Part shown: one piece after another, positions 1 to 64,000 of the stretch
Layout of the letters: each line of letters starts with the position of its first letter
Numbering within the stretch: the first letter of the stretch is position 1
From: Penicillus capitatus
Lineage: Eukaryota; Plantae; Chlorophyta
DNA: 64,000 nucleotides
Direction of reading: 5' to 3'
NCBI GenBank assembly: GCA_965649825.1
Contig: OZ287696.1
Coordinates: 787,101-851,100, forward strand
Program-made: the position numbers and the translations under genes
The notes under the pieces: generated by a model
What the model was told of the DNA's origin: nothing
Databases searched by the model: none
The model's input: the letters and a program-made list of their open reading frames with translations, nothing else

Positions 1-323
1 TGTATGAGAAGGCGATGACCAGTGCTGCCCGTATTGTACAGCCCATGCGATGGTCACTGTTGAAATGGCTGATTCCAAAGACAACAACAGAGCAACACCC
101 CGTCAAAGGACATACAGTATGTATGCATTGTTCTCGCTGAGTGAGACAGGGTCATTCAATGCAGTTGGGAGAATCCATGGTGTCTTTTGATTGGTGGAGT
201 CTGGTGGTACATGGAAGCATGGTTGCGAGTCTGATGGCATGCACTGGCGTCATGATGCAAACAATAGAGCACGGAGCAAAGGAATCGGTCGCCGTGAGAA
301 GGTTCCCTCTCATCCAAAGATGA
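1..323 (+). CDS. possible 3' end of an unidentified gene entering from the left edge
   Basis: Open frame from base 3 (YEKAMTSAARIVQPMRWSLLKWLIPK...), possible short GT-AG intron ~119-151, then frame to TGA at 323; no recognisable domain. Confidence 0.2.
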
Positions 324-727
324 CCATCCATGTCCGTTCTTTCTGTTGAGCAGGATTTTGACTTGAACTGTTTCGATGAGCTGATTGTCAACGACCAGGA
401 CCGACCGACCGATCGACCTCAAAATGAGGCCTGAGAAATGCATGAGTCAGTTTTGCTGTGTATCTATCGAAGCATCATGAGCATCGCCGACGGTGTGCTC
501 CCGACAGCTGTGTTTATATCGCATCGAAACTGATCTATCTGACGATGAGCTGAAAGTGTGACGACATGATTTGTGGGGTTTCATGCGCGGGTGGGGTGTA
601 CGATAAAGGCGAAGCACGTTTGCTGACGTTTACATACTTTACGCTGCTGTGTAACATCAAACTCTTTTCTTTGAGTGTCATAGCATATGCCCATCCGGTG
701 TGTTCTCTTAACGCGACCGACAGGCTT

Positions 728-2260
728 TCAGGGGCGACCGCGTCGTGGTTGTCGTGCGATCTTTGGCTTTGAGGCTTTACCGTTTTCGATCATGCGCCCC
801 TTGTGCCCTCCTTTCGTCCCAGCAACATCCGTTCCACGATTCAGGATGGCCATTGGATCAGTGAGCTCCTCCGTGACGACCGCACGATTCTGCACTCCGA
901 TCTGATCGCCCCACGGAAGTGCCTTTTCGACATTATTCTGAAAACTTGTTTCCATGGACTGAATCAATGTCCTCTGTGCCTGTGTCGTATAGGCATTCGC
1001 CGCCGTCAGCGATGCCTGCAATACGAGGCCATGTTCACGACCGACGTGCAGACGATCCATCAATCTGTCCATCTTGTCACGTGTGGAATCCAAATCTCGC
1101 TTTCTCTCCGTCACCTCAGCCTTTGCTTCGATAACGGCAGCGGCCGTGATCTCTGCTTGCTGTCTCCATCGTTCCATCTCGTCCGACAGCAGCTTTGTCC
1201 GGATAATGAGCTCCTGTCGAACGCGCTCGAGCTCCAGACCAAGTACGGAGATTCTCTTCTGGTACTCCGTTTCGAGTTTGGCTGTCTCTGCACGCTCAGA
1301 CGCCCGAACGCGTTCCTCTGCCGTTTTCAGGTTCTCAGTCGCTTTCTGCGCCTCCTCTCGCGCTGCAGAAGCTTCTGCATCCAACTGATGGCGCATGTCT
1401 TCCAGTTCTTGACGTTCCTACATCGACACGTCGTCTCTTTTCGCCTTCTCAGGTTTCGATCTAAAGGGCAATACGGATTCTGTTTTGAGGATTTGTTGTT
1501 CGATCTCGGCCTCTCGGTCTTGTTGGCGACGAACGACGGCATCGAACTCTTTCCGCAATTGCAGTTCGTTCTGTAGAGATTCCTCCAGCTGCCGCTCGCA
1601 ATTCTTTCGCGCTTCCTCTTCTGTATGAAGATGACGTTCCATTCGCATCAACATATCTTCCAGTTCCTGCAAGGAGACGATGTGTGCTATACGCGCAGAG
1701 ACAAGGACGTCTACTTTTCTGGCGGCGACCTCTCGCTTGACAGCCTCTTCGAGTTCGGCAATGACGTCTTTCTGTTTCTTGAGTTGCTTTCTGTTGTCTG
1801 CCTCGCTATTGTCCACTGCCTTCGTTATTGATGATCCATTCATAGGTTTCTTCGCCGATGTCGATTGCGCTTCTGCGTGTTCCTCTGCGTCCGCAGTCAC
1901 TTCGTTGTTCCCCGGCTTGTTTTGTTTCGCGTTCGCGTTTGTCTCGACTGTCGACAGGTCTGCGCTTAATTCCGTCGGCGCATCAGGTTGTCGAGGTGGA
2001 AAAGATGGCGGCAGTGATTCGTCAGCCGTTTCTGAATGGGCGACCGGGTTTACAAACGAAACTTCCTGAACTGCATCTGTCTGTGCAGCAGCGTCTAATT
2101 GAAGATCGTCCTCTTCGTTTTCCTGTGAATAAAAGAGTTGGCAAAGAAGTTGGTAAAACAACGCGACGCGACGCGATGCTCCATCGTTCGGCACACGGAT
2201 CAACAACGAAGAGAATTCTTGACGCGCAGAACGAGGAATCGAACAAACGAGGTATACCAT
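728..2260 (-). CDS. coiled-coil protein of unknown function (ends approximate)
   Basis: ORFs 1418-2260 and 728-1396 are in the same frame and are joined by a 57-nt GTATTG...TGTAG intron (1474-1418) that removes the TAG; E/R/K/Q-rich heptad-like sequence. Confidence 0.6.
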
Positions 2261-3034
2261 GACGGCTGTGCTCTTCCTTGCGATTCCGTGGAGGTGTAAA
2301 TGAGCTCAGTCTGTGCAATACAGTGATGAACTGTCGCCGTCCTTAAGCGTTGAGGTTTCTTGGATGGTTCAAATACTTACAAGCGTTTCGATAGAAAGAT
2401 CCACGTAGGACAGGTTGTGGCATTCACGTCACGAGATACGCAACGTATCCCACTCATGCAGACAACAAATCATTTGAAGTTCTGGACAGCGCTCCCAGAC
2501 AGCTCTGTCCAACAATCCTGCTCGTTTAGAGCATAGTCTTGGGAGCAGATGGTGCGAAGGAGTTATCGAGTTCTGGCGAGAAAGATGTCTGAGTAGTCGA
2601 AAGTGGCTTCTTTGTAGAAGAGCCTCACTGTATTTATCAAATTTCGGCACGAGAACAAGTTCTGTGTGACCCAGAAGCTGACAGACACCATTCTTCTCCA
2701 TTCAAAACACGTTTCCTCTTACAAACGGTCATTTTAAGATTCAGAACACAATGCCACTATCGAAGAAGATACTTTTTCAGAGATCGTCAAAATAAGACGA
2801 TCATCGTTTTCTGTGCAGATGAGGCAATCTGCGGCGTTTGCAGAAGGACAACGGCCGTGCAAACATCGAATCGGCGATTGGAAGAGAACGCGTCTGCATG
2901 AACACTGACTGGCACATTAAACTTTTACTGATAATCATGTTCACAGATGTTATCAAGAGAGAGAAGTTCTCGAAACCAAACGAGTGATCCTGGCCACGTA
3001 GCCGCAGTTCGTCCTACAACGACCTCCTTCGTGA

Positions 3035-4344
3035 TCAGCAAGGTGTCAGCGGCAGATCCCATTCGGATGGCAACTCCACGGTGTCTGCCGACCATTTCCA
3101 CAGCTCCTTCGCTGTCTCTATCGAATAGGCATCTTTGTTCGGTCTCTCCGGTCTCGCGTTGGATCCAAAGTATCCAAGATACTTTTGGGATTCGGCAATG
3201 GCACTTTTGGCCGTCGCGCAGTAGACGGTGCAGCGGGAACCTGTACAACGATCGTCAGAATCACGTCCCGTCAGCTGCGATGCGTCGAACCTTCTTCAGG
3301 CGTCAATAGAGCGTAGGCTGTTACGTTTTTGTACAGCCACTGCATGACAGATGGAAGGCTTCTGACCACATCGGTCACGACTTCTCCTGGATGCAGAGAG
3401 TAGATGCTGATGCCGTCCTCCATCGGCAGTCTCCTCTGCAGTTCAGCTCCAAACAGAATCTGCAGGACACGGCGAAGAGGGAGACGTGAGGCGAAATCCT
3501 TCCAATGGAGAAGCAACCATTGCCAACTTGCTCTGTCCGTAAGCTTGATCCGAGCTGTAAGCTCCTGGTTGCTCCATGAGGGGATCGTTCATATCAAGAA
3601 TGCCGACTTCGTGCAGAATCGACACCACGTTGACGATCCTGCAATCTTCTCCCTTTCTTGCCTCCCTTCTAAGGGACGGCAATAGACCCAGCGTCAGCAG
3701 AAATGGACCAAGGTAATTGGTCATCATGTGCTGTTCGACCCCTGCGTCGACGGTCTTTCGGCGACCTACAGCACCATCAAGAAACGACCATCGCGCGACG
3801 CTGTGGAGCGATCATACCGCCGATGTCAAAGATCCCGGCGTTATTGATCAGAACGTGCAACGGTCTCTCAGAGGATCGCCATTTCGACACAAAGTCTCTG
3901 ATGGATTTCAGCTGAGACACGTCGAGCTGCATGATTTCGAGGGACAACGTCGAAAGCCCTTCGCGACGTGCTCGCTCTTCGAAAGAGTGTTTCAGTTTCA
4001 TTCCCTTTTCCACATTACGACAGGCGAGAATGACATGTGCCCCACGCCTCGCCAATTCCCAGGCAGTTGTCGTGCCAATCCCGCTGAGAACAAGTTTTGC
4101 TAAAGGTGTCTCTTAAGTGTGACATCCCACACCTGGTAGGTCCTGTGACGATGATGGTTTTGCCACGAACAGAATCATCGCCGACGTTGTCTAAACTGCC
4201 CAGATGCATGGATCGAAACTTCTGCGAACACCATCGTGCATCTCGAAGCGATGCGTCGATTCGAAAACGGAATCTCACCTGAAAGACGACGTCGAAGAAG
4301 ACAGGAATGTATCGCCATAGACGCTCGAGCGTAAACGCCTTCAT
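3035..4344 (-). CDS. short-chain dehydrogenase/reductase (retinol dehydrogenase-like)
   Basis: Spliced exons give KTIIVTGPT/SGIG (TGxxxGxG), VILACRN, LINNAG, TNYLGPFLLT, RIVNVVS, YGQSK (YxxxK), SLHPGEVVT; GT-AG introns; stop TGA at 3035-3037. Confidence 0.88.
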
Positions 4345-4381
4345 TCGTCAAATGTCACTGTCGAACGCAACACAGGCTCAG

Positions 4382-5798
4382 ATGAAGGCACGAACATGGC
4401 GGTCGCTTCCCTGCGGCAGCGTCACGTGCAGGAGCGCTATTCGCTACCATAGTAGGAATGCGTCTCAAAAGAAACAGAGCGTCAAGTTTTGGGCGAGGAG
4501 ACAGCGTAGGCGCTTTGATATCTTGTTGCTCGTTAGCGAACTGCCAATGTGTGATAGGCTTTATACTTCGATCCTTGAAACCGACAGACCATCGCACAGA
4601 GGAGAAGGAATTCGTTATTGAGTCAGATGAAGTGGCACCAGAGGCTCCTGTCACTGATGCCGAAAATTCACGACTGAGCGTCGTCTACGAGAAACTCATT
4701 GAGCTCTATCGCAGTCGGGAGAGGAACGATTGGAAGAGTCTTATTGGGCTGAGCACCAAATGGTCAGAACTGGCAGAGGGTGTGTTTGAGAGGTAAAATG
4801 GCAGATCATGATCCGGGATGATCTACTTAGACACGCAAAAACAGAATCGAGCAAAAAAGTATCGAAGAAGAGGATCCTGCAAAGAAACTCGAGTGGATGC
4901 AGTTTGGCAAGTCTCTGTTCAATGTTCACAAGGAGGTAGAGCGCTACGATGCTCTCATTGCAAAGTTCACTGCTGCAACGCAATTGGAATGGGAGGCGAT
5001 TGTCTCGGAGCATCGTCCCGAAATGACACTTGCTTTCTTTGAGCACCTCGAACGACGGGTCCTTCTCCAGGAAAACGATCCTGAGAAACAAGAGGAGCTC
5101 AAAACTATGACATCCGCTCTTATATCCATGGTGGAAATGTACGATCAAGCGACTGGAGACCAGGATTCACTGAATTACGCCAAAGACGCTGTGCAGGACG
5201 TTCTCAAAGTACCAAGCAGCGGTTTTTTACCTCTTTGTGTCACATCGTCGATTTTTCAGGCGGAATCGCTGGAAGATGCAACTCGACGGATCGATGAACT
5301 GGGAGAATCGGGAGGGTTGGATGGTGCCTTCATGCTCACAATGGCAAAGATGTTCATTTCTGTCAAGGAATCTCCGTACACTCAAGAAGAGGTAGGACGT
5401 CGTTTGCTCGACTCGACCTCAACTTTCGAGATTTCTGGATGTATCGTTAGACAAAGGATGTCATGCATCATCTCTATATGAAGGCCAAGGAAACAGCGAG
5501 TCGCCAACAGCCTACGGAAGTGCGAATATTGAAACATCTATTGAGCATTGAAGATCCTCTGGTATTGAAGCAAGCCGTTTTCGATGCGTTTGTTCCGGGA
5601 GAAGCGGTCAGTACATCATTGGATTACCTGAGTACCACGCCGGCGGCGCTTCTAAAGACACTGGAGACGCTGCTGACGGCCTTTGATAGCCAGAAGGGCA
5701 AGCACACGGCGTTGGGTGAAACTTCGAGGCTCATGAATCCTGAGGTCATTCAAAAGATGCGAAAACTGGAAGCGTACATTCGGAGAGAGTTCATGTAA
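4382..5798 (+). CDS. conserved green-lineage plastid protein, At4g37920-like
   Basis: Transit-peptide-like N-terminus; C-terminal KDVMHHLYMKAK...PTEVRILKHLLSIEDP...TTPAALLK...LMNPEVIQKMRKLEAYIRREFM resembles the At4g37920 family; about 4 short GT-AG introns. Confidence 0.65.
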
Positions 5799-5809
5799 TT
5801 CTGGAATTT

Positions 5810-6563
5810 CTACAGGTACTGTTTGAGCAAGGTGTGCATGGACTCTGGCATATCCATCGTCAGAATCTGATCATGAAACTCCAGCAACGCCCTTACCTAT
5901 GCACCCGATATCAGGGACTCGGATGTAAGAGAAGGTTAGCTGGCGACGTACTCCCAGTGCATAATGCCCAGCGCGCAATGGATGATGCGTAATCCAACCG
6001 TCTTTCACGAGCGATGCCAACACTGAAGTGCATTCCTGTGGACTCAACTCCAGCGGCGTTTCGAACCCAGGACAGGTGCCCCGTCCAATTCTCAAAGCAT
6101 CTGGCTCAGAGATACAGCCACCATTCTCTGCATCTTCGCCATCTCGTAGAATGACGGTCATCTAACGTCACATCGTTCGTCACATCGATATCCAGTCGAG
6201 GATCCTTGCTCACTCACCATGCGTTGGAAGAAATCCGGTCGTTGAGAGGAGCACTTTTTCGCGAGCGCCTTGGTGACGATATCGTCGCTCTGTTTGTTCA
6301 CCAGTGCCACATAGGCGTTGCCATCGAACTGCAAACGGTGACCAAGATGGCAGGTAGATATTGCGTGGGGCCACGTGGGTTACTGGCGATGTCATGCGTC
6401 GGACTTCGATATCTGCAAATTTCAGATCTTTGTTGATGCGCAGCCGGAGTTGCTCGACGCGATCATCGGCGACGTCGCCCCCCACCGTCCGTAGAAAATC
6501 GCAAACCTGCGTCACTGTTCGGCATCCCTTCTGCAGAAGATACTGCAGCAGTGCCGCTTCCAT
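5810..6563 (-). CDS. NSE1: SMC5/6 non-SMC element 1-like (winged-helix part, no RING)
   Basis: Spliced product ALLQYLLQKGC...RINKDLKFADIEVR / FDGNAYVALVNKQSD / LSPQECTSVLASLVKDGWI..GHYALG / VRALLEF matches NSE1 WH-A/WH-B; three GT-AG introns; TAG at 5810-5812. Confidence 0.7.
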
Positions 6564-6601
6564 TCTCGATCAATGATGAACCCATTGCGTTCTTCTCGCA
6601 A

Positions 6602-7831
6602 ATGTATTGCGTTAGCTTCGCATGCTCCTCGCCGTGCACATCTCTCTCACAAAAACGCGTCTCCCTCCGTGTGGCGTTGCGTCGTCGTGATAGTAGACGG
6701 TTGTTTCGCGCAAGAAACTTGAAGACGAAGAACAGTGCAGGAATGAACGGCACGTCGCGCGACGTCGCGGAAACGACGCGCGCTGAAATAGACGATTTGA
6801 AGCAGCAAGTTCAACGGCTGACAGAACTGGTTTTATCGCAACAGCGACAGCTTACGAGCCAGGAGGAAGAGCTACTGACTTTAAGAAACGAATCCCATGA
6901 AGACGAAGAATCGACTCGAAAGTCCGTCGTCCTATCGCCCCTTCAATCTCAGATACGCGGCTATGGTGACCGTCGCTATTTCGGAGGATTCGATGCGCGT
7001 TTTCATTCAATACACAAGTAAGACGTCGTTTAGAAATGCCACAGCGATGGCTGCTGTAGTGGAGCAACGCCGAGGGACTTTCGTGTCCTCCCCGACCGTA
7101 TTGTCCTCGTGCGTCACGCTCAGTCAGAAGGCAATGTCAATAAACACGTGTACTCTGTTGTACCCGATCGAAAACTTCCATTGACAGAGCTCGGGAAGAC
7201 GCAGGCCGAATGTGCAGGTCTGGTATTGAAGAAAGAGCTCGAGAAAGATGGTGACCCTTTCAAACTCGTTTTTTACATTTCGCCTTATCGTCGATCTTAT
7301 CAGACCTATCAAGGAATCTCCAAGGCTTTTGATTCCGAATCGATCCTTGGCGTCTTTGAGGACGTTCAGCTGAGGGAACAAGACTTTGGCAATTTTCAAG
7401 ATCCAACAGGAAAACGCAGAGAAATGAAAGAGAGATTAGAGTTCGGCAGATTCTTTTATCGCTTCCCCAATGGCGAATCTGGAGCCGATGTGTACGATCG
7501 TATTACCATCTTCGAGGATCACTTGGTGCGAGACATCAATGCAGGACGCTTTGCACAGGGTCACACAAATCTGGTTCTGGTCACACATGGCTTGGCATTG
7601 AGAATTATTTTGATGCGATGGTTTCACTGGACAGTGGATCAGTTTCTCAACGTATACAATCCTGGTAACTGTGAACCGATTGTGCTGGAACGGCTGGTTC
7701 CTCAATCCACCGGCGTTGCTTCGTGGATTCACACCAAGATGCTCTACCGTGTGGCACCGCACTCAGCTCAGTATCTAAACGGCGCTACTCCAGATATGCT
7801 GACTCCTCAATACACTCCTCCGCAAAACTAG
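6602..7831 (+). CDS. histidine phosphatase / phosphoglycerate-mutase-like protein (AT74-like) with probable transit peptide
   Basis: RIVLVRHAQSEGN (RHG-type motif), ISPYRR, LREQDFGNFQ, FFYRFPNGESGADVYDR, LVTHGL; one GT-AG intron near 7018-7068. Confidence 0.87.
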
Positions 7832-7944
7832 GCTCATGTCGAGACGCATTCTCCCATGATTTGATGCGATTTGATGACGTTGATGATGATGTCCTCGGTG
7901 AATGGTATTGGGCTTCCGCTGTGTACGACGACGTTCTGTTTCAG

Positions 7945-8974
7945 ATGCCTTCCTGTGGCCTTGTGCTCTGCCCGCGTTCCTACGTTTTTCGACTACCCTC
8001 TCGATGCGTGCGTCGACGCAGAAGACACATGCGCGCATCGCATGCTGTCGCCGGAGGACGTCGTCTGCGCGTGCAGGCGACGTTAAGTGGTGTCGACGAA
8101 CGTCAACGCCTTCCACGACCCTTTCCCTTTATCGAAACATTTAATCCATACCTGACGACTCTTCCACGCCCGCCACGCGTCGCTGTCGACGTTGATGAAG
8201 TCCTGGGGCAATTTCTCGTCGCGCTGAACGGCTTCTGTGCCGAAGAGTATGGAATGACACATGACGTGAAAGACTATCACGTCTACCACTTTGCGACGGT
8301 TTATCTCGAAAGACAGACGCACATGACTGACAAGAAATCGGGTGTCTAGGTCTGGGGATGCAGTCAAGGAGAGTCCGTAGATATCGTTCATGCTTTTTTC
8401 GAATCTTCGCATTTTCGTGAACTCCCTTTAGTTCCGGGTAAGGTGTGGGAAACGCACGGACTGTGATGCACAAGAAGAGATATACAGGAGCGTTCGAGGC
8501 ACTGTGCAAGCTGCAGAAGTGGTGCGATCTCCATGTGGTGACATCGCGGCAGCACATTATTCGAGACATTACCATCGACTGGCTGACAGAGCATTATCCA
8601 GGAATATTCACGAGCATTCATTTCGGGAATCATTATGCGAGAGAAGGCGCGAGTAAGAAAAAATCAGAGCTGTGCAAGTATCTCCTGTCACATCATCTTG
8701 GCGGCGGCCGACAGCACAGTTGTCGGTGTTATGTAGAGAGATAGATGCGTGCGTCTTAATTGATGATAATCCGGCGTATGCGATGGACTGCGCCTCTTCA
8801 GGCATCGATGTTATTCTGTACAACGACCAAAACAGATATCCGTGGTCACGGATGTCGAAAGAAAACGGACATGAGCGCATCCGTGAGGTGACATCGTGGT
8901 CTGATATACCAGAGATTTTGCGGAGACTATTCAAAGAACAACAGAATGAAGATCAAGCTGTATATGGACAATAA
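7945..8974 (+). CDS. HAD-superfamily 5'(3')-deoxyribonucleotidase-like protein (NT5C family)
   Basis: VAVDVDEVL (DxD motif I), VVTSRQ (motif II), IHFGNH, LIDDN (motif IV); three GT-AG introns; start approximate. Confidence 0.82.
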
Positions 8975-9450
8975 GAGTCTGTCTGCTGTAGCATAGTTCA
9001 TCATCAATCTTTGCGTTTTGAGACGTGGGAGGCCTGTTTGTGGTTGATAATATGAGAGGTTCCGGCATGCCTCAATTCATTACCTCGTACTTGACTAGGC
9101 ACAGTTCTGCGGCTGTGAGTACTGATGTGATCTGGTGACGCTGTTTCATGTTCTGTGGCGCTAAGAAGTGTATTCAACCAAGTCCAATGTGTGATGATGC
9201 TCGTACCATAGTGGCCATAACGCTTTGTGCGACGCCGTTCTCGAATACCACTATCCAGCGGATAAGGTGGCGGCGAATCTTTGTTGTGCGTTAAGCGCAT
9301 TTTGATCATTAGTCGTCCGAAATGACGACGCCAATCTGTTTGCGTCTTTGAACGTCTGTCTATCTATTCGCTTTAATAGTCATTTCTCGCATTTTCGCAT
9401 GGGACAAACGTCTTCATTGTGACAGTAACGGGTGCGGCGTTCGGAATCCG

Positions 9451-10074
9451 ATGAGCAAGAAACGTGGTCTATCCGTCGACGAGAAGCGCAGTCGTCTGTT
9501 GGAAGTCTTTCATGAGTCGGGCGAAGTGTTCGTCCTGAAAGAGGTCGAGAAGCTCGGTGTGAAGAAAGGTATCACGCCTCAAAGTATCAAAGACATCCTG
9601 CAGAGCCTCATCGACGACGATCTGGTGCACCAAGAGAAGATCGGCTCTGCCAACTATTTCTGGTCCTTCCCCTCGGAGGCGTCGGTTTTGTTAGAGATCG
9701 AGATGACGAAGACGCAGCAGACACTCGAAAAGCATCGCACAGAGAAACGCGATATCGAAGAACGTCTTGCGAACGAACGCACAGGGCGTGAGGACTCCGA
9801 GACGCGGCAAGAGAAGCAACGTCAAATGGAAGAGCTAGACGACGACGTCCATCGACTGACGACCGAAATCGAAGCCTATCGCGATCACGATCCAGAAGTG
9901 CTCGCCCAACTGCATCGTGGCGTCGATCAGGCGAAGTCATCGGCGAATCGCTGGTTGGATAATATCTTCGCTCTACAAAGCTGGTGCCGCCGACAGTTTC
10001 CTGGAATGGAAGGGGAGGTAAAGAAGCTGTTCGAACAAAACGGCATTCAAGATGACGTTGATTACATCGACTGA
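9451..10074 (+). CDS. MND1: meiotic nuclear division protein 1
   Basis: Intronless 207-aa ORF: MSKKRGLSVDEKRSRLLEVF, KDILQSLIDDDLVHQEKIGSANYFWSFPS, coiled coil, ANRWLDNIF. Confidence 0.95.
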   Translation: MSKKRGLSVDEKRSRLLEVFHESGEVFVLKEVEKLGVKKGITPQSIKDILQSLIDDDLVHQEKIGSANYFWSFPSEASVLLEIEMTKTQQTLEKHRTEKRDIEERLANERTGREDSETRQEKQRQMEELDDDVHRLTTEIEAYRDHDPEVLAQLHRGVDQAKSSANRWLDNIFALQSWCRRQFPGMEGEVKKLFEQNGIQDDVDYID

Positions 10075-10145
10075 TACAGCCATTTGACCTGCAGTGTGCC
10101 TGTTCCCTTTCCTGGTGCTTTTGTTGGACACGCACACACGGACAC

Positions 10146-10460
10146 ATGATTGAAGTGATATTAAACGACCGGCTTGGAAAGAAAGTCCGCGTCAAGTGCA
10201 AGTCCTCCGACGATTCTCTTCGCCGCGGTCGTTATAGTGTCTCCGTAGCGAGGATGACACAGTGGGTGACTTGAAAAAGCTCGTTGCCGCGCAGACGGGC
10301 ACGCGACCCGAGAAGATTCGCATACAGAAATGGCACATCCGGCACGCTGTGGTCGTGTTCCTGACGAATGGGGTGTAGGTACACCATCTACAAGGATCAT
10401 GTGACGTTAGCAGACTACGAGATTCATGATGGCATGGGTTTGGAATTGTATTACAATTAG
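10146..10460 (+). CDS. UBL5: ubiquitin-like protein 5 (Hub1)
   Basis: Exons 10146-10201, 10249-10332 and 10379-10460 give the 73-aa [73 protein letters not shown]; intron 2 is GC-AG. Confidence 0.96.
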
Positions 10461-11947
10461 AGAGACGTTTGAATCAGCTCAGGTGCCCATTTGGCGAGAA
10501 ACTTTTTCTCCGTTCGTGTCCAATTCTCCCGATAGCCGCGATACTTCTGTGGAACGGTCTTGACATGCCTTGTGCAGAATTCGACGTCCGATTCTCCAAA
10601 GAGCTTCATCAGGGGCCACTCCTTGACCTCCTGGTGCAGCTTCATGTGTCGCAAGAACGCCACACGCGGAAGCACATTCTCCGTCCATGAGCAGACCATG
10701 TACTTGGGATAGGTGAGCAGAACCGAACGATGTCTCTCGAGCTCATTGAAGAGGAAATCCAGCTTGCGTCGCGACGCTGCATCGTAGAGCTTGATGGCAA
10801 GGAGCTCTGGACATCGTACAATCATCACTGTCGTTTCATGTCGACTGAATCCAAGGTTTTTGAGGGTGGCAAGGTTTGGAAGGATATCTTTCTCGGTATC
10901 TAGCCGAAACACTGATGGCGTACGGATGATGATCTTTCGCACCATCTTTGCTTCGGCGTTCAACGTCGCCTCCAAAAAGTTCACCAGGTGACGCAGGTCT
11001 GCTGTCAGACGTCTGTCCAGCAGCGCCGGGCATTCCAGCAACATGTCACGGATCTGACTCTGCGAGACCTGATAATGCACGAGAAAGGAGAGACGCTCTT
11101 GTAGACCGAACAACGTGTGGGACAGAATCTTAGGCGCGTCTCGGATCATCCTGCCCATTTGCGCCGGGCTCATACCGATCAGATTTTGAAAGAGGGAGAT
11201 CAGACTGAGCAGATAAGCTTCATCGATCTTGGAAAGAGCGCCTGGAAAACGCAAAACGATGCGCCTCACATCTGGCAAGGCAATCTTGTAGCGTCCAATA
11301 AGAATGGACACTCCTCGATCGCAACGCGTCTCAAAGTCCTGGTCAAAGACAGACGGATTCTCCCTCGCAATGTACCGCAGATCGCGCACATCCTCGAGCA
11401 CGAATTTCTGTTTCAGGTATTTGAGTGTCCGATCGATGTGTGAAAAGGGAAGGGAGAGGAGCTTCGGTGAGCGATCCAGCATCTGACGCAGCTCGTCGTC
11501 CGATATCGACAGGCTTTCACGCATGCGATCATACCACTGTCGAATGACGGCATGTGTTAAATGGAAAGAACGCGGATTGCGTTCGGCGAATCGCTCAAAG
11601 GCCAATCCTTCGAATCCGAGTCCATGCAGAAACACGCCGACTGCCGTCGAGGCGAACTCTGGACGGAGATTTCTGAGTTGAATGGTCTCTGTCGGTAATG
11701 GACGATTCTTGACTGGCGAGACATCTTGAAAGGAGATCTCTGCAGGAGGATACGTTTTCTTCGGCCGCGTGTCTGGTACCGGAATGAGATCTGTGGAAGA
11801 ATCGTTGAGTAGAGTCTCTTGGAGTTCGCCATCGACCCGTCTTGACGCGACGCTTCGGATCCAACGCGGCCACTCGATCACGACGTCCCGCAGCGAAAGG
11901 GATCGACGCAGCAAAGCCATTCGATTGCGATTGTCCATCTGATGCAT
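10457..11947 (-). CDS. mTERF-family organellar nucleic-acid-binding protein
   Basis: Long intronless ORF with ~30-aa mTERF-like repeats ([64 protein letters not shown]); start uncertain (ORF open to 12118). Confidence 0.8.
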
Positions 11948-11964
11948 TTCCACACAGACATCAG

Positions 11965-13792
11965 ATGATCGGCCTGCGGACGACAGAAATCCGTTCGCGT
12001 TCACCTTTCGTGGGCGGCAGACAACGAACGAGGCCCATCTGCTCAGCAATCGAGAACAGCCGCCCCAAGATCGTCGTCGTTGGCGGCGGCTGGGCAGGTC
12101 AGACCTTGCGGTGCGCACTTAGGTCTTCTCAACGTCGTGTGTCTGCAGGATTTGGTGCAGCGAAGCATCTCACGTCTGAAGGCTATGATGTTACTCTTCT
12201 CGATGCCGCAGCCAACCCTGGAGGACTGTCCACCGGATTTCGCACTCCACAGGGGCGTGCAGTCGAGGCAGGAATGAAGGGATTTTGGTATCAGGTAAGC
12301 TGCGACTGTTATGGAGTGAGATCTACGACAATGAACTGTGCAGTACCATAACATCTTCGCTCTGGTTCGAGAGCTTGGCATCGAGAATCCGTTTACGGAA
12401 TTCACACGGAGTGGCTTCTGGTGTCCAGAAGGACTGACAACAGAAGGGCCTGTCTTTTCAAAGCTCCCCCAGTATCCAACATTGCTTGGCCAATTCATCC
12501 ACACGACACAGCTCTTCAAGTCTATCAATGGAGCCCGTGCCTCTTTTCTTAGTGTGGCTGTGGTTCAGGCGTGTGAGTTTGGTGGATCAGCTGAGCATGT
12601 TTAACATGCTTTTGCCAGTGGTGGACTTCAACAGCGATCCAGCGACGTACCAGCGGTACGATCAGATGACGGCCAGGGAGCTCTTTAACAAAACAGGCAT
12701 CTCAAAGAATCTCTACACCGAGTTTCTGAAGCCTCTCTTGCTGGTGGGTCTGTTCGCTCCTCCTGAAGAGATCTCTGCCGCTTCGATGATGGAGACGATG
12801 TATTTCTATGCTCTGGCCCATCAGAATGATTTTGATATCTGCTGGTGCAAAGGATCTGTTACCGAACGGATCTTTGCTCCGCTGGTGGATCGCATCCGGA
12901 GCGCAGGGGGTCGTGTCATTGGCAATCGCATTGTGACCGATCTTGAAACAGATGCCGAAGGAATTGTGAAGTCCGTCAAGGCTCAAGATGTGCAGACAGG
13001 TACGGAGACCGTCTACGAAGCCGATGCCGTGATTCTGGCCGTTAGCATCAAGGGAATGAAACGACTGATGCGCACATGTGACACACTGGCAGGGCGAGAA
13101 GAGTTTCAACGGATCATGAATCTAAAGGGCATCGATGTTATGGCAACGCGTCTGTGGTTTGACAAAGACATCGAAACGAGATTCCCTTCAAACGTTCTCG
13201 CCCGTTTTGAACAGGATGTGGGTGGCACCTATTTCAATCTGTCACAGCTTCAGGTCAGCCCCTCCGATCTCATCTTGAAGAAAATGCATGCGTGTGGTAG
13301 GATGAGTACAAAGAGGAGAAAGGATCCGTCATCGCAGCAGATTTTTACCATTCCAATCCGATGATGCCCCGCACCGATGAACAGATCTTGACAGATGTTC
13401 AGTCTTATCTCAGTACATGTGAGCCCGCCTTTGCCTCGGCGAATCTCATCGATGGCGCCGTGTTGCGATTCTACGGTGCCGTCACGCACTTCAGTCCTGG
13501 ATCTTTCGCATCACGTCCTTTTCAGGAGACCACTCTACCGAATCTCTTCTTGGCCGGGGACTGGGTCAAAGGTGTTCCTCACGGTGCCAACGGACTGTCG
13601 CAGGAACGCGCCTATGTCACTGGACTGATCGCAGCGAACAAAGTGATCGAACGGTGCATGAAGGGATCGCCTGCCGCAATTCTGGACGTCCAACCAGACG
13701 AGCCACACATTGCTGCGTTAAAGACACTTAACAGAGAGATCAAGGACAGGATAAGGGGTTTGGGATTAGATTCCGTTCTTCTTCCTTGGTGA
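11965..13792 (+). CDS. FAD-dependent oxidoreductase, amine-oxidase / carotene-desaturase-like (cyanobacterial type)
   Basis: KIVVVGGGWAG/FGAA (GxGxxG), LLDAAANPGGL, AGMKGFWYQ/YHNIF, NLFLAGDWV, GLSQERAYVTGLIAAN; four GT-AG introns. Confidence 0.86.
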
Positions 13793-14015
13793 CTGCTTCT
13801 CATTTTTTAAGCTATCCTCTCTCGAACATTCTTTAAACTCACATCCCTTTTCACGAATCAACTGTATCCAGCAATGACAGTATCCTTTGAAGTAAAAGGG
13901 TGTGTTAGAAAAAAGCACGTCGTTGATAGTCTTCGTCTCTAGCGGACATTCGAGAAAACAACCTGGGATGAAAGATGAAGCAGCCGAGATCGCGATCCTC
14001 ACCATCATCAGCATC
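13679..14015 (+). repeat. left copy of ~340-bp diverged direct repeat (oxidoreductase 3' end plus decayed TFIIIC 3' end)
   Basis: Colinear with ~52998-53335; the minus-strand peptide AISAASSFIPGCFLECPLETKTINDVLFSNTPFYF matches the TFIIIC C-terminus IAAASVSSLIPGCLHKNLPKAKTVNETCYFANAPFCF. Confidence 0.85.
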
Positions 14016-14369
14016 ACCCCTGTGGTTCACCGCCTCCCATTCAACCGACCTCTGGTGATGGCAAACATAAGTCGAAGTCATCACAGACGCTGGATGTCAT
14101 GCCACGACATGTCTGGAGATCTCTGTCGAAAGCAAGACACGTGGAGTGGTCCATGCCTTCTTCGCATCGCTCATCTGGCGATGCATGTTGCCTGCCCTTC
14201 CATGCCGTCGATCTCAGTTTTCGTTCGTGGTGATCGAAACGCGGGATTGGCTGCGGACGCGCTTAGATACCGAGGCCGGCTGTTAACATCACGTCGGCAA
14301 ACAAAAATCTACAGAAAATTGTCCATTTTGATGTATATTTAAGCGACTGTGCGTTTGTTCGTTCGTTTG

Positions 14370-14432
14370 CTCTTGCGAACTGAGTTTCCCCGCGAACTCT
14401 TGCGAACTGAGTTTCCCCGCGAACTCTTGCGA
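14370..14432. repeat. 27-bp tandem repeat (CTCTTGCGAACTGAGTTTCCCCGCGAA x2 plus partial)
   Basis: Directly visible, just upstream of the ATG at 14475. Confidence 0.9.
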
Positions 14433-14474
14433 CAACTTTGCGAACAGCGACTTTTCCGCGTTCTCCTTTTCAGG

Positions 14475-17400
14475 ATGGATCACGAAGCCAGCGGTAAACG
14501 TAAACGTTCTCCGCAGTCGCCTTCAAGTCCGCCAACGAACCGTCCGCGGCGCAATCCCGTCGAGACGACGGCGCCGCCCTGTCGACAGCCCCTTCAGACG
14601 CTACTGCAGATCCTCACGTTGTTGAAGGCGGCCTTACCTGGGGATGGGCCATTCGAAGATGCCTGGTACGACACGGTACTAGAGCATGCGCGGTCAGACA
14701 AGCCACAGGCGAAACGTCTGGCCGCGCAGCTATTAATCCGAATGGCTCCAAAGTACCCAGGTAAGATCGAGACGACAGTGGCGGCGCTGATCAACATCAG
14801 CGCCTGGCGGCCGGAGACACGAAGCGAGCACCAACGCAGTCTCTGTGAAGAGACGCGTTTCAAGGCACTGGCCATCTTCGACGATATGCTGGATTGGACG
14901 ACGCTGGAAGTGAGGCCTCAATTCATGAAGATCATCCTGCATCTCTTCCGGTAAGCGACTTCGCACCGAACTTTATGATGTGACGTCTGTAATCCTAGGC
15001 AATCGTCCAAACTCCGCAGGTACATGAAGGACACATATACCAGCCTCGGGATCGACATTGAGCTGCTTCCTGGACGCGAGTGCTGGACAATTCTGGATGT
15101 CCTGGCCAAAGGACTTACACGCTACCCCAGAGAAATCCTGTCTGAGTGCCTTCGCATCTGGACCGACATGTCCGAGCCGTATCATCAATCGGCTTATGAC
15201 TTCTTCCATCGCATCCTGCTGCCAACGGAGACATCAGATCAATACACTCTGGCGTACGAGATCCACAAATCCGATAAAGATCTCCGCACCTGGACACTCG
15301 ACAGGATCGACAGCGTCAACGAAAGTGAGATCCACAGTGATGTGACGCGACGTGACTGATGTGTTTTGTGTGACCTGTGTAGGCAGACAGCTCATGGAGT
15401 GTCCGGACTCCCCTCAGTACATGGAGCATGTGCATAACCTGCAGCCTGTTCTTAGGAATCTGGATACTCGCCCTTCTCAGAAGAAGAGATCCAGAAACGA
15501 TGCATCCACATCGACTTCAGATCTACATCCTCAGGAAGAAGAGACGACTCAGGAACGTCGTGTGAAGCCGAGATCTCTGTCCTTGTCTGCCCCGGACGCG
15601 TGCGATGCATCAATGAAAGATATTACTGGAGACAGTACAGACGAGCAAGCTCAGAAAAAATCCAAAACATCCACAACATCGGAGGCTCATGAAAGTAACG
15701 CGGCATCCAAGGACAAAAACACGAACACAGCAACCCAAAGTAAAGAGAACCTGTCGTGTAACCATGGTGGAAATTGCTTTTTCATTATAGAAGCGGATTC
15801 CATTAGTGAAGAATCTCTGGAAAAGCCAGAAGACAACTACTATCCTGCGCAAACATCAAGCCATAGAGAAGACGCTCCTAAAACAGAAACAAAAACAAAC
15901 ATAGAGGACAAGAAACCTGAAGCTGGAGATACCCGCTCTTCGAGTTCTAGAGAAAAACCTGTCATCGAGTCTTTGACAGTCCCAGCAACCGAAGTAGAAG
16001 AGCAACAGCCTGGACACCAAAATGCACCATCAAGCCATAGAGAAGACGCTCCTAAAACAGAAACAAAAACAAACATAGAGGACAAGAAACCTGAAGCTGG
16101 AGATACCCGCTCTTCGAGTTCTAGAGAAAAACCTGTCATCGAGTCTTTGACAGTCCCAGCAACCGAAGTAGAAGAGCAACAGCCTGGACACCAAAATGCA
16201 CCATCAAGCCATAGAGAAGACGCTCCTAAAACAGAAACAAAAACAAACGTAGAGGACAAGAAACCTAAAGCTGGAGATACCCACTCTTCGAGTTCTAGAG
16301 AAGAACCTGTGAGCGAGTCTTTGACAGTCCCAGCAACCGAAATAGAAGAGCAACAGCCTGGACACCAAAATGCACCATCAAGCCATAGAGAAGACGCTCC
16401 TACCGAATCTTCAACAGTGATGCCAGCTGATCTGGCGCAGAACCAACCGTTAGAAGAGCCTGCACATGTGTCCGTTGAAGCCTTGCCAGATGCTCCGGAG
16501 AGGCATCAATCTGTAGATGAAGATGTCTGGCAGAGTATTAGAGAAGGCATTGCTGCTGAGCCTTCAACAGCGATGATGATAGATGCGGAAGAAGAGCAAG
16601 CTGGACATGAAGAAACCTGTCCAGGCCACAGAGAATACCGCCATCTAGAGCCTCCAATGTTCATGGCACCTAATGTGGAGCAACAACCTGGACACCAAAA
16701 TGCACCATCAAGCCATAGAGAAGACGCTCCTACCGAATCTTCAACAGTGATGCCAGCTGATCTGGCGCAGAACCGACCAGTAGAAGAGCCTGCACATGTG
16801 TCCGTTGAAGCCCTGCCAGATGCTCCGGAGAGGCATCAATCTGTAGATGAAGATGTCTGGCAGAGTATTAGAGAAGGCATTGCTGCTGAGCCTTCAACAG
16901 CGATGATGATAGATGCGGAAGAAGAGCAAGCTGGACACGAAGAAACCTGTCCAGGCCACAGAGAATACCGCCATCTAGAGCCTCCAATGTTCATGGCACC
17001 TAATGTGGAGCAACAACCTGGACACCAAAATGCACCATCAAGCCATAGAGAAGACGCTCCTACCGAATCTTCAACAGTGATGCCAGCTGATCTGGCGCAG
17101 AACCGACCAGTAGAAGAGCCTGCACATGTGTCCGTTGAAGCCCTGCCAGATGCTCCGGAGAGGCATCAATCTGTAGATGAAGATGTCTGGCAGAGTATTA
17201 GAGAAGGCATTGCTGCTGAGCCTTCAACAGCGATGATGATAGATGCGGAAGAAGAGCAAGCTGGACATGAAGAAACCTGTCCAGGCCGCAGAGAATACCG
17301 CCATCTAGAGCCTCCAATGTTCATGGCACCTAATGTGGAGCAACAACCTGGACACGACTATGACCAGACGTCCCTCCTCATCGAAGAGCTTTCGCGTCTA

Positions 17401-19803
17401 TTCTCAACACCAGGCGCCTTGCCAACCGAGGAAGGACAGCATCGTCCTTTGCATGCAGCCCCGCCAGTGAGATTCATGCATTTGCATGAATACGAGGCCG
17501 CCCATCCCAGTGATTCCGATGATGAGTTACCAGACTACGATGACCCAGACGAAGCCGAGTTTGCCACACCGGAGCCTGACACATCAGAACATGCACAAGG
17601 CCCAGCCGCAGCCGAGGCCGGAACTCTAGTGCACGACAGTCCAATGAGCATGGTGGGTGATGATTTACATGGACATTTCGAGGCCGAGTTTGATGTCGAC
17701 ATTTCAGTGCACGACAGTCCATTGAGCAACGAAGGTCGTGATCATGTAGCTGCAGTTTTTGCAGCCATGTGGGCCGCAGCCGAAGCCGAGCTCTCCACAC
17801 CGGAACCTGGATCACCAGAGTATGTACCAGGCGAAGCCGAAGCCGAGTTCTCCACACCGGAACCTGGATCACCAGAGTATGTACCAGGCGAAGCCGAAGC
17901 CGAGTTCTCCACACCGGAACCTGGATCACCAGAGTATGTACCAGGCGAAGCCGAAGCCGAGTTCTCCACACCGGAACCTGGATCACCAGAGTATGTACCA
18001 GGCGAAGCCGAAGCCGAGTTCTCCACACCGGACCCTGCAGGAAGATACTCAGATCATCACCACTATCCTGAGCCTGTGTCACAAGAAGATACACAATATG
18101 AAGCTGAGTATGTCTCGCCGGATCCTGCAGGAAAACACTCAGATCATCAACGTCATGATGCGCATGTACCTGAGTCACATGAAGCCGTTCCAGCAGACGT
18201 TGATAATGTCACTCAACTGCACCAACTCCACCAGTTAAGCACCAGCGAAAACCCTGCACCAGAATTGCCAGAAAATATGACAGATGAAGCCCAACCTGGA
18301 CTCGTTACTCCAATGGCTTGCCGTCCATCAAGCCACATCGACGATCCTCTCCCAGAAGCTCCTGAAGCCGTGCAGATCAGAGTCGAAACTTTATTTGTCA
18401 ATCCCTTGTATCGCAACAGTCCATCGAGCCACATCCATGGCCCTGCATCAGAAACTCCTGAAGCCATACAGACATCAGACGCCATGCAGACCGAAGACGA
18501 AGCCCAACCTGGATTCGTTACTCCAATGGCGTGCAGTCCATCCAGCCACATCGATGATCGTCTCCCAGAAGCGTATAAAGCCATGCAGATTGAAGCCGAA
18601 ACTGGATTTGTCAATCCATTTCATCGCAACAGTCCATCGAGCTGCATCCATGATCCTGCATCAGAACCTTCCGAAGCCATGCAGAAATCATACGGCATGC
18701 AGAGCGAAGACGGAGCCCAACCTGGATTCGACACTCCAGTGAAGCGCCGTCTAGGAAGCCCCGTTGACAATTCTGTCCCAGAATGGCCAGAATCCATGTC
18801 AGATGAAGCATACCAAACTATGCTTGGAAAGAGGCCTGTGCATGAGACTGCCGATGATCTGCCATTAGATGCAGATCGACGCAGTCCTGCACATGGACAC
18901 AGCCATCCAAGCATGAGAACGACTTGCCCACAAGGGTCGTCTTCCTCGTTTCGACCTCCTGGAAGAAATGCTCCAGTAAACCCATTGGGTCCATCAACAT
19001 CTGGTGCAAATGCCCCAAGGGACCCAATGGCACCGTCAGGTTCTGGCGAGCAACCTGATGTCGAAATCATCAACCCTCTTCCCTCGTACTGGACAGGCAA
19101 ACAAGCATCGGGGCATGTCAGTCATGATGATGACATGATGAGCAATCTCGCTGCCTTCTCGATGTGCCAAGAAGATGGACAGGAAGATCCAGAAGAGTTC
19201 ATTCGGCAGCAATCTCTTCTTCTGGATGCCTACAGCAATGCTCGAGACCTCAAGGATCTGCAGCCCGCTGAACATCCCCCTCAGATGACCCAGCCAAATA
19301 TCCCTCAGCAGCCCGTTGACAATTCTGTCCCAGAATGGCCAGAAGATATGTCAGATGAAGCCCAACCTGGATTCGTCACTCCAGTGAAGCGCCGTCTAGG
19401 AAGCCCCGTTGACAATTCTGTCCCAGAATGGCCAGAATCCATGCCGGATGAAGCCCAACCTGGATTCGTCACTCCAGTGAAGCGCCGTCTAGGAAGCCCC
19501 GTTGACAATTCTGTCCCAGAATGGCCAGAAGATATGTCAGATGAAGCCCAACCTGGATTTGTCACTCCAGTGAAGCGCCGTCTAGGAAGCCGCATCCACG
19601 GTCCTGCATCAGAATGGCCAGAATCCATGCCGGATGAAGCCCAACCTGGATTCGTCACTCCAGTGAAGCACAGTCCATCAAGCCCCGTTGACAATTCTGT
19701 CCCAGAATGGCCAGAAGATATGTCAGATGAAGCCCAACCTGGATTCGACACTCCAGTGAAGCGCCGTCCAGCAAGCCACATCCATAGTCCTGCATCAGAA
19801 TGA
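14475..19803 (+). CDS. API5 (apoptosis inhibitor 5)-like N-terminal helical domain fused to ~1480 aa of acidic, Pro-rich tandem repeats
   Basis: WYDTVLEHARSDKPQAKRLAAQLLIRMAPKYP resembles the API5 N-terminus (KRLAAQ); introns 14951-15019 and 15325-15382 join it in frame to the 15352-19803 ORF. Confidence 0.6.
15856..16377 (+). repeat. coding tandem repeat A, 174 bp (58 aa) x3
   Basis: Unit starts TCAAGCCATAGAGAAGACGCTCC at 15856, 16030 and 16204; near-identical copies. Confidence 0.95.
16378..17355 (+). repeat. coding tandem repeat B, 330 bp (110 aa) x3
   Basis: Unit starts at 16378, 16708 and 17038; shares its first ~23 bp with repeat A. Confidence 0.95.
17779..18035 (+). repeat. coding tandem repeat C, 57 bp (AEAEFSTPEPGSPEYVPGE) x4 plus partial
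   Basis: Units at 17779, 17836, 17893, 17950 and 18007. Confidence 0.95.
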
Positions 19804-20040
19804 CCAGAATCCATGCCGGATGAAGCCCAACCTGGATTCGTCACTCCAGTGAAGCACAGTCCATCAAGCCCCGTTGACAATTCTGTCCCAGAATGGCTAG
19901 AAGATATGTCAGATGAAGCCCAACCTGGATTCGACACTCCAGTGAAGCGCCGTCCAGCAAGCCACATCCATGGTCCTGCATCAGAATGGCCAGAATCCAT
20001 GACAGATGAAGCATACCAAACTATGCTTGGAAAGAGGCCT
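19312..20040 (+). repeat. coding tandem repeat E, 93 bp (31 aa, PVDNSVPEWPEDMSDEAQPGFVTPVKRRLGS and variants) about x8
   Basis: Period 93 from 19312; alternating variants; one unit has TGG changed to TGA at 19801-19803. Confidence 0.92.
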
Positions 20041-21012
20041 GTGCACGAGTCTGCCGTCGATCTGCCATTAGATGCAGATCGACGCAGTCCTGCACGTAGC
20101 TACATCCATGTGCACGAGTCTGCCGTCGATCTGCCTCGATGCAGATCGGCGCAGTCCTGCACATGGAGGCAACTCAGAATGCCATAGCTACAGCCAATAG
20201 CTACTGCCATGTGCATGAGTCTGCCGTCGATCTGCCTTGATGCAGATCGGCGCAGTCCTGCACATGGCGTAACTATCCAAGCCTGAAACAACGCGCCTAC
20301 CCGAGTCATCCTCCGTGAAGGCAAAGCCGCTGGTGCCACTGCAAAATGCCCCATTCCATTACCTCCTCGACTCGCAATTGAATCAAGAACTCCCATGACG
20401 TCGGATTTTAGAATGGCCGAAAGCCCAGAGATCAAAGATTTCGAGTATCATTTTCTTCTACATCACTCCTACTGAGCCCAACCGCCTCTGTCATAAACTA
20501 CTGAGCCATCTGAAGGAACGCGAAGCCGCTGGTGTTCTGCATCTCCGATAATTCAACGCCACTCCCTATCTCATTCCTCTTTCAGAATCGAGTTTGACAG
20601 AATTTCCTGACACAGAGGATCCAATGAACAACGCCCTCATCTGTTTCCTGATTATGATGTGATGTGCGAGACTTTGCTGATGTCTGTGTGTCAAACATGT
20701 TTGTTTTTGATGTGACATTTGTTCAGACGCATCATCCATTGTTAATCAATTTTCAACTCAGTACGTGCGTTACGCAACCATGTTAAGCGACAGCGTTGCA
20801 GCGAAAGTCATCGCCGCACTCTTCTCTTGCGTCTCTGTCGGGATTTCTCTCAATCAGGTGTGTCTCTATCTGCGTCTATCGCGCCCATTTGACCTTCTGT
20901 CGCGTTCCACAGATTGTCATGCACTTGAAATTCTATACCGAGCCCGTCTTTCAAGTAATCTACTGCTCGGCTGACAGGTCACCCGACAGAGCTGGCGAGA
21001 GGATCTTGTGAA
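20040..21012 (+). repeat. 3' tail and downstream region of the API5-like gene, duplicated at ~42650-43500
   Basis: Shared CATGAGTCTGCCGTCGATCTGCC...GCAGTCCTGCAC units and a near-identical segment 20680-21010 vs 43165-43500. Confidence 0.88.
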
Positions 21013-24000
21013 GCAATGCTTGCCCCTTCGTTTGTCGCAAGATTCGTTAAAGATACACAGGCCTCCTGGACCCTTGCGTCTGAAAGGGGATAATCTAGGT
21101 GTGGTCCTACTGTTCTCCCCGTTTCTAACAGTATGAAAACAATGTCGGTGGAGTACGTTGTTTTGCTGTTGATGGTCACTAACGCGGAGTCTTCAACGAA
21201 GTCATGGTTCCGTGAAAGACGCGCTGCTATCACATGTACCGCACATGCGACAAGATAACAACCCATAGGTGTCTGCGCCATGCATCTTTTTTAGTGTGAA
21301 TTGTCCTGTTCCAATGGTTCAGCTATATACATGTCTGACGGTCCTCCTGAGAAGAACAGTGTCGGCTGAGGTTCACATGTCAGGTGAACGAACGTCGCAA
21401 AGTGATGCAAGGTTACGGCGTTTCATGGTGAATGGATCTCCCGCACCTACCTTCGTCACAGAGGAGAAGCGCAACCACGCTTGTGCGTCGACTGGATGTA
21501 CCCTGCCTACGTCAGATGTTGTTCACTTTGAGATCGCGAGTAGTCAATGTGAGTAGTGGGACTCGGTATTGGACGGAGTCGCTCGAGTGACTCATCTGTG
21601 CGCATCTAAGGCAGGTATGATACAATGTGTGTCTCTCTCTGGCCGTGGGCCACGTCACTGAACATTCTGCAGAAGTGTAAGAAGGAGCCGCGATCAAACG
21701 TCACAAGATCCGATTTCGCTCAAGCACCGTGAGAGACAACCTCGTATTCCTGGCTCTCTGACCGCCCTCCTTCGAGACGATCTGATTAGCACGTCTTCAA
21801 GTCATAGGTTTCGTACTCAAAGGAGTCTCCTTCCATCCGTCCCACAAAGCACGGAGACAGGGAGACATGGTGAGGTTCAATACAAAGAAAGGAAGGCCAG
21901 CCCAGCAGAGCCGGATGTGCGATGTGCATCGCATCGGATCAAGAACACTTTGACAGTCGAAAGCAGTATAGCAACGGAAACCTTTGCTCATCGATCCCGG
22001 ATGTGGCAGTAGGGAATAAGTTGCCTGTCAGGATGAGGGAAAGACGGTCGGTGATCTCGATGCAAGGGTACGCTGTTCACTTCCGAGTGCTGTCTCGAGG
22101 AAGTAGGGGCTTCACTTCATCCCCCGCAGGGGTACTTCAAATCGATAGAGAAGGCTGACATGCCATGAGAATCGACGGTGCAGTTACGAAGTGGTGATGC
22201 GGCTTCGAGTCCACGACGTGAGTGCTTCAAAAGGGCCTCTACTGTCGACTATCTCAATCTTAGAACGTACCTGGCAACGTTTACGGCGTGACAGTGGTCC
22301 TGCGCCGACAACTTCTTCTCTCTGTCTCCGACCCGGATGCATCACGCAGTCGCAGTGGACTACCTGCGCCTTGTCGCTCGCGCTGCGATCAGTCCGCTCA
22401 GGAGAGTGGGATAGGTCACTACTTCGCTGCGGGAGGTGATGGAATCTGTAACTGCCGTGAGAACACGGGCGACGACGGGTTTCTCCGCCGCTGCTCTTTC
22501 GACCACGACGGCCAGGATATTATCGGCGATGCCGTTCAACCTGAAACGATTCTCGAGAGATTTCGCCAGGCTCTTCACGGCGGTATCCTGCGACGTTGGC
22601 GCCGTCGATGACGACGGTGTCATGGTTCAGCCGAAGGTCCGTTTTCACTCGCCGTATCCGCTGCCGAATCTCTGACCTGCCCCACAGTCGTCGCGATATT
22701 CCTTCGATGACGTCGCCGAAGTTCCCGAGTCAGAGCGTCTGGGTGTACAGGGAATGCGTCCCAAGCACTCACTGTCTGGCGAAAATGCGCGATGCGGCGG
22801 TGCTCTACGCCCAGGCTCCGAACTACTGGCTGCCAAAGGTCCTCGCTGGATCGATGTTCGTCCATGAGAAACTGGGTGTCCAATGCGCATGATGCCCTGG
22901 TGAGCGACCTCGAGCGTCGGATGCTGACGCCTGCCGAATCTGCCATCTGACACCTGTATCGTGCGGTCGCAGAGCACCGACTGCCTTCGGACTGCGCCGG
23001 TGCCGAATGGTAGGTCCAAGTAGAAACGAATGGCATTCGCGAGACAGAAGAGGCTCACGCGCCACACTGCCTTTCGAAATCTACAAAGACAGTGCTGGAA
23101 TGGCGGTTCACTTCGACAAGGACGAGACGCTTGCAAGTCTGATCGGGACATGAAACACCCGTATCTGTCTTTTATCTCCTCTACCTGACATGCTCGGACC
23201 AGGATCGACAAGGCAAGGCAAAATGCACGTTGAAATTAGAAAACAGATGACGAAGGACGCATCGTGCACCGTCATCCTGGACCATAGATTCGATGCGAAG
23301 AGGGACGTCACCTGATCCAGAATCGCCTGTAAACTGCGTCTCCCGCCGTCAGCCGTCAAGTACTGCGTCTTCAACAGAGCCCTGGGCCACCGCGCCTTAA
23401 ACAGGCCTCCAACATCGAGCGAACAATGACCTTGCTCGTGAACTGGTGGAAAGTGAAGCTTTTCCGTCAGTCATGTCGTCTTCGCTTGCGCCAGGACGAC
23501 ACCCTTTCCCCGTAGGCCGTTTGTCGATCATCGGAAGGAGAAGTAGAAGAACTACACATAACGAAGGCAAAAGTGTGGGGGCATGCCGCTCCCTTTCATC
23601 ATAGGGATGCCTTGTCTTGAGTCGCTGCTACGTCAGTAGTGGAACCAATGACAGATCCATCCATCCGTATCCCCCGCGAAGACGAGGACGTCGGGGAGTG
23701 CGACATTCTGGCGGGTCCCTCTGGAGATGTGTTCGGTTGAGATGCGCATCTTCTCGACGCATTGGCGAGAATGCTGTCCAGGCAGTCAGTGTGACATACG
23801 AGCGCCGTGATTTTCGCTGCGTCGACCCGTCGAAGAAGAACCGCGACATTGCAAAGAAGCTTTTCATTCCCGCCGCTTTTGTCGCCGAGAACATCGAGAT
23901 AGATCTGTGGAGACGGCGCCCTTCAACGGAACGCAGTGCACGTGACAGAGACGTGTCCCAATGTGTGGTACATTGATTTCTGCTTCGTAGCTTCCGTTCG

Positions 24001-24453
24001 CTGTCGCAGAAAAAAGGGCTCATACGTCGCGAATTCTGCAAAGCCGACATCCCTCTCGCCACGGGGACCAGGATATTCGGCACCACATCGAGTGCTTGCG
24101 TCCACATCGCAGGGCCTCACAGAACAAACCCGCCGGTGCGGAATCGGTGACCGCGTTCGATATTCGCACACTCTCTTTGAAGTATGAGATTCCCACTCAC
24201 ACTTCTGTAAAAAAAGAACTTACGTACGTGTCTCGCTCACTGCTTTGTTGTTTATATTCTCGCGCCGAACGAACGCTGCACGGATTATTCGAAACTTGCT
24301 CCGTTCACACCACTGTCAGCTGGACCAGCTGCTGCTTCAGCCTTCTCAGACCAGTCGAACGAGCCTCGTCTCTTCGACCTTGAGACACGCGGTGGGAACC
24401 TCGTCGCCGTTGGGAGTTGTGCTAGAGGGTCGTGGCAGTTCATCTCCGTTTGC

Positions 24454-26523
24454 ATGTGCAGCCCGCGGCGACACAGCTTCGATTCATCATCAACGTCCGC
24501 CGTTCCGCAGTTGTTGAAGTACTCGATTCCGCGAGACGCCATCATCCTGGGGGAGAAAATCGGCCAGGGAGCGTATGGCTGGGTGCACATAGCGGAACTC
24601 CACGGCCGCAGAGTGGCGGCAAAATTCTTGCACGTGGCGAGAACCGGCGAGGAGCTCGACGACGAAACGAAAGAGAAGCTCAAGGCCGAGGCGCACCGCC
24701 TCGGTCTCAAGCGCCACGAGAACGTCGTCGCATTCAAGGGCATCTCTAATCAGCTGGGATGCATCGTCACCGAGTACTGTCCCAATCGATCACTCTACGA
24801 TGTCATGCGGGGCGAAGAGCACCAGCACCTCTTCTTGGACTTTGTCTGCCGAGTCAAGTGGCTCGAGCAGATTGCGGCGGCGATGATCTGTCTGCACCAC
24901 GAACCTCCGTGTCTTATCCATCGGGACTTGAAGCCGCTGAACATATTCCTCGACCGGCACTTTGATGCCAAGGTTGGAGACTTCGGTCTGGCATGCATCG
25001 TGGACGTCTTCCACGGTTTCGAGACGTTCTGGCCCCCATCCATGGAGAGCAGCCTGATGCTGCTCTACCAACCTCCCGAGGTCATCGAGGGGAGCATGGC
25101 CAATCCAAGGAAGATGAACTACTCGACCAAGTCGGATGTCTATTCCTACGGGGTGCTCATTCGAGACCTTCTCACTCTGACAACACATTTCGGAATAGAG
25201 GAAGGTCCGCATATGGCGGTAGAGCTCCGGGCAGCCATGAAGGCGATTAAGGATGGGAAGATGCGCCCCGAAGTTCCAGAAGACCGCTCGGAGCTTTCCG
25301 GAGAGTTTCTGCCTTGTCTGGAACCGCTCGTCACGCTCATGCATGATTGCTGCCAAAGAGATCCGAGAGGAAGACCGGATTTCAAGACGGTCCACGAGCG
25401 GATCAGCGGGATTCGCGAAGATCTCAGGAGAGAAATGCAGTCCAGGGAGACTTACCAGAAATGCACACACAAGTGTGCGATCGTCACCGTGGCGAGCTGC
25501 ATCCTTGTCCTGGCCATCGCATTGCTTGCATGCTATGCCGTCAAGGATCTAATCAGATCTGGCGGACGCTTCTCTCCGGAAAGTACAGGGGCATGTATCG
25601 TGGCAGGCATCGTCTTTGCCCTCCTCTCGACAGCCTTAGTCTATAGAGGTCGGGAATGGTACAAGCGAGCTCAGAAGGAGAAGAAGAAAACGGCCATGCG
25701 TCAGTCCCTGTCGGCAGGAGGGGTGCGTAAACAGGCGAAGGGAAAGAACGGAAACAGAAGAATCAGAGTGGCGAAGACGAAGAATCCGCCCGTCAGTCCA
25801 TTCTCTTTTGCAACTGGTCAGTCGTTCTCTTGCTGCTCGATGGCCGTCGACGAGGATGCCGAGAAGCACAAGCTCCCGGTGAACTGGATGGAGATCTGCA
25901 GAAGGCTTGTGGATGAACTGCCCGCTTCATCGACCTGCGAGACCGTGCAGGCGGTTCGCGAGTTCTGTCTGCGACATCTTGTCTCTGAACAGGTCACCCG
26001 ACAGAGCTGGCGAGAGGACTTCGTAAAGTACTGTCTGACGAGTCAAGCCGTGATGGAGACCTCCGCATGGAAGCTGTACGAGACGGCTCTCCGTATCCCG
26101 CTGGACGTCACGATCGACATTCCTTCGGATGTCAGGATGCCTGTCTCGCCTCCATCCACGCCTCTTTCGGCGGCGTCTTCAGATCCGTTTGCCGCTGGAC
26201 CCAGTGCGCCTCTGGCCATTCCAAGCAAGTCGCCGTCTCTCGCAACGAGGATTCCCGACAGAAAGGCGATAGAGATGTCCGACGCAAACTCGGTCGATGG
26301 AGGACGCGTTCGAAACACCGAGATCGGGGAGACGCAAGGTGTGGACATGGGCAGAGGTGCTGTGCCATCCGCCACTTCCGGCAAGTGGAGCGATGTGGCT
26401 GTCCGTTCCTCGGTGTTTCGGCTGGCGAGTCGAGACGAAGCAGCAGAGGGAGATGATGCCAGCCGCGGATTCAGTTTCTGTCCTTCGAATGCGTCTACGC
26501 GATCACCCTGCTCGGAGAACTGA
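24454..26523 (+). CDS. TKL/Raf-like Ser/Thr protein kinase with two C-terminal transmembrane helices
   Basis: Intronless 689-aa ORF: GQGAYGWV, VAAK, HRDLKPLN, VGDFGLA, YQPPE, SDVYSYG; then hydrophobic CAIVTVASCILVLAIALLACYAV and GACIVAGIVFALLSTALVY. Confidence 0.88.
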   Translation: MCSPRRHSFDSSSTSAVPQLLKYSIPRDAIILGEKIGQGAYGWVHIAELHGRRVAAKFLHVARTGEELDDETKEKLKAEAHRLGLKRHENVVAFKGISNQLGCIVTEYCPNRSLYDVMRGEEHQHLFLDFVCRVKWLEQIAAAMICLHHEPPCLIHRDLKPLNIFLDRHFDAKVGDFGLACIVDVFHGFETFWPPSMESSLMLLYQPPEVIEGSMANPRKMNYSTKSDVYSYGVLIRDLLTLTTHFGIEEGPHMAVELRAAMKAIKDGKMRPEVPEDRSELSGEFLPCLEPLVTLMHDCCQRDPRGRPDFKTVHERISGIREDLRREMQSRETYQKCTHKCAIVTVASCILVLAIALLACYAVKDLIRSGGRFSPESTGACIVAGIVFALLSTALVYRGREWYKRAQKEKKKTAMRQSLSAGGVRKQAKGKNGNRRIRVAKTKNPPVSPFSFATGQSFSCCSMAVDEDAEKHKLPVNWMEICRRLVDELPASSTCETVQAVREFCLRHLVSEQVTRQSWREDFVKYCLTSQAVMETSAWKLYETALRIPLDVTIDIPSDVRMPVSPPSTPLSAASSDPFAAGPSAPLAIPSKSPSLATRIPDRKAIEMSDANSVDGGRVRNTEIGETQGVDMGRGAVPSATSGKWSDVAVRSSVFRLASRDEAAEGDDASRGFSFCPSNASTRSPCSEN

Positions 26524-29429
26524 TGGATGCGGATTCGACGAGCGAAACGCCTCTGACCTGTTCTGCTTTGCCCCACTGTGTTGTTCTAGCCTGTAGCAGA
26601 TACTCCGCCTTCGTTTTCATCGTCTTTTATGCTATTTTCAGTGATCGATTCAGCTTCTTCGTATACTCATCTATTTACTGCGCTACACGCTTAAACACTC
26701 TCTTTGCATTGCATTTGTGCTTTTCAATTTCATGCAAACTGTGGTCTCGTGGCTTTCATCTGTTGTCATTGCTCAGAAGGCAGCAGCCTACCAGAGCAAT
26801 TACCAAAGCAATGATGCAAACTTAATAATTGTCGAATAGATGGTCGACGAGGAAAGACTCTTTGCGGTAACATTTCTTTCGAATATCCATTTTCCAGAGA
26901 TTATTGCGTTGATTAGTCCGTGGGACAGATGTGTCATGCAGGAAACACGTTTCCGTATCGAGCACTTGGATTGTCGAATTGCATGGCGTCATCATTGTTC
27001 CTAGGCGTTAAGTTTTCGCACTTCAGTAATCACCTGTTGACGCCGATCGCATCAGCCAACAAACGAGAGCAAACTTGTCTTCGTGTATGTAATACACGTG
27101 ACTCCAATCGTCTTGCCACGTCGGTGACATCGACGTTCGGATAGTCGCTGCCATCAGACGAGCGTTCAAATGTCGTTCCGGCTATCTCAAATCCGACGCG
27201 CGGTACGCGGAGACGCATAGACCTCTTTGTCGTTGTCGGAGCGAACGACAAGCGATCGTACAGGCCTCCTCAGAGAAATCTGTCGAAAAACAGCAACGAG
27301 GACTGGAGAAAGGCGGATTACCCAAAGGAGATGACGCCCTGAAAGTGAGGCGGCAGAGATGTCGCTCGATGCGTTGAATGGCGCAGAAGCAGTCAGTTGA
27401 CGCCATCTGATCTATCGAACAATGGTTCCTGGAGGCTTTGCGCTCTACGGCCTCCTGTGACTGTGGTTCTCTGGAGTTCACGCTGTTCTTGTATGATCCG
27501 TTCGTCTCTGTAAAGGTCTTCCGCGTACCTCCTCTGTTGTACTACGCTCGAACTGCGAAGTCGCCAAGGCAGAACGAAAACGACGCGTTCGTCATTCCAG
27601 TGCGCGCTCTCTTCTTTGCCTTGAAAAGCTGCGCGGACTGTTATACACTTCTCAGACGGTAGATAGCGTCCACGCTGAATCCTGCGAGCTCACTGTGTAG
27701 ACAACTTCGAAATGGCGATTGTTCGTCGCGCGCCCCCTTTTCAGAGTGCATCGTCTGCTGTGGATGAAAAGCAGCGACGTTTTCATGTTTTACCATGGCC
27801 GACGTACCGTCGCCGTTCTGAGAGACATTCGACCTTTTGCTGGTTCGAATCGACTTGCAGCTGGAAGAGCGACCTATAACTGCCTAAGAGTCTGTCTGGC
27901 GCATCGACGGGGCTCTCGGCTTTCACTCTCCTATCGCTACTTCTTCGACGCAGCCTCCTCAAGTCTATTTCATGCGTAGGCACGTACGTCTCTAACATCT
28001 CAGGCACGGCACGGATCTCTGGAAATCGAGTGCAAGACACTCGGACAGAAGCCTGGCACGGTAATGTTAGGAGACAATCAAGAGTGCGGCACATAACGAG
28101 ATGAGCAGTTGTCGGCGGTCACACATCGCGACGTGCTAGGTGAGTTTAGGAAACCTAAATCGACGGCGCCTGCTCGGGGTCGGCGTCGTGTTGTCTGTCG
28201 GCGACAACGAATGCGCTGAAGAGATCCGTGGATTCCCGAAGTCTTCGATCAGAAGACGGTGACGAGCTTAACGACGACATGCGTCCTGCAACAGCCTCCG
28301 CAGCAATCACGAAGAAGTCGGAGATTAAGCGTTCTGTCGTTAAATTGCAATTCGCGTGCATGCAACGTAACGGAAACGGAGATTGACTGTTTAAACAATG
28401 TTTGTAAATGTCACTCTTCTGAAAAGTGTGTTGCACTAAGAAAAAGTGTTAGAAGTGTGTTGCACAGCGAACCAGCGTAACGATGGGGGCTTAAAGACAC
28501 TTGCAAAATATCACTCTTTTAAATAGTGTGATGTCCAGTGAAAAGGTGTTAGAATGGCGGTGCACAGAAGAACAGATGTTCACCCCGCCACAAAGTCTGC
28601 AAGCAAAGAAAGAGTGAGAGACCTGTGTGTTAGAGATGGAATGACTTACGGTCGGCGAGCGGCGCCTCGCAATGCGGCGCGGGAGGTCACCCCGAACGAA
28701 CGCTGGCTCCGATTCCAGTCAGGGTGCGCGAGGAGAACGAAATGCAACTGATGGTCGACTAGTAGGAGGTAGTCGTGCCACTCTCGATGCAGCGACGCGC
28801 AGCGCGGACATGCAGGAAAGGGGTCCAGACATGAAAGAAGGAAAGGGGACCCATGAAAAAACAAACATGAAAGGGAAACAACAAAAACACAGAACAGACA
28901 CTTGCAGGCAGGTAAGCAAACAAGCAGGAAAGGAAAATCAACAGTAAACTCACAAGGAAAAAGCATGAAACAGGTAAGCAGCAGAGGATGAGAACACAAA
29001 AAAGGTAAAGACGACAAAAAGAAAGCAGGGGAGACACACAAGAGACACCCGGGAGGGAAGAGAGATGAAAAAACACGGTCCCGGGTGTCTGAGAGCAGCA
29101 CGATACCGCCGTTCATCGGCAGTATACACCCGCCTGCCTCTTGTGCGCGACCCCGAAAGGCGGGCAGGTCGCCAAGGCCCTGCCCGCTGGTGCCGCGAAG
29201 GGTGGTCGAAGCCGCTGCCTCGGGGTGGAGAAGCAGCGACACATCGCTGGTGTGCGGATGCCGGATGCGGTGCTCTGATGCTCTGGATCTGGAGCCGGAT
29301 GTTCTTCATGCTTCAATCATGCTGGTTGCAGGCCACAAAGTTACGATGCTCTGACCGCTCTGTCAGTCTGTCATCCCGAGTCTATCATTCAACTACATGT
29401 CAACGATGAACAGAGATGGGTAGTCAGTC

Positions 29430-32300
29430 TTACCTCTTTTTAGGTGGATTGTCGTTAGGTCTCTGCTTTGTCGGCGACAGAAATGCGTAATGAGACAGAC
29501 CACTTCGACTGGCCATGAGTCCATAGTAGCAAGAATGAGCTGACAGTGTTCTTCGCGAGCTGGTGAACTTGGTCAGGCCTCCAAGCTTTGTCTCTCCGGT
29601 CCTTGGAGACCACCGGCTTTGATTCCTGTCCTCCTTTGTCCAATGAAGACCATTTGAATCTGTTGATGACTGGAGGAGTTCTTATAACGGTCTCTTCCTC
29701 GAACCGTGTACGCTGGGATGTGTCTCTTTAGCAGAGAATAATGATCCGTCTAATGCACATGGACTGTGACATCGTTTAGAGAGGAGAGGGAGTGATAAAT
29801 GGCTAACCTGTAGGTTGCATCCTTTGAGTAGGCACTGTTGATGTCTGAAACAGTCTAAGACCTCACTGGTTTCTGTAGTCTTGATCCACAACAGGTTTCG
29901 TTGACGATTCGCTTTGTACACAGATCGGCATCTCCTTTCCAGTGGTATCGGTAGTGGGGAAAGATGTCCAGTCTGCTGCAGGCTGTTGGCAGTCAAGTGA
30001 ACAACCTATCGTCATCTGGCAGAGAAGCCCTGGCTGGATTAAGTAACGTCACTTATCCCAGTTGGATGTGTTGCGTCACACTTCGACAGACTTTTCCCGT
30101 TCTCTGTCAGAACATGATCAAACGAGCACTAAGACTTAAAGTGTGACCTCATTGAGGGTGGTACGTTTTCTTCTGGGCGTCTGGGAATTCGAGCATGGAT
30201 ACGGCTAGTGTAGATTCTGTCAGTGTGCTTTGGAGGTTATATCAATACGAAGCTTCACACGCCATTCATGAAGTACCACAGTGCCATCATGCCACCCACT
30301 TTGCTTCGACACTTGATGGACACCTTATCTTGCCTTGATAGAGGCATAGCCTTCTCCTCGACAACAGTACCCCTATCTTTGAAAGGGCCTGGGAAACATC
30401 ATTCAACCATAAGAGTCGTTTCAATGACCTCACCTGTGAGGTGGAGAATTGTTGTCTTTTCATCAAGGCTTCTTGAGTTGTGCTTTTCAGGTGCATTCGG
30501 AATGAACTGCATGCCTGCCAGTCAGCACACATCGAATTCTGGGCAAGTGTGGCATCTCCGGACTGTCGAATGCTTTCTCTTGCAGCGATCACTCTCGGAA
30601 GTCAATCCAGCTCTGCCGGGATGAATGGCAGTGTTGTCGAAGAAACTGCGCTTGTTTCACTTGGATGCATCCTTCCATGGATCAACTGGATTCCTTACGC
30701 TCTGGCAAGAGCCACTGCTTCATCTTGGCAATTTTGAACAGACGGTTGTCGTTTTATGTTTTCTGAGAACATCAAGAGTGACTCTGAGAGGCTTTTTAGT
30801 CGTGATTTCCAGAATCTTTTGCGAAGAGCTTTCATGACAATGACACAGGCAAGTTCAGAGAAGTGTGACATCTTCAAACCGGCTGGCGGAATGCTTGTTG
30901 TTGCAAGGTCACTCACTCCAAATGCAATTCACCTCCTCTGCAAGGTGCAGAATGCCATTGTCGCCGGAAGGAACGTCCTGTTTTCCTTGGATGGATGCTA
31001 CTGTGCATCAGCTGGGTTCCTTGCGTCCCAGCCAGATCAAATCTCACGTACTCGCCTTGGCAGTCAGATGGCTTTTTATTCGCATTCTCTGAGAGGATCA
31101 AGGATGACTCTGGCAGTCTTCTCCGAACGTCCTTTCCAGATTTTATCATAAGATCTCTCGCGTCGGTCACACAAAGGAACTCTCTGAGGGAGCGTGACAT
31201 CTTCAAACTGGGGTAAGGCGTGTCCTCGCAGAGACCACTCCCAAAAGCGACCCAGTTTCTCCGCGGAGTGCTGAATGCCCGGTACGTCAAGCAAACTGCG
31301 CGCGTTGTCCTCAGGTGGACGCCTCCGTGCATGATGCCAGATTCCATGGGTCCCGGCGAGATCGACTGCCCTTCTGGTTCTGACCTTGAGCAGCTGGTTT
31401 CTGTTTCCTCGGAGAGAGTCAAGGATGACTCAAGGCAGACTCCTCCGAACATGCTCTCCAGATTTCTTGGTTGTACTCGACACAGGTCAGCACAACGGAT
31501 TCTGCTCGCACATGATGTCCTCGGGGCAGAACAGGCTTCGGTTCCTGATAGATCTCAACTTTCGAGCTCAATCGATCCAGGCACGCTATCAAATACCAAA
31601 GCTTCAGTTGTTGAAGAGCGTCAGCTGCATGTAGACGAACGTTTCCATGCATCTCGCTCGATCCCGAAACACGTCGGCGAAATCTACTCCAGCCTCATGC
31701 AGTGAAGACCGGTTCTGCTTCGCCTTAAGATCGCTTCTCAATACCAGGTATCTTGCTCTCTTCTGCAGATGTGTGATCACATGCTCGCTCGACTGGATTC
31801 TCTTGTTATGAAGTTCTTCATGTCTTGCAAGTGCACAAATCGGATCCTTGCTTTGAACATTCTCTGTGTTAGCTAACTCAAAACGCATTCAGAAAACACG
31901 ACAGGCCTTACTGTAAAGGATTCAACGAATAACTGTCCATGTCGGTCGTTCAGCAGCCAGAGGTGTGTTCCAGAATAGAGCCTCTGTTCGAAAGACAGCC
32001 TCTCTTCACATCCATTCAGCACAGATCTCTTCACTCTCCTTTGTCGGTAAGTGTGCTGTAATCCACGCGGTCCTTTGTTACACTCAATGCTTTCTCGGTC
32101 ATTGTGATTCGCAGCTGTCCATTCACTGATAAACAGAAACGAGGTTCAGATTCCAACAGAATTCCAAAGAATGCTTCACGGCTTCCGAAAGACCAAAGTC
32201 TATGCAAACTTGTTTGCTTCTTATGACCAGTCTACATTGGCAAATGAGTCAGGGATCTGAAAGTGAACAAAGAACGACTCACTTTATTCATGTCATTGGA
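29430..32300 (-). mobile_element. decayed non-LTR retrotransposon (APE endonuclease + RT, RTE-like) relic, copy 1
   Basis: Stop- and frameshift-riddled peptides RSKQVCIDFGL (~32200, EN IDY motif), GQLRI...RVDYSTLTD (~32110) and GQESKPVVSK (~29630, RT GLxINxxK-like); homologous to the relic at 46.9-49.6 kb. Confidence 0.5.
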
Positions 32301-32439
32301 CACAGTCCGAATAGCACTTCCTCGGTGTAGCGTTTAAGACGACATTCCATTTGTCTCGTCTTGCAGCATGTAATACTGGGACAGAAAATCGAGAAGAGGA
32401 AAGGGCTTTCTTTCAGCAGCACATACAAACAGGACACTC

Positions 32440-33080
32440 CAGCCTCCATTCACGGCAGAACAAATAGCAGGAAACAGCAGACTCCAGGTAGTGAACGGCA
32501 AATAGAACCATGACAACCACAAAGATCAAGACAGCAGGCAGGGCCAACACCACAAATGGAGCAAAACAGCCTCCATGCAGCAAAATAGCAAACCAGACCA
32601 TGACAGCTTTCATCCACAATGAGATAGTGGATCGGACGACAGCCTCCATGCAGGAAAGTAAGAGATCTGACAATGACAGCCTCAAGGCACAGCAAGATCG
32701 CAAGTCAAACGACAGCCTCCGTCCACAGCAAAACGTCAGTGGAATAATGACAGCTTCAAAGACAGCCAGAAAGTAGAGCAAACCATAAAAAGCTCCAGCG
32801 GCAAAACAGCAAAGCAGACGACAGCGGCCTCAGTCCACAACAAACGTTAGCTAGAATCATGACAGTCTCCATGCGCAGCAAAGTAACAAATCGGTCGATA
32901 ACAGCCTCGAACGATCAAGTCAGCAAGCAGAACCAAGACACCTCAATGGTGTACAACAAGAACTCAAACAGCCACAGCCTCCGTGCAGCAAAGTAACTGT
33001 TCACACGACCACAATCTCCACCCACAGTAAGACATCAAAAACACTCAAATCTCCACAGCCAGGATAACCATGAACAAGCC
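32440..33080. repeat. degenerate ~33-36-bp minisatellite (core ATGACAGCCTCC...CAGCAA)
   Basis: Recurrent GACAGCCTC motif with an A/C-rich spacer; paralog at ~50480-50900. Confidence 0.65.
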
Positions 33081-33169
33081 AACCACAACAAAGCGAAGGT
33101 GAATTGGCAGGAAAACGGCAAAAACAGAAAACAGCCCCATAACTTTTTATTTTTTTTTTTCATTTTTTA

Positions 33170-33266
33170 GGTCACACTTTCCAGAGTGTGACCTCATTAT
33201 TTATTTTTTTTTTTGTTTTTTTAGTTTTTTTTTTCAAAAAAATATCACACAGAAAAAGTGTGATAT
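33170..33266. other. two perfect 9-bp dyads in an AT-rich island (GGTCACACT-N6-AGTGTGACC; ATATCACAC-N7-GTGTGATAT)
   Basis: 33170-33193 and 33242-33266; both arms identical in the paralog at 50991-51014 and 51058-51082. Confidence 0.85.
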
Positions 33267-33429
33267 GTGTGAAAAGAAAAACTTTTATTTCTTTTTAAAT
33301 TTTTTCCTACCCCCGGGAAAACAGCAACCAAAGTGGAAAAAAATGCCCCTCCCTCACAGAGAAAAATCCGGGATGAAAACCTACACAAAAATCAACAATA
33401 AGAGAGAATAGGAAAGGATGAGACTTACA

Positions 33430-34405
33430 CATTCGCCGGAGAGAAAGGATGGGCGTGGCGGGATAGCACCTGGATGGGCGTGGAAGGAGAATAACGAGGG
33501 GCGTGGAAGGAGAATAACGAGGGGCGTGGAAGGAGAATAACGAGGGGCGTGGAAGGAGAATAACGAGGGGCGTGGAGGGAAAGGAGGAGGATGAGAAGGG
33601 ACAGAAAAAAGGTAAGGACGGGGAGGAAAGATAGGGTGTCGGAGGGAGTATTTAAAGACCCGTGGCCAAATTGGCGGACGGGAGGAAGGGAGGGAGAGAA
33701 AGAAGGGGCGAGAAGGAATGAGGGGAGGAGGGGAGGAGGGGAGGCAGGAATACAGTAAACTTGAGGTCGCGGGGGGAAGAGAGGAGGCCTATCAGGCTGT
33801 GGAGAGGGAGTGGAAAGTCTTGGCTGTGGAGCAGGAGACGGGGACGGGGACCACTCCATCGAGGCATGAGGCTGGGTGGGCTGCGCTATGGCAGCAGGCG
33901 GCTGTGTGGCCGGCGGCGGCATTGCAGGAGACGGCTGCGATGTGGCTGGTGGCGGCTGGCTAGGCCGTGAGGAGGGAGGCTGTGCAGGCGGCGGAGACGT
34001 GGATGCTGAAGGATACGGCGGCTGCGAGGTCGGAGGTGGATTGCACGCAGGTGGCTGTAGGTGTGCCTACAGAACACAGACCTGTTAGGAGATTTAGGGC
34101 AAAAGAGAGGTTTGCTTACCTCTCCACCTCCGATGTCCATGGAGGACTGGCCCTCTTGGGCCAGTCGCTCTCTCCGCTGCTCGGCGGAGAGGACCCTCGC
34201 CCGCCGTCCCTGCCGAGGCTGCTCGGTTTGGCCCCTATTGGGGCCGAACCGAACAGGAGGGGCCTGCTGCAGAAGCAGATCCTGGCCCCTCTGAGCAGTC
34301 GTCTGGGCCTTTAAGGCCCAGAACAACTGCTCACGCTCGGCCGTCCCCATGTTGCGGAACGCTCTGGGCGGATTGTTGCCCCGTACCTCTCCCAGCGTCA
34401 CCTCT
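33430..34405 (-). CDS. orphan spliced exons (AEREQLFWALKAQ...GGGE exon plus Pro/Ser-rich exon); gene limits unknown, possibly partly decayed
   Basis: Peptide and GTAAG donors (~34118, ~33429) conserved in the paralog at ~51240-52105; the Pro-rich exon has a frameshift between copies. Confidence 0.35.
33476..33577. repeat. 23-bp tandem repeat GGGCGTGGAAGGAGAATAACGAG x4 plus partial
   Basis: Period 23 (33481, 33504, 33527, 33550); only one unit in the paralog (~51287). Confidence 0.92.
34223..34332. other. cluster of three GC-rich hairpins, copy 1
   Basis: TCGGTTTGGCCCC-TATT-GGGGCCGAACCGA; AGGGGCC...GGCCCCT enclosing CTGCT-N5-AGCAG; GAGCAGTCG-TCTGGGCCT-TTA-AGGCCCAGA-A-CAACTGCTC. Confidence 0.8.
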
Positions 34406-37120
34406 GAGAACCTAGAACACGCAGAGAGCGTTACTGCGTCAGCAGTGTGACCTATCGTGGCCACAGAAGACAGGTTCGGGCACACGAAGCAAACACAGAA
34501 AGCAGGTAAGAGAGCGAGGCGCATGCATGTGCGTGCAGAGCGTCCACGCAGAGAACGAAGAGCTCCGCGGCGCGTGGTGCGTCGCTGCATGAGTGCAGGA
34601 CTTACGGCTTCCCGGGGTAGCCGTAGTCTTCCTCCGTGGTCATTCTGGTGTCGGCCATGTCGTCGCAAGTCGCTCGCTGGAAAAACAGGCAGCAAAACTC
34701 GGAAACTCGAGTGCGGAAGGGCCTGCGACAGGACCTTTATAGGCCGCCTCGGTTGCCGCGCCGCGGCGGCGAACGGAGGATCGGAACTGTCGCCGTTTGG
34801 CGGCGCCTGCATGCGCCGCCGGACAGAGAACTGGCCGCCAGACGGCCAGAAACGCAGGATACTGTCGCCGGTATGCGCAACGCGAACGGGAGAGCGCTCT
34901 TGGCTGCTCTGCAATGTGTTTTGCAGGCAAGTTTTTTTGCAGTTTGTTCGCATTCTCTCCTCTAGGTGTAACTCGCAAGCGTTTCCGCGGCTGTTCTGTG
35001 GCGAATCTCCGAACGGCGAACCGTTCGAGTCGGCTCTGCTTTGCCTGAGCGGAGCGACGAGGCAGGCGTTCTCTATGGCAGAGGCGGCGAGCGCTCTTTG
35101 TCATGTCGGCTGTCTGTTTCGGACGCTATATCGGAGAATGCGGCCGCGAGAGCGTTTCTCGACAGTGTAACGCGAATCTGTTTCGAGAGGTGTCGGTGGT
35201 CTAACTCCCTCGGACATGGAAGGAAGCAGCACAGAACTGCCGGCCATCTGTGACAGCCAGACGACAACCGGAACCGTGGTCTCCGTTCACGTTCGCTTGC
35301 CGCGTCGAGTGTTTCGGAAGCCGTCGCTCGCTCCGGTCAACGAAAGCCAATCGCGTTTTACATTAGCTGAGCAGCCTATTCTGTCTGTGAAGCCATCGGC
35401 GACTTGTTTTCACCGAACACTGCGAAGAAGCGTCAGAGTTTGTGAAAGATTGCTTCCAGAGATCTGGATCTGTCTGTGGTGCTTTTGACAAGACAAGAAC
35501 GTCGAACGCAAACCGGATGGCAGGCCGCGTGGACAAACACGATCAAGTAAAGACTGCAGCTGGGGCGGCCAGATTTCTTTCTCCGGCTGAAAGGATATGT
35601 GCGAAAACGTTGGAGAGGCCAAATGGAATCTGCTGTCGTCGGCTGTCGACGCTGCAGTCATCGAACCGGCTGCCAGTGCGAGGACGCTGAACGAGTGGTC
35701 ATGCCCAGTGAAGGCTTTCCGTGAATCCTCTTCCTACCTTCGTGGACGAGGCTATTTGGGGAGAAACCAATGTCTGCTCAGGTCCACCCCGTCGAAGGTT
35801 TCTGCCGCCTGCAGCTAAACTGCCGGCCAGAGTCACTGATTGCGCATTGCCCTCCGCCGATGCGATCGCTCTTTACAACGCCACCCGTTCGAGGAAGATT
35901 CTCCGGCATTGTCACACGTGCTGTCCCCTTGCGGACGCCATCGCCTTGACAAGTGGGGATGCACGTCATGCGACAAGCACCGCTATCATCAGAGTGTCAA
36001 TTCCCGGACACACATGACTGCATGCTGGCCGGATACGACGCAGTTCGTGGGAGAGGCGTTTCGGACACATCGTCCTTCCATGAATGAAGTTCGAACGTAA
36101 TGTTGTGTTACACAGAACAACGACAAAAAGGAACATCCACCCACGGCACGGACACACAGCATGACAAGAAGAGAACTTGGTCGACAGGCTCATCAGTGTC
36201 GCATCGACGACGCAAAGGAGCAGCGGTAAGTGGAAGGAGGTATCGTTGTCAGTCCATCATCCTCTCAAGAGTGGGACAGACTTGTTGCACGAAGGCATTC
36301 ATTGACACGTCTCGCTTCTCGTCTTTATCGCAATGTCTACGATGAGATCTCTGCTCCGGGACCAGAATCCCCACCCGTCTCGACCGTGGACGTCAGTCCA
36401 TTTCTTCTCAGTCGTCGGCAATGCGTCTCCGCCTCTTCCTGATCACAGGCGATCGCCAGAGCAACTCCGCTGACATATGCTGCCCAATCTCACCTGTAAG
36501 CTACGAGCCGATGACGCCTCGTTGGCGACTGACCAACCATAGCCACGCAGCACGGTGGATTTCTAGGCAGCTAAGAGGTCGTCCGTCCTTCCGTCCGAAC
36601 TCTGCAGCGCTTCGTTCGACGCGTCCGTTTCAATGGACGCTATCCATGGCCTCCAGAACAGCAGACGTGCCTCGTGCAGAGGGCGATTCACGCCCCCTTC
36701 CTTCAGCGAATCCACACCCCGCGTTGTCCATCCAGCGGGTGTAACCTGCTCGAGGATTCTTTCTTCTCGCGGCCTCTGGCAGTCGATGACGAGCAGCGCG
36801 TTGCCGTCATCGTTACCTGATGCATTCGGGCAGACAAGCACGGAGTGATCTCCTGGTGGTCCGTAGAGGCACATCTCGGCAGTTTGTCTGCCGTTCACGC
36901 CGCATTCGATTACGTCGGGAGATGCATTCGTGGCTGTCAGAGCTTCGGCGCGTCTTCTCCATGCAATCGAAGATGCTTTTTACGACGTGGCCTGGCAGCG
37001 CTTGGTTCATTCGTCTTCCCGTCCGTCCAAACCAGTCGTTGGTCAGACAGCGGCAACGCCACTTGCCGGGTTTCACAATAGTCGTGTACGGAGTGTTGGT
37101 TTCGCGTTTCTGCCGCACCG

Positions 37121-37648
37121 ATGCCGACGGACGCTCCATTGGCTTTCTACGGATGCTGGGGTCTATCAGCAGACGCAGACAACGTGCTCGTCTACCCAGC
37201 CAATACGCACGTTCGCATTATTGGAAACAAAAGGACGCAGGCGTCGCTTACTGGCCAGGAAGGTATTGTGATCAAGACGGTCGGTCTGGGCGGATGGCAC
37301 TGGCTGGAGCTTAAGAACGGCACCACTGTCAAAGTGCAGCGCAACGCGCTCTGTCTGGCAAATGACGTCGCATCCGACAGCTGCTGCGAAGGAGACTCGA
37401 CACCGTCTGAGCGATCCAGCACGCATGGATGCTCAGAGTTCCATTCGGCAAAGGCGCGCACAGCCGGCGGTGTCAACCTGCAGAAGCTCAGCACCACTGC
37501 CCTGATGCGATATGCCCACCTCCATGGACTCGGCATCGGATCGCGCGTTCGTCGCGATGTCTTGATCAAACATGTGCTGTGGCATTTCGAGTCGTTGACG
37601 TCCGACGAGGCGGCAATTCTAACGTCTCTGTATCGGCGAGGCCATTAG
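37121..37648 (+). CDS. green-lineage protein with GLGGWHW motif and C-terminal SAP30 Sin3-binding-like domain
   Basis: GNKRTQASLTGQEGIVIKTVGLGGWHWLELKNGTTVKVQRNAL; VNLQKLSTTALMRYAHLHGL...LIKHVLWHF resembles the SAP30 Sin3-binding motif. Confidence 0.65.
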   Translation: MPTDAPLAFYGCWGLSADADNVLVYPANTHVRIIGNKRTQASLTGQEGIVIKTVGLGGWHWLELKNGTTVKVQRNALCLANDVASDSCCEGDSTPSERSSTHGCSEFHSAKARTAGGVNLQKLSTTALMRYAHLHGLGIGSRVRRDVLIKHVLWHFESLTSDEAAILTSLYRRGH

Positions 37649-38455
37649 GTTCTAGGAAATGATCATACAGGATGCAGATCGCACGTGTTCTCTCACTCGA
37701 TACCTGACGCTCAATGTGAGGTCAAATGTTTCAATGTACGTGAAAAGGAGTTTAGGCGGTAGAAGTGACGATCTGCATCGTGACATGTGTTTGTTGTCTC
37801 AGAAACGGTCTCTCGGGTGATGAGGTCTATTCTTAACACGTTTTTTGCTTGAACCCTCTCACGCCTTGTTTGCTTTTTTTTGGAAACTGTACGAACACCC
37901 TGCCGTTGCCTAGCTTGTTTTTTTCGATCGAACCGTCGCAGCATCTGTCGACCGTCCGGAGATGGACGGACGCAAAGATTCGACATCTTTCTTTCCAATT
38001 TTTTGCCCTGTGTCTCCCTTCCACGAATTCTTTGTGGGGTCAGGCTGAATTGGTGCCGCCTATCCGCAATTCGCACGGATAGATCCAACACTGCCGATCG
38101 TCCCCTTTCAGACAGTCTCGGAAGATTTGTACGTTCTCTGAAGGAATCGCTTCGCAGACAATTCCGTCTCCTCTTGTTAGAGAGGTCTCTCGAATGTTGA
38201 TCTTGCCACGGTCGACACATCTGTGCAGTACAGTCGTGTCGGTGGCCATGGAATAGACGTGTACAACATCCTTACTCTCCTCATCATTCGATGCATTGCG
38301 TCCCTGTCTATAGAGCCGTCGCGCCGCTGACATCTCTCTCCCTGCGCTCAACAGCCAGACTTTTCACGAACAGCACGGCACACCACTTCATTGCATCCCA
38401 AAGGAAGGCGTCTCCGGTATCGTCTGTGTGTGCCGGTATTCGGGCTTACGGTTCA

Positions 38456-39407
38456 ATGCCACCGCCTCCACTCGACTACAAGACGCCACTGGTCGTGCCT
38501 GCCCGGTTCGGCGAGGACGTTTGTCGAGTGGTAGCCGTCGTGAACGAGGCCTTGCTGACAGATCTGAGCACTCTGCCACGGTGTTTTTGTTGCATGGACT
38601 GGGAGACACGTGTGACGGGTGGTCGGATGTGGCCACCAAAGAGATGTGGGGTCAAAACCTGCCGCACGTGAAGTTTGTCCTTCCCACCGCACCAGTGGTA
38701 TGGAACCCGAACTTCGTCGACCCGGACGCTAAACTGTGGGGCCGTGCTGACAGCGACCGGTCACCACGAATGGCGGCTTCCCCTCTACTGCCTGGTATGA
38801 CGTGAACTCCCTCAGCGAAGAGGACCACAGAACAGACGAAGAGGGGATCCGGGAGAGCGTCAGGTCACAGCACACCGACCACCCGTTCCCTGACGACTTC
38901 TGCGTTTCTGCAGATTCCTGACGTCTCTGGTGGAGAAGGAGATGGGGATGGGGATCGAGCCAGAACGCATTGTCATCTCTGGGTTTTCTCAGGGAGGGGC
39001 GATGGCGTTGGCCATGCTTCGATCTCCGCACAAATTTGCTGCCGTCATCGGTGCATGCCGTCTCCAAGCACCTCCTCTCTCTATCTCTCATCCGCAGGGA
39101 TGAGCTGCTATCTGCCGAAGCTCTCCGGTGAGCCGAGCGTATCCGAAGCCAACAGAAAGACGCCAGTGTTCATGTGCCATGGACTCTACGATCCCATGAT
39201 TGCCTTCACCTACGGGAAGCACTCTTTCGAAGTGACCGACGATGCTGGTGCACTTCTGCGTGCTCACCTCCATGGGATTTTCCCCAGGTGCTCGAGAAAG
39301 AGATGGAGAGCGTGCGGTTTGCAGAGTATGAGATGGCGCACGCGGCATGTCGGGAAGAAATGCAGGACGTCCAGAGTTTTCTCGAATCTGTCTTGCCGCC
39401 TGCGTAG
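38456..39407 (+). CDS. acyl-protein thioesterase / lysophospholipase (phospholipase-carboxylesterase family), copy 1
   Basis: ATVFLLHGLGD, VKFVLPTAP, AWYDV, ISGFSQGG (nucleophile), MCHGLYDP, MAHAAC; five GT-AG introns. Confidence 0.9.
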
Positions 39408-40409
39408 AACTGTCGATGTCGCCTTCCTGACACTTGCGTGTTTATCATGGCCAGCTTCATCTCTATAGCACGACGATTGGGAGTAAGTACCGAACGCCAT
39501 CCGCCGCACGATTGCTCCGACGAGAGCGTCCTCAAGGCCACCGCCGCCTGTAGTTCATGAAAGAGATGGAATGGAGAGGATCGGTTGCGTCTTTTCAAGA
39601 CACTATTCGACAGATTGACGATTGCACTGGCAGGGGGATCGGCAATACGGCATTCCATCTTGAGTCCTTGATCGGCGACGCTCGTCAGCGCTTCTTCCGT
39701 GCACACCAAAGAATAGCTCTCTCTGAGTCACCCGTTATCTGTGACTTGAGGAATGGCGAAGTCTATTCGGCAGGGAGAAGGAATAGATGGCCAGCAGTCG
39801 ACTGTCAGAGGTCTTCATTCCGCACTCATCACTGCGTCCTCTCGTCTTCGCATGCAGTCCAAGGAAAGAGATGAATCCCGTCAGACGGCGAAAGATGTGT
39901 GCACTGACACCCATGGATCTGCACGGATCCTCAGATCTAAGCCACAGAAGAGAAAACGAACACAGTCGTGCATGGCGAGAACGCATTCGTCGGGACCTTC
40001 CGCGAATAAAATAGAATTACTAAGACAGCTGACAGCCAGCGATGGGGCTGCACGTGGCACGCACACTATGTTGACAGAGCGGACGCCGCAAAAGGACTCA
40101 TCCGGCAGAACAGAATGACACGGGCGACGATGCCCATATACAACGCATCAGGGCGCTCAGTTCGCGAAGCATGACCTCGTTCATAGAGTCGCGGAGAAAG
40201 AAAGATGTCGAACCATCCAAATATCAACAGGATTCAAATGTAGCGCGATCGAGAGCGTTGCTCGAAGGCGTCAACCTAAGCTGGCTTCCGACCCGTCCGC
40301 CGACAATCTTCCGCACTTTTACTCTCCCGGCTCTGATTCTTCTTGACGACTTCTCTAGCGTCTGTTGCATTCTGGCCAAGTCTCGATGGCTCGACGACCA
40401 CGTCATCGT

Positions 40410-40712
40410 GCTTCACCAATTAGAACTAGAATTAAGGAGATGACTTCAAAAGCAGAAGAGTACTTGGGGACGACCAAGATCCTCGAAGGTAGCAGTGGCA
40501 TTGAAGTCTGGCTCAAGCGGATGTCGTGGCGTCGGGCGAGGACACGCACTTCTTGGCAAAGTCAATCGGTATGTTGAAGTTCTTCCTCAGCCACTTGCGG
40601 GACACCGTCTAGTCGGCACGTCGTCTGAGCAGATGTCGCCGAAAGTCGTCGACACAATCACCTCTCGGCGATCTCCCACGAGCGACTCGATTTCCTGCAC
40701 CCAATCCGACAT
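40410..40712 (-). pseudogene. POLD3/CDC27 N-terminal-like fragment, inverted copy
   Basis: Mirror image of 60947-61250. Confidence 0.38.
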
Positions 40713-40783
40713 GAAGACGCCGTTGTCGGTGTGAAAGAGATCGGCGACGATTGAGCAGCGTCAGAACGGCCACTTCAACGAAA

Positions 40784-41369
40784 ATGGCTCGTCCGAGTCG
40801 TACGCGACGGAACTGGCTTGAAGCGTTCGGTCAGCGACAGTTGATAAATCCGATGAATGTACGGCGATCGTTCTGCTGCCCCTTGGCCGAGAGACCCATG
40901 ATGCGTACGTCCCTTGTGAGTCAAGGGACCTGACCCTTCGTCGATTTTTCAGAGGAACGGCGGTTGCGTCTGGAGGAGCGCAGGATCGGTGGTGCGAGAC
41001 GTGCGGTGCTCTGTGGATTCGCAACAGCTGCCTGTCCGACTACGGCGGATCCGCCAGTTTCGAAGCTCTCCTTGGGTGATGCTCCTCGCGAGGGCGTGGG
41101 GAGGGGACGAAAGACCTTTGGTGTCAGGGACCATGATGATGGGATCCCATCACACTCGTGAGGAGTCCTTTGCGTTGCTGGACTTTGCATTCGAGAACGG
41201 CGTCACGCTCTTCGACACCGCAGAGATGTACCCGGTCCCACAATGTTCAGAAACGCACGGGCGCTCGGAAGAGATTCTGGGACAGTGGATGAGACAACAC
41301 CAAAGGCAGCAAGCACCAACCTCTCGCGGATCCTTCTCTCTCACGCTCTGTTTTCCAGAGATCGTCTCG
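40784..41369 (+). pseudogene. 5' fragment of the tas-like aldo-keto reductase (truncated duplicate)
   Basis: GTMMMG...LFDTAEMYPVPQ present; homology to the full gene ends at about 41369. Confidence 0.8.
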
Positions 41370-41601
41370 ATGTCTCTCCGTTCGAGATCAGTCCACTGGA
41401 GATGTGGTAGGTTACCTGCCGAGCGAAGTGACGTTCGACCCATTTTCGTCTGACGTCAGACTGCCGCGAAGAGAATCGCGCATTCTGATTGGCTGACCGC
41501 GGTCGAATTTGTTGAAAATGTCACATCCTCGACTACAAAACGCGAGGCGCCATACCAGTTTTCGTATTTCCGCTCTTCCGAACTGTGCGCCACTGCTCGC
41601 G

Positions 41602-42612
41602 GTGGACTACGCCTTCACCCCTCGGCAGCTCTGGGACTCCTTACCGGCCGAGTCCAAGACCACCGCTTCGCCGCACACGCAACCGTCGCCTCCACCAGCA
41701 ATAGAATTCCTTGTGTCATCAAGGTACGTGCTCCCTCTCTCTCGTTCGGTCTTACATGAGGTGTGTCTGGCAGCAACTGGAAGGCCGGCGGCTTTGCGCC
41801 GGAGGGAAGAAGCACCTGCGCCGCCGGGTCGCGCTTTCCCTGCGTCCTGGGAAGTAGCTCGAGACCCGGCAGCTTCAGAGACTCGTTCCCGGTCGACCTC
41901 CACCTCCAGGTGGTGGGAACGAGCGAGAAGGAGTCGGAGGGGAACGAGTCCATCTCCCGTTGTGTTCGGCGCATGGACCAGGTGCCGCCGGAGGAGCTCG
42001 AGCTGCTCGTCGATCAGCTGTCCCGCAACCGGCTGGCGGATCTGCTCGACCTCATCCGCCGGCTGCGGCTGATCGAGGGCAGCGTTCCGCGAACACGAGC
42101 GGGGAGCGGCTGCTGGAATCGTCGAGGTTCATCGAAAACGACACAGGTCTCGCCGCCTCCGCAGACGAAAGACAGTCTGCTAAACAACCGCGTTTGTAGG
42201 AATCATCGTGGAGCCCGAAGCAGTCAGTCGACCGAACGAATCCGACCCACCGGAGGCACGTTCGATGCGCCCTCGACACGGCGGAGGGCCTCGAAGCTTA
42301 CTGGATGCGACGAGTCCGTTTTCTCGCAGCACCGTCAGCTGATGGAGTCCTGCTTGCCGGCTGCCAGAGAGCCGAAGGAGACCAAGAAAGAAGAAGACGC
42401 GGCAGAGTCATACCTCGCGGTGCCATGAAGCCGAAACACAAGAAACCGAGGAGGTTTGCTATGAGGTGCCCATCCTTTCTGCCAGGGATCCCTCTCATCA
42501 CTCTGCACGCAGGACGGAGGATGCAGTCACCGGAGTGGAGAGCGAGTCGAGCGTACGACGCAGGACGGATCTGGAGTGGCTGAGGAGGTCGAAGGAGGAG
42601 ACGCGCAAGAAG
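41602..42612 (+). pseudogene. mosaic of internally deleted TFIIIC large-subunit gene fragments, inverted relative to the intact gene
   Basis: 41602-41640 matches ~56480, 41705-41790 matches ~58405-58320 (including a 50-nt intron), 41790-42612 matches ~56670-55520 with deletions and frameshifts. Confidence 0.85.
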
Positions 42613-42649
42613 CATGCAGACGTCAGTTCATGGTAACAAGGGGCATGTA

Positions 42650-43500
42650 CATGAGTCTGCCGTCGATCTGCCTCGATGCAGATCGACGCAGTCCTTGTAC
42701 GTAGCTACCTCCATGTGCATGAGTCTGCCGATGATCTGCCCCGATGCAGATCGACGCAGTCCTGCACATGGAGGCGGCTCAAGATGCCATAGCTACAGCC
42801 CATAGCTACAGCCATGTGCACGAGTCTGCCGTCGATCTGCCTCGATGCAGATCGACGCAGTCCTGCACATGGCATAACAGTCCAAGCCTGGAACAACGCC
42901 TACCCGAATCGTCTTCCTCATCTCGCCTCCCTGGAAGAAGTTACAAGACATCCGTTGACAATCTTGCTCAAATGGCCCAGCCAAGCATCCCTCAGCAACC
43001 TCCAGACGAAGCCTCTGGTGTTCTGCATCTCCGAGACTTCAACACCACTCCCTATCTTATTCTTGCTTCAGAATCGAGTTTGACAGAATTGCCTGTCACA
43101 GAGGATCAAATGAACGCCCGTGTCTGTTTCCTGATTGTGACGTGATGTAATGTGCGAGACTTTGCTGATGTCTGTTTGTCAAACATGTTTGCTTTCGATG
43201 TGACATTTGTTCGGACGCATCATCCATTGTTAATCAATTTTCAACTCAGCACGTGCGTTACGCAACCATGTTAAGCGACAGCGTTGCAGCGAAAGTCATC
43301 GCCGCACTCTTCGCTTGCGTCTCTGTCGGGATTTCTCTCAATCAGGTGTAACTCTACCTGCGTCTATCGCGCCCATTTGACCTTCTGTCGCGTTCCACAG
43401 ATTGTCATGCACTTGAAATTCTATACCGAGCCCGTCTTTCAAGTAATCTACTGTTCGGCTGACAGGACACCCGACAGAGCTGGCGAGAGGATCTTGTGAA
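42650..43500 (+). pseudogene. duplicate of the 3' end of the API5-like repeat gene
   Basis: Matches 20040-21012; frame 42744-43145 is open (HESAVDLP...EASGVLHLRDFNTTPYL). Confidence 0.75.
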
Positions 43501-43996
43501 GTGCTGCCTGACGAGCCAAGTCGTGATGGATACCTCCGCATGGAAGCTGTACGAGACGGCTCTCCGTATCCCGCTGGACGTCACGATCGACATTCCTCCG
43601 GATGTCAGGATGCCTGCCTCGCCTCCGTGCGCACCTCTTTCGGCGGCGTCTTCAGATCCGTTTGCCGCTGGACCCAGTGCGCCTCTGGCGATTCCAAGCA
43701 AGTCGCCGTCTCTCGCAACGAGGATTCCCGACAGAAAGGCGATAGAGATGTCCGACGCAAACTCGGTCGATGGACGACGCGTTCGAAACACCGAGATCGG
43801 GGAGACGCAAGGTGTGGACATGGGCAGAGGTGCGGCGCCATCCGCCGCTTCCGGCGAGTGGAGCGATGTGGCTGTCCGTTCCTCGTTGTTTCGGCTGGCG
43901 AGTCGAGACGAGGCAGCAGAGGGAGATGATGGCTGCCGCGGATTCAGTTTCTGTCCTTCCAATGCGTCTACGCGGTCGCCCCGCTCGGAGAACTGA
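43462..43996 (+). pseudogene. orphan 3' fragment of the TM-kinase gene
   Basis: Matches 25989-26523 (TSAWKLYETALRIPLDVTIDIP...TRSP.SEN*); no kinase domain upstream. Confidence 0.85.
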
Positions 43997-46879
43997 TGGA
44001 CGCGGATTCGACGAGCGAGATGCATCTGACCTACTCTGCTTTGCCTTAGTATATTGTTCTAGCCTGTAGCGGATACTCCGCCTTCGGTTTCATCGTCTTC
44101 CATGCTATTTTCAGTGATCGGTTCAGCTTCTTCATATACTCATCTATTTACTGCGCTACACGCTTAAACACTCTCTTTGCATTGCATTTGTGCTTTTCAA
44201 TTTCATGCAAACTGTTGTCTCGTGGCTTTCATCTGTTGTCATTGCTCAGAAGGCAGCAGCCTACCAGAGCAATTACCAAAGCAATGATGCAAATTTTATA
44301 TTTGTCGAATAGATGGTCGACGAGGAAAGACTCTTTGCGGTAACATTTCTTTCGAATATTCGTTATCCAGAGATTTTAGAGTTGGTTAGTCCGTGGGACA
44401 GATGTGTCATGCAGGACACACGTTTCCGTATCGAGCACTTGGATTGTCGAATTGCATGGCGTCATCATTGTTCCTAGGCGTTAAGTTTTCGCACTTCAGT
44501 AATCACCTGTTGACGCCGATCACATTAGCAAACAAACGAGAGCAAACTTGTCTTCGTGTATGTAATACACGTGACTCCAATCGTCTTGCCACGTCGGTGA
44601 CATCGACGTTCGGATAGTCGCTGCCATCAGACGAGCGTTCAAATGTCGTTCCGGCTATCTCAAATCCGACGCGCGGTACGCGGAGACGCATAGACCTCTT
44701 TGTCGCTGTCGGAGCGAACGACAAGCGATCGTGCAGGCCTCGTCAGAGAAATCTGTCAACACGAGCAACGAGGACTGGAGAAAGGCGGATCACCCAGAGG
44801 AGATGACGCCCTGAAAGTGGGGCGGCAGAGATGTCGTTCGATGCGTTGAATGGCGCAGCAGCAGTCAGTTGACGCCATCTGAGCTATCGAACAAGGCTTC
44901 CTGGAGGCTTTGCGCTCTACGGCCTCCTGTGACCGGCGTTCTCTGGAGTTCACGCTGTTCCTGTATGATCTGTTCGTCTCTGTAAAGGTCTTCCGCGTAC
45001 CTCTTATGTTGTACTACGCTCGAACTGTGAAGTCGCCAAGGCGATAGAACGAAAACGACAGGTTCGTCATTCCAGCGCGTTCTCTCTTCTTTGCCTTAAA
45101 AAGCTGCGCGGACTGTTATACACTTCTCAGACGGTAGATAGCGTCCACGCTGAATCATGCGTGCTCACTGCGTAGACAGCTTCGAAATGGCGATTGTTCG
45201 TCTTGCGCCCCTCTCTTCGAAGCGCATAGTCAGCTTGCTGTGGATGACAAGTAGCGACGTCTTCATATTTTGTCGCTGCGAAGTACCGTCGCCCGTTCTG
45301 AGCAACACCTGACCAATGCTAGTTCGAATCGATTTGCAGCTGGAAGAGCGAGCTATAACTGCCTAAGAGTCCGTCTGGCGCATCGACGGGGCTCTCGGCT
45401 CTCACTCTCCTATCGCTACGTCTTCGACGTAGCCGCCTCAAGTCTATTTCATGCGTAGGCACGTACGTCTCTAACATCTCAGGCACTGCACGGATCTCTG
45501 GAAATCGAGTGCAAGACACTCGGACAGAAGCCTGGCACGGTAATGTTAGGAGACAATCAAGAGTGCGGCACATAACGAGATGAGCAGTTGTCGGCGGTCA
45601 CACATCGCGACGTGCTTGGCGAGTTTAGGAAACCTAAATCGACGGCGCCTGCTCGGAGTCGGCGTCGCGTTGTCTGTCGGCGACAGCGAATGCGATGAAG
45701 AGATCTGTGGATTCCCGAAGTCTTCGCCCAGAGGACGGTGACGAGCTTAACGACGACATGCGTCCTGCAACACCCTCCGCAGCAGTCATGAGAGAATCGG
45801 AGATTAAGCGTTTCGTTGTTAAATTGCAATTCGCGTGCATGCAACGTAACGGATATGGAGATTGACTGTTTAAACAATGTTTGTAAATGTCACTCTTTTG
45901 AAAAGTGTGTTGTACTAAAGAAAAGTGTTACAATAGTGACTCGAAAAACTTGTAAAATATCACTCTTTTAAATAGTGTGATGTCCAGTGAAAAGGTGTTA
46001 GAATGGCGGTGCACAGAAGAACAGATGTTCACCCCGCCACAAAGTCTGTAAGAAAAGAAAGAATGAGAGATGTGTGTTAGAGATGGAATGACTTACGGTC
46101 GGCGAGCGGAGCCTCGCAATGCGGCGCGGGAGGTCACCCCGAACGAGCACTGGCTCCGATTCCAGTCAGGGTGCGCAAGGAGAACGAAATGCAACTGATG
46201 TTCGACTAGTAGGAGGTAGTCGTGCCACTCTCGATGAACGACGCGCAGCGCGGACATGCAGGTAAGGGGTCCAGACATGAAAGAAGGAAAGGGGACCCAT
46301 GAAAAAACAAACATGAAAGGGAAACAACAAAAACACAGAACAGACATGCAGGCAGGTGAGCAAACAAGCAGAAAAGGAAAATCAACAGTAAACATACAAG
46401 GAAAATGCATGTAACAGGTAAGCAGCGAAGGAGGAAGAAACAAAAAAGGCAAAGACGACAAATAGAAAGCAGGGGGAGACACAAGAGACACCCGGAAGGA
46501 AGAGAGATGAAAAACGCGGTCCCGGGTGTCTGAGAGTAGCACGATGCCGCCCTTCATCGGCAGTATACACCCGCCTGCCTCTTGTGCGCGACCCCGAAAG
46601 GCGGGCAGGTCGCCAAGGCCCTGCCCGCTGGTGCCGCGAAGGGTGATCGACGCCGCTGCCTCGGGGTGGAGAAGCAGCGGCACATCGCTGGAGTGCGGAT
46701 GCCGGATGCCGGATGCGGTGCTCTGTTGCTCTGGATCTGGAGTCGGATGTTCTTCATGCTTCAATCATGCTGGTTGTCTGCCACAATGCTTTGATTCTCT
46801 GAATGCTCAGCCAGTCTATCTTCCTGAGTCTATCATTCAACCACATGTCAACGGATGAACAGAGTTGGATTGCCTTACC

Positions 46880-49800
46880 TCTTGATTAGTGCATTCCGCG
46901 ATGATTCTCCTGGCTGTGTCGATGGCAGAAGTGCTGAACGAGACCACTTCGACCGGCTACGAGTGCGGTACAACCGAGAAAGCAGTTGGCAATGTTCTTT
47001 CTCAGGCAGTGGACTTGGCGAAGTCCCTAGGATTTGTCGCTCCAGTCCTTGGACACCACTGGGTTTGATTCCTGTCCTCTATTCATCCAAAGAAGAATGT
47101 TTGAATCTATGGATGACTTGATTCTGGAAGGGGATCTTCTTTCATCCACATCTGCGGAACACGTCTATCTACCAGATAGTGTTTCGTTTTATCTCTATGA
47201 ACTGTGCCATCGTTTAGGAGAGTGCGCGTAAAGAGTAGGCTAACCTGGCGATTGCAATCTCCGAGTGTTGGCTGCTAATCACTTGAACAGCCTCGCATCT
47301 GACTGCTTGCATCAGTGTGGACTGACATCTCCTTCCAGAGGAATTGGTAGTCGAAAGAGAAGTCCTGCCACTCCAGCGTGTTGTCTTGTTCACAATGCTC
47401 TGATACTTGGAGGAGAAGCGAGTTTAGTGGGGCGTATGTAATCCTTCCAGTAGAATGTACTCCAGAATGCTTCGACTGACGTGCGTTCATCTGCTCTCTG
47501 GCAGAACAAGATGACGTAGGTACTGTGATTCCCGCTGTGCGATTGCATTGCAGTCTCCACCAGGTGCTGGTAGAACACATGGATGACTGTATCAGGTTAG
47601 CCAGCTTGTCTTGTTTGATGAGAGCAATAGGACATCCAAGGGGACTACTCACAGATGTGCACCATAGCTTCATCACGATAGTTCACCGAATTCCGATGCT
47701 CGATGGAGCTTTCATCTGAATCGAGGTCGCGCCTTCTCAGCGACAGGTTCTGTCGCTCCAAGAGGCCCGAGGATAATAGTTCACCAGGGAAGTCGTTTCG
47801 ATGACCGCAGCTGCAGATGGAGGAATGTGATCTTTCCCACCAGATGTTAAACACAGTTCTTTTGGCCTTCCTCCAATCTGGGTGTCTCGGTTAACAAAAC
47901 GCATTCTGAACAACTGCATCGTCTTCGGATAGCAGAAAAGCTCCCTCCTTCGCCTGACTCACTCACTGTCTTGGAGGAGACCATACAGTTCTCCTCTTTG
48001 TGATGAGTCTGACTTGTGTCATTCAAAGGATGTGTTGGCTGACTTCAAAGGGACGGCATCTCCATGTACTTTGCTGGATGGCTCGGTGAGTTGATGCAGT
48101 CTGCTTCATCCTGGAAGGACTGCTGAATCAATCCAGAGGATCAAGGCTTGTTCTCATCGGACATCTTCATGCTCTTGTTTCGTCCGAGAAGCAATTTCTG
48201 CACGGACTGTATCATGACTGTTCAAAAACCGAGCAGGACTTACTGTAAAGATCCGATAACTGGTTTATTTCGATCACTCTGACCGCGAAGGTTGTGTGTG
48301 CCAGAGTAGGATTCGTGCTCGAATATACATTATTGTCTCTGCCGAGTCACTGGCCCTTGACACTCTTTCTTCGACGAGTGTCAATGTTGCTTCTCCTTGG
48401 TCACTCAAGCATCTGTACTTGGTTGAGATGGTTTATATTCTGCTCATTCGCTGACAGCCGCCAGCACGGCATTAGCTCCGAAATGTCATGACTTGTCGAA
48501 GGATTCCTCGCGTCCAGTTCAACTGAGCTTGCGTAAAGTTGTTTCCGTCTCGGCCGCTCTAGAACCACAAAGGACCTTGAGATTTCGTCAATGGACAGAG
48601 ATCAACTAACTGTGCGTGTGCCATTCGGGCATGCAGAACTGATCTTGTTCGATGACGTCTTCTGTGTGTTGTGAGCAATCTTGAGTTGTCCCCTCGACGA
48701 GGCAGCACCTAAAACCAAATGCTCGGAAGGGAAGAGACATTGCAGAACAGCACATTTAGATTGATGCACGGCCAAGTATCCATGGAAGAGCACGTTCGAA
48801 GGACCAATCTTCGAGCAGTGAACTCTCTCCTCAAATCTCACTCCGACCCAACACTCTGACGTGTTCGTGTTCTGTTGGGAGTAGCTGGGCGGACTGCCGA
48901 TTTCAGAACTTGTCTCAGCTTCTCGATCCTCTATGGGGAATGTGGAAGAGTGTCCCTGTCTTCGTCGAGTGCATGATGATCGCATGTCTCTTATCCTATG
49001 AGGAAGTCTAGCCGCAGCGAAATCGGCAGCAATGCCTACTTGAGCGTAAGGAAGGCGTTTTCCCAAGCCGGGTCCCATCATTTGAGATCACTCCAATGCT
49101 TCCTCCTTCCATCCAATTGGCGTCTCGGCACAAAATCATTCGTCTGTCCCGAGTCAGATGGGAAAGATTGGCTCATGTCGTGAATCTGTCACTCAATCTC
49201 CGCTGGTGCTGTTGTGCATGCACTCTTGAATCTCATGTTCTGTATCGCGAAAATGCGGCCAAGATCTGGAAGACAGAGGTGCTGCCAGATTCTTCATTTT
49301 GTCGGCCGAGCTCGTATGCCTGCGGTTTGTTTTTTGCTCGATGTCTACCAGGACAGACACACTCCTTCGCAGAGAATGCTCCATCTCATCTCTGCATGGA
49401 CAATGAGAGTGTCCAGAGGTGAAAGAGTGCAAAATGGACGAACCTGGCCCAAGCATTCTTCGAAAGGTGATTGTTGCATTCTGCTACCAAACTGGAGACG
49501 TATATGATCGACCATGCAGTTCCAGTCCAGCACTCGTATCACTAATCGACTGTCTCATTGGAGTGGCATTCCTCCTTCCTAATGTCAGGTACTGAGTGAT
49601 GCGCGGGTAATGAAGCCTCGGGTTGTCAGACGGTGCGATTGCATCCACAGTCTGTCGAGACTTGGAGGAATGATAGTCTGGCTGAGTGGCGAGAGTCCAT
49701 CTCCAGGTCGAGTGGCCACCGATGTCCATCAAAAGGCATCCTTATTCTGACAGATCATGATCAAGCGGGCACTAAGGTTTCAAATATAAGCAAACCTCAT

Positions 49801-50450
49801 CGAAGGTGCATTTCCACTCGCAGGTCAGTCGACATGGACAGACGGGCACTGTAGATGATACTGACATGTCTTTGTGGTCTTCTGATACCGAGACCACAAA
49901 TTATTCACGGAGGTACGGGACAGAGTGTCAACATGCCAATCTCTTTGCTTCGATGCTTGAGGAAGTCCTTGTTTGTACCGACAGACGTCTAGCCTTCTCT
50001 GTAACAACTTTCTTATTTTGAAAAGGCCTGAGGAATAGCGTTATCCATGAGACTCGTTTCAATGACCGCACCTGTGTGATAGAGAATCGTTGTCATGTCA
50101 TCCAGGCTCCCTAAGATGTGCTTTCCAGATGCATTTGAAAAGAACTGTATGCCAGTTAGCAGAAAGGATTCTGGGCAGGTGAGGCATCTCCAGACTGAGA
50201 ATGAGTTTTCTCTTGTTGCAAGCTATTACTTGCACAAGCGATCCAGTCCTCTGCTGGGTGCTAAATAGACATCCTTGATGCTAAAAGGTCTTCCATTGAT
50301 TTCGTTGGCAGCAAGCCTCACTGTATCGGCTGGATTTTGAGACTCTGGCGCGATAAATTGCTTCATCCAGGCACATCTCGGACAAACTGGGATAATTGAT
50401 CCATGCAGACTTTGGTGAGGGTGCTTTCCAGAATCCTTTGCTGTACTTCA
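46880..50450 (-). mobile_element. decayed APE-RT LINE relic, copy 2, preceded by an extra RT-region fragment (~49760-50450)
   Basis: Ordered degenerate motifs IRVLDWNC (49542), DTLIVHAE (49410), IAADF (49033), FPSEH (48733), VEAFW...IRAL (47475-47400), FAD (47160, frameshifted), GQESNPVVSK (47065), CFLG (46985). Confidence 0.55.
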
Positions 50451-50990
50451 GCACGAGTTAGCATTGCCTCCATCCAGACAGCAAACAGCGAATCAGACGG
50501 TGACAGCCTCAAAAGTACAAAACACCAGATAGAACCATGATATCATCCATCCACAGTAAGATAGCAAATTGAAGAACGACAGCCTCCAGACAGCCCAATA
50601 GATCACAACCATGACAGCAGCCTTCATGTAACAAATAGCAAACTGGCTATGGCTGACAGAATCCAGGCAACGCAATGGCAGATCAGACCGTGATATGCTC
50701 CATCCACAGTAAGATAGTAATTCGGCCGATGACAACCGCCAACAGCATAATAGTAGATCAAAGCTATGACAGCCTCCGTGCAGCAAAATCAACCACAACA
50801 GCCTCTATGCAGTAAAACGGCAAATCAGATGATAACAGCCTCCACCCAGAGCAAGCCAGCAATAAACACTCAAGTCTCCACAGCCAAAAAGATTATAAAC
50901 AAGCCAACCACAACAAAGCGAAGGTGGATTGGCAGGAAAACGGCAAAGACAGAAAACAGCCCCATAACTTTTTATTTTTTTCATTTTTTA

Positions 50991-51082
50991 GGTCACACTT
51001 TGCAGAGTGTGACCTCATTATTTATTTTTTTTTGTTTTTTAATTTTTTCTCAGAAAAATATCACACAGAAAAAGTGTGATAT
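50991..51082. other. TCACAC/GTGTGA dyad pair in AT-rich island, copy 2
   Basis: GGTCACACT-TTGCAG-AGTGTGACC and ATATCACAC-AGAAAAA-GTGTGATAT. Confidence 0.85.
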
Positions 51083-51922
51083 GTGTGAAAATAAAATTCT
51101 TTATTTTTTTAAAATTTCCTGCCCCCTAGAAAACAGCTTGTAGAAAGGTGAGGGAAAAGACCCTCACAGAGAGAAATCGGGGATAAAAACCTACACACAA
51201 AGCAACACTAGGAAAGAATAGAAAAGGAAATAAACTTACACATTCCCCGGAGAGGAAGGTGGGGCGTGGTGGGATGGCACCTGGACGGGCGTGGAAGGAA
51301 AACAAGGAGGGACGGGGAGGGAAAGGAGGTGGATAAGAGGGGACAGAAAAAAGGTAAGGACGGGGAGGAAGCAAAGGGTGCCGAAGGGAATATTTAAAAA
51401 CCCGTGGCCAAATTGGCGGACGGGAGGAAGGGAGGGAGAGGAAGAAGGGCCGAGAAGGAATGAGGGGAGGAGGAGTCGCGGGAATGCAATAGACATGTGG
51501 GCGCGGGGGAAAGAGAGGAGGCCGATCAGGCTGTGGAGAGGGGGGTGAAAGGATGGGCTGCGGCGTGGTGGGACACGGGGACCATTGCATGTAGGACGGA
51601 GACAGGGGCTGAGGCTGGCAGGTCGCAGGATTGGCAGGCTGCTGGACCACAGGAGGCTGGACATGCTGCTGGGAGAGAGGCTCATGTGACTGCTGCGCTG
51701 TCGAAGGAGCGGGGCAGGGTGGCTGAGCGGCCGGAGGCGGATTGCACGGAGGATCGTGTATTTGTGCCTACAAACGCAAACCTGTCAAGATATTGTGGAT
51801 GGACGAGATGCGTGCTTACCTCTCCGCCTCCTACGTCCATGGAGGATCGGCCCTCTTGGGCCAGTCGCTCTCTCCTCTCCTGGGCTGAGAGGACCCTTGC
51901 CCGCCGTTGGGGCCGAGGCTGC

Positions 51923-52032
51923 TCGGTTTGGCCCCTATTGGGGCCGAACCGAACAGGAGGGGCCTGCTGCCGTAGCAGATCCTGGCCCCTCTGAGCGGTT
52001 GTCTGGGCCTTTAAGGCCCAGAACAACTGCTC
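51923..52032. other. cluster of three GC-rich hairpins, copy 2
   Basis: Only 4 differences from copy 1 over 132 nt. Confidence 0.8.
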
Positions 52033-52997
52033 ACGCTCGGCCGCGGCCATGCCCCTGAAGGCCCTGGGCGGCTGATTGCCCAGGACCTCCTGCAGCGTCA
52101 CCTGAGAAAAGCTAAAGGACACACAGAGAGTTAGTACATCAGCAGTGTGACGAATCCTGGAGAAAAAAGACGTAGTATCAATGCGCCAAAGACCAAAACA
52201 GGAAAGAAAGATGCGTCTCGAAAAACAGAATGACAGTTGCGTTCCCGTGAGCATGCAAGCGTGAATGAAAGGGTAGGAGCTGAACGACTGTATTTGGATT
52301 GAAGGCGTTTATATGGCAGACGAAGAGCTCTGTGGCGTGCAGCGCGTCGACGTATTGCTACGAGACTCACGGTTTTCCTGGGTATCCGTAATCAGCTTCT
52401 GATGTCATGTGAGAATCCGCCATCGTCGAAATCGCTAGAAAAACCGAAAACTCAGGAAAACCGAGTGGGCGTAAAGGCCAGCGACAGGACTCTTAAAAGC
52501 CGCCTCGGTTGTGCTCAGCGGCAGGCGGGCGGAGGATAGGAACAGCGACCGTTTGGGGGCGGCTGCATGCTCCGGCTGGCGAAGAGATGGCCGCCCGAGG
52601 GCCAGAAACGCAGAATGCTGTCGTCGGGACGCGAGACGCGAACCAGAGAGTGCTTTTAGATGCTCGGAAGACAGTTTTACAGGTGAGATTGTCTACAGTT
52701 TGTCGGTATTCTCTCCTCTAGGTGTAACCCGCATGCGTTTCCGCAGCCGTTTGAGGGAAAATCTCCGAACGGTGAACAGTTTGAGTCGGCTCGGCGTTGC
52801 CTGAGCGGAGCTATGAGGCAGGCGTTCTTCCTAGCGGAAGCGGCACGGACTCTTCGCCACGGCGGCTATCTGTTTCGGAAGCTTCTGCCGAGAACGCCGT
52901 CGAGAGAGTGCATTGCGTTGGTTTAACGCATATCGTTTTCGGAAGTTGTCGATGCATCAACTCCCTCGAACATGGAAGGCAGATGAGAACGACCGGC

Positions 52998-53335
52998 TTT
53001 CTGCGGCGACCAGACGAGCTACAGCTTGGTGTGTAAGAGACGCTTAACACAGAGATCGAGAACAGGACAAGGGGTTTGGGTTGAGATTCCGTCCTTCTTT
53101 CTTGGCGACTGCTTATTCTTTCGAGCGATCCTCTCTCGAACATTTCTTAAACAAAGATCCCTTTTCACAAATCGGCAGGATCCAGCACTGGCAGCGTCCG
53201 TGCAAAACAGAAGGGAGCGTTAGCAAAGTAGCACGTTTCGTTGACGGTCTTCGCCTTCGGCAGATTCTTGTGAAGACAGCCTGGGATGAGAGATGAAACC
53301 GATGCGGCCGCGATCGTCGCAGTCTTCAGCAGTCC
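52998..53335 (+). repeat. right copy of ~340-bp direct repeat (decayed oxidoreductase 3' end plus intact TFIIIC 3' end)
   Basis: Reads RPDELQLGV*ETLNTEIENRTRGLG*DSVLLSW versus the real gene QPDEPHIAALKTLNREIKDRIRGLGLDSVLLPW*. Confidence 0.85.
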
Positions 53336-56300
53336 GTGCTTCGTCATCGTCCGTAACAGGTCCGTGGCACTCTGGACACTGCAGTAGCCGAGTGCAGAGA
53401 CCAGGTCCCCCTCGGAAATGCCTGCAGCCAGCACCATTCAGTGGACAATGCGTGTACGAGGGCGATCCTCACCCGGGCGTTCGAGCACAGTTGACAGCAC
53501 GTGCTGCTGCATCTTCCTCAGCAGGTCGTCGTGGACGCGGCCGCTGTGATCTCTCCACGGACGGATCGGAATGCATCGGCAGGTTGCTTGAGGGTCGCTC
53601 GACTGCGGCAGCTCGAAGAAGAACCGCCGACTGGTTTCCTTAGTGAAGTAGTGCGCTCCGTCGCTTCCCTGAACGCAGCGAACCGATCCCGTGGCACACA
53701 GGCTGTCCATGGCGCGTCCGATGTCTCCAGCGTCGGCTTGCAGTGCACCCAGTCGTATCAGCGCCTCCTCGAGGCGTGCTTGCGAGATGCCCTCCTCTCC
53801 CGAGTCCTCGACGACCTCCGCAGCCGTTCTGAGGACCACCGGGAGGTCGCGGCCCGAACGCGTTTGCGGAGTCTCTGCGCCCGAGGTGTGACAGACATCC
53901 GTCGCTTCCCCGTCTGGCGGACCCCCGTCCGTCCGTTCGTCCATCTCCGACTCCCTGAGGAGCTCCGAGAAGGTTTTCCTCGCTCCTTCCCTCCTCTTGT
54001 GTGCCTGTTTGCCGTTCCCGGGAGACTGGGACGCTGGAAGGGAGACCTTGACGTGAACGCACTCCTCTGGCATCTCCTCGACATCGGTGTCCCGCATGAC
54101 CTCGACGCCCTCCGTTGAGAGCGTCACACTCTCGGCGACAACGGCCGACAGAAGAGCCAACAGGGCCCCAACGGAGAGACCGCGCTCGTGACAATCGGTG
54201 ATCGATCGAACACCTGCCGATGCTTGGGCATCTGTCAGCGCCTTCGCCTCCTTCTGGGCATCTTCCCGCGCTTCCGACGACAGCCAGGCGCCGCCGATCC
54301 TCTTCTTGAACGCGGGGGAGAGGCTCATCGGATATCTCACGTTGCCCGCACTGATCCAGCCGTGTTGGTACAAGACGCCCAACGCCGTCCGGAGTTCCTC
54401 GTCCTGCAGGAAGGCAGACTGTCGAACTGACGCGAGATCGTGTCGCGGGACCTTGAATCTGTCCGTCAGCTCCTTGACCATGTCGCTCGTCATGTGCCTG
54501 TTGTTGTGTGCCGCATACAGGCAGGAGATGATGAAGTCCTTGGCGACCGACCCCGGGAAAGACGTTGCCGTGTCGGCGACCCTCAGATCTTCTCTCCTCA
54601 TGCGAAACCCGACGTTCTTCGTCCTCCTGTCCACCCCGACCACGGAAGAGCTCTGCAGAGAAGCAGAGACCTCGCTTTCTCTCGGACGCTGTGGATCAGG
54701 CACGCACCAGGTCGACGAACTCGGGAAGGGGGCGGGACCGACATGTGGATGAAGGCGCCGACGGCCGCTCCGTCTGAACGACACACACGCGTCTCATTCC
54801 TCTGTCTGCCCTTATACAGACCGACCTCCTTCTTGAACATGCGTGGCCCCTTCTCGGCGATCTCCAGCACAATCTCCTTCATTCTCCGAATCAGCTCCCG
54901 GTCCTCTTCCTCGCACGTCTGAAGCGAACGTCGCTCGGCGGACGGCCGTCGCCGTCGAGGGGACTGTGTTTCACCTGGAGAAGGACGTCGAGGATGTTCA
55001 TCCCCTTGTACTGCGTCATGACGACAAAGGGATTCAGGTGGAAGACCTCCATCCCGACCACCTCGGTCTTCCTGACGCCATCTTCGCCTTCATCCGCCTT
55101 CGTCTCGTCCGGCAGACCGGAACTCGCTCCACGCTTCCTCTTGAGCATCGCCTGCGAAGAGGACCCCTCGTGAACCACAAGACGGTTCGGATCCTTCGAT
55201 GCCACGACGCGGTTCCATCTCTGCTGGTAGACCCTGCCGGTGACGTCCTCCAGATCCGCGAACAGATTGCACAGATGTGGCTGCTTCTGCAGATAACGCA
55301 GTCGCCGTTTGCACTAGAACCACAGAGATCGTCTGCCGTCTTCGTGATCGCGAGAGATCACTCGATGCAAAGCGGTCGTCGATGAACCCCCGGGCAGTCC
55401 GACCATGGCCGTCCACCGCGCGCCGGACTTCGTCGGCTTCGAGGAGGCCAGCCAGGCGTAGTACCCGCTGAGCAAGTCGACGTCTTCCCCCCTGTACCAG
55501 TAGCCCGTCCGCAGCTTCTCCTCCTTTGACCTCCTCAGCCACTCCAGATCCGTCCCGCGTCGCACGCTCGACTCGCTCTCCACTCCGGAGACCGCATCTC
55601 CCGTCCTGCGCACAGCGTGAAGCGAGAGGTCGGTGGCAGAGAAGGACGGGCACCTCCTGGCGAGCCTCTTCGGTCTCTTGTGTTTCGGCTTCCTGGCAGC
55701 TCGAGGTGCGGCTCTGCCGCGCCTTCTCCTTTTCTTGGTCTCCTTCGGTTCTCTGGCGGCCTTCAGCGATCTCTTGCGGCATCGATCGCGGTTCAGTCGC
55801 ACCACCTGCTGGTAGGCGACATTCATCTTCTTGGCGATGTCCCTGCACTTCTCCCAGTCGAGAGGATCCATGTCGTCCATCAGCTCCTGGAGCGTCAGCC
55901 ACTTGGACGTCGTCATCGTCTTCGGGCTGAACCAGTTGCCGATGACGCACACCTCCGACGCCACGGCAGCCGGAAAGCAGGACTCCATCAGCTGACGGTG
56001 CTGCGAGAACACGAACTCCAATCGCATCCAGTAAGCTTCGAGGCCCTCCGCCGTGTCGAGGCCGCAGCGAACGTACCGCCGTTGGGTCGGATTCGATCCG
56101 TCGACTGCGTCGGGCTCCTCGATGATGCCTAGAAACGCGGTTCTGTAGACTGTCCTTCGTCTACGGAGTCACAGAGAGAGACCTGTGTCGTGTGCGATGA
56201 ACCTCGAGGATTCCAGCAGCCCCGCCCCGCTCGCGTTCGCGGCGACGCTGCCCTCGATCAGCTGCAGACGGCAGAGGAGGTCGAGCAGATCCGCCAGTCG

Positions 56301-59199
56301 GTTCCGGGACAGACGGTCAACGAGGAGCTCGAGCTCCTCCGGCGTTACCTGGTCCATGCGGCGATCGCGGCGAGAGATGGACTCGATCGAGTCAGGCTCC
56401 TTGCTCGTCCCCACCACCTGGAGATAGAGGTCGACCGGAAACGAGTCCCAGAGCTGCCGAGGGGTGAAGGCGTAGTCCCACCGCGAACAGTGGACGTCCT
56501 CCATCGACCCCTCCTCCAGGGACACCTCTTCTCTCTTGGCGACGATCGCGTGTCTGGCGAAGCGATAGGTCTTGGACTCGTCCGGGACGGGGTCGCTGAA
56601 GCCGCTGGTCCTCGAGTTTCTGCCCAGGACGCTGGGAAAGCACGACTCGGCCGCGCCGGTGCTCCCCTCCTCGGCCGCAAAACCGCCGAGGCCCACCAGG
56701 CGGCAGACGTGGTGATGCAGCAGCTTCGCCCGCGTCATCTTGGCGTTGATGAAACCGTTCTTGTGGATCTGCTGGAAGGCCAGGCCCTGTTCCGTCACTC
56801 CCCCGACCTGCCCCCTGAGCACGGTCGGACGCGGCAGCCGCGTCAGATCGTCCAGGACCGGCAGCGTCTCGCCGCGGGCCTGCTGGAGCTCGGACTGCAC
56901 GTTCAGCAGAGAGCGCTGGCGGCAGGTGGTTGCGAAGACCTCATTGGCCTGGCGGATGTGCCGCAGCACGTCCTCCGTCATCTCCAGGTCGTCCTTGACC
57001 AGAATGTCGACCAGCTTCGGCTCGCCGCCGCTCTTGGTCAGCATGGAGACCTTCATCTTCCGGACCTTCTGCTCGGAGACGAGTCGGTCCACCACCCGGT
57101 CGATCGTCTTGCGATCGGGTCCCTTTCCGACGGGCGCCAGCCCGTGTGTGACCTCGAGGTCCGAGAGGTACGCCTTGACGTGCGCGCGCAGGACGAAGCC
57201 GTCCAACTGGATCTTCTCCCAGAGACGGTGACACCTGAAGTCCGCGCGCGACGACACCAGGTTGGTGGACAGGTAGACCCTGAGCGCCTGCTGCGCGTCC
57301 TCTTCGGGGGTGGAGAGGATCGTGGGTCGCGCGATCGCGTCGGCGGAGGGCAGGTGGTCGACGCAGTCGCGCCAGTCCCGCGCGAACGCCTCTCCGATGA
57401 TGGCCGCGCGCTTCACGGCCATCATCCACCCTCCGGCCGGGGCGGCGACGGTGGGCAGGGCGCTCCGCCTCTCGCGCTCCCTCTGCTCCATCTGTCTCTG
57501 CAGCAGAGCCGCCGGCGCAAAGCACCGATTGACTGAGCTCCTTCCGCAGGACTCCGTCCGAATCTGGATGCCGAACAGCGACTCCATCGCCCTCAGCCGA
57601 TGCATGTTCCGCTTGCTGTTGAGACGGAGCTGTCCGAACAGGTCCTTCGTGCTCACTCCCTGCGGTCCGGCGTCGGCGATCATCTGAAACAGCTGTCGGT
57701 TCAGCGACTGGTCTGTCAGGATGCTGGACTCCGGACCCTTCAGCGCCTCCTCCCTCTCCTGCTGCCTCTGTCGCTCGAGCCACCTGTCGAAGTCCTGAAA
57801 CAAACAGATAGACACAGGACTCCTCGATGCGCATGCGTCGTCGACCTCACTGACCTCGTGTATCAGCTCGAGACAGACGGACGCCTTTCCCTCGACGGAC
57901 GCGACGAAGGACTTGATGAGACGGAGGTCCACCATCTTCTTCTTGAGCCTCCGCCACATGCGGTGTCCCTTGGTGTGGCGGAACCCCAGAGACTGCTTGA
58001 CGTCGTACTCCAGCGCAATTCTGTTCTTCGCCTGCGATATCTTGTCGGAGACCTGTCGCATCCACGAAGCATCGTCGCGCATCCTGTAGGCGCTCTCGTC
58101 TGCCTCGTCCTCTGCCCCGTCGCCCTCCGAATCAGCAACCATCTGACAGGCAATCCGCTGGCCTCCGCTTCGAATACGTGCAGTTCGAGATGACCTTGAA
58201 CGCCTGGAATTGTGTGAGCTTCACATCGGGAGCGAACATGGGAAGGTGGATGATGTTCGTCGCGGAGACGTGGTTGTCGCTCTCCTGTCCCCTGTTCAGA
58301 ATGACCGGATTGCGCACTGCCAGCTGCCTGCCTTCCAGTTGCTGCCAGACACAACCACCAGTGAACCCGATCCAGAGTATCGTGCACGTGCCTTGATGAC
58401 GAAAAAGAAGTTCTTGTGCGCGACGTTGACCGTCCTGGCCAGGTCGGACTGCAGACACCCCTTGCGACGCGACCTGGCAATCTCCTCAAGCGTTTCGATC
58501 TGGTCGCATCACAGACGCCCATCATCCGCCCAGACAGTGACACAAGGACGGGCAAACCTGCTTGTCACTCAACTTGAAGCGAGAGGTCACTGCATCCCGT
58601 ATGCCCAGGAAATGAAAGCGGCAGTGCTCCACGGCCTACAGCACATCTCCAGTGGACTGATCTCACAGTGGAGAGGCATCGAGACGATGAGGGTCGGCAT
58701 GGCTTCTTCCAGGAAGACCAGATCCCTTGTCTTCTCGTGCTGCATGGGCAAGCGAATCTGCTCACCACATCCCTTTGCTCCCGAGCGACGGATGGAGGCA
58801 AAGATCATGGAGGATGTGACCGACCTTTGGTGAGTCTTCCCCGTCACCGTCCTCCTGGGACGCGTCGGGAAGCACCCTGCAGTGTACATAGGGTAGAACA
58901 GTGAACCGGCTGCGACTTCTCACTCGAGCGCTTCGGCGCGTCCTCTCTCTATGAAGACTTCGAAGTCGTCGTGGTGGATGTTGACGAGGGACTTCCATAT
59001 GAGCGTCTTCAGTTCTGTCCCCAGTCGGTGACAGTCGTTGATGGGAAGCTCTTCCTCGAGCAAGCTCCAGAAGCGACTCAGAGAGCAACCTTGCGGCGGA
59101 GCACGCGTTAAGCCTTCGTGCGATAATGCATTCGTCGCACGCACCTCGGCTCCCCTCCAGCGCGATTTGCTTGATCGCCTCGTCGACGAACGCGTCCAT
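53165..59199 (-). CDS. GTF3C1: RNA polymerase III transcription factor TFIIIC large (B-block-binding) subunit
   Basis: N-terminus MDAFVDEAIKQIALEGSRG/CSLSRFWSLL; B-block winged helix LEEIARSRRKGCLQSDLARTVNVAHKNFFFVIK/QLEGRQL; long exons 56169-58142 and 53438-54784; C-terminal exon ends at 53165; several short introns. Confidence 0.8.
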
Positions 59200-59264
59200 C
59201 GCGCAAAGTCGATGCGGGAGGATGACGTCGGGAGCTTGTACGACACGATAACACCGCACCGTCG

Positions 59265-60875
59265 TCAAGGTGCCGGATTCGGGAATTCTAGATGGATCGC
59301 ATCGATGCGATTAAGCACGTCGCGATCCAACGGCGGGAGGTCCACGAACGAGAGGTTCTGTCCGAGCTGCTCGACGCTGGTTGCTCCCATGACGGCCGTC
59401 TCGATCAACGGATGCTGCATCGCGAACCTGAGAAGGGCAGAACAGAGGGGCATGTCGAGTGAAATGCGGCGCCGTTGGGCGGACCTCAGCGCCATTTCTG
59501 TCAGAGAGATGCCGGACTCATCTGCAAGGGAGTCGTAGGCCGCGATGGCCGCATCGATGTTCGGTTTTGAGCGGTAGCGATACTCGTTCTCGGCAAAGCG
59601 TCCCCTGTAGACATTGAAGCGCGCCGTTCGGGGACCTCCGTCTCTGTACTTCCCCTATCGCCGATCCGCACGAGTGGGAGACGCGAAGTGCATGTTCTCA
59701 CCGTCAGCAGTCCCATCGCGAGCGGAGAGTACGCGTGAAGGCGGACGCCCTCTTCGTGGCAGCACTCCGCCAGTCCGTTGTCGAACGTTCGACAGAGCAA
59801 ACTGCACAGAGAGACGGCTCCGCTGCTGCGGGGTCGTCACGCGTGCCGCACTGATAGGCGTTCTGAAGGCAGTGGACTGCCGGGCGATGGGATCCGCGTG
59901 TCTTGGCCTGCTGGCAGAACTTCATCAACCCAAACGGCGTTTCGTTGCTCAGTCCTATTCTCCTGACCTTGCCCTCTCGGATGCACTCTGCCAGCGCTTC
60001 GTACTGATCCTCGAAAGGAACGTACTGTCATGCGGACAAGACGCGACGTGGGAACGCGTTGACATGAGGGAAGCATGCCTTGAACGAGCGCGAGGGATGG
60101 TAGTCTGTGTCTCCGAACATCGGAACGAACCTGTCCGGCCAGTGCAGGTAGTAGATGTCCACGTAGTCCGTCAGCAGCCTCTTCAGACTGCCTTCCAGTG
60201 CCTCTCTGATGTTCCGTCCGTCCAGACAGGCCGGACCATCGCGGATCCACGTCATCTTGCCGGAGGGCCCGGCGGCTTTTGTCGAGACGACAATCCGATC
60301 TCTGGAAAACAGAGCGTGAGAGAGAAGGAAGGATCCATGAGAGGTTGGTGCTTGCTGCCTTCGGTGCCGTCTCATCCACTGTCCCAGAATCTCTTCCGAG
60401 CTTCCGTGCGTTTCTGAAGATTGTGGGACCGGGTACATCTCTGCGGTGTCGAAGAGCGTGACGCCGTTCTCGAAGGCAAAGTCCAGCAACGCAAAGGACT
60501 CCTCGCGAGTGTGATAGGATCCCATCATCATGGTCCCTGACAAACACGCCTTTCGACCCCTCCCACCATGTCGCGAGGAATACCCAACGAGAGCTTCGAA
60601 ACTGGCGGATCCGCCGTGGTCGGACAGGCAGCTGTTTCGAAGCCAGTGACCGTCGCACGTCTCGCACCGCCGATCCTGCGCTCCTCCAGACGCAACCGTC
60701 GTGCCTCTGAAAAATCGACGAAGGGTCGGGTCCCTTGACTCGCAAGGGACGTACGCATCATGGGTCTCTCGGCCAAGGGGCAGCAGAACGATCGCCGTAC
60801 ATTCATCGAATCCATCAGCTGTCGCCGATCGAACGCTTCAAGCCAGTTCCGTCGCGTACGACTCGGACGAGCCAT
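59265..60875 (-). CDS. tas: aldo-keto reductase, Tas-like
   Basis: SKLSLG/TMMMG, LFDTAEMYPVP, IVVSTKAAGP, YYLHWPDR, GKVRRIGLSNET, QNAY, HAYSPLAMGLLT, MGATSVEQL; multiple short introns. Confidence 0.9.
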
Positions 60876-60946
60876 TTTCGTTGAAGTGGCCGTTCTGACG
60901 CTGCTCAATCGTCGCCGATCTCTTTCACACCGACAACGGCGTCTTC

Positions 60947-61250
60947 ATGTCGGATTGGGTGCAGGAAATCGAGTCGCTCGTGGGAGATCGCCGAGAGGTG
61001 ATTGTGTCGACGACTTTCGGCGACATCTGCTCAGACGACGTGCCGACTAGACGGTGTCCCGCAAGTGGCTGAGGAAGAACTTCAACATACCGATTGACTT
61101 TGCCAAGAAGTGCGTGTCCTCGCCCGACGCCACGACATCCGCTTGAGCCAGACTTCAATGCCGCTGCTACCTTCGAGGATCTTGGTCGTCCCCAAGTACT
61201 CTTCTGCTTTTGAAGTCATCTCCTTAATTCTAGTTCTAATTGGTGAAGCA
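60947..61250 (+). CDS. POLD3/CDC27 (DNA polymerase delta subunit 3) N-terminal-like sequence, apparently truncated
   Basis: MSDWVQEIESLVGDRRE / TVSRKWLRKNFNIPIDFAK (53-nt GT-AG intron 60998-61050) resembles plant POLD3 EIESLVSD..VVSYKWLSRNF..S.D.AK; no convincing continuation found. Confidence 0.42.
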
Positions 61251-62251
61251 CGATGACGTGGTCGTCGAGCCATCGAGACTTGGCCAGAATGCAACAGACG
61301 CTAGAGAAGTCGTCAAGAAGAATCAGAGCCGGGAGAGTAAAAGTGCGGAAGATTGTCGGCGGACGGGTCGGAAGCCAGCTTAGGTTGACGCCTTCGAGCA
61401 ACGCTCTCGATCGCGCTACATTTGAATCCTGTTGATATTTGGATGATTCGACATCTTTCTTTCTCCGCGACTCTATGAACGAGGTCATGCTTCACGAACT
61501 GAGCGCCCTGATGCGTTGTATATGGGCATCGTCGCCCGTGTCATTCTGTTCTGCCGGATGAGTCCTTTTGCGGCGTCCGCTCTGTCAACATAGTGTGCGT
61601 GCCACGTGCAGCCCCATCGCTGGCTGTCAGCTGTCTTAGTAATTCTATTTTATTCGCGGAAGGTCCCGACGAATGCGTTCTCGCCATGCACGACTGTGTT
61701 CGTTTTCTCTTCTGTGGCTTAGATCTGAGGATCCGTGCAGATCCATGGGTGTCAGTGCACACATCTTTCGCCGTCTGACGGGATTCATCTCTTTCCTTGG
61801 ACTGCATGCGAAGACGAGAGGACGCAGTGATGAGTGCGGAATGAAGACCTCTGACAGTCGACTGCTGGCCATCTATTTCTTCTCCCTGCCGAATAGCCTT
61901 CGCCATTCCTCAAGTCACAGATAACGGGTGACTCAGAGAGGCCTATTCTTTGGTGTGCACGGAAGAAGCGCTGACGAGCGTCGCCGATCAAGGACTCAAG
62001 ATGGAATGCCGTATTGCCGATCCCCCTGCCAGTGCAATCGTCAATCTGTCGAATAGTGTCTTGAAAAGACGCAACCGATCCTCTCCATTCCATCTCTTTC
62101 ATGAACTACAGGCGGCGGTGGCCTTGAGGACGCTCTCGTCGGAGCAATCGTGCGGCGGATGGCGTTCGGTACTTACTCCCAATCGTCGTGCTATAGAGAT
62201 GAAGCTGGCCATGATAAACACGCAAGTGTCAGGAAGGCGACATCGACAGTT

Positions 62252-63203
62252 CTACGCAGGCGGCAAGACAGATTCGAGAAAACTCTGGACGTCCTGCATT
62301 TCTTCCCGACATGCCGCGTGCGCCATCTCATACTCTGCAAACCGCACGCTCTCCATCTCTTTCTCGAGCACCTGGGGAAAATCCCATGGAGGTGAGCACG
62401 CAGAAGTGCACCAGCATCGTCGGTCACTTCGAAAGAGTGCTTCCCGTAGGTGAAGGCAATCATGGGATCGTAGAGTCCATGGCACATGAACACTGGCGTC
62501 TTTCTGTTGGCTTCTGATACGCTCGGCTCACCGGAGAGCTTCGGCAGATAGCAGCTCATCCCTGCGGATGAGATGTAGAGAGAGGAGGTGTTTGGCGACG
62601 GCATGCACCGATGATGGCAGCAAATTTGTGCGGAGATCGAAGCATGGCCAACGCCATCGCCCCTCCCTGAGAAAACCCAGAGATGACAATGCGTTCTGGC
62701 TTGATCCCCGTCCCCATCTCCTTCTCCACCAGAGACGTCAGGAATCTGCAGAAACGCAGAAGTCGTCAGGGAACGGGTGGTCGGTGTGCTGTGACCTGAC
62801 GCTCTCCCGGATCCCCTCTTCGTCTGTTCTGTGGTCCTCTTCGCTGAGGGAGTTCACGTCATACCAGGCAGTAGAGGGGAAGCCGCCATTCGTGGTGACC
62901 GGTCGCTGTCAGCACGGCCCCACAGTTTAGCGTCCGGGTCGACGAAGTTCGGGTTCCATACCACTGGTGCGGTGGGAAGGACAAACTTCACGTGCGGCAG
63001 GTTTTGACCCCACATCTCTTTGGTGGCCACATCCGACCACCCGTCACACGTGTCTCCCAGTCCATGCAACAAAAACACCGTGGCAGAGTGCTCAGATCTG
63101 TCAGCAAGGCCTCGTTCACGACGGTTACCACTCGACAAACGTCCTCGCCGAACCGGGCAGGCACGACCAGTGGCGTCTTGTAGTCGAGTGAAGGCGGTGG
63201 CAT
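62252..63203 (-). CDS. acyl-protein thioesterase / lysophospholipase, copy 2
   Basis: Mirror of 38456-39407 with intact motifs and splice sites and a few substitutions. Confidence 0.9.
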
Positions 63204-64000
63204 TGAACCGTAAGCCCGAATACCGGCACACACAGACGATACCGGAGACGCTTTCCTTTGGGATGCAATGGAGTGGTGTGCCGTGCTGTTCGTGAAAAGT
63301 CTGGCTGTTGAGCGCAGGGAGAGAGATGTCAGCGGCGCGACGGCTCTATAGACAGGGACGCAATGCATCGAATGACGAGGAGAGTAAGGATGTTGTACAC
63401 GTCTATTCCATGGCCACCGACACGACTGTACTGCACAGATGTGTCGACCGTGGCAAGATCAACATTCGAGAGACCTCTCTAACAAGAGGAGACGGAATTG
63501 TCTGCGGAGCGATTACTTCAGAGAACGTACAAATCTTCCGAGACTGTCTGAAAGGGGACGATCGGCAGTGTTGGATCTATCCGTGCGAATTGCGGATAGG
63601 CGGCACCAATTCAGCCTGACCCCACAAAGAATTCGTGGAAGGGAGACACAGGGCAAAAAATTGGAAAGAAAGATGTCGAATCTTTGCGTCCGTCCATCTC
63701 CGGACGGTCGACAGATGCTGCGACGGTTCGATCGAAAAAAACAAGCTAGGCAACGGCAGGGTGTTCGTACAGTTTCCAAAAAAAAACAAACAAGGCGTGA
63801 GAGGGTTCAAGCAAAAAACGTGATAAGAATAGACCTCATCACCCGAGAGACCGTTTCTGAGACAACAAACACATGTCACGATGCAGATCGTCACTTCTAC
63901 CGCCTAAACTCCTTTTCACGTACATTGAAACATTTGACCTCACATTGAGCGTCAGGTATCGAGTGAGAGAACACGTGCGATCTGCATCCTGTATGATCAT

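Follow-up and report, generated by a model that had tools for sequence, protein, structure and literature searches.

Two genes in the window (the whole 64,000-nucleotide stretch of Penicillus capitatus DNA analysed here), encoding an FAD-type oxidoreductase and the large subunit of TFIIIC (GTF3C1), face each other tail to tail across a 39-kb gap. Each gene keeps its own copy of the junction that they once shared. With about even confidence, we regard the resulting ~320-bp direct repeat as what remains of a single ancient head-to-tail segmental duplication affecting this convergent gene pair. The locus is complex but of a known kind, involving segmental duplication, a palindrome, and gene conversion, with no new element or mechanism: these are ordinary segmental-duplication dynamics, traced in unusual detail.

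Two copies of one gene junction

The oxidoreductase gene comprises four exons (~12025-12294, 12341-12529, 12564-13253, and 13301-13792). It is complete and collinear to the last residue with a 547-aa homologue (P0002), ending in ...GLGLDSVLLPW* with its stop codon at 13790-13792. The GTF3C1 model, whose stop codon lies at 53165-53167 on the minus strand, is backed by tblastn with P0121 and P0122, and its C-terminus is conserved relative to the outgroup. Coordinates of all features are collected in the table.

Features of the oxidoreductase-TFIIIC locus (positions in the window)
Feature	Position	Strand	Description
Oxidoreductase gene	12025..13792	+	FAD amine-oxidase family, plastid/cyanobacterial type; Pfam PF13450/PF01593; intact
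Left junction copy, J_L	13693..14013		3′ end of the live oxidoreductase (as far as 13792), ex-intergenic DNA (~95 bp), TFIIIC relic
Palindrome left arm	14002..41364		Begins within 12 bp of J_L end; inverted match to extended contig
Lineage-restricted repeat gene	14349..20300	+	ORFs 14349-14954, 15024-15359, 15352-19803 (1483 aa)
7-kb segment	22755..29732		In left arm; deleted from right arm at CAGnGAAT microhomology
Protein kinase gene	24454-26523	+	Intact; inside 7-kb segment
X_1	36529..40527	-	Inverted copy of SAP30-like + abhydrolase_2 block
SAP30-like ORF	37121-37648	+	Within X_1
Abhydrolase exon	38806-39465	+	Within X_1
TFIIIC inverted pseudogene fragments	41361..42604	+	Counterpart 58688-55514
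Q	42638..53017		Older direct copy of arm segments 20032-21013, 25989-29674, 30277-35264; 73-93% identity
Right junction copy, J_R	53009..53331		Oxidoreductase relic, ex-intergenic DNA, live TFIIIC 3′ end
GTF3C1 (TFIIIC large subunit)	53165..58490	-	PF24538, PF24101, PF24657, PF24658; intact
Aldo-keto reductase gene, C-terminal part	59268..59815	-	Upstream of TFIIIC
Palindrome right arm start	60296..64000		Runs off-window to ~79856; includes X_2

The two junction copies are collinear, in the same orientation, and significantly similar. Self-BLASTN aligns them at 75.7% identity over 325 columns (E = 1.2e-56), and MAFFT recovers the same block, beyond whose ends similarity falls to the random level. 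The original prediction had placed these copies at 13679-14015 and 52998-53335, at most ~14 bp from the self-BLASTN limits. Translations bear out its further claim that each copy pairs one intact 3′ end with a relic of the other gene. On the left, the intact oxidoreductase end adjoins a relic of the TFIIIC C-terminus (minus strand, 14014-13889) that retains the last ~45 codons, at 39.5% over 43 aa. On the right, the intact TFIIIC end adjoins an oxidoreductase relic, and the translation of 53007-53105 reads RPDELQLGV*ETLNTEIENRTRGLG*DSVLLSW, corresponding to the final 33 codons of the oxidoreductase, which here contain two in-frame stops and lack the terminal one. The gap holds no oxidoreductase remnant beyond these 33 codons.

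At the seam between Q and J_R lies an 8-bp microhomology (CCAGACGA) common to the arm at 35257-35264 and the oxidoreductase at 13694-13701. Because the relic starts at this rearrangement joint, it was most likely truncated at birth, rather than being a whole gene that later decayed. Thus, the claim that each copy lost the complementary gene is not borne out for the oxidoreductase, where the piece starts at the duplication breakpoint and nothing would have been lost.

On its right, J_L ends at the boundary of the palindrome arm in the window and at a reductase fragment in the sister genome, and this end is probably a secondary truncation rather than the original limit of the duplication. With a secondary joint at this place in both species, the record of how far the duplication first reached has been erased.

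The junction in related genomes

In an outgroup (contig L003), the two genes converge, with stops at 11182 (oxidoreductase) and ~11263 (TFIIIC), ~80 bp apart, which supports the prediction that they were once adjacent. This adjacency is not universal, since in L011, a closer relative, the 2.3 kb downstream contain no TFIIIC. The sister genome ERZ26696514 shares ~82-85% nucleotide identity with the window and has an oxidoreductase-TFIIIC gap of ~5.7 kb. It, too, carries an oxidoreductase relic before TFIIIC, on two contigs that are 98.8% identical to each other, and the boundary of this relic lies within ~16 bp of that in the window. These 16 bp match at 7 of 16 positions, and the boundary may be identical in both species. 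The predicted old age of the event is supported by this shared relic. Copying of the junction by a duplication is supported as well, the prediction having allowed either a large insertion or a tandem duplication.

It is distinctly unlikely that the two lineages instead duplicated the junction independently, the final 100 bp of the oxidoreductase being a fragile site. Such a parallel origin would fit relic boundaries that differ by ~16 bp, seam-flanking DNA that is unrelated between species (Q in the window, an unmatched 1.5 kb in the sister), and a TFIIIC relic found beside the oxidoreductase in the window only. It would also fit junction copies that are more alike within species (82-87%) than relics are between species (75%). 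However, breakpoints within 16 bp are improbable by chance, and the within-species likeness is explained by gene conversion. Such conversion is visible between the sister's two junction copies, which share species-specific changes (86.9% identity, versus 75% between the relics of the two species). Furthermore, the window's TFIIIC relic is 69.5% identical to its live copy, at least as diverged as the live copies of the two species are from each other (75%).

The sister gap contains a reductase 3′ fragment and block X, arranged and oriented as they are upstream of TFIIIC. The fragment, a 237-bp copy (a_1) of the reductase 3′ end, adjoins the oxidoreductase and is 95% identical to its source. Block X derives from a PRMT5-SAP30-abhydrolase-Utp14-ArgJ home locus, and 72 informative sites (versus 40 and 28) unite X of the window with X of the sister to the exclusion of the home-locus copies. 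Thus, X was at the locus before the species split. No second X was seen upstream of the sister reductase up to the equivalent of window position 60189, where the data end and where a gene-call gap is possible.

A gap filled with local copies

We find that the gap has undergone local duplication repeatedly, as supported by self-comparison, which confirms the predicted segmental and inverted duplications. TFIIIC fragments, the 5′ flank of the reductase region, and X follow one another in the mirror of their order beyond the gap (TFIIIC-reductase-X), broken only by a 1.6-kb deletion at a 9-bp microhomology (TCGTCTCGA) that joins the fragments to the arm. These fragments confirm the predicted pseudogene mosaics. 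They are inverted and, by their divergence, appear younger than the junction repeat: K2P to the live gene is 0.14-0.155 (~85-87% identity), compared with 0.15-0.31 between species. Q, which includes a truncated kinase 3′ copy and ends at the seam with J_R, looks older, its right part being 73-81% identical to the arm, a divergence like that between the two junction copies. Apparent microhomology recurs at the switch points: the seam shares 8 bp, and the 1.6-kb and 7-kb deletions share 9 bp and 7-8 bp, respectively.

The predicted repeat-expanded gene is also present. Its ORF 15352-19803 contains in-frame tandem arrays of 174, 330, 57, 213, and 93/186 bp, and ORF length varies among copies (1469-1483, 1172, and 1606 aa). 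In a set of 1.8 billion representative proteins, only 8 are related to its N-terminal domain. The suggestion that the gap became a gene-shuffling nursery holds for repeated local duplication; "nursery" itself is speculation, and what is visible is local gene copies and two intact lineage-restricted ORFs.

Much of the gap is one arm of a palindrome. On the extended contig, 14002-41364 matches 79856-60296 in inverted orientation at 95.3-98.9% identity, giving arms of 20-27 kb with defined inner and outer boundaries around an 18.9-kb spacer that carries TFIIIC. The expected 39-kb island thus stands as a gap with real brackets, but not as a repeat-bounded unit, as the palindrome extends beyond TFIIIC. 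Since the second arm lies to the right of that gene, the repeat-rich domain reaches at least 29 kb past the right bracket. Divergence between arms is low (K ~0.014-0.035) compared with the adjoining collinear TFIIIC fragments (0.14-0.155), which fits either conversion or a second, later duplication.

Long, near-identical inverted repeats are hard to assemble, and the locus is judged from assembled contigs of a metagenome alone, so a mis-join could in principle have produced the island or the palindrome. We consider this very improbable. At 76% identity, the junction copies are too diverged to be collapsed alleles, and another assembly reproduces the right junction relic on two contigs. The layout of oxidoreductase, J_L, and arm is repeated at 95-99% identity on L013, a second contig of the present assembly. 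The arms, 18.9 kb apart, differ by 1-5% in sequence, by the 7-kb indel, and in repeat-array length, unlike fold-back artefacts.

A target-site duplication formally shows itself as a direct repeat around a large insert, and a LINE or other mobile element inserted between the genes would explain it. The content of the gap makes this extremely improbable. No Pfam domain was found in any ORF of at least 70 aa across 20.1-33.4, 35.1-36.7, and 47.3-50.8 kb, and other selected island ORFs gave no Pfam match except the protein kinase, the SAP30-like gene, and the abhydrolase. Reverse transcriptase, endonuclease, transposase, and integrase domains are absent from the scanned gap ORFs of at least 70 aa, which leaves the predicted LINE relics unsupported. 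Neither joint, read directly, shows poly(A), LTR, TIR, or other terminal repeats. Gap content is traceable to neighbouring cellular genes, and one gene of the arm shows no dispersal: the assembly contains it just three times, always at this locus or on the second contig. The mobile-element reading is thus largely refuted, although a decayed element with ORFs below 70 aa would escape the scan.

A proposed history of the locus and its known parallels

We propose the following history. The oxidoreductase and TFIIIC would have lain tail to tail ~80 bp apart, as they do in the outgroup. A block reaching from 33 codons before the oxidoreductase stop into TFIIIC, and probably on through TFIIIC, the aldo-keto reductase, and the SAP30-like/abhydrolase block X, would then have been duplicated, its head joining the preceding DNA at the 8-bp microhomology by template switching or end-joining rather than transposition. 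The oxidoreductase piece heading the second copy would have been truncated from birth, and the redundant upstream TFIIIC copy would have been destroyed except for the last ~45 codons beside the oxidoreductase. Each live gene would thereby have been left with a private copy of the once-shared 3′ region. The interval, as its present sizes show, evolved separately in each lineage. Here it probably grew by local duplication, with one arm of the inverted duplication placed in the gap and its partner on the far side of TFIIIC and the reductase. Inverted TFIIIC fragments and Q also lie in the gap, and deletions occurred where 7-9 bp of microhomology is present. Some copies look younger than they are, most likely as a result of gene conversion.

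In favour of this block duplication, material from the far side of TFIIIC lies collinear in both gaps: the reductase fragment and X in the sister, and TFIIIC fragments and X, mirrored, in the window. Remnants of the same age along both genes are absent, the oxidoreductase contributing 33 codons and the old class of TFIIIC remnants ~45 codons. The gap copies also look younger than both the junction repeat and the species split (K2P 0.14-0.155 for the TFIIIC fragments, 95% identity for the sister reductase fragment, 95-99% for the arms), so both lineages must have undergone gene conversion or later re-copying if the model is right. A further inversion has to be assumed, as the gap block is direct in the sister but inverted in the window. 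It also counts against the model that the sequence to the left of the seam is unrelated between the two species.

In another reading, which we consider possible but doubtful, only the junction, ~0.32-0.35 kb, was ever duplicated, and the first insertion took place in that single step. A staggered break would have been filled in to give a long target-site-like duplication, with the insert joined by microhomology, as is present at the seam; TFIIIC, reductase, and X material would have arrived later by independent local duplications in each lineage. Ages taken at face value fit, with the junction oldest, the TFIIIC fragments post-dating the split, and the sister reductase fragment and the arms recent, and neither species has an old oxidoreductase or TFIIIC relic beyond the repeat. 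However, two lineages must then have independently copied the same TFIIIC-upstream block into the same gap, and the right end of J_L is probably not an original limit. Target-site duplications of hundreds of bp are rare, and long ones are rare for LINE or filler-DNA insertions. The locus resembles such cases in that a direct repeat brackets a large insert between intact genes, but 320 bp is far above the usual length, and element proteins, poly(A), and termini are missing.

Block duplication has known parallels. Microhomology-joined segmental duplications, formed by FoSTeS/MMBIR template switching or end-joining, underlie complex rearrangements in many eukaryotes. Shared features here are a head-to-tail copy, a breakpoint within a gene, 7-9 bp microhomologies at the seam and deletion joints, and inverted and direct neighbour copies mixed at one locus. 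Unlike in those cases, the mechanism is read from joint sequences only and the block's original right end is erased. The pattern of one live copy per gene with leftovers in complementary positions also resembles non-functionalisation and reciprocal gene loss, but only TFIIIC can have had two whole copies.

Large palindromes with arm-to-arm gene conversion are known, for example, as ampliconic palindromes of primate sex chromosomes. The present arms are similar in length, identity, spacer, and lineage-restricted genes, and in looking far younger than the adjoining TFIIIC fragments. In contrast, recent re-duplication explains arm identity here equally well as conversion, the spacer carries an essential single-copy gene, and the host is an alga.

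Two further readings are, taken jointly, unlikely. In one, recurrent duplication of the shared 3′ region uncouples overlapping convergent genes in compact genomes; the last 100 bp of the oxidoreductase would then be a fragile or selected site, hit at the same breakpoint independently in two lineages. In the other, which parallels sex-chromosome amplicons, arm-to-arm conversion maintains the palindrome and would preserve its lineage-restricted genes (the SAP30-like/abhydrolase pair and the repeat protein), and the spacer with TFIIIC would flip between two orientations.

The locus provides a clean, datable case of a compact tail-to-tail pair separated without harm to either gene. Duplication of the junction gave each gene its own 3′ end and left the DNA between them free to expand, from 80 bp to ~5.7 kb to 39 kb across three related genomes. 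An apparent inserted island can thus be mostly local DNA, copied inverted and direct, and visible brackets need not limit the unstable domain. Annotators should not call genes at the TFIIIC fragments (41361-42604) or at the two junction relics, 13889-14014 and 53007-53105.

The duplicated gene junction

The gap between the oxidoreductase (FAD amine-oxidase family) and TFIIIC (GTF3C1) genes is bounded by two copies of a direct repeat. In a self-comparison of the window, the left and right junction copies align with 75.7% identity over 325 columns (E=1.2e-56), and in a MAFFT alignment similarity falls to background on both sides of the repeat. The left copy carries the oxidoreductase C-terminus (...GLGLDSVLLPW*) and a relic of the TFIIIC C-terminus; the right copy carries the live 3' end of TFIIIC and an oxidoreductase relic. 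Searches by tblastn found no further oxidoreductase sequence left of 53009 and no further TFIIIC sequence right of 14013. Self-comparison, alignment and relic reading frames agree with the original prediction's description of the repeat and relics, and a direct repeat carrying both relics supports the claim that the junction was duplicated.

The closest named matches to the oxidoreductase are from chlorophyte green algae (54-57% identity). Its start lies head-to-head with that of an mTERF-family gene, almost without a spacer, and this pair and the left flank (Mnd1, His_Phos_1, SMC_Nse1) are collinear in the sister genome at ~85% identity.

Features of the locus, in window positions unless stated otherwise
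Feature	Position	Strand	Description
mTERF-family gene	10457-12118	-	
Oxidoreductase	12025-13792	+	Four exons; PF13450 and PF01593; collinear with a 547-aa homologue to the last residue
Left junction copy	13693-14013		
TFIIIC C-terminus relic, left junction copy	14014-13889	opposite to oxidoreductase	Relic IAISAASSFIPGC... vs live IAAASVSSLIPGC...
Left palindrome arm	14002-41364		
Repeat-rich ORF, left arm	15352-19803		1469-1483 aa
Palindrome spacer	41365-60295		18.9 kb
Inverted TFIIIC fragments	41361-42604		Adjoin inner arm end; correspond to 58688-55514
Q	42638-53017	direct	Older copy of arm segments 20032-21013, 25989-29674 and 30277-35264; 73-93% identity
Oxidoreductase relic, right junction copy	53007-53105		Last 33 codons, two in-frame stops; reads RPDELQLGV*ETLNTEIENRTRGLG*DSVLLSW
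Right junction copy	53009-53331		
GTF3C1/TFIIIC	53165-58490	-	Live 3' end inside right junction copy; PF24538, PF24101, PF24657, PF24658
Right palindrome arm	79856-60296 (extended contig)		

Related genomes and the age of the duplication

The oxidoreductase and TFIIIC were predicted to have once been adjacent and convergent. In the outgroup (L003, SRR33785045), whose oxidoreductase is 70% identical, the oxidoreductase stops at 11182 and TFIIIC at ~11263. The two genes are thus convergent and ~80 bp apart, which supports ancestral adjacency. In another relative (L011, oxidoreductase 78% identical), TFIIIC is absent from the 2.3 kb downstream of the oxidoreductase (L011 2517-4817), and nothing there resembles the window or the gap. 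Either the adjacency was lost in this lineage too or it was never there, and L011 is uninformative for dating the duplication.

The window belongs to an 844-kb contig of an ENA metagenome assembly (ERZ25074695 ctg340460), and we extended the sequence to window-equivalent 82312 through L010, L014 and L015, which match the window at 100% where they overlap it. Also from this assembly, a second contig (ctg339103, L013) is 95-99% identical and shows the same succession of oxidoreductase, left junction copy, repeat gene, kinase and arm. Misassembly of a locus so rich in repeats is a minor alternative beside this second contig.

The sister genome is represented by two ERZ26696514 contigs (L001/L007 and L002/L008; mutually 98.8% identical), with flanks 82-85% and an oxidoreductase protein 94% identical to those of the window. 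Its two stop codons are ~5.7 kb apart. An oxidoreductase relic precedes TFIIIC here also, its left boundary ~16 bp from that of the window, with 7 of these 16 bases still matching. The TFIIIC relic beside the oxidoreductase is missing. Instead, at the equivalent of window position 13836, the sequence switches to 237 bp copied from the 3' end of the aldo-keto reductase gene upstream of TFIIIC, 95% identical to this source. The reductase copy is followed by X, a block of SAP30-like and abhydrolase genes, in the order and orientation that the window shows upstream of TFIIIC. Before the sister's right junction copy lies a 1.5-kb stretch with no match in the window, next to ~0.7-0.9 kb of SAP30-upstream DNA common to paralogous loci.

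Over the repeat's TFIIIC half, the window's relic shares 69.5% identity with its own live copy and 64.5% with that of the sister, and the two live copies are 75% identical. The relic-live identity, set against that between the live copies, suggests that the junction duplication goes back at least to about the time of the species split, and supports the predicted old event. Over the oxidoreductase half, species-specific changes are common to both copies of a species, with 82-87% identity within species vs 75% between the two relics. This likeness points to gene conversion. A parallel origin of the duplication in each species, which would also make the two copies alike within species, is less likely and a minor alternative.

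Palindrome arms and gap contents

We find that over two thirds of the island is one arm of a large inverted duplication (95.3-98.9% identity), whose other arm lies beyond TFIIIC and the reductase on the right. The spacer holds all remaining gap content. The predicted island bracketed by the repeat is therefore an incomplete description: the repeat is real, and the duplicated domain reaches at least 29 kb past TFIIIC. The end of the left junction copy and the start of the left arm lie within 12 bp of each other. The arm contains a lineage-restricted repeat gene, a 7-kb kinase segment, several kb lacking recognisable domains, and X in inverted orientation. A further copy of 29949-32754 lies beyond the right arm (83-87% identity). 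Indels give opposite directions of arm copying, since the 7-kb segment, whose protein kinase gene is intact, has been deleted in the right arm, and a 1.6-kb deletion lies in the left copy. A candidate ~40-bp TFIIIC relic in the right arm, which would have made the left arm the source, was dropped because similarity past 14013 was non-significant in a shuffle test. The SAP30 home locus and the outgroup's nearby kinase were rejected as sources of the kinase, which is similar to neither.

The repeat gene comprises in-frame tandem arrays and an N-terminal domain for which 1.8 billion representative proteins include only 8 relatives. Its ORF also encodes 1172 aa in the right arm (L014 3850-7368) and 1606 aa on the second contig (L013 2794-7614). 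All array periods are multiples of 3, so changes in copy number leave the reading frame intact.

Inverted TFIIIC fragments beside the left arm's inner end continue the symmetry: the left side mirrors TFIIIC-reductase-X save for the 1.6-kb deletion, whose joint lies inside a 9-bp microhomology (TCGTCTCGA). The remainder of the gap is Q, which carries a truncated kinase 3' end and terminates exactly at the right junction copy. There, arm-like sequence switches to oxidoreductase-like sequence within eight bases (CCAGACGA) common to 35257-35264 and 13694-13701. In the arm, a ~33-bp direct repeat (ACAGGTCACCCGACAGAGCTGGCGAGAGGA; 20974-21013 and 25989-26028) brackets a 5-kb segment holding the 5' two thirds of the kinase gene. 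Q has one repeat unit at 43462-43501 without the 5 kb, reflecting either deletion between repeats or insertion with a 33-bp duplication. An arm segment also found in Q contains a 23-bp tandem repeat (33476-33580; 4.6 copies, 98% identity).

The home locus of X, PRMT5-SAP30-abhydrolase-Utp14-ArgJ, is present in both genomes (L004 in the window's, L016/L017 in the sister). All distances within the set of X and home copies fall in the range 0.18-0.22. The two X copies are united, apart from the two home copies, at 72 informative sites, against 40 and 28 for the alternatives. This grouping places the copying of X from its home locus into the neighbourhood of TFIIIC shortly before the two species separated.

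The SAP30-like gene (PF13867/PF23112) belongs to a small family (L004, L005, L006, L009, L016, L017) with three contexts: the home locus, SAP30-TPT-HA-SNase, and the TFIIIC neighbourhood. L005 and L006 hold an additional paralogue elsewhere, and the outgroup has SAP30 and abhydrolase in yet another context. Both X copies of the window's genome end at the same SAP30-upstream base (36529 and extended-contig 65130), and the sister's X and L004-L006 run 0.6-0.9 kb beyond it. This cut-off is a rearrangement joint specific to the window's genome, predating the arms or copied between them. In the right-arm X, the public gene call is a 164-aa ORF (window-equivalent 64345-64839, L010) in a different frame from the SAP30-like ORF; by symmetry, the left arm has 36820-37314 vs 37121-37648. 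The SAP30-like protein of these X copies therefore has no entry in the protein database, and the lack of a database match does not equal gene absence.

Origin of the locus

The most economical account, to which we give an even chance, is one old head-to-tail duplication of a block including TFIIIC and its upstream neighbours. Its left breakpoint would lie 33 codons before the oxidoreductase stop, with the head joined at microhomology, and the oxidoreductase relic would have arisen as a truncated piece instead of decaying from a complete gene. Each lineage would then have destroyed its redundant upstream TFIIIC copy in a different way, and the window's lineage would have gone through an inversion or the formation of a palindrome. 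The prediction that each junction copy lost the complementary gene would thus be at most half right, failing on the oxidoreductase side.

In both species the left junction copy stops on its right at a secondary joint, formed by the arm boundary in the window and by the reductase fragment in the sister, so the rightward reach of the block is no longer directly readable. TFIIIC-side material (TFIIIC, reductase and X) nevertheless lies in collinear order in both gaps, which favours a block including TFIIIC and its upstream neighbours. Apparent ages bear on the main rival, in which a junction-limited duplication came with a first insertion and local DNA was later copied independently into the gap. 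The junction repeat has ~70-76% identity and the right part of Q 73-81% to the arm. X lies at K2P ~0.2 from its home locus and the TFIIIC fragments at 0.14-0.155 from live TFIIIC, against a species divergence of 0.15-0.31. The sister's reductase fragment (95%) and the palindrome arms (95-99%) are closer still. Block duplication must invoke gene conversion or re-copying to explain the younger ages; evidence for conversion is direct in the sister's junction copies and circumstantial in the arms. Given the collinear order, we regard the rival as rather unlikely, and continue to prefer the block duplication.

Microhomology-joined segmental duplications, palindromes and reciprocal relics are all known kinds, and the locus is a well-resolved instance in an alga, not a new kind of system. 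It is of interest as a worked example, and because gene conversion may take place between the arms, or the spacer with its essential gene may flip.

An insertion by a mobile element is a minor alternative for a gap in which LINE relics had been predicted. Across the long island ORFs, and every ORF of at least 70 aa in unannotated stretches, Pfam scans found no reverse transcriptase, endonuclease, transposase or integrase domains, leaving the LINE relics unsupported. An arm ORF is confined to this locus and its counterpart on the second contig, and the gap is local cellular DNA. Scans of the window for tRNAs and Rfam families gave no matches. In the sister genome, an apparently intact LTR-type retroelement (L006 87-4798) lies ~5 kb from the SAP30 paralogue, with ORFs of 954 aa (RVT_1, integrase zinc-binding domain, rve) and 610 aa (gag-aspartyl protease). 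Near it, a 560-bp stretch weakly matches window positions 21010-21573.
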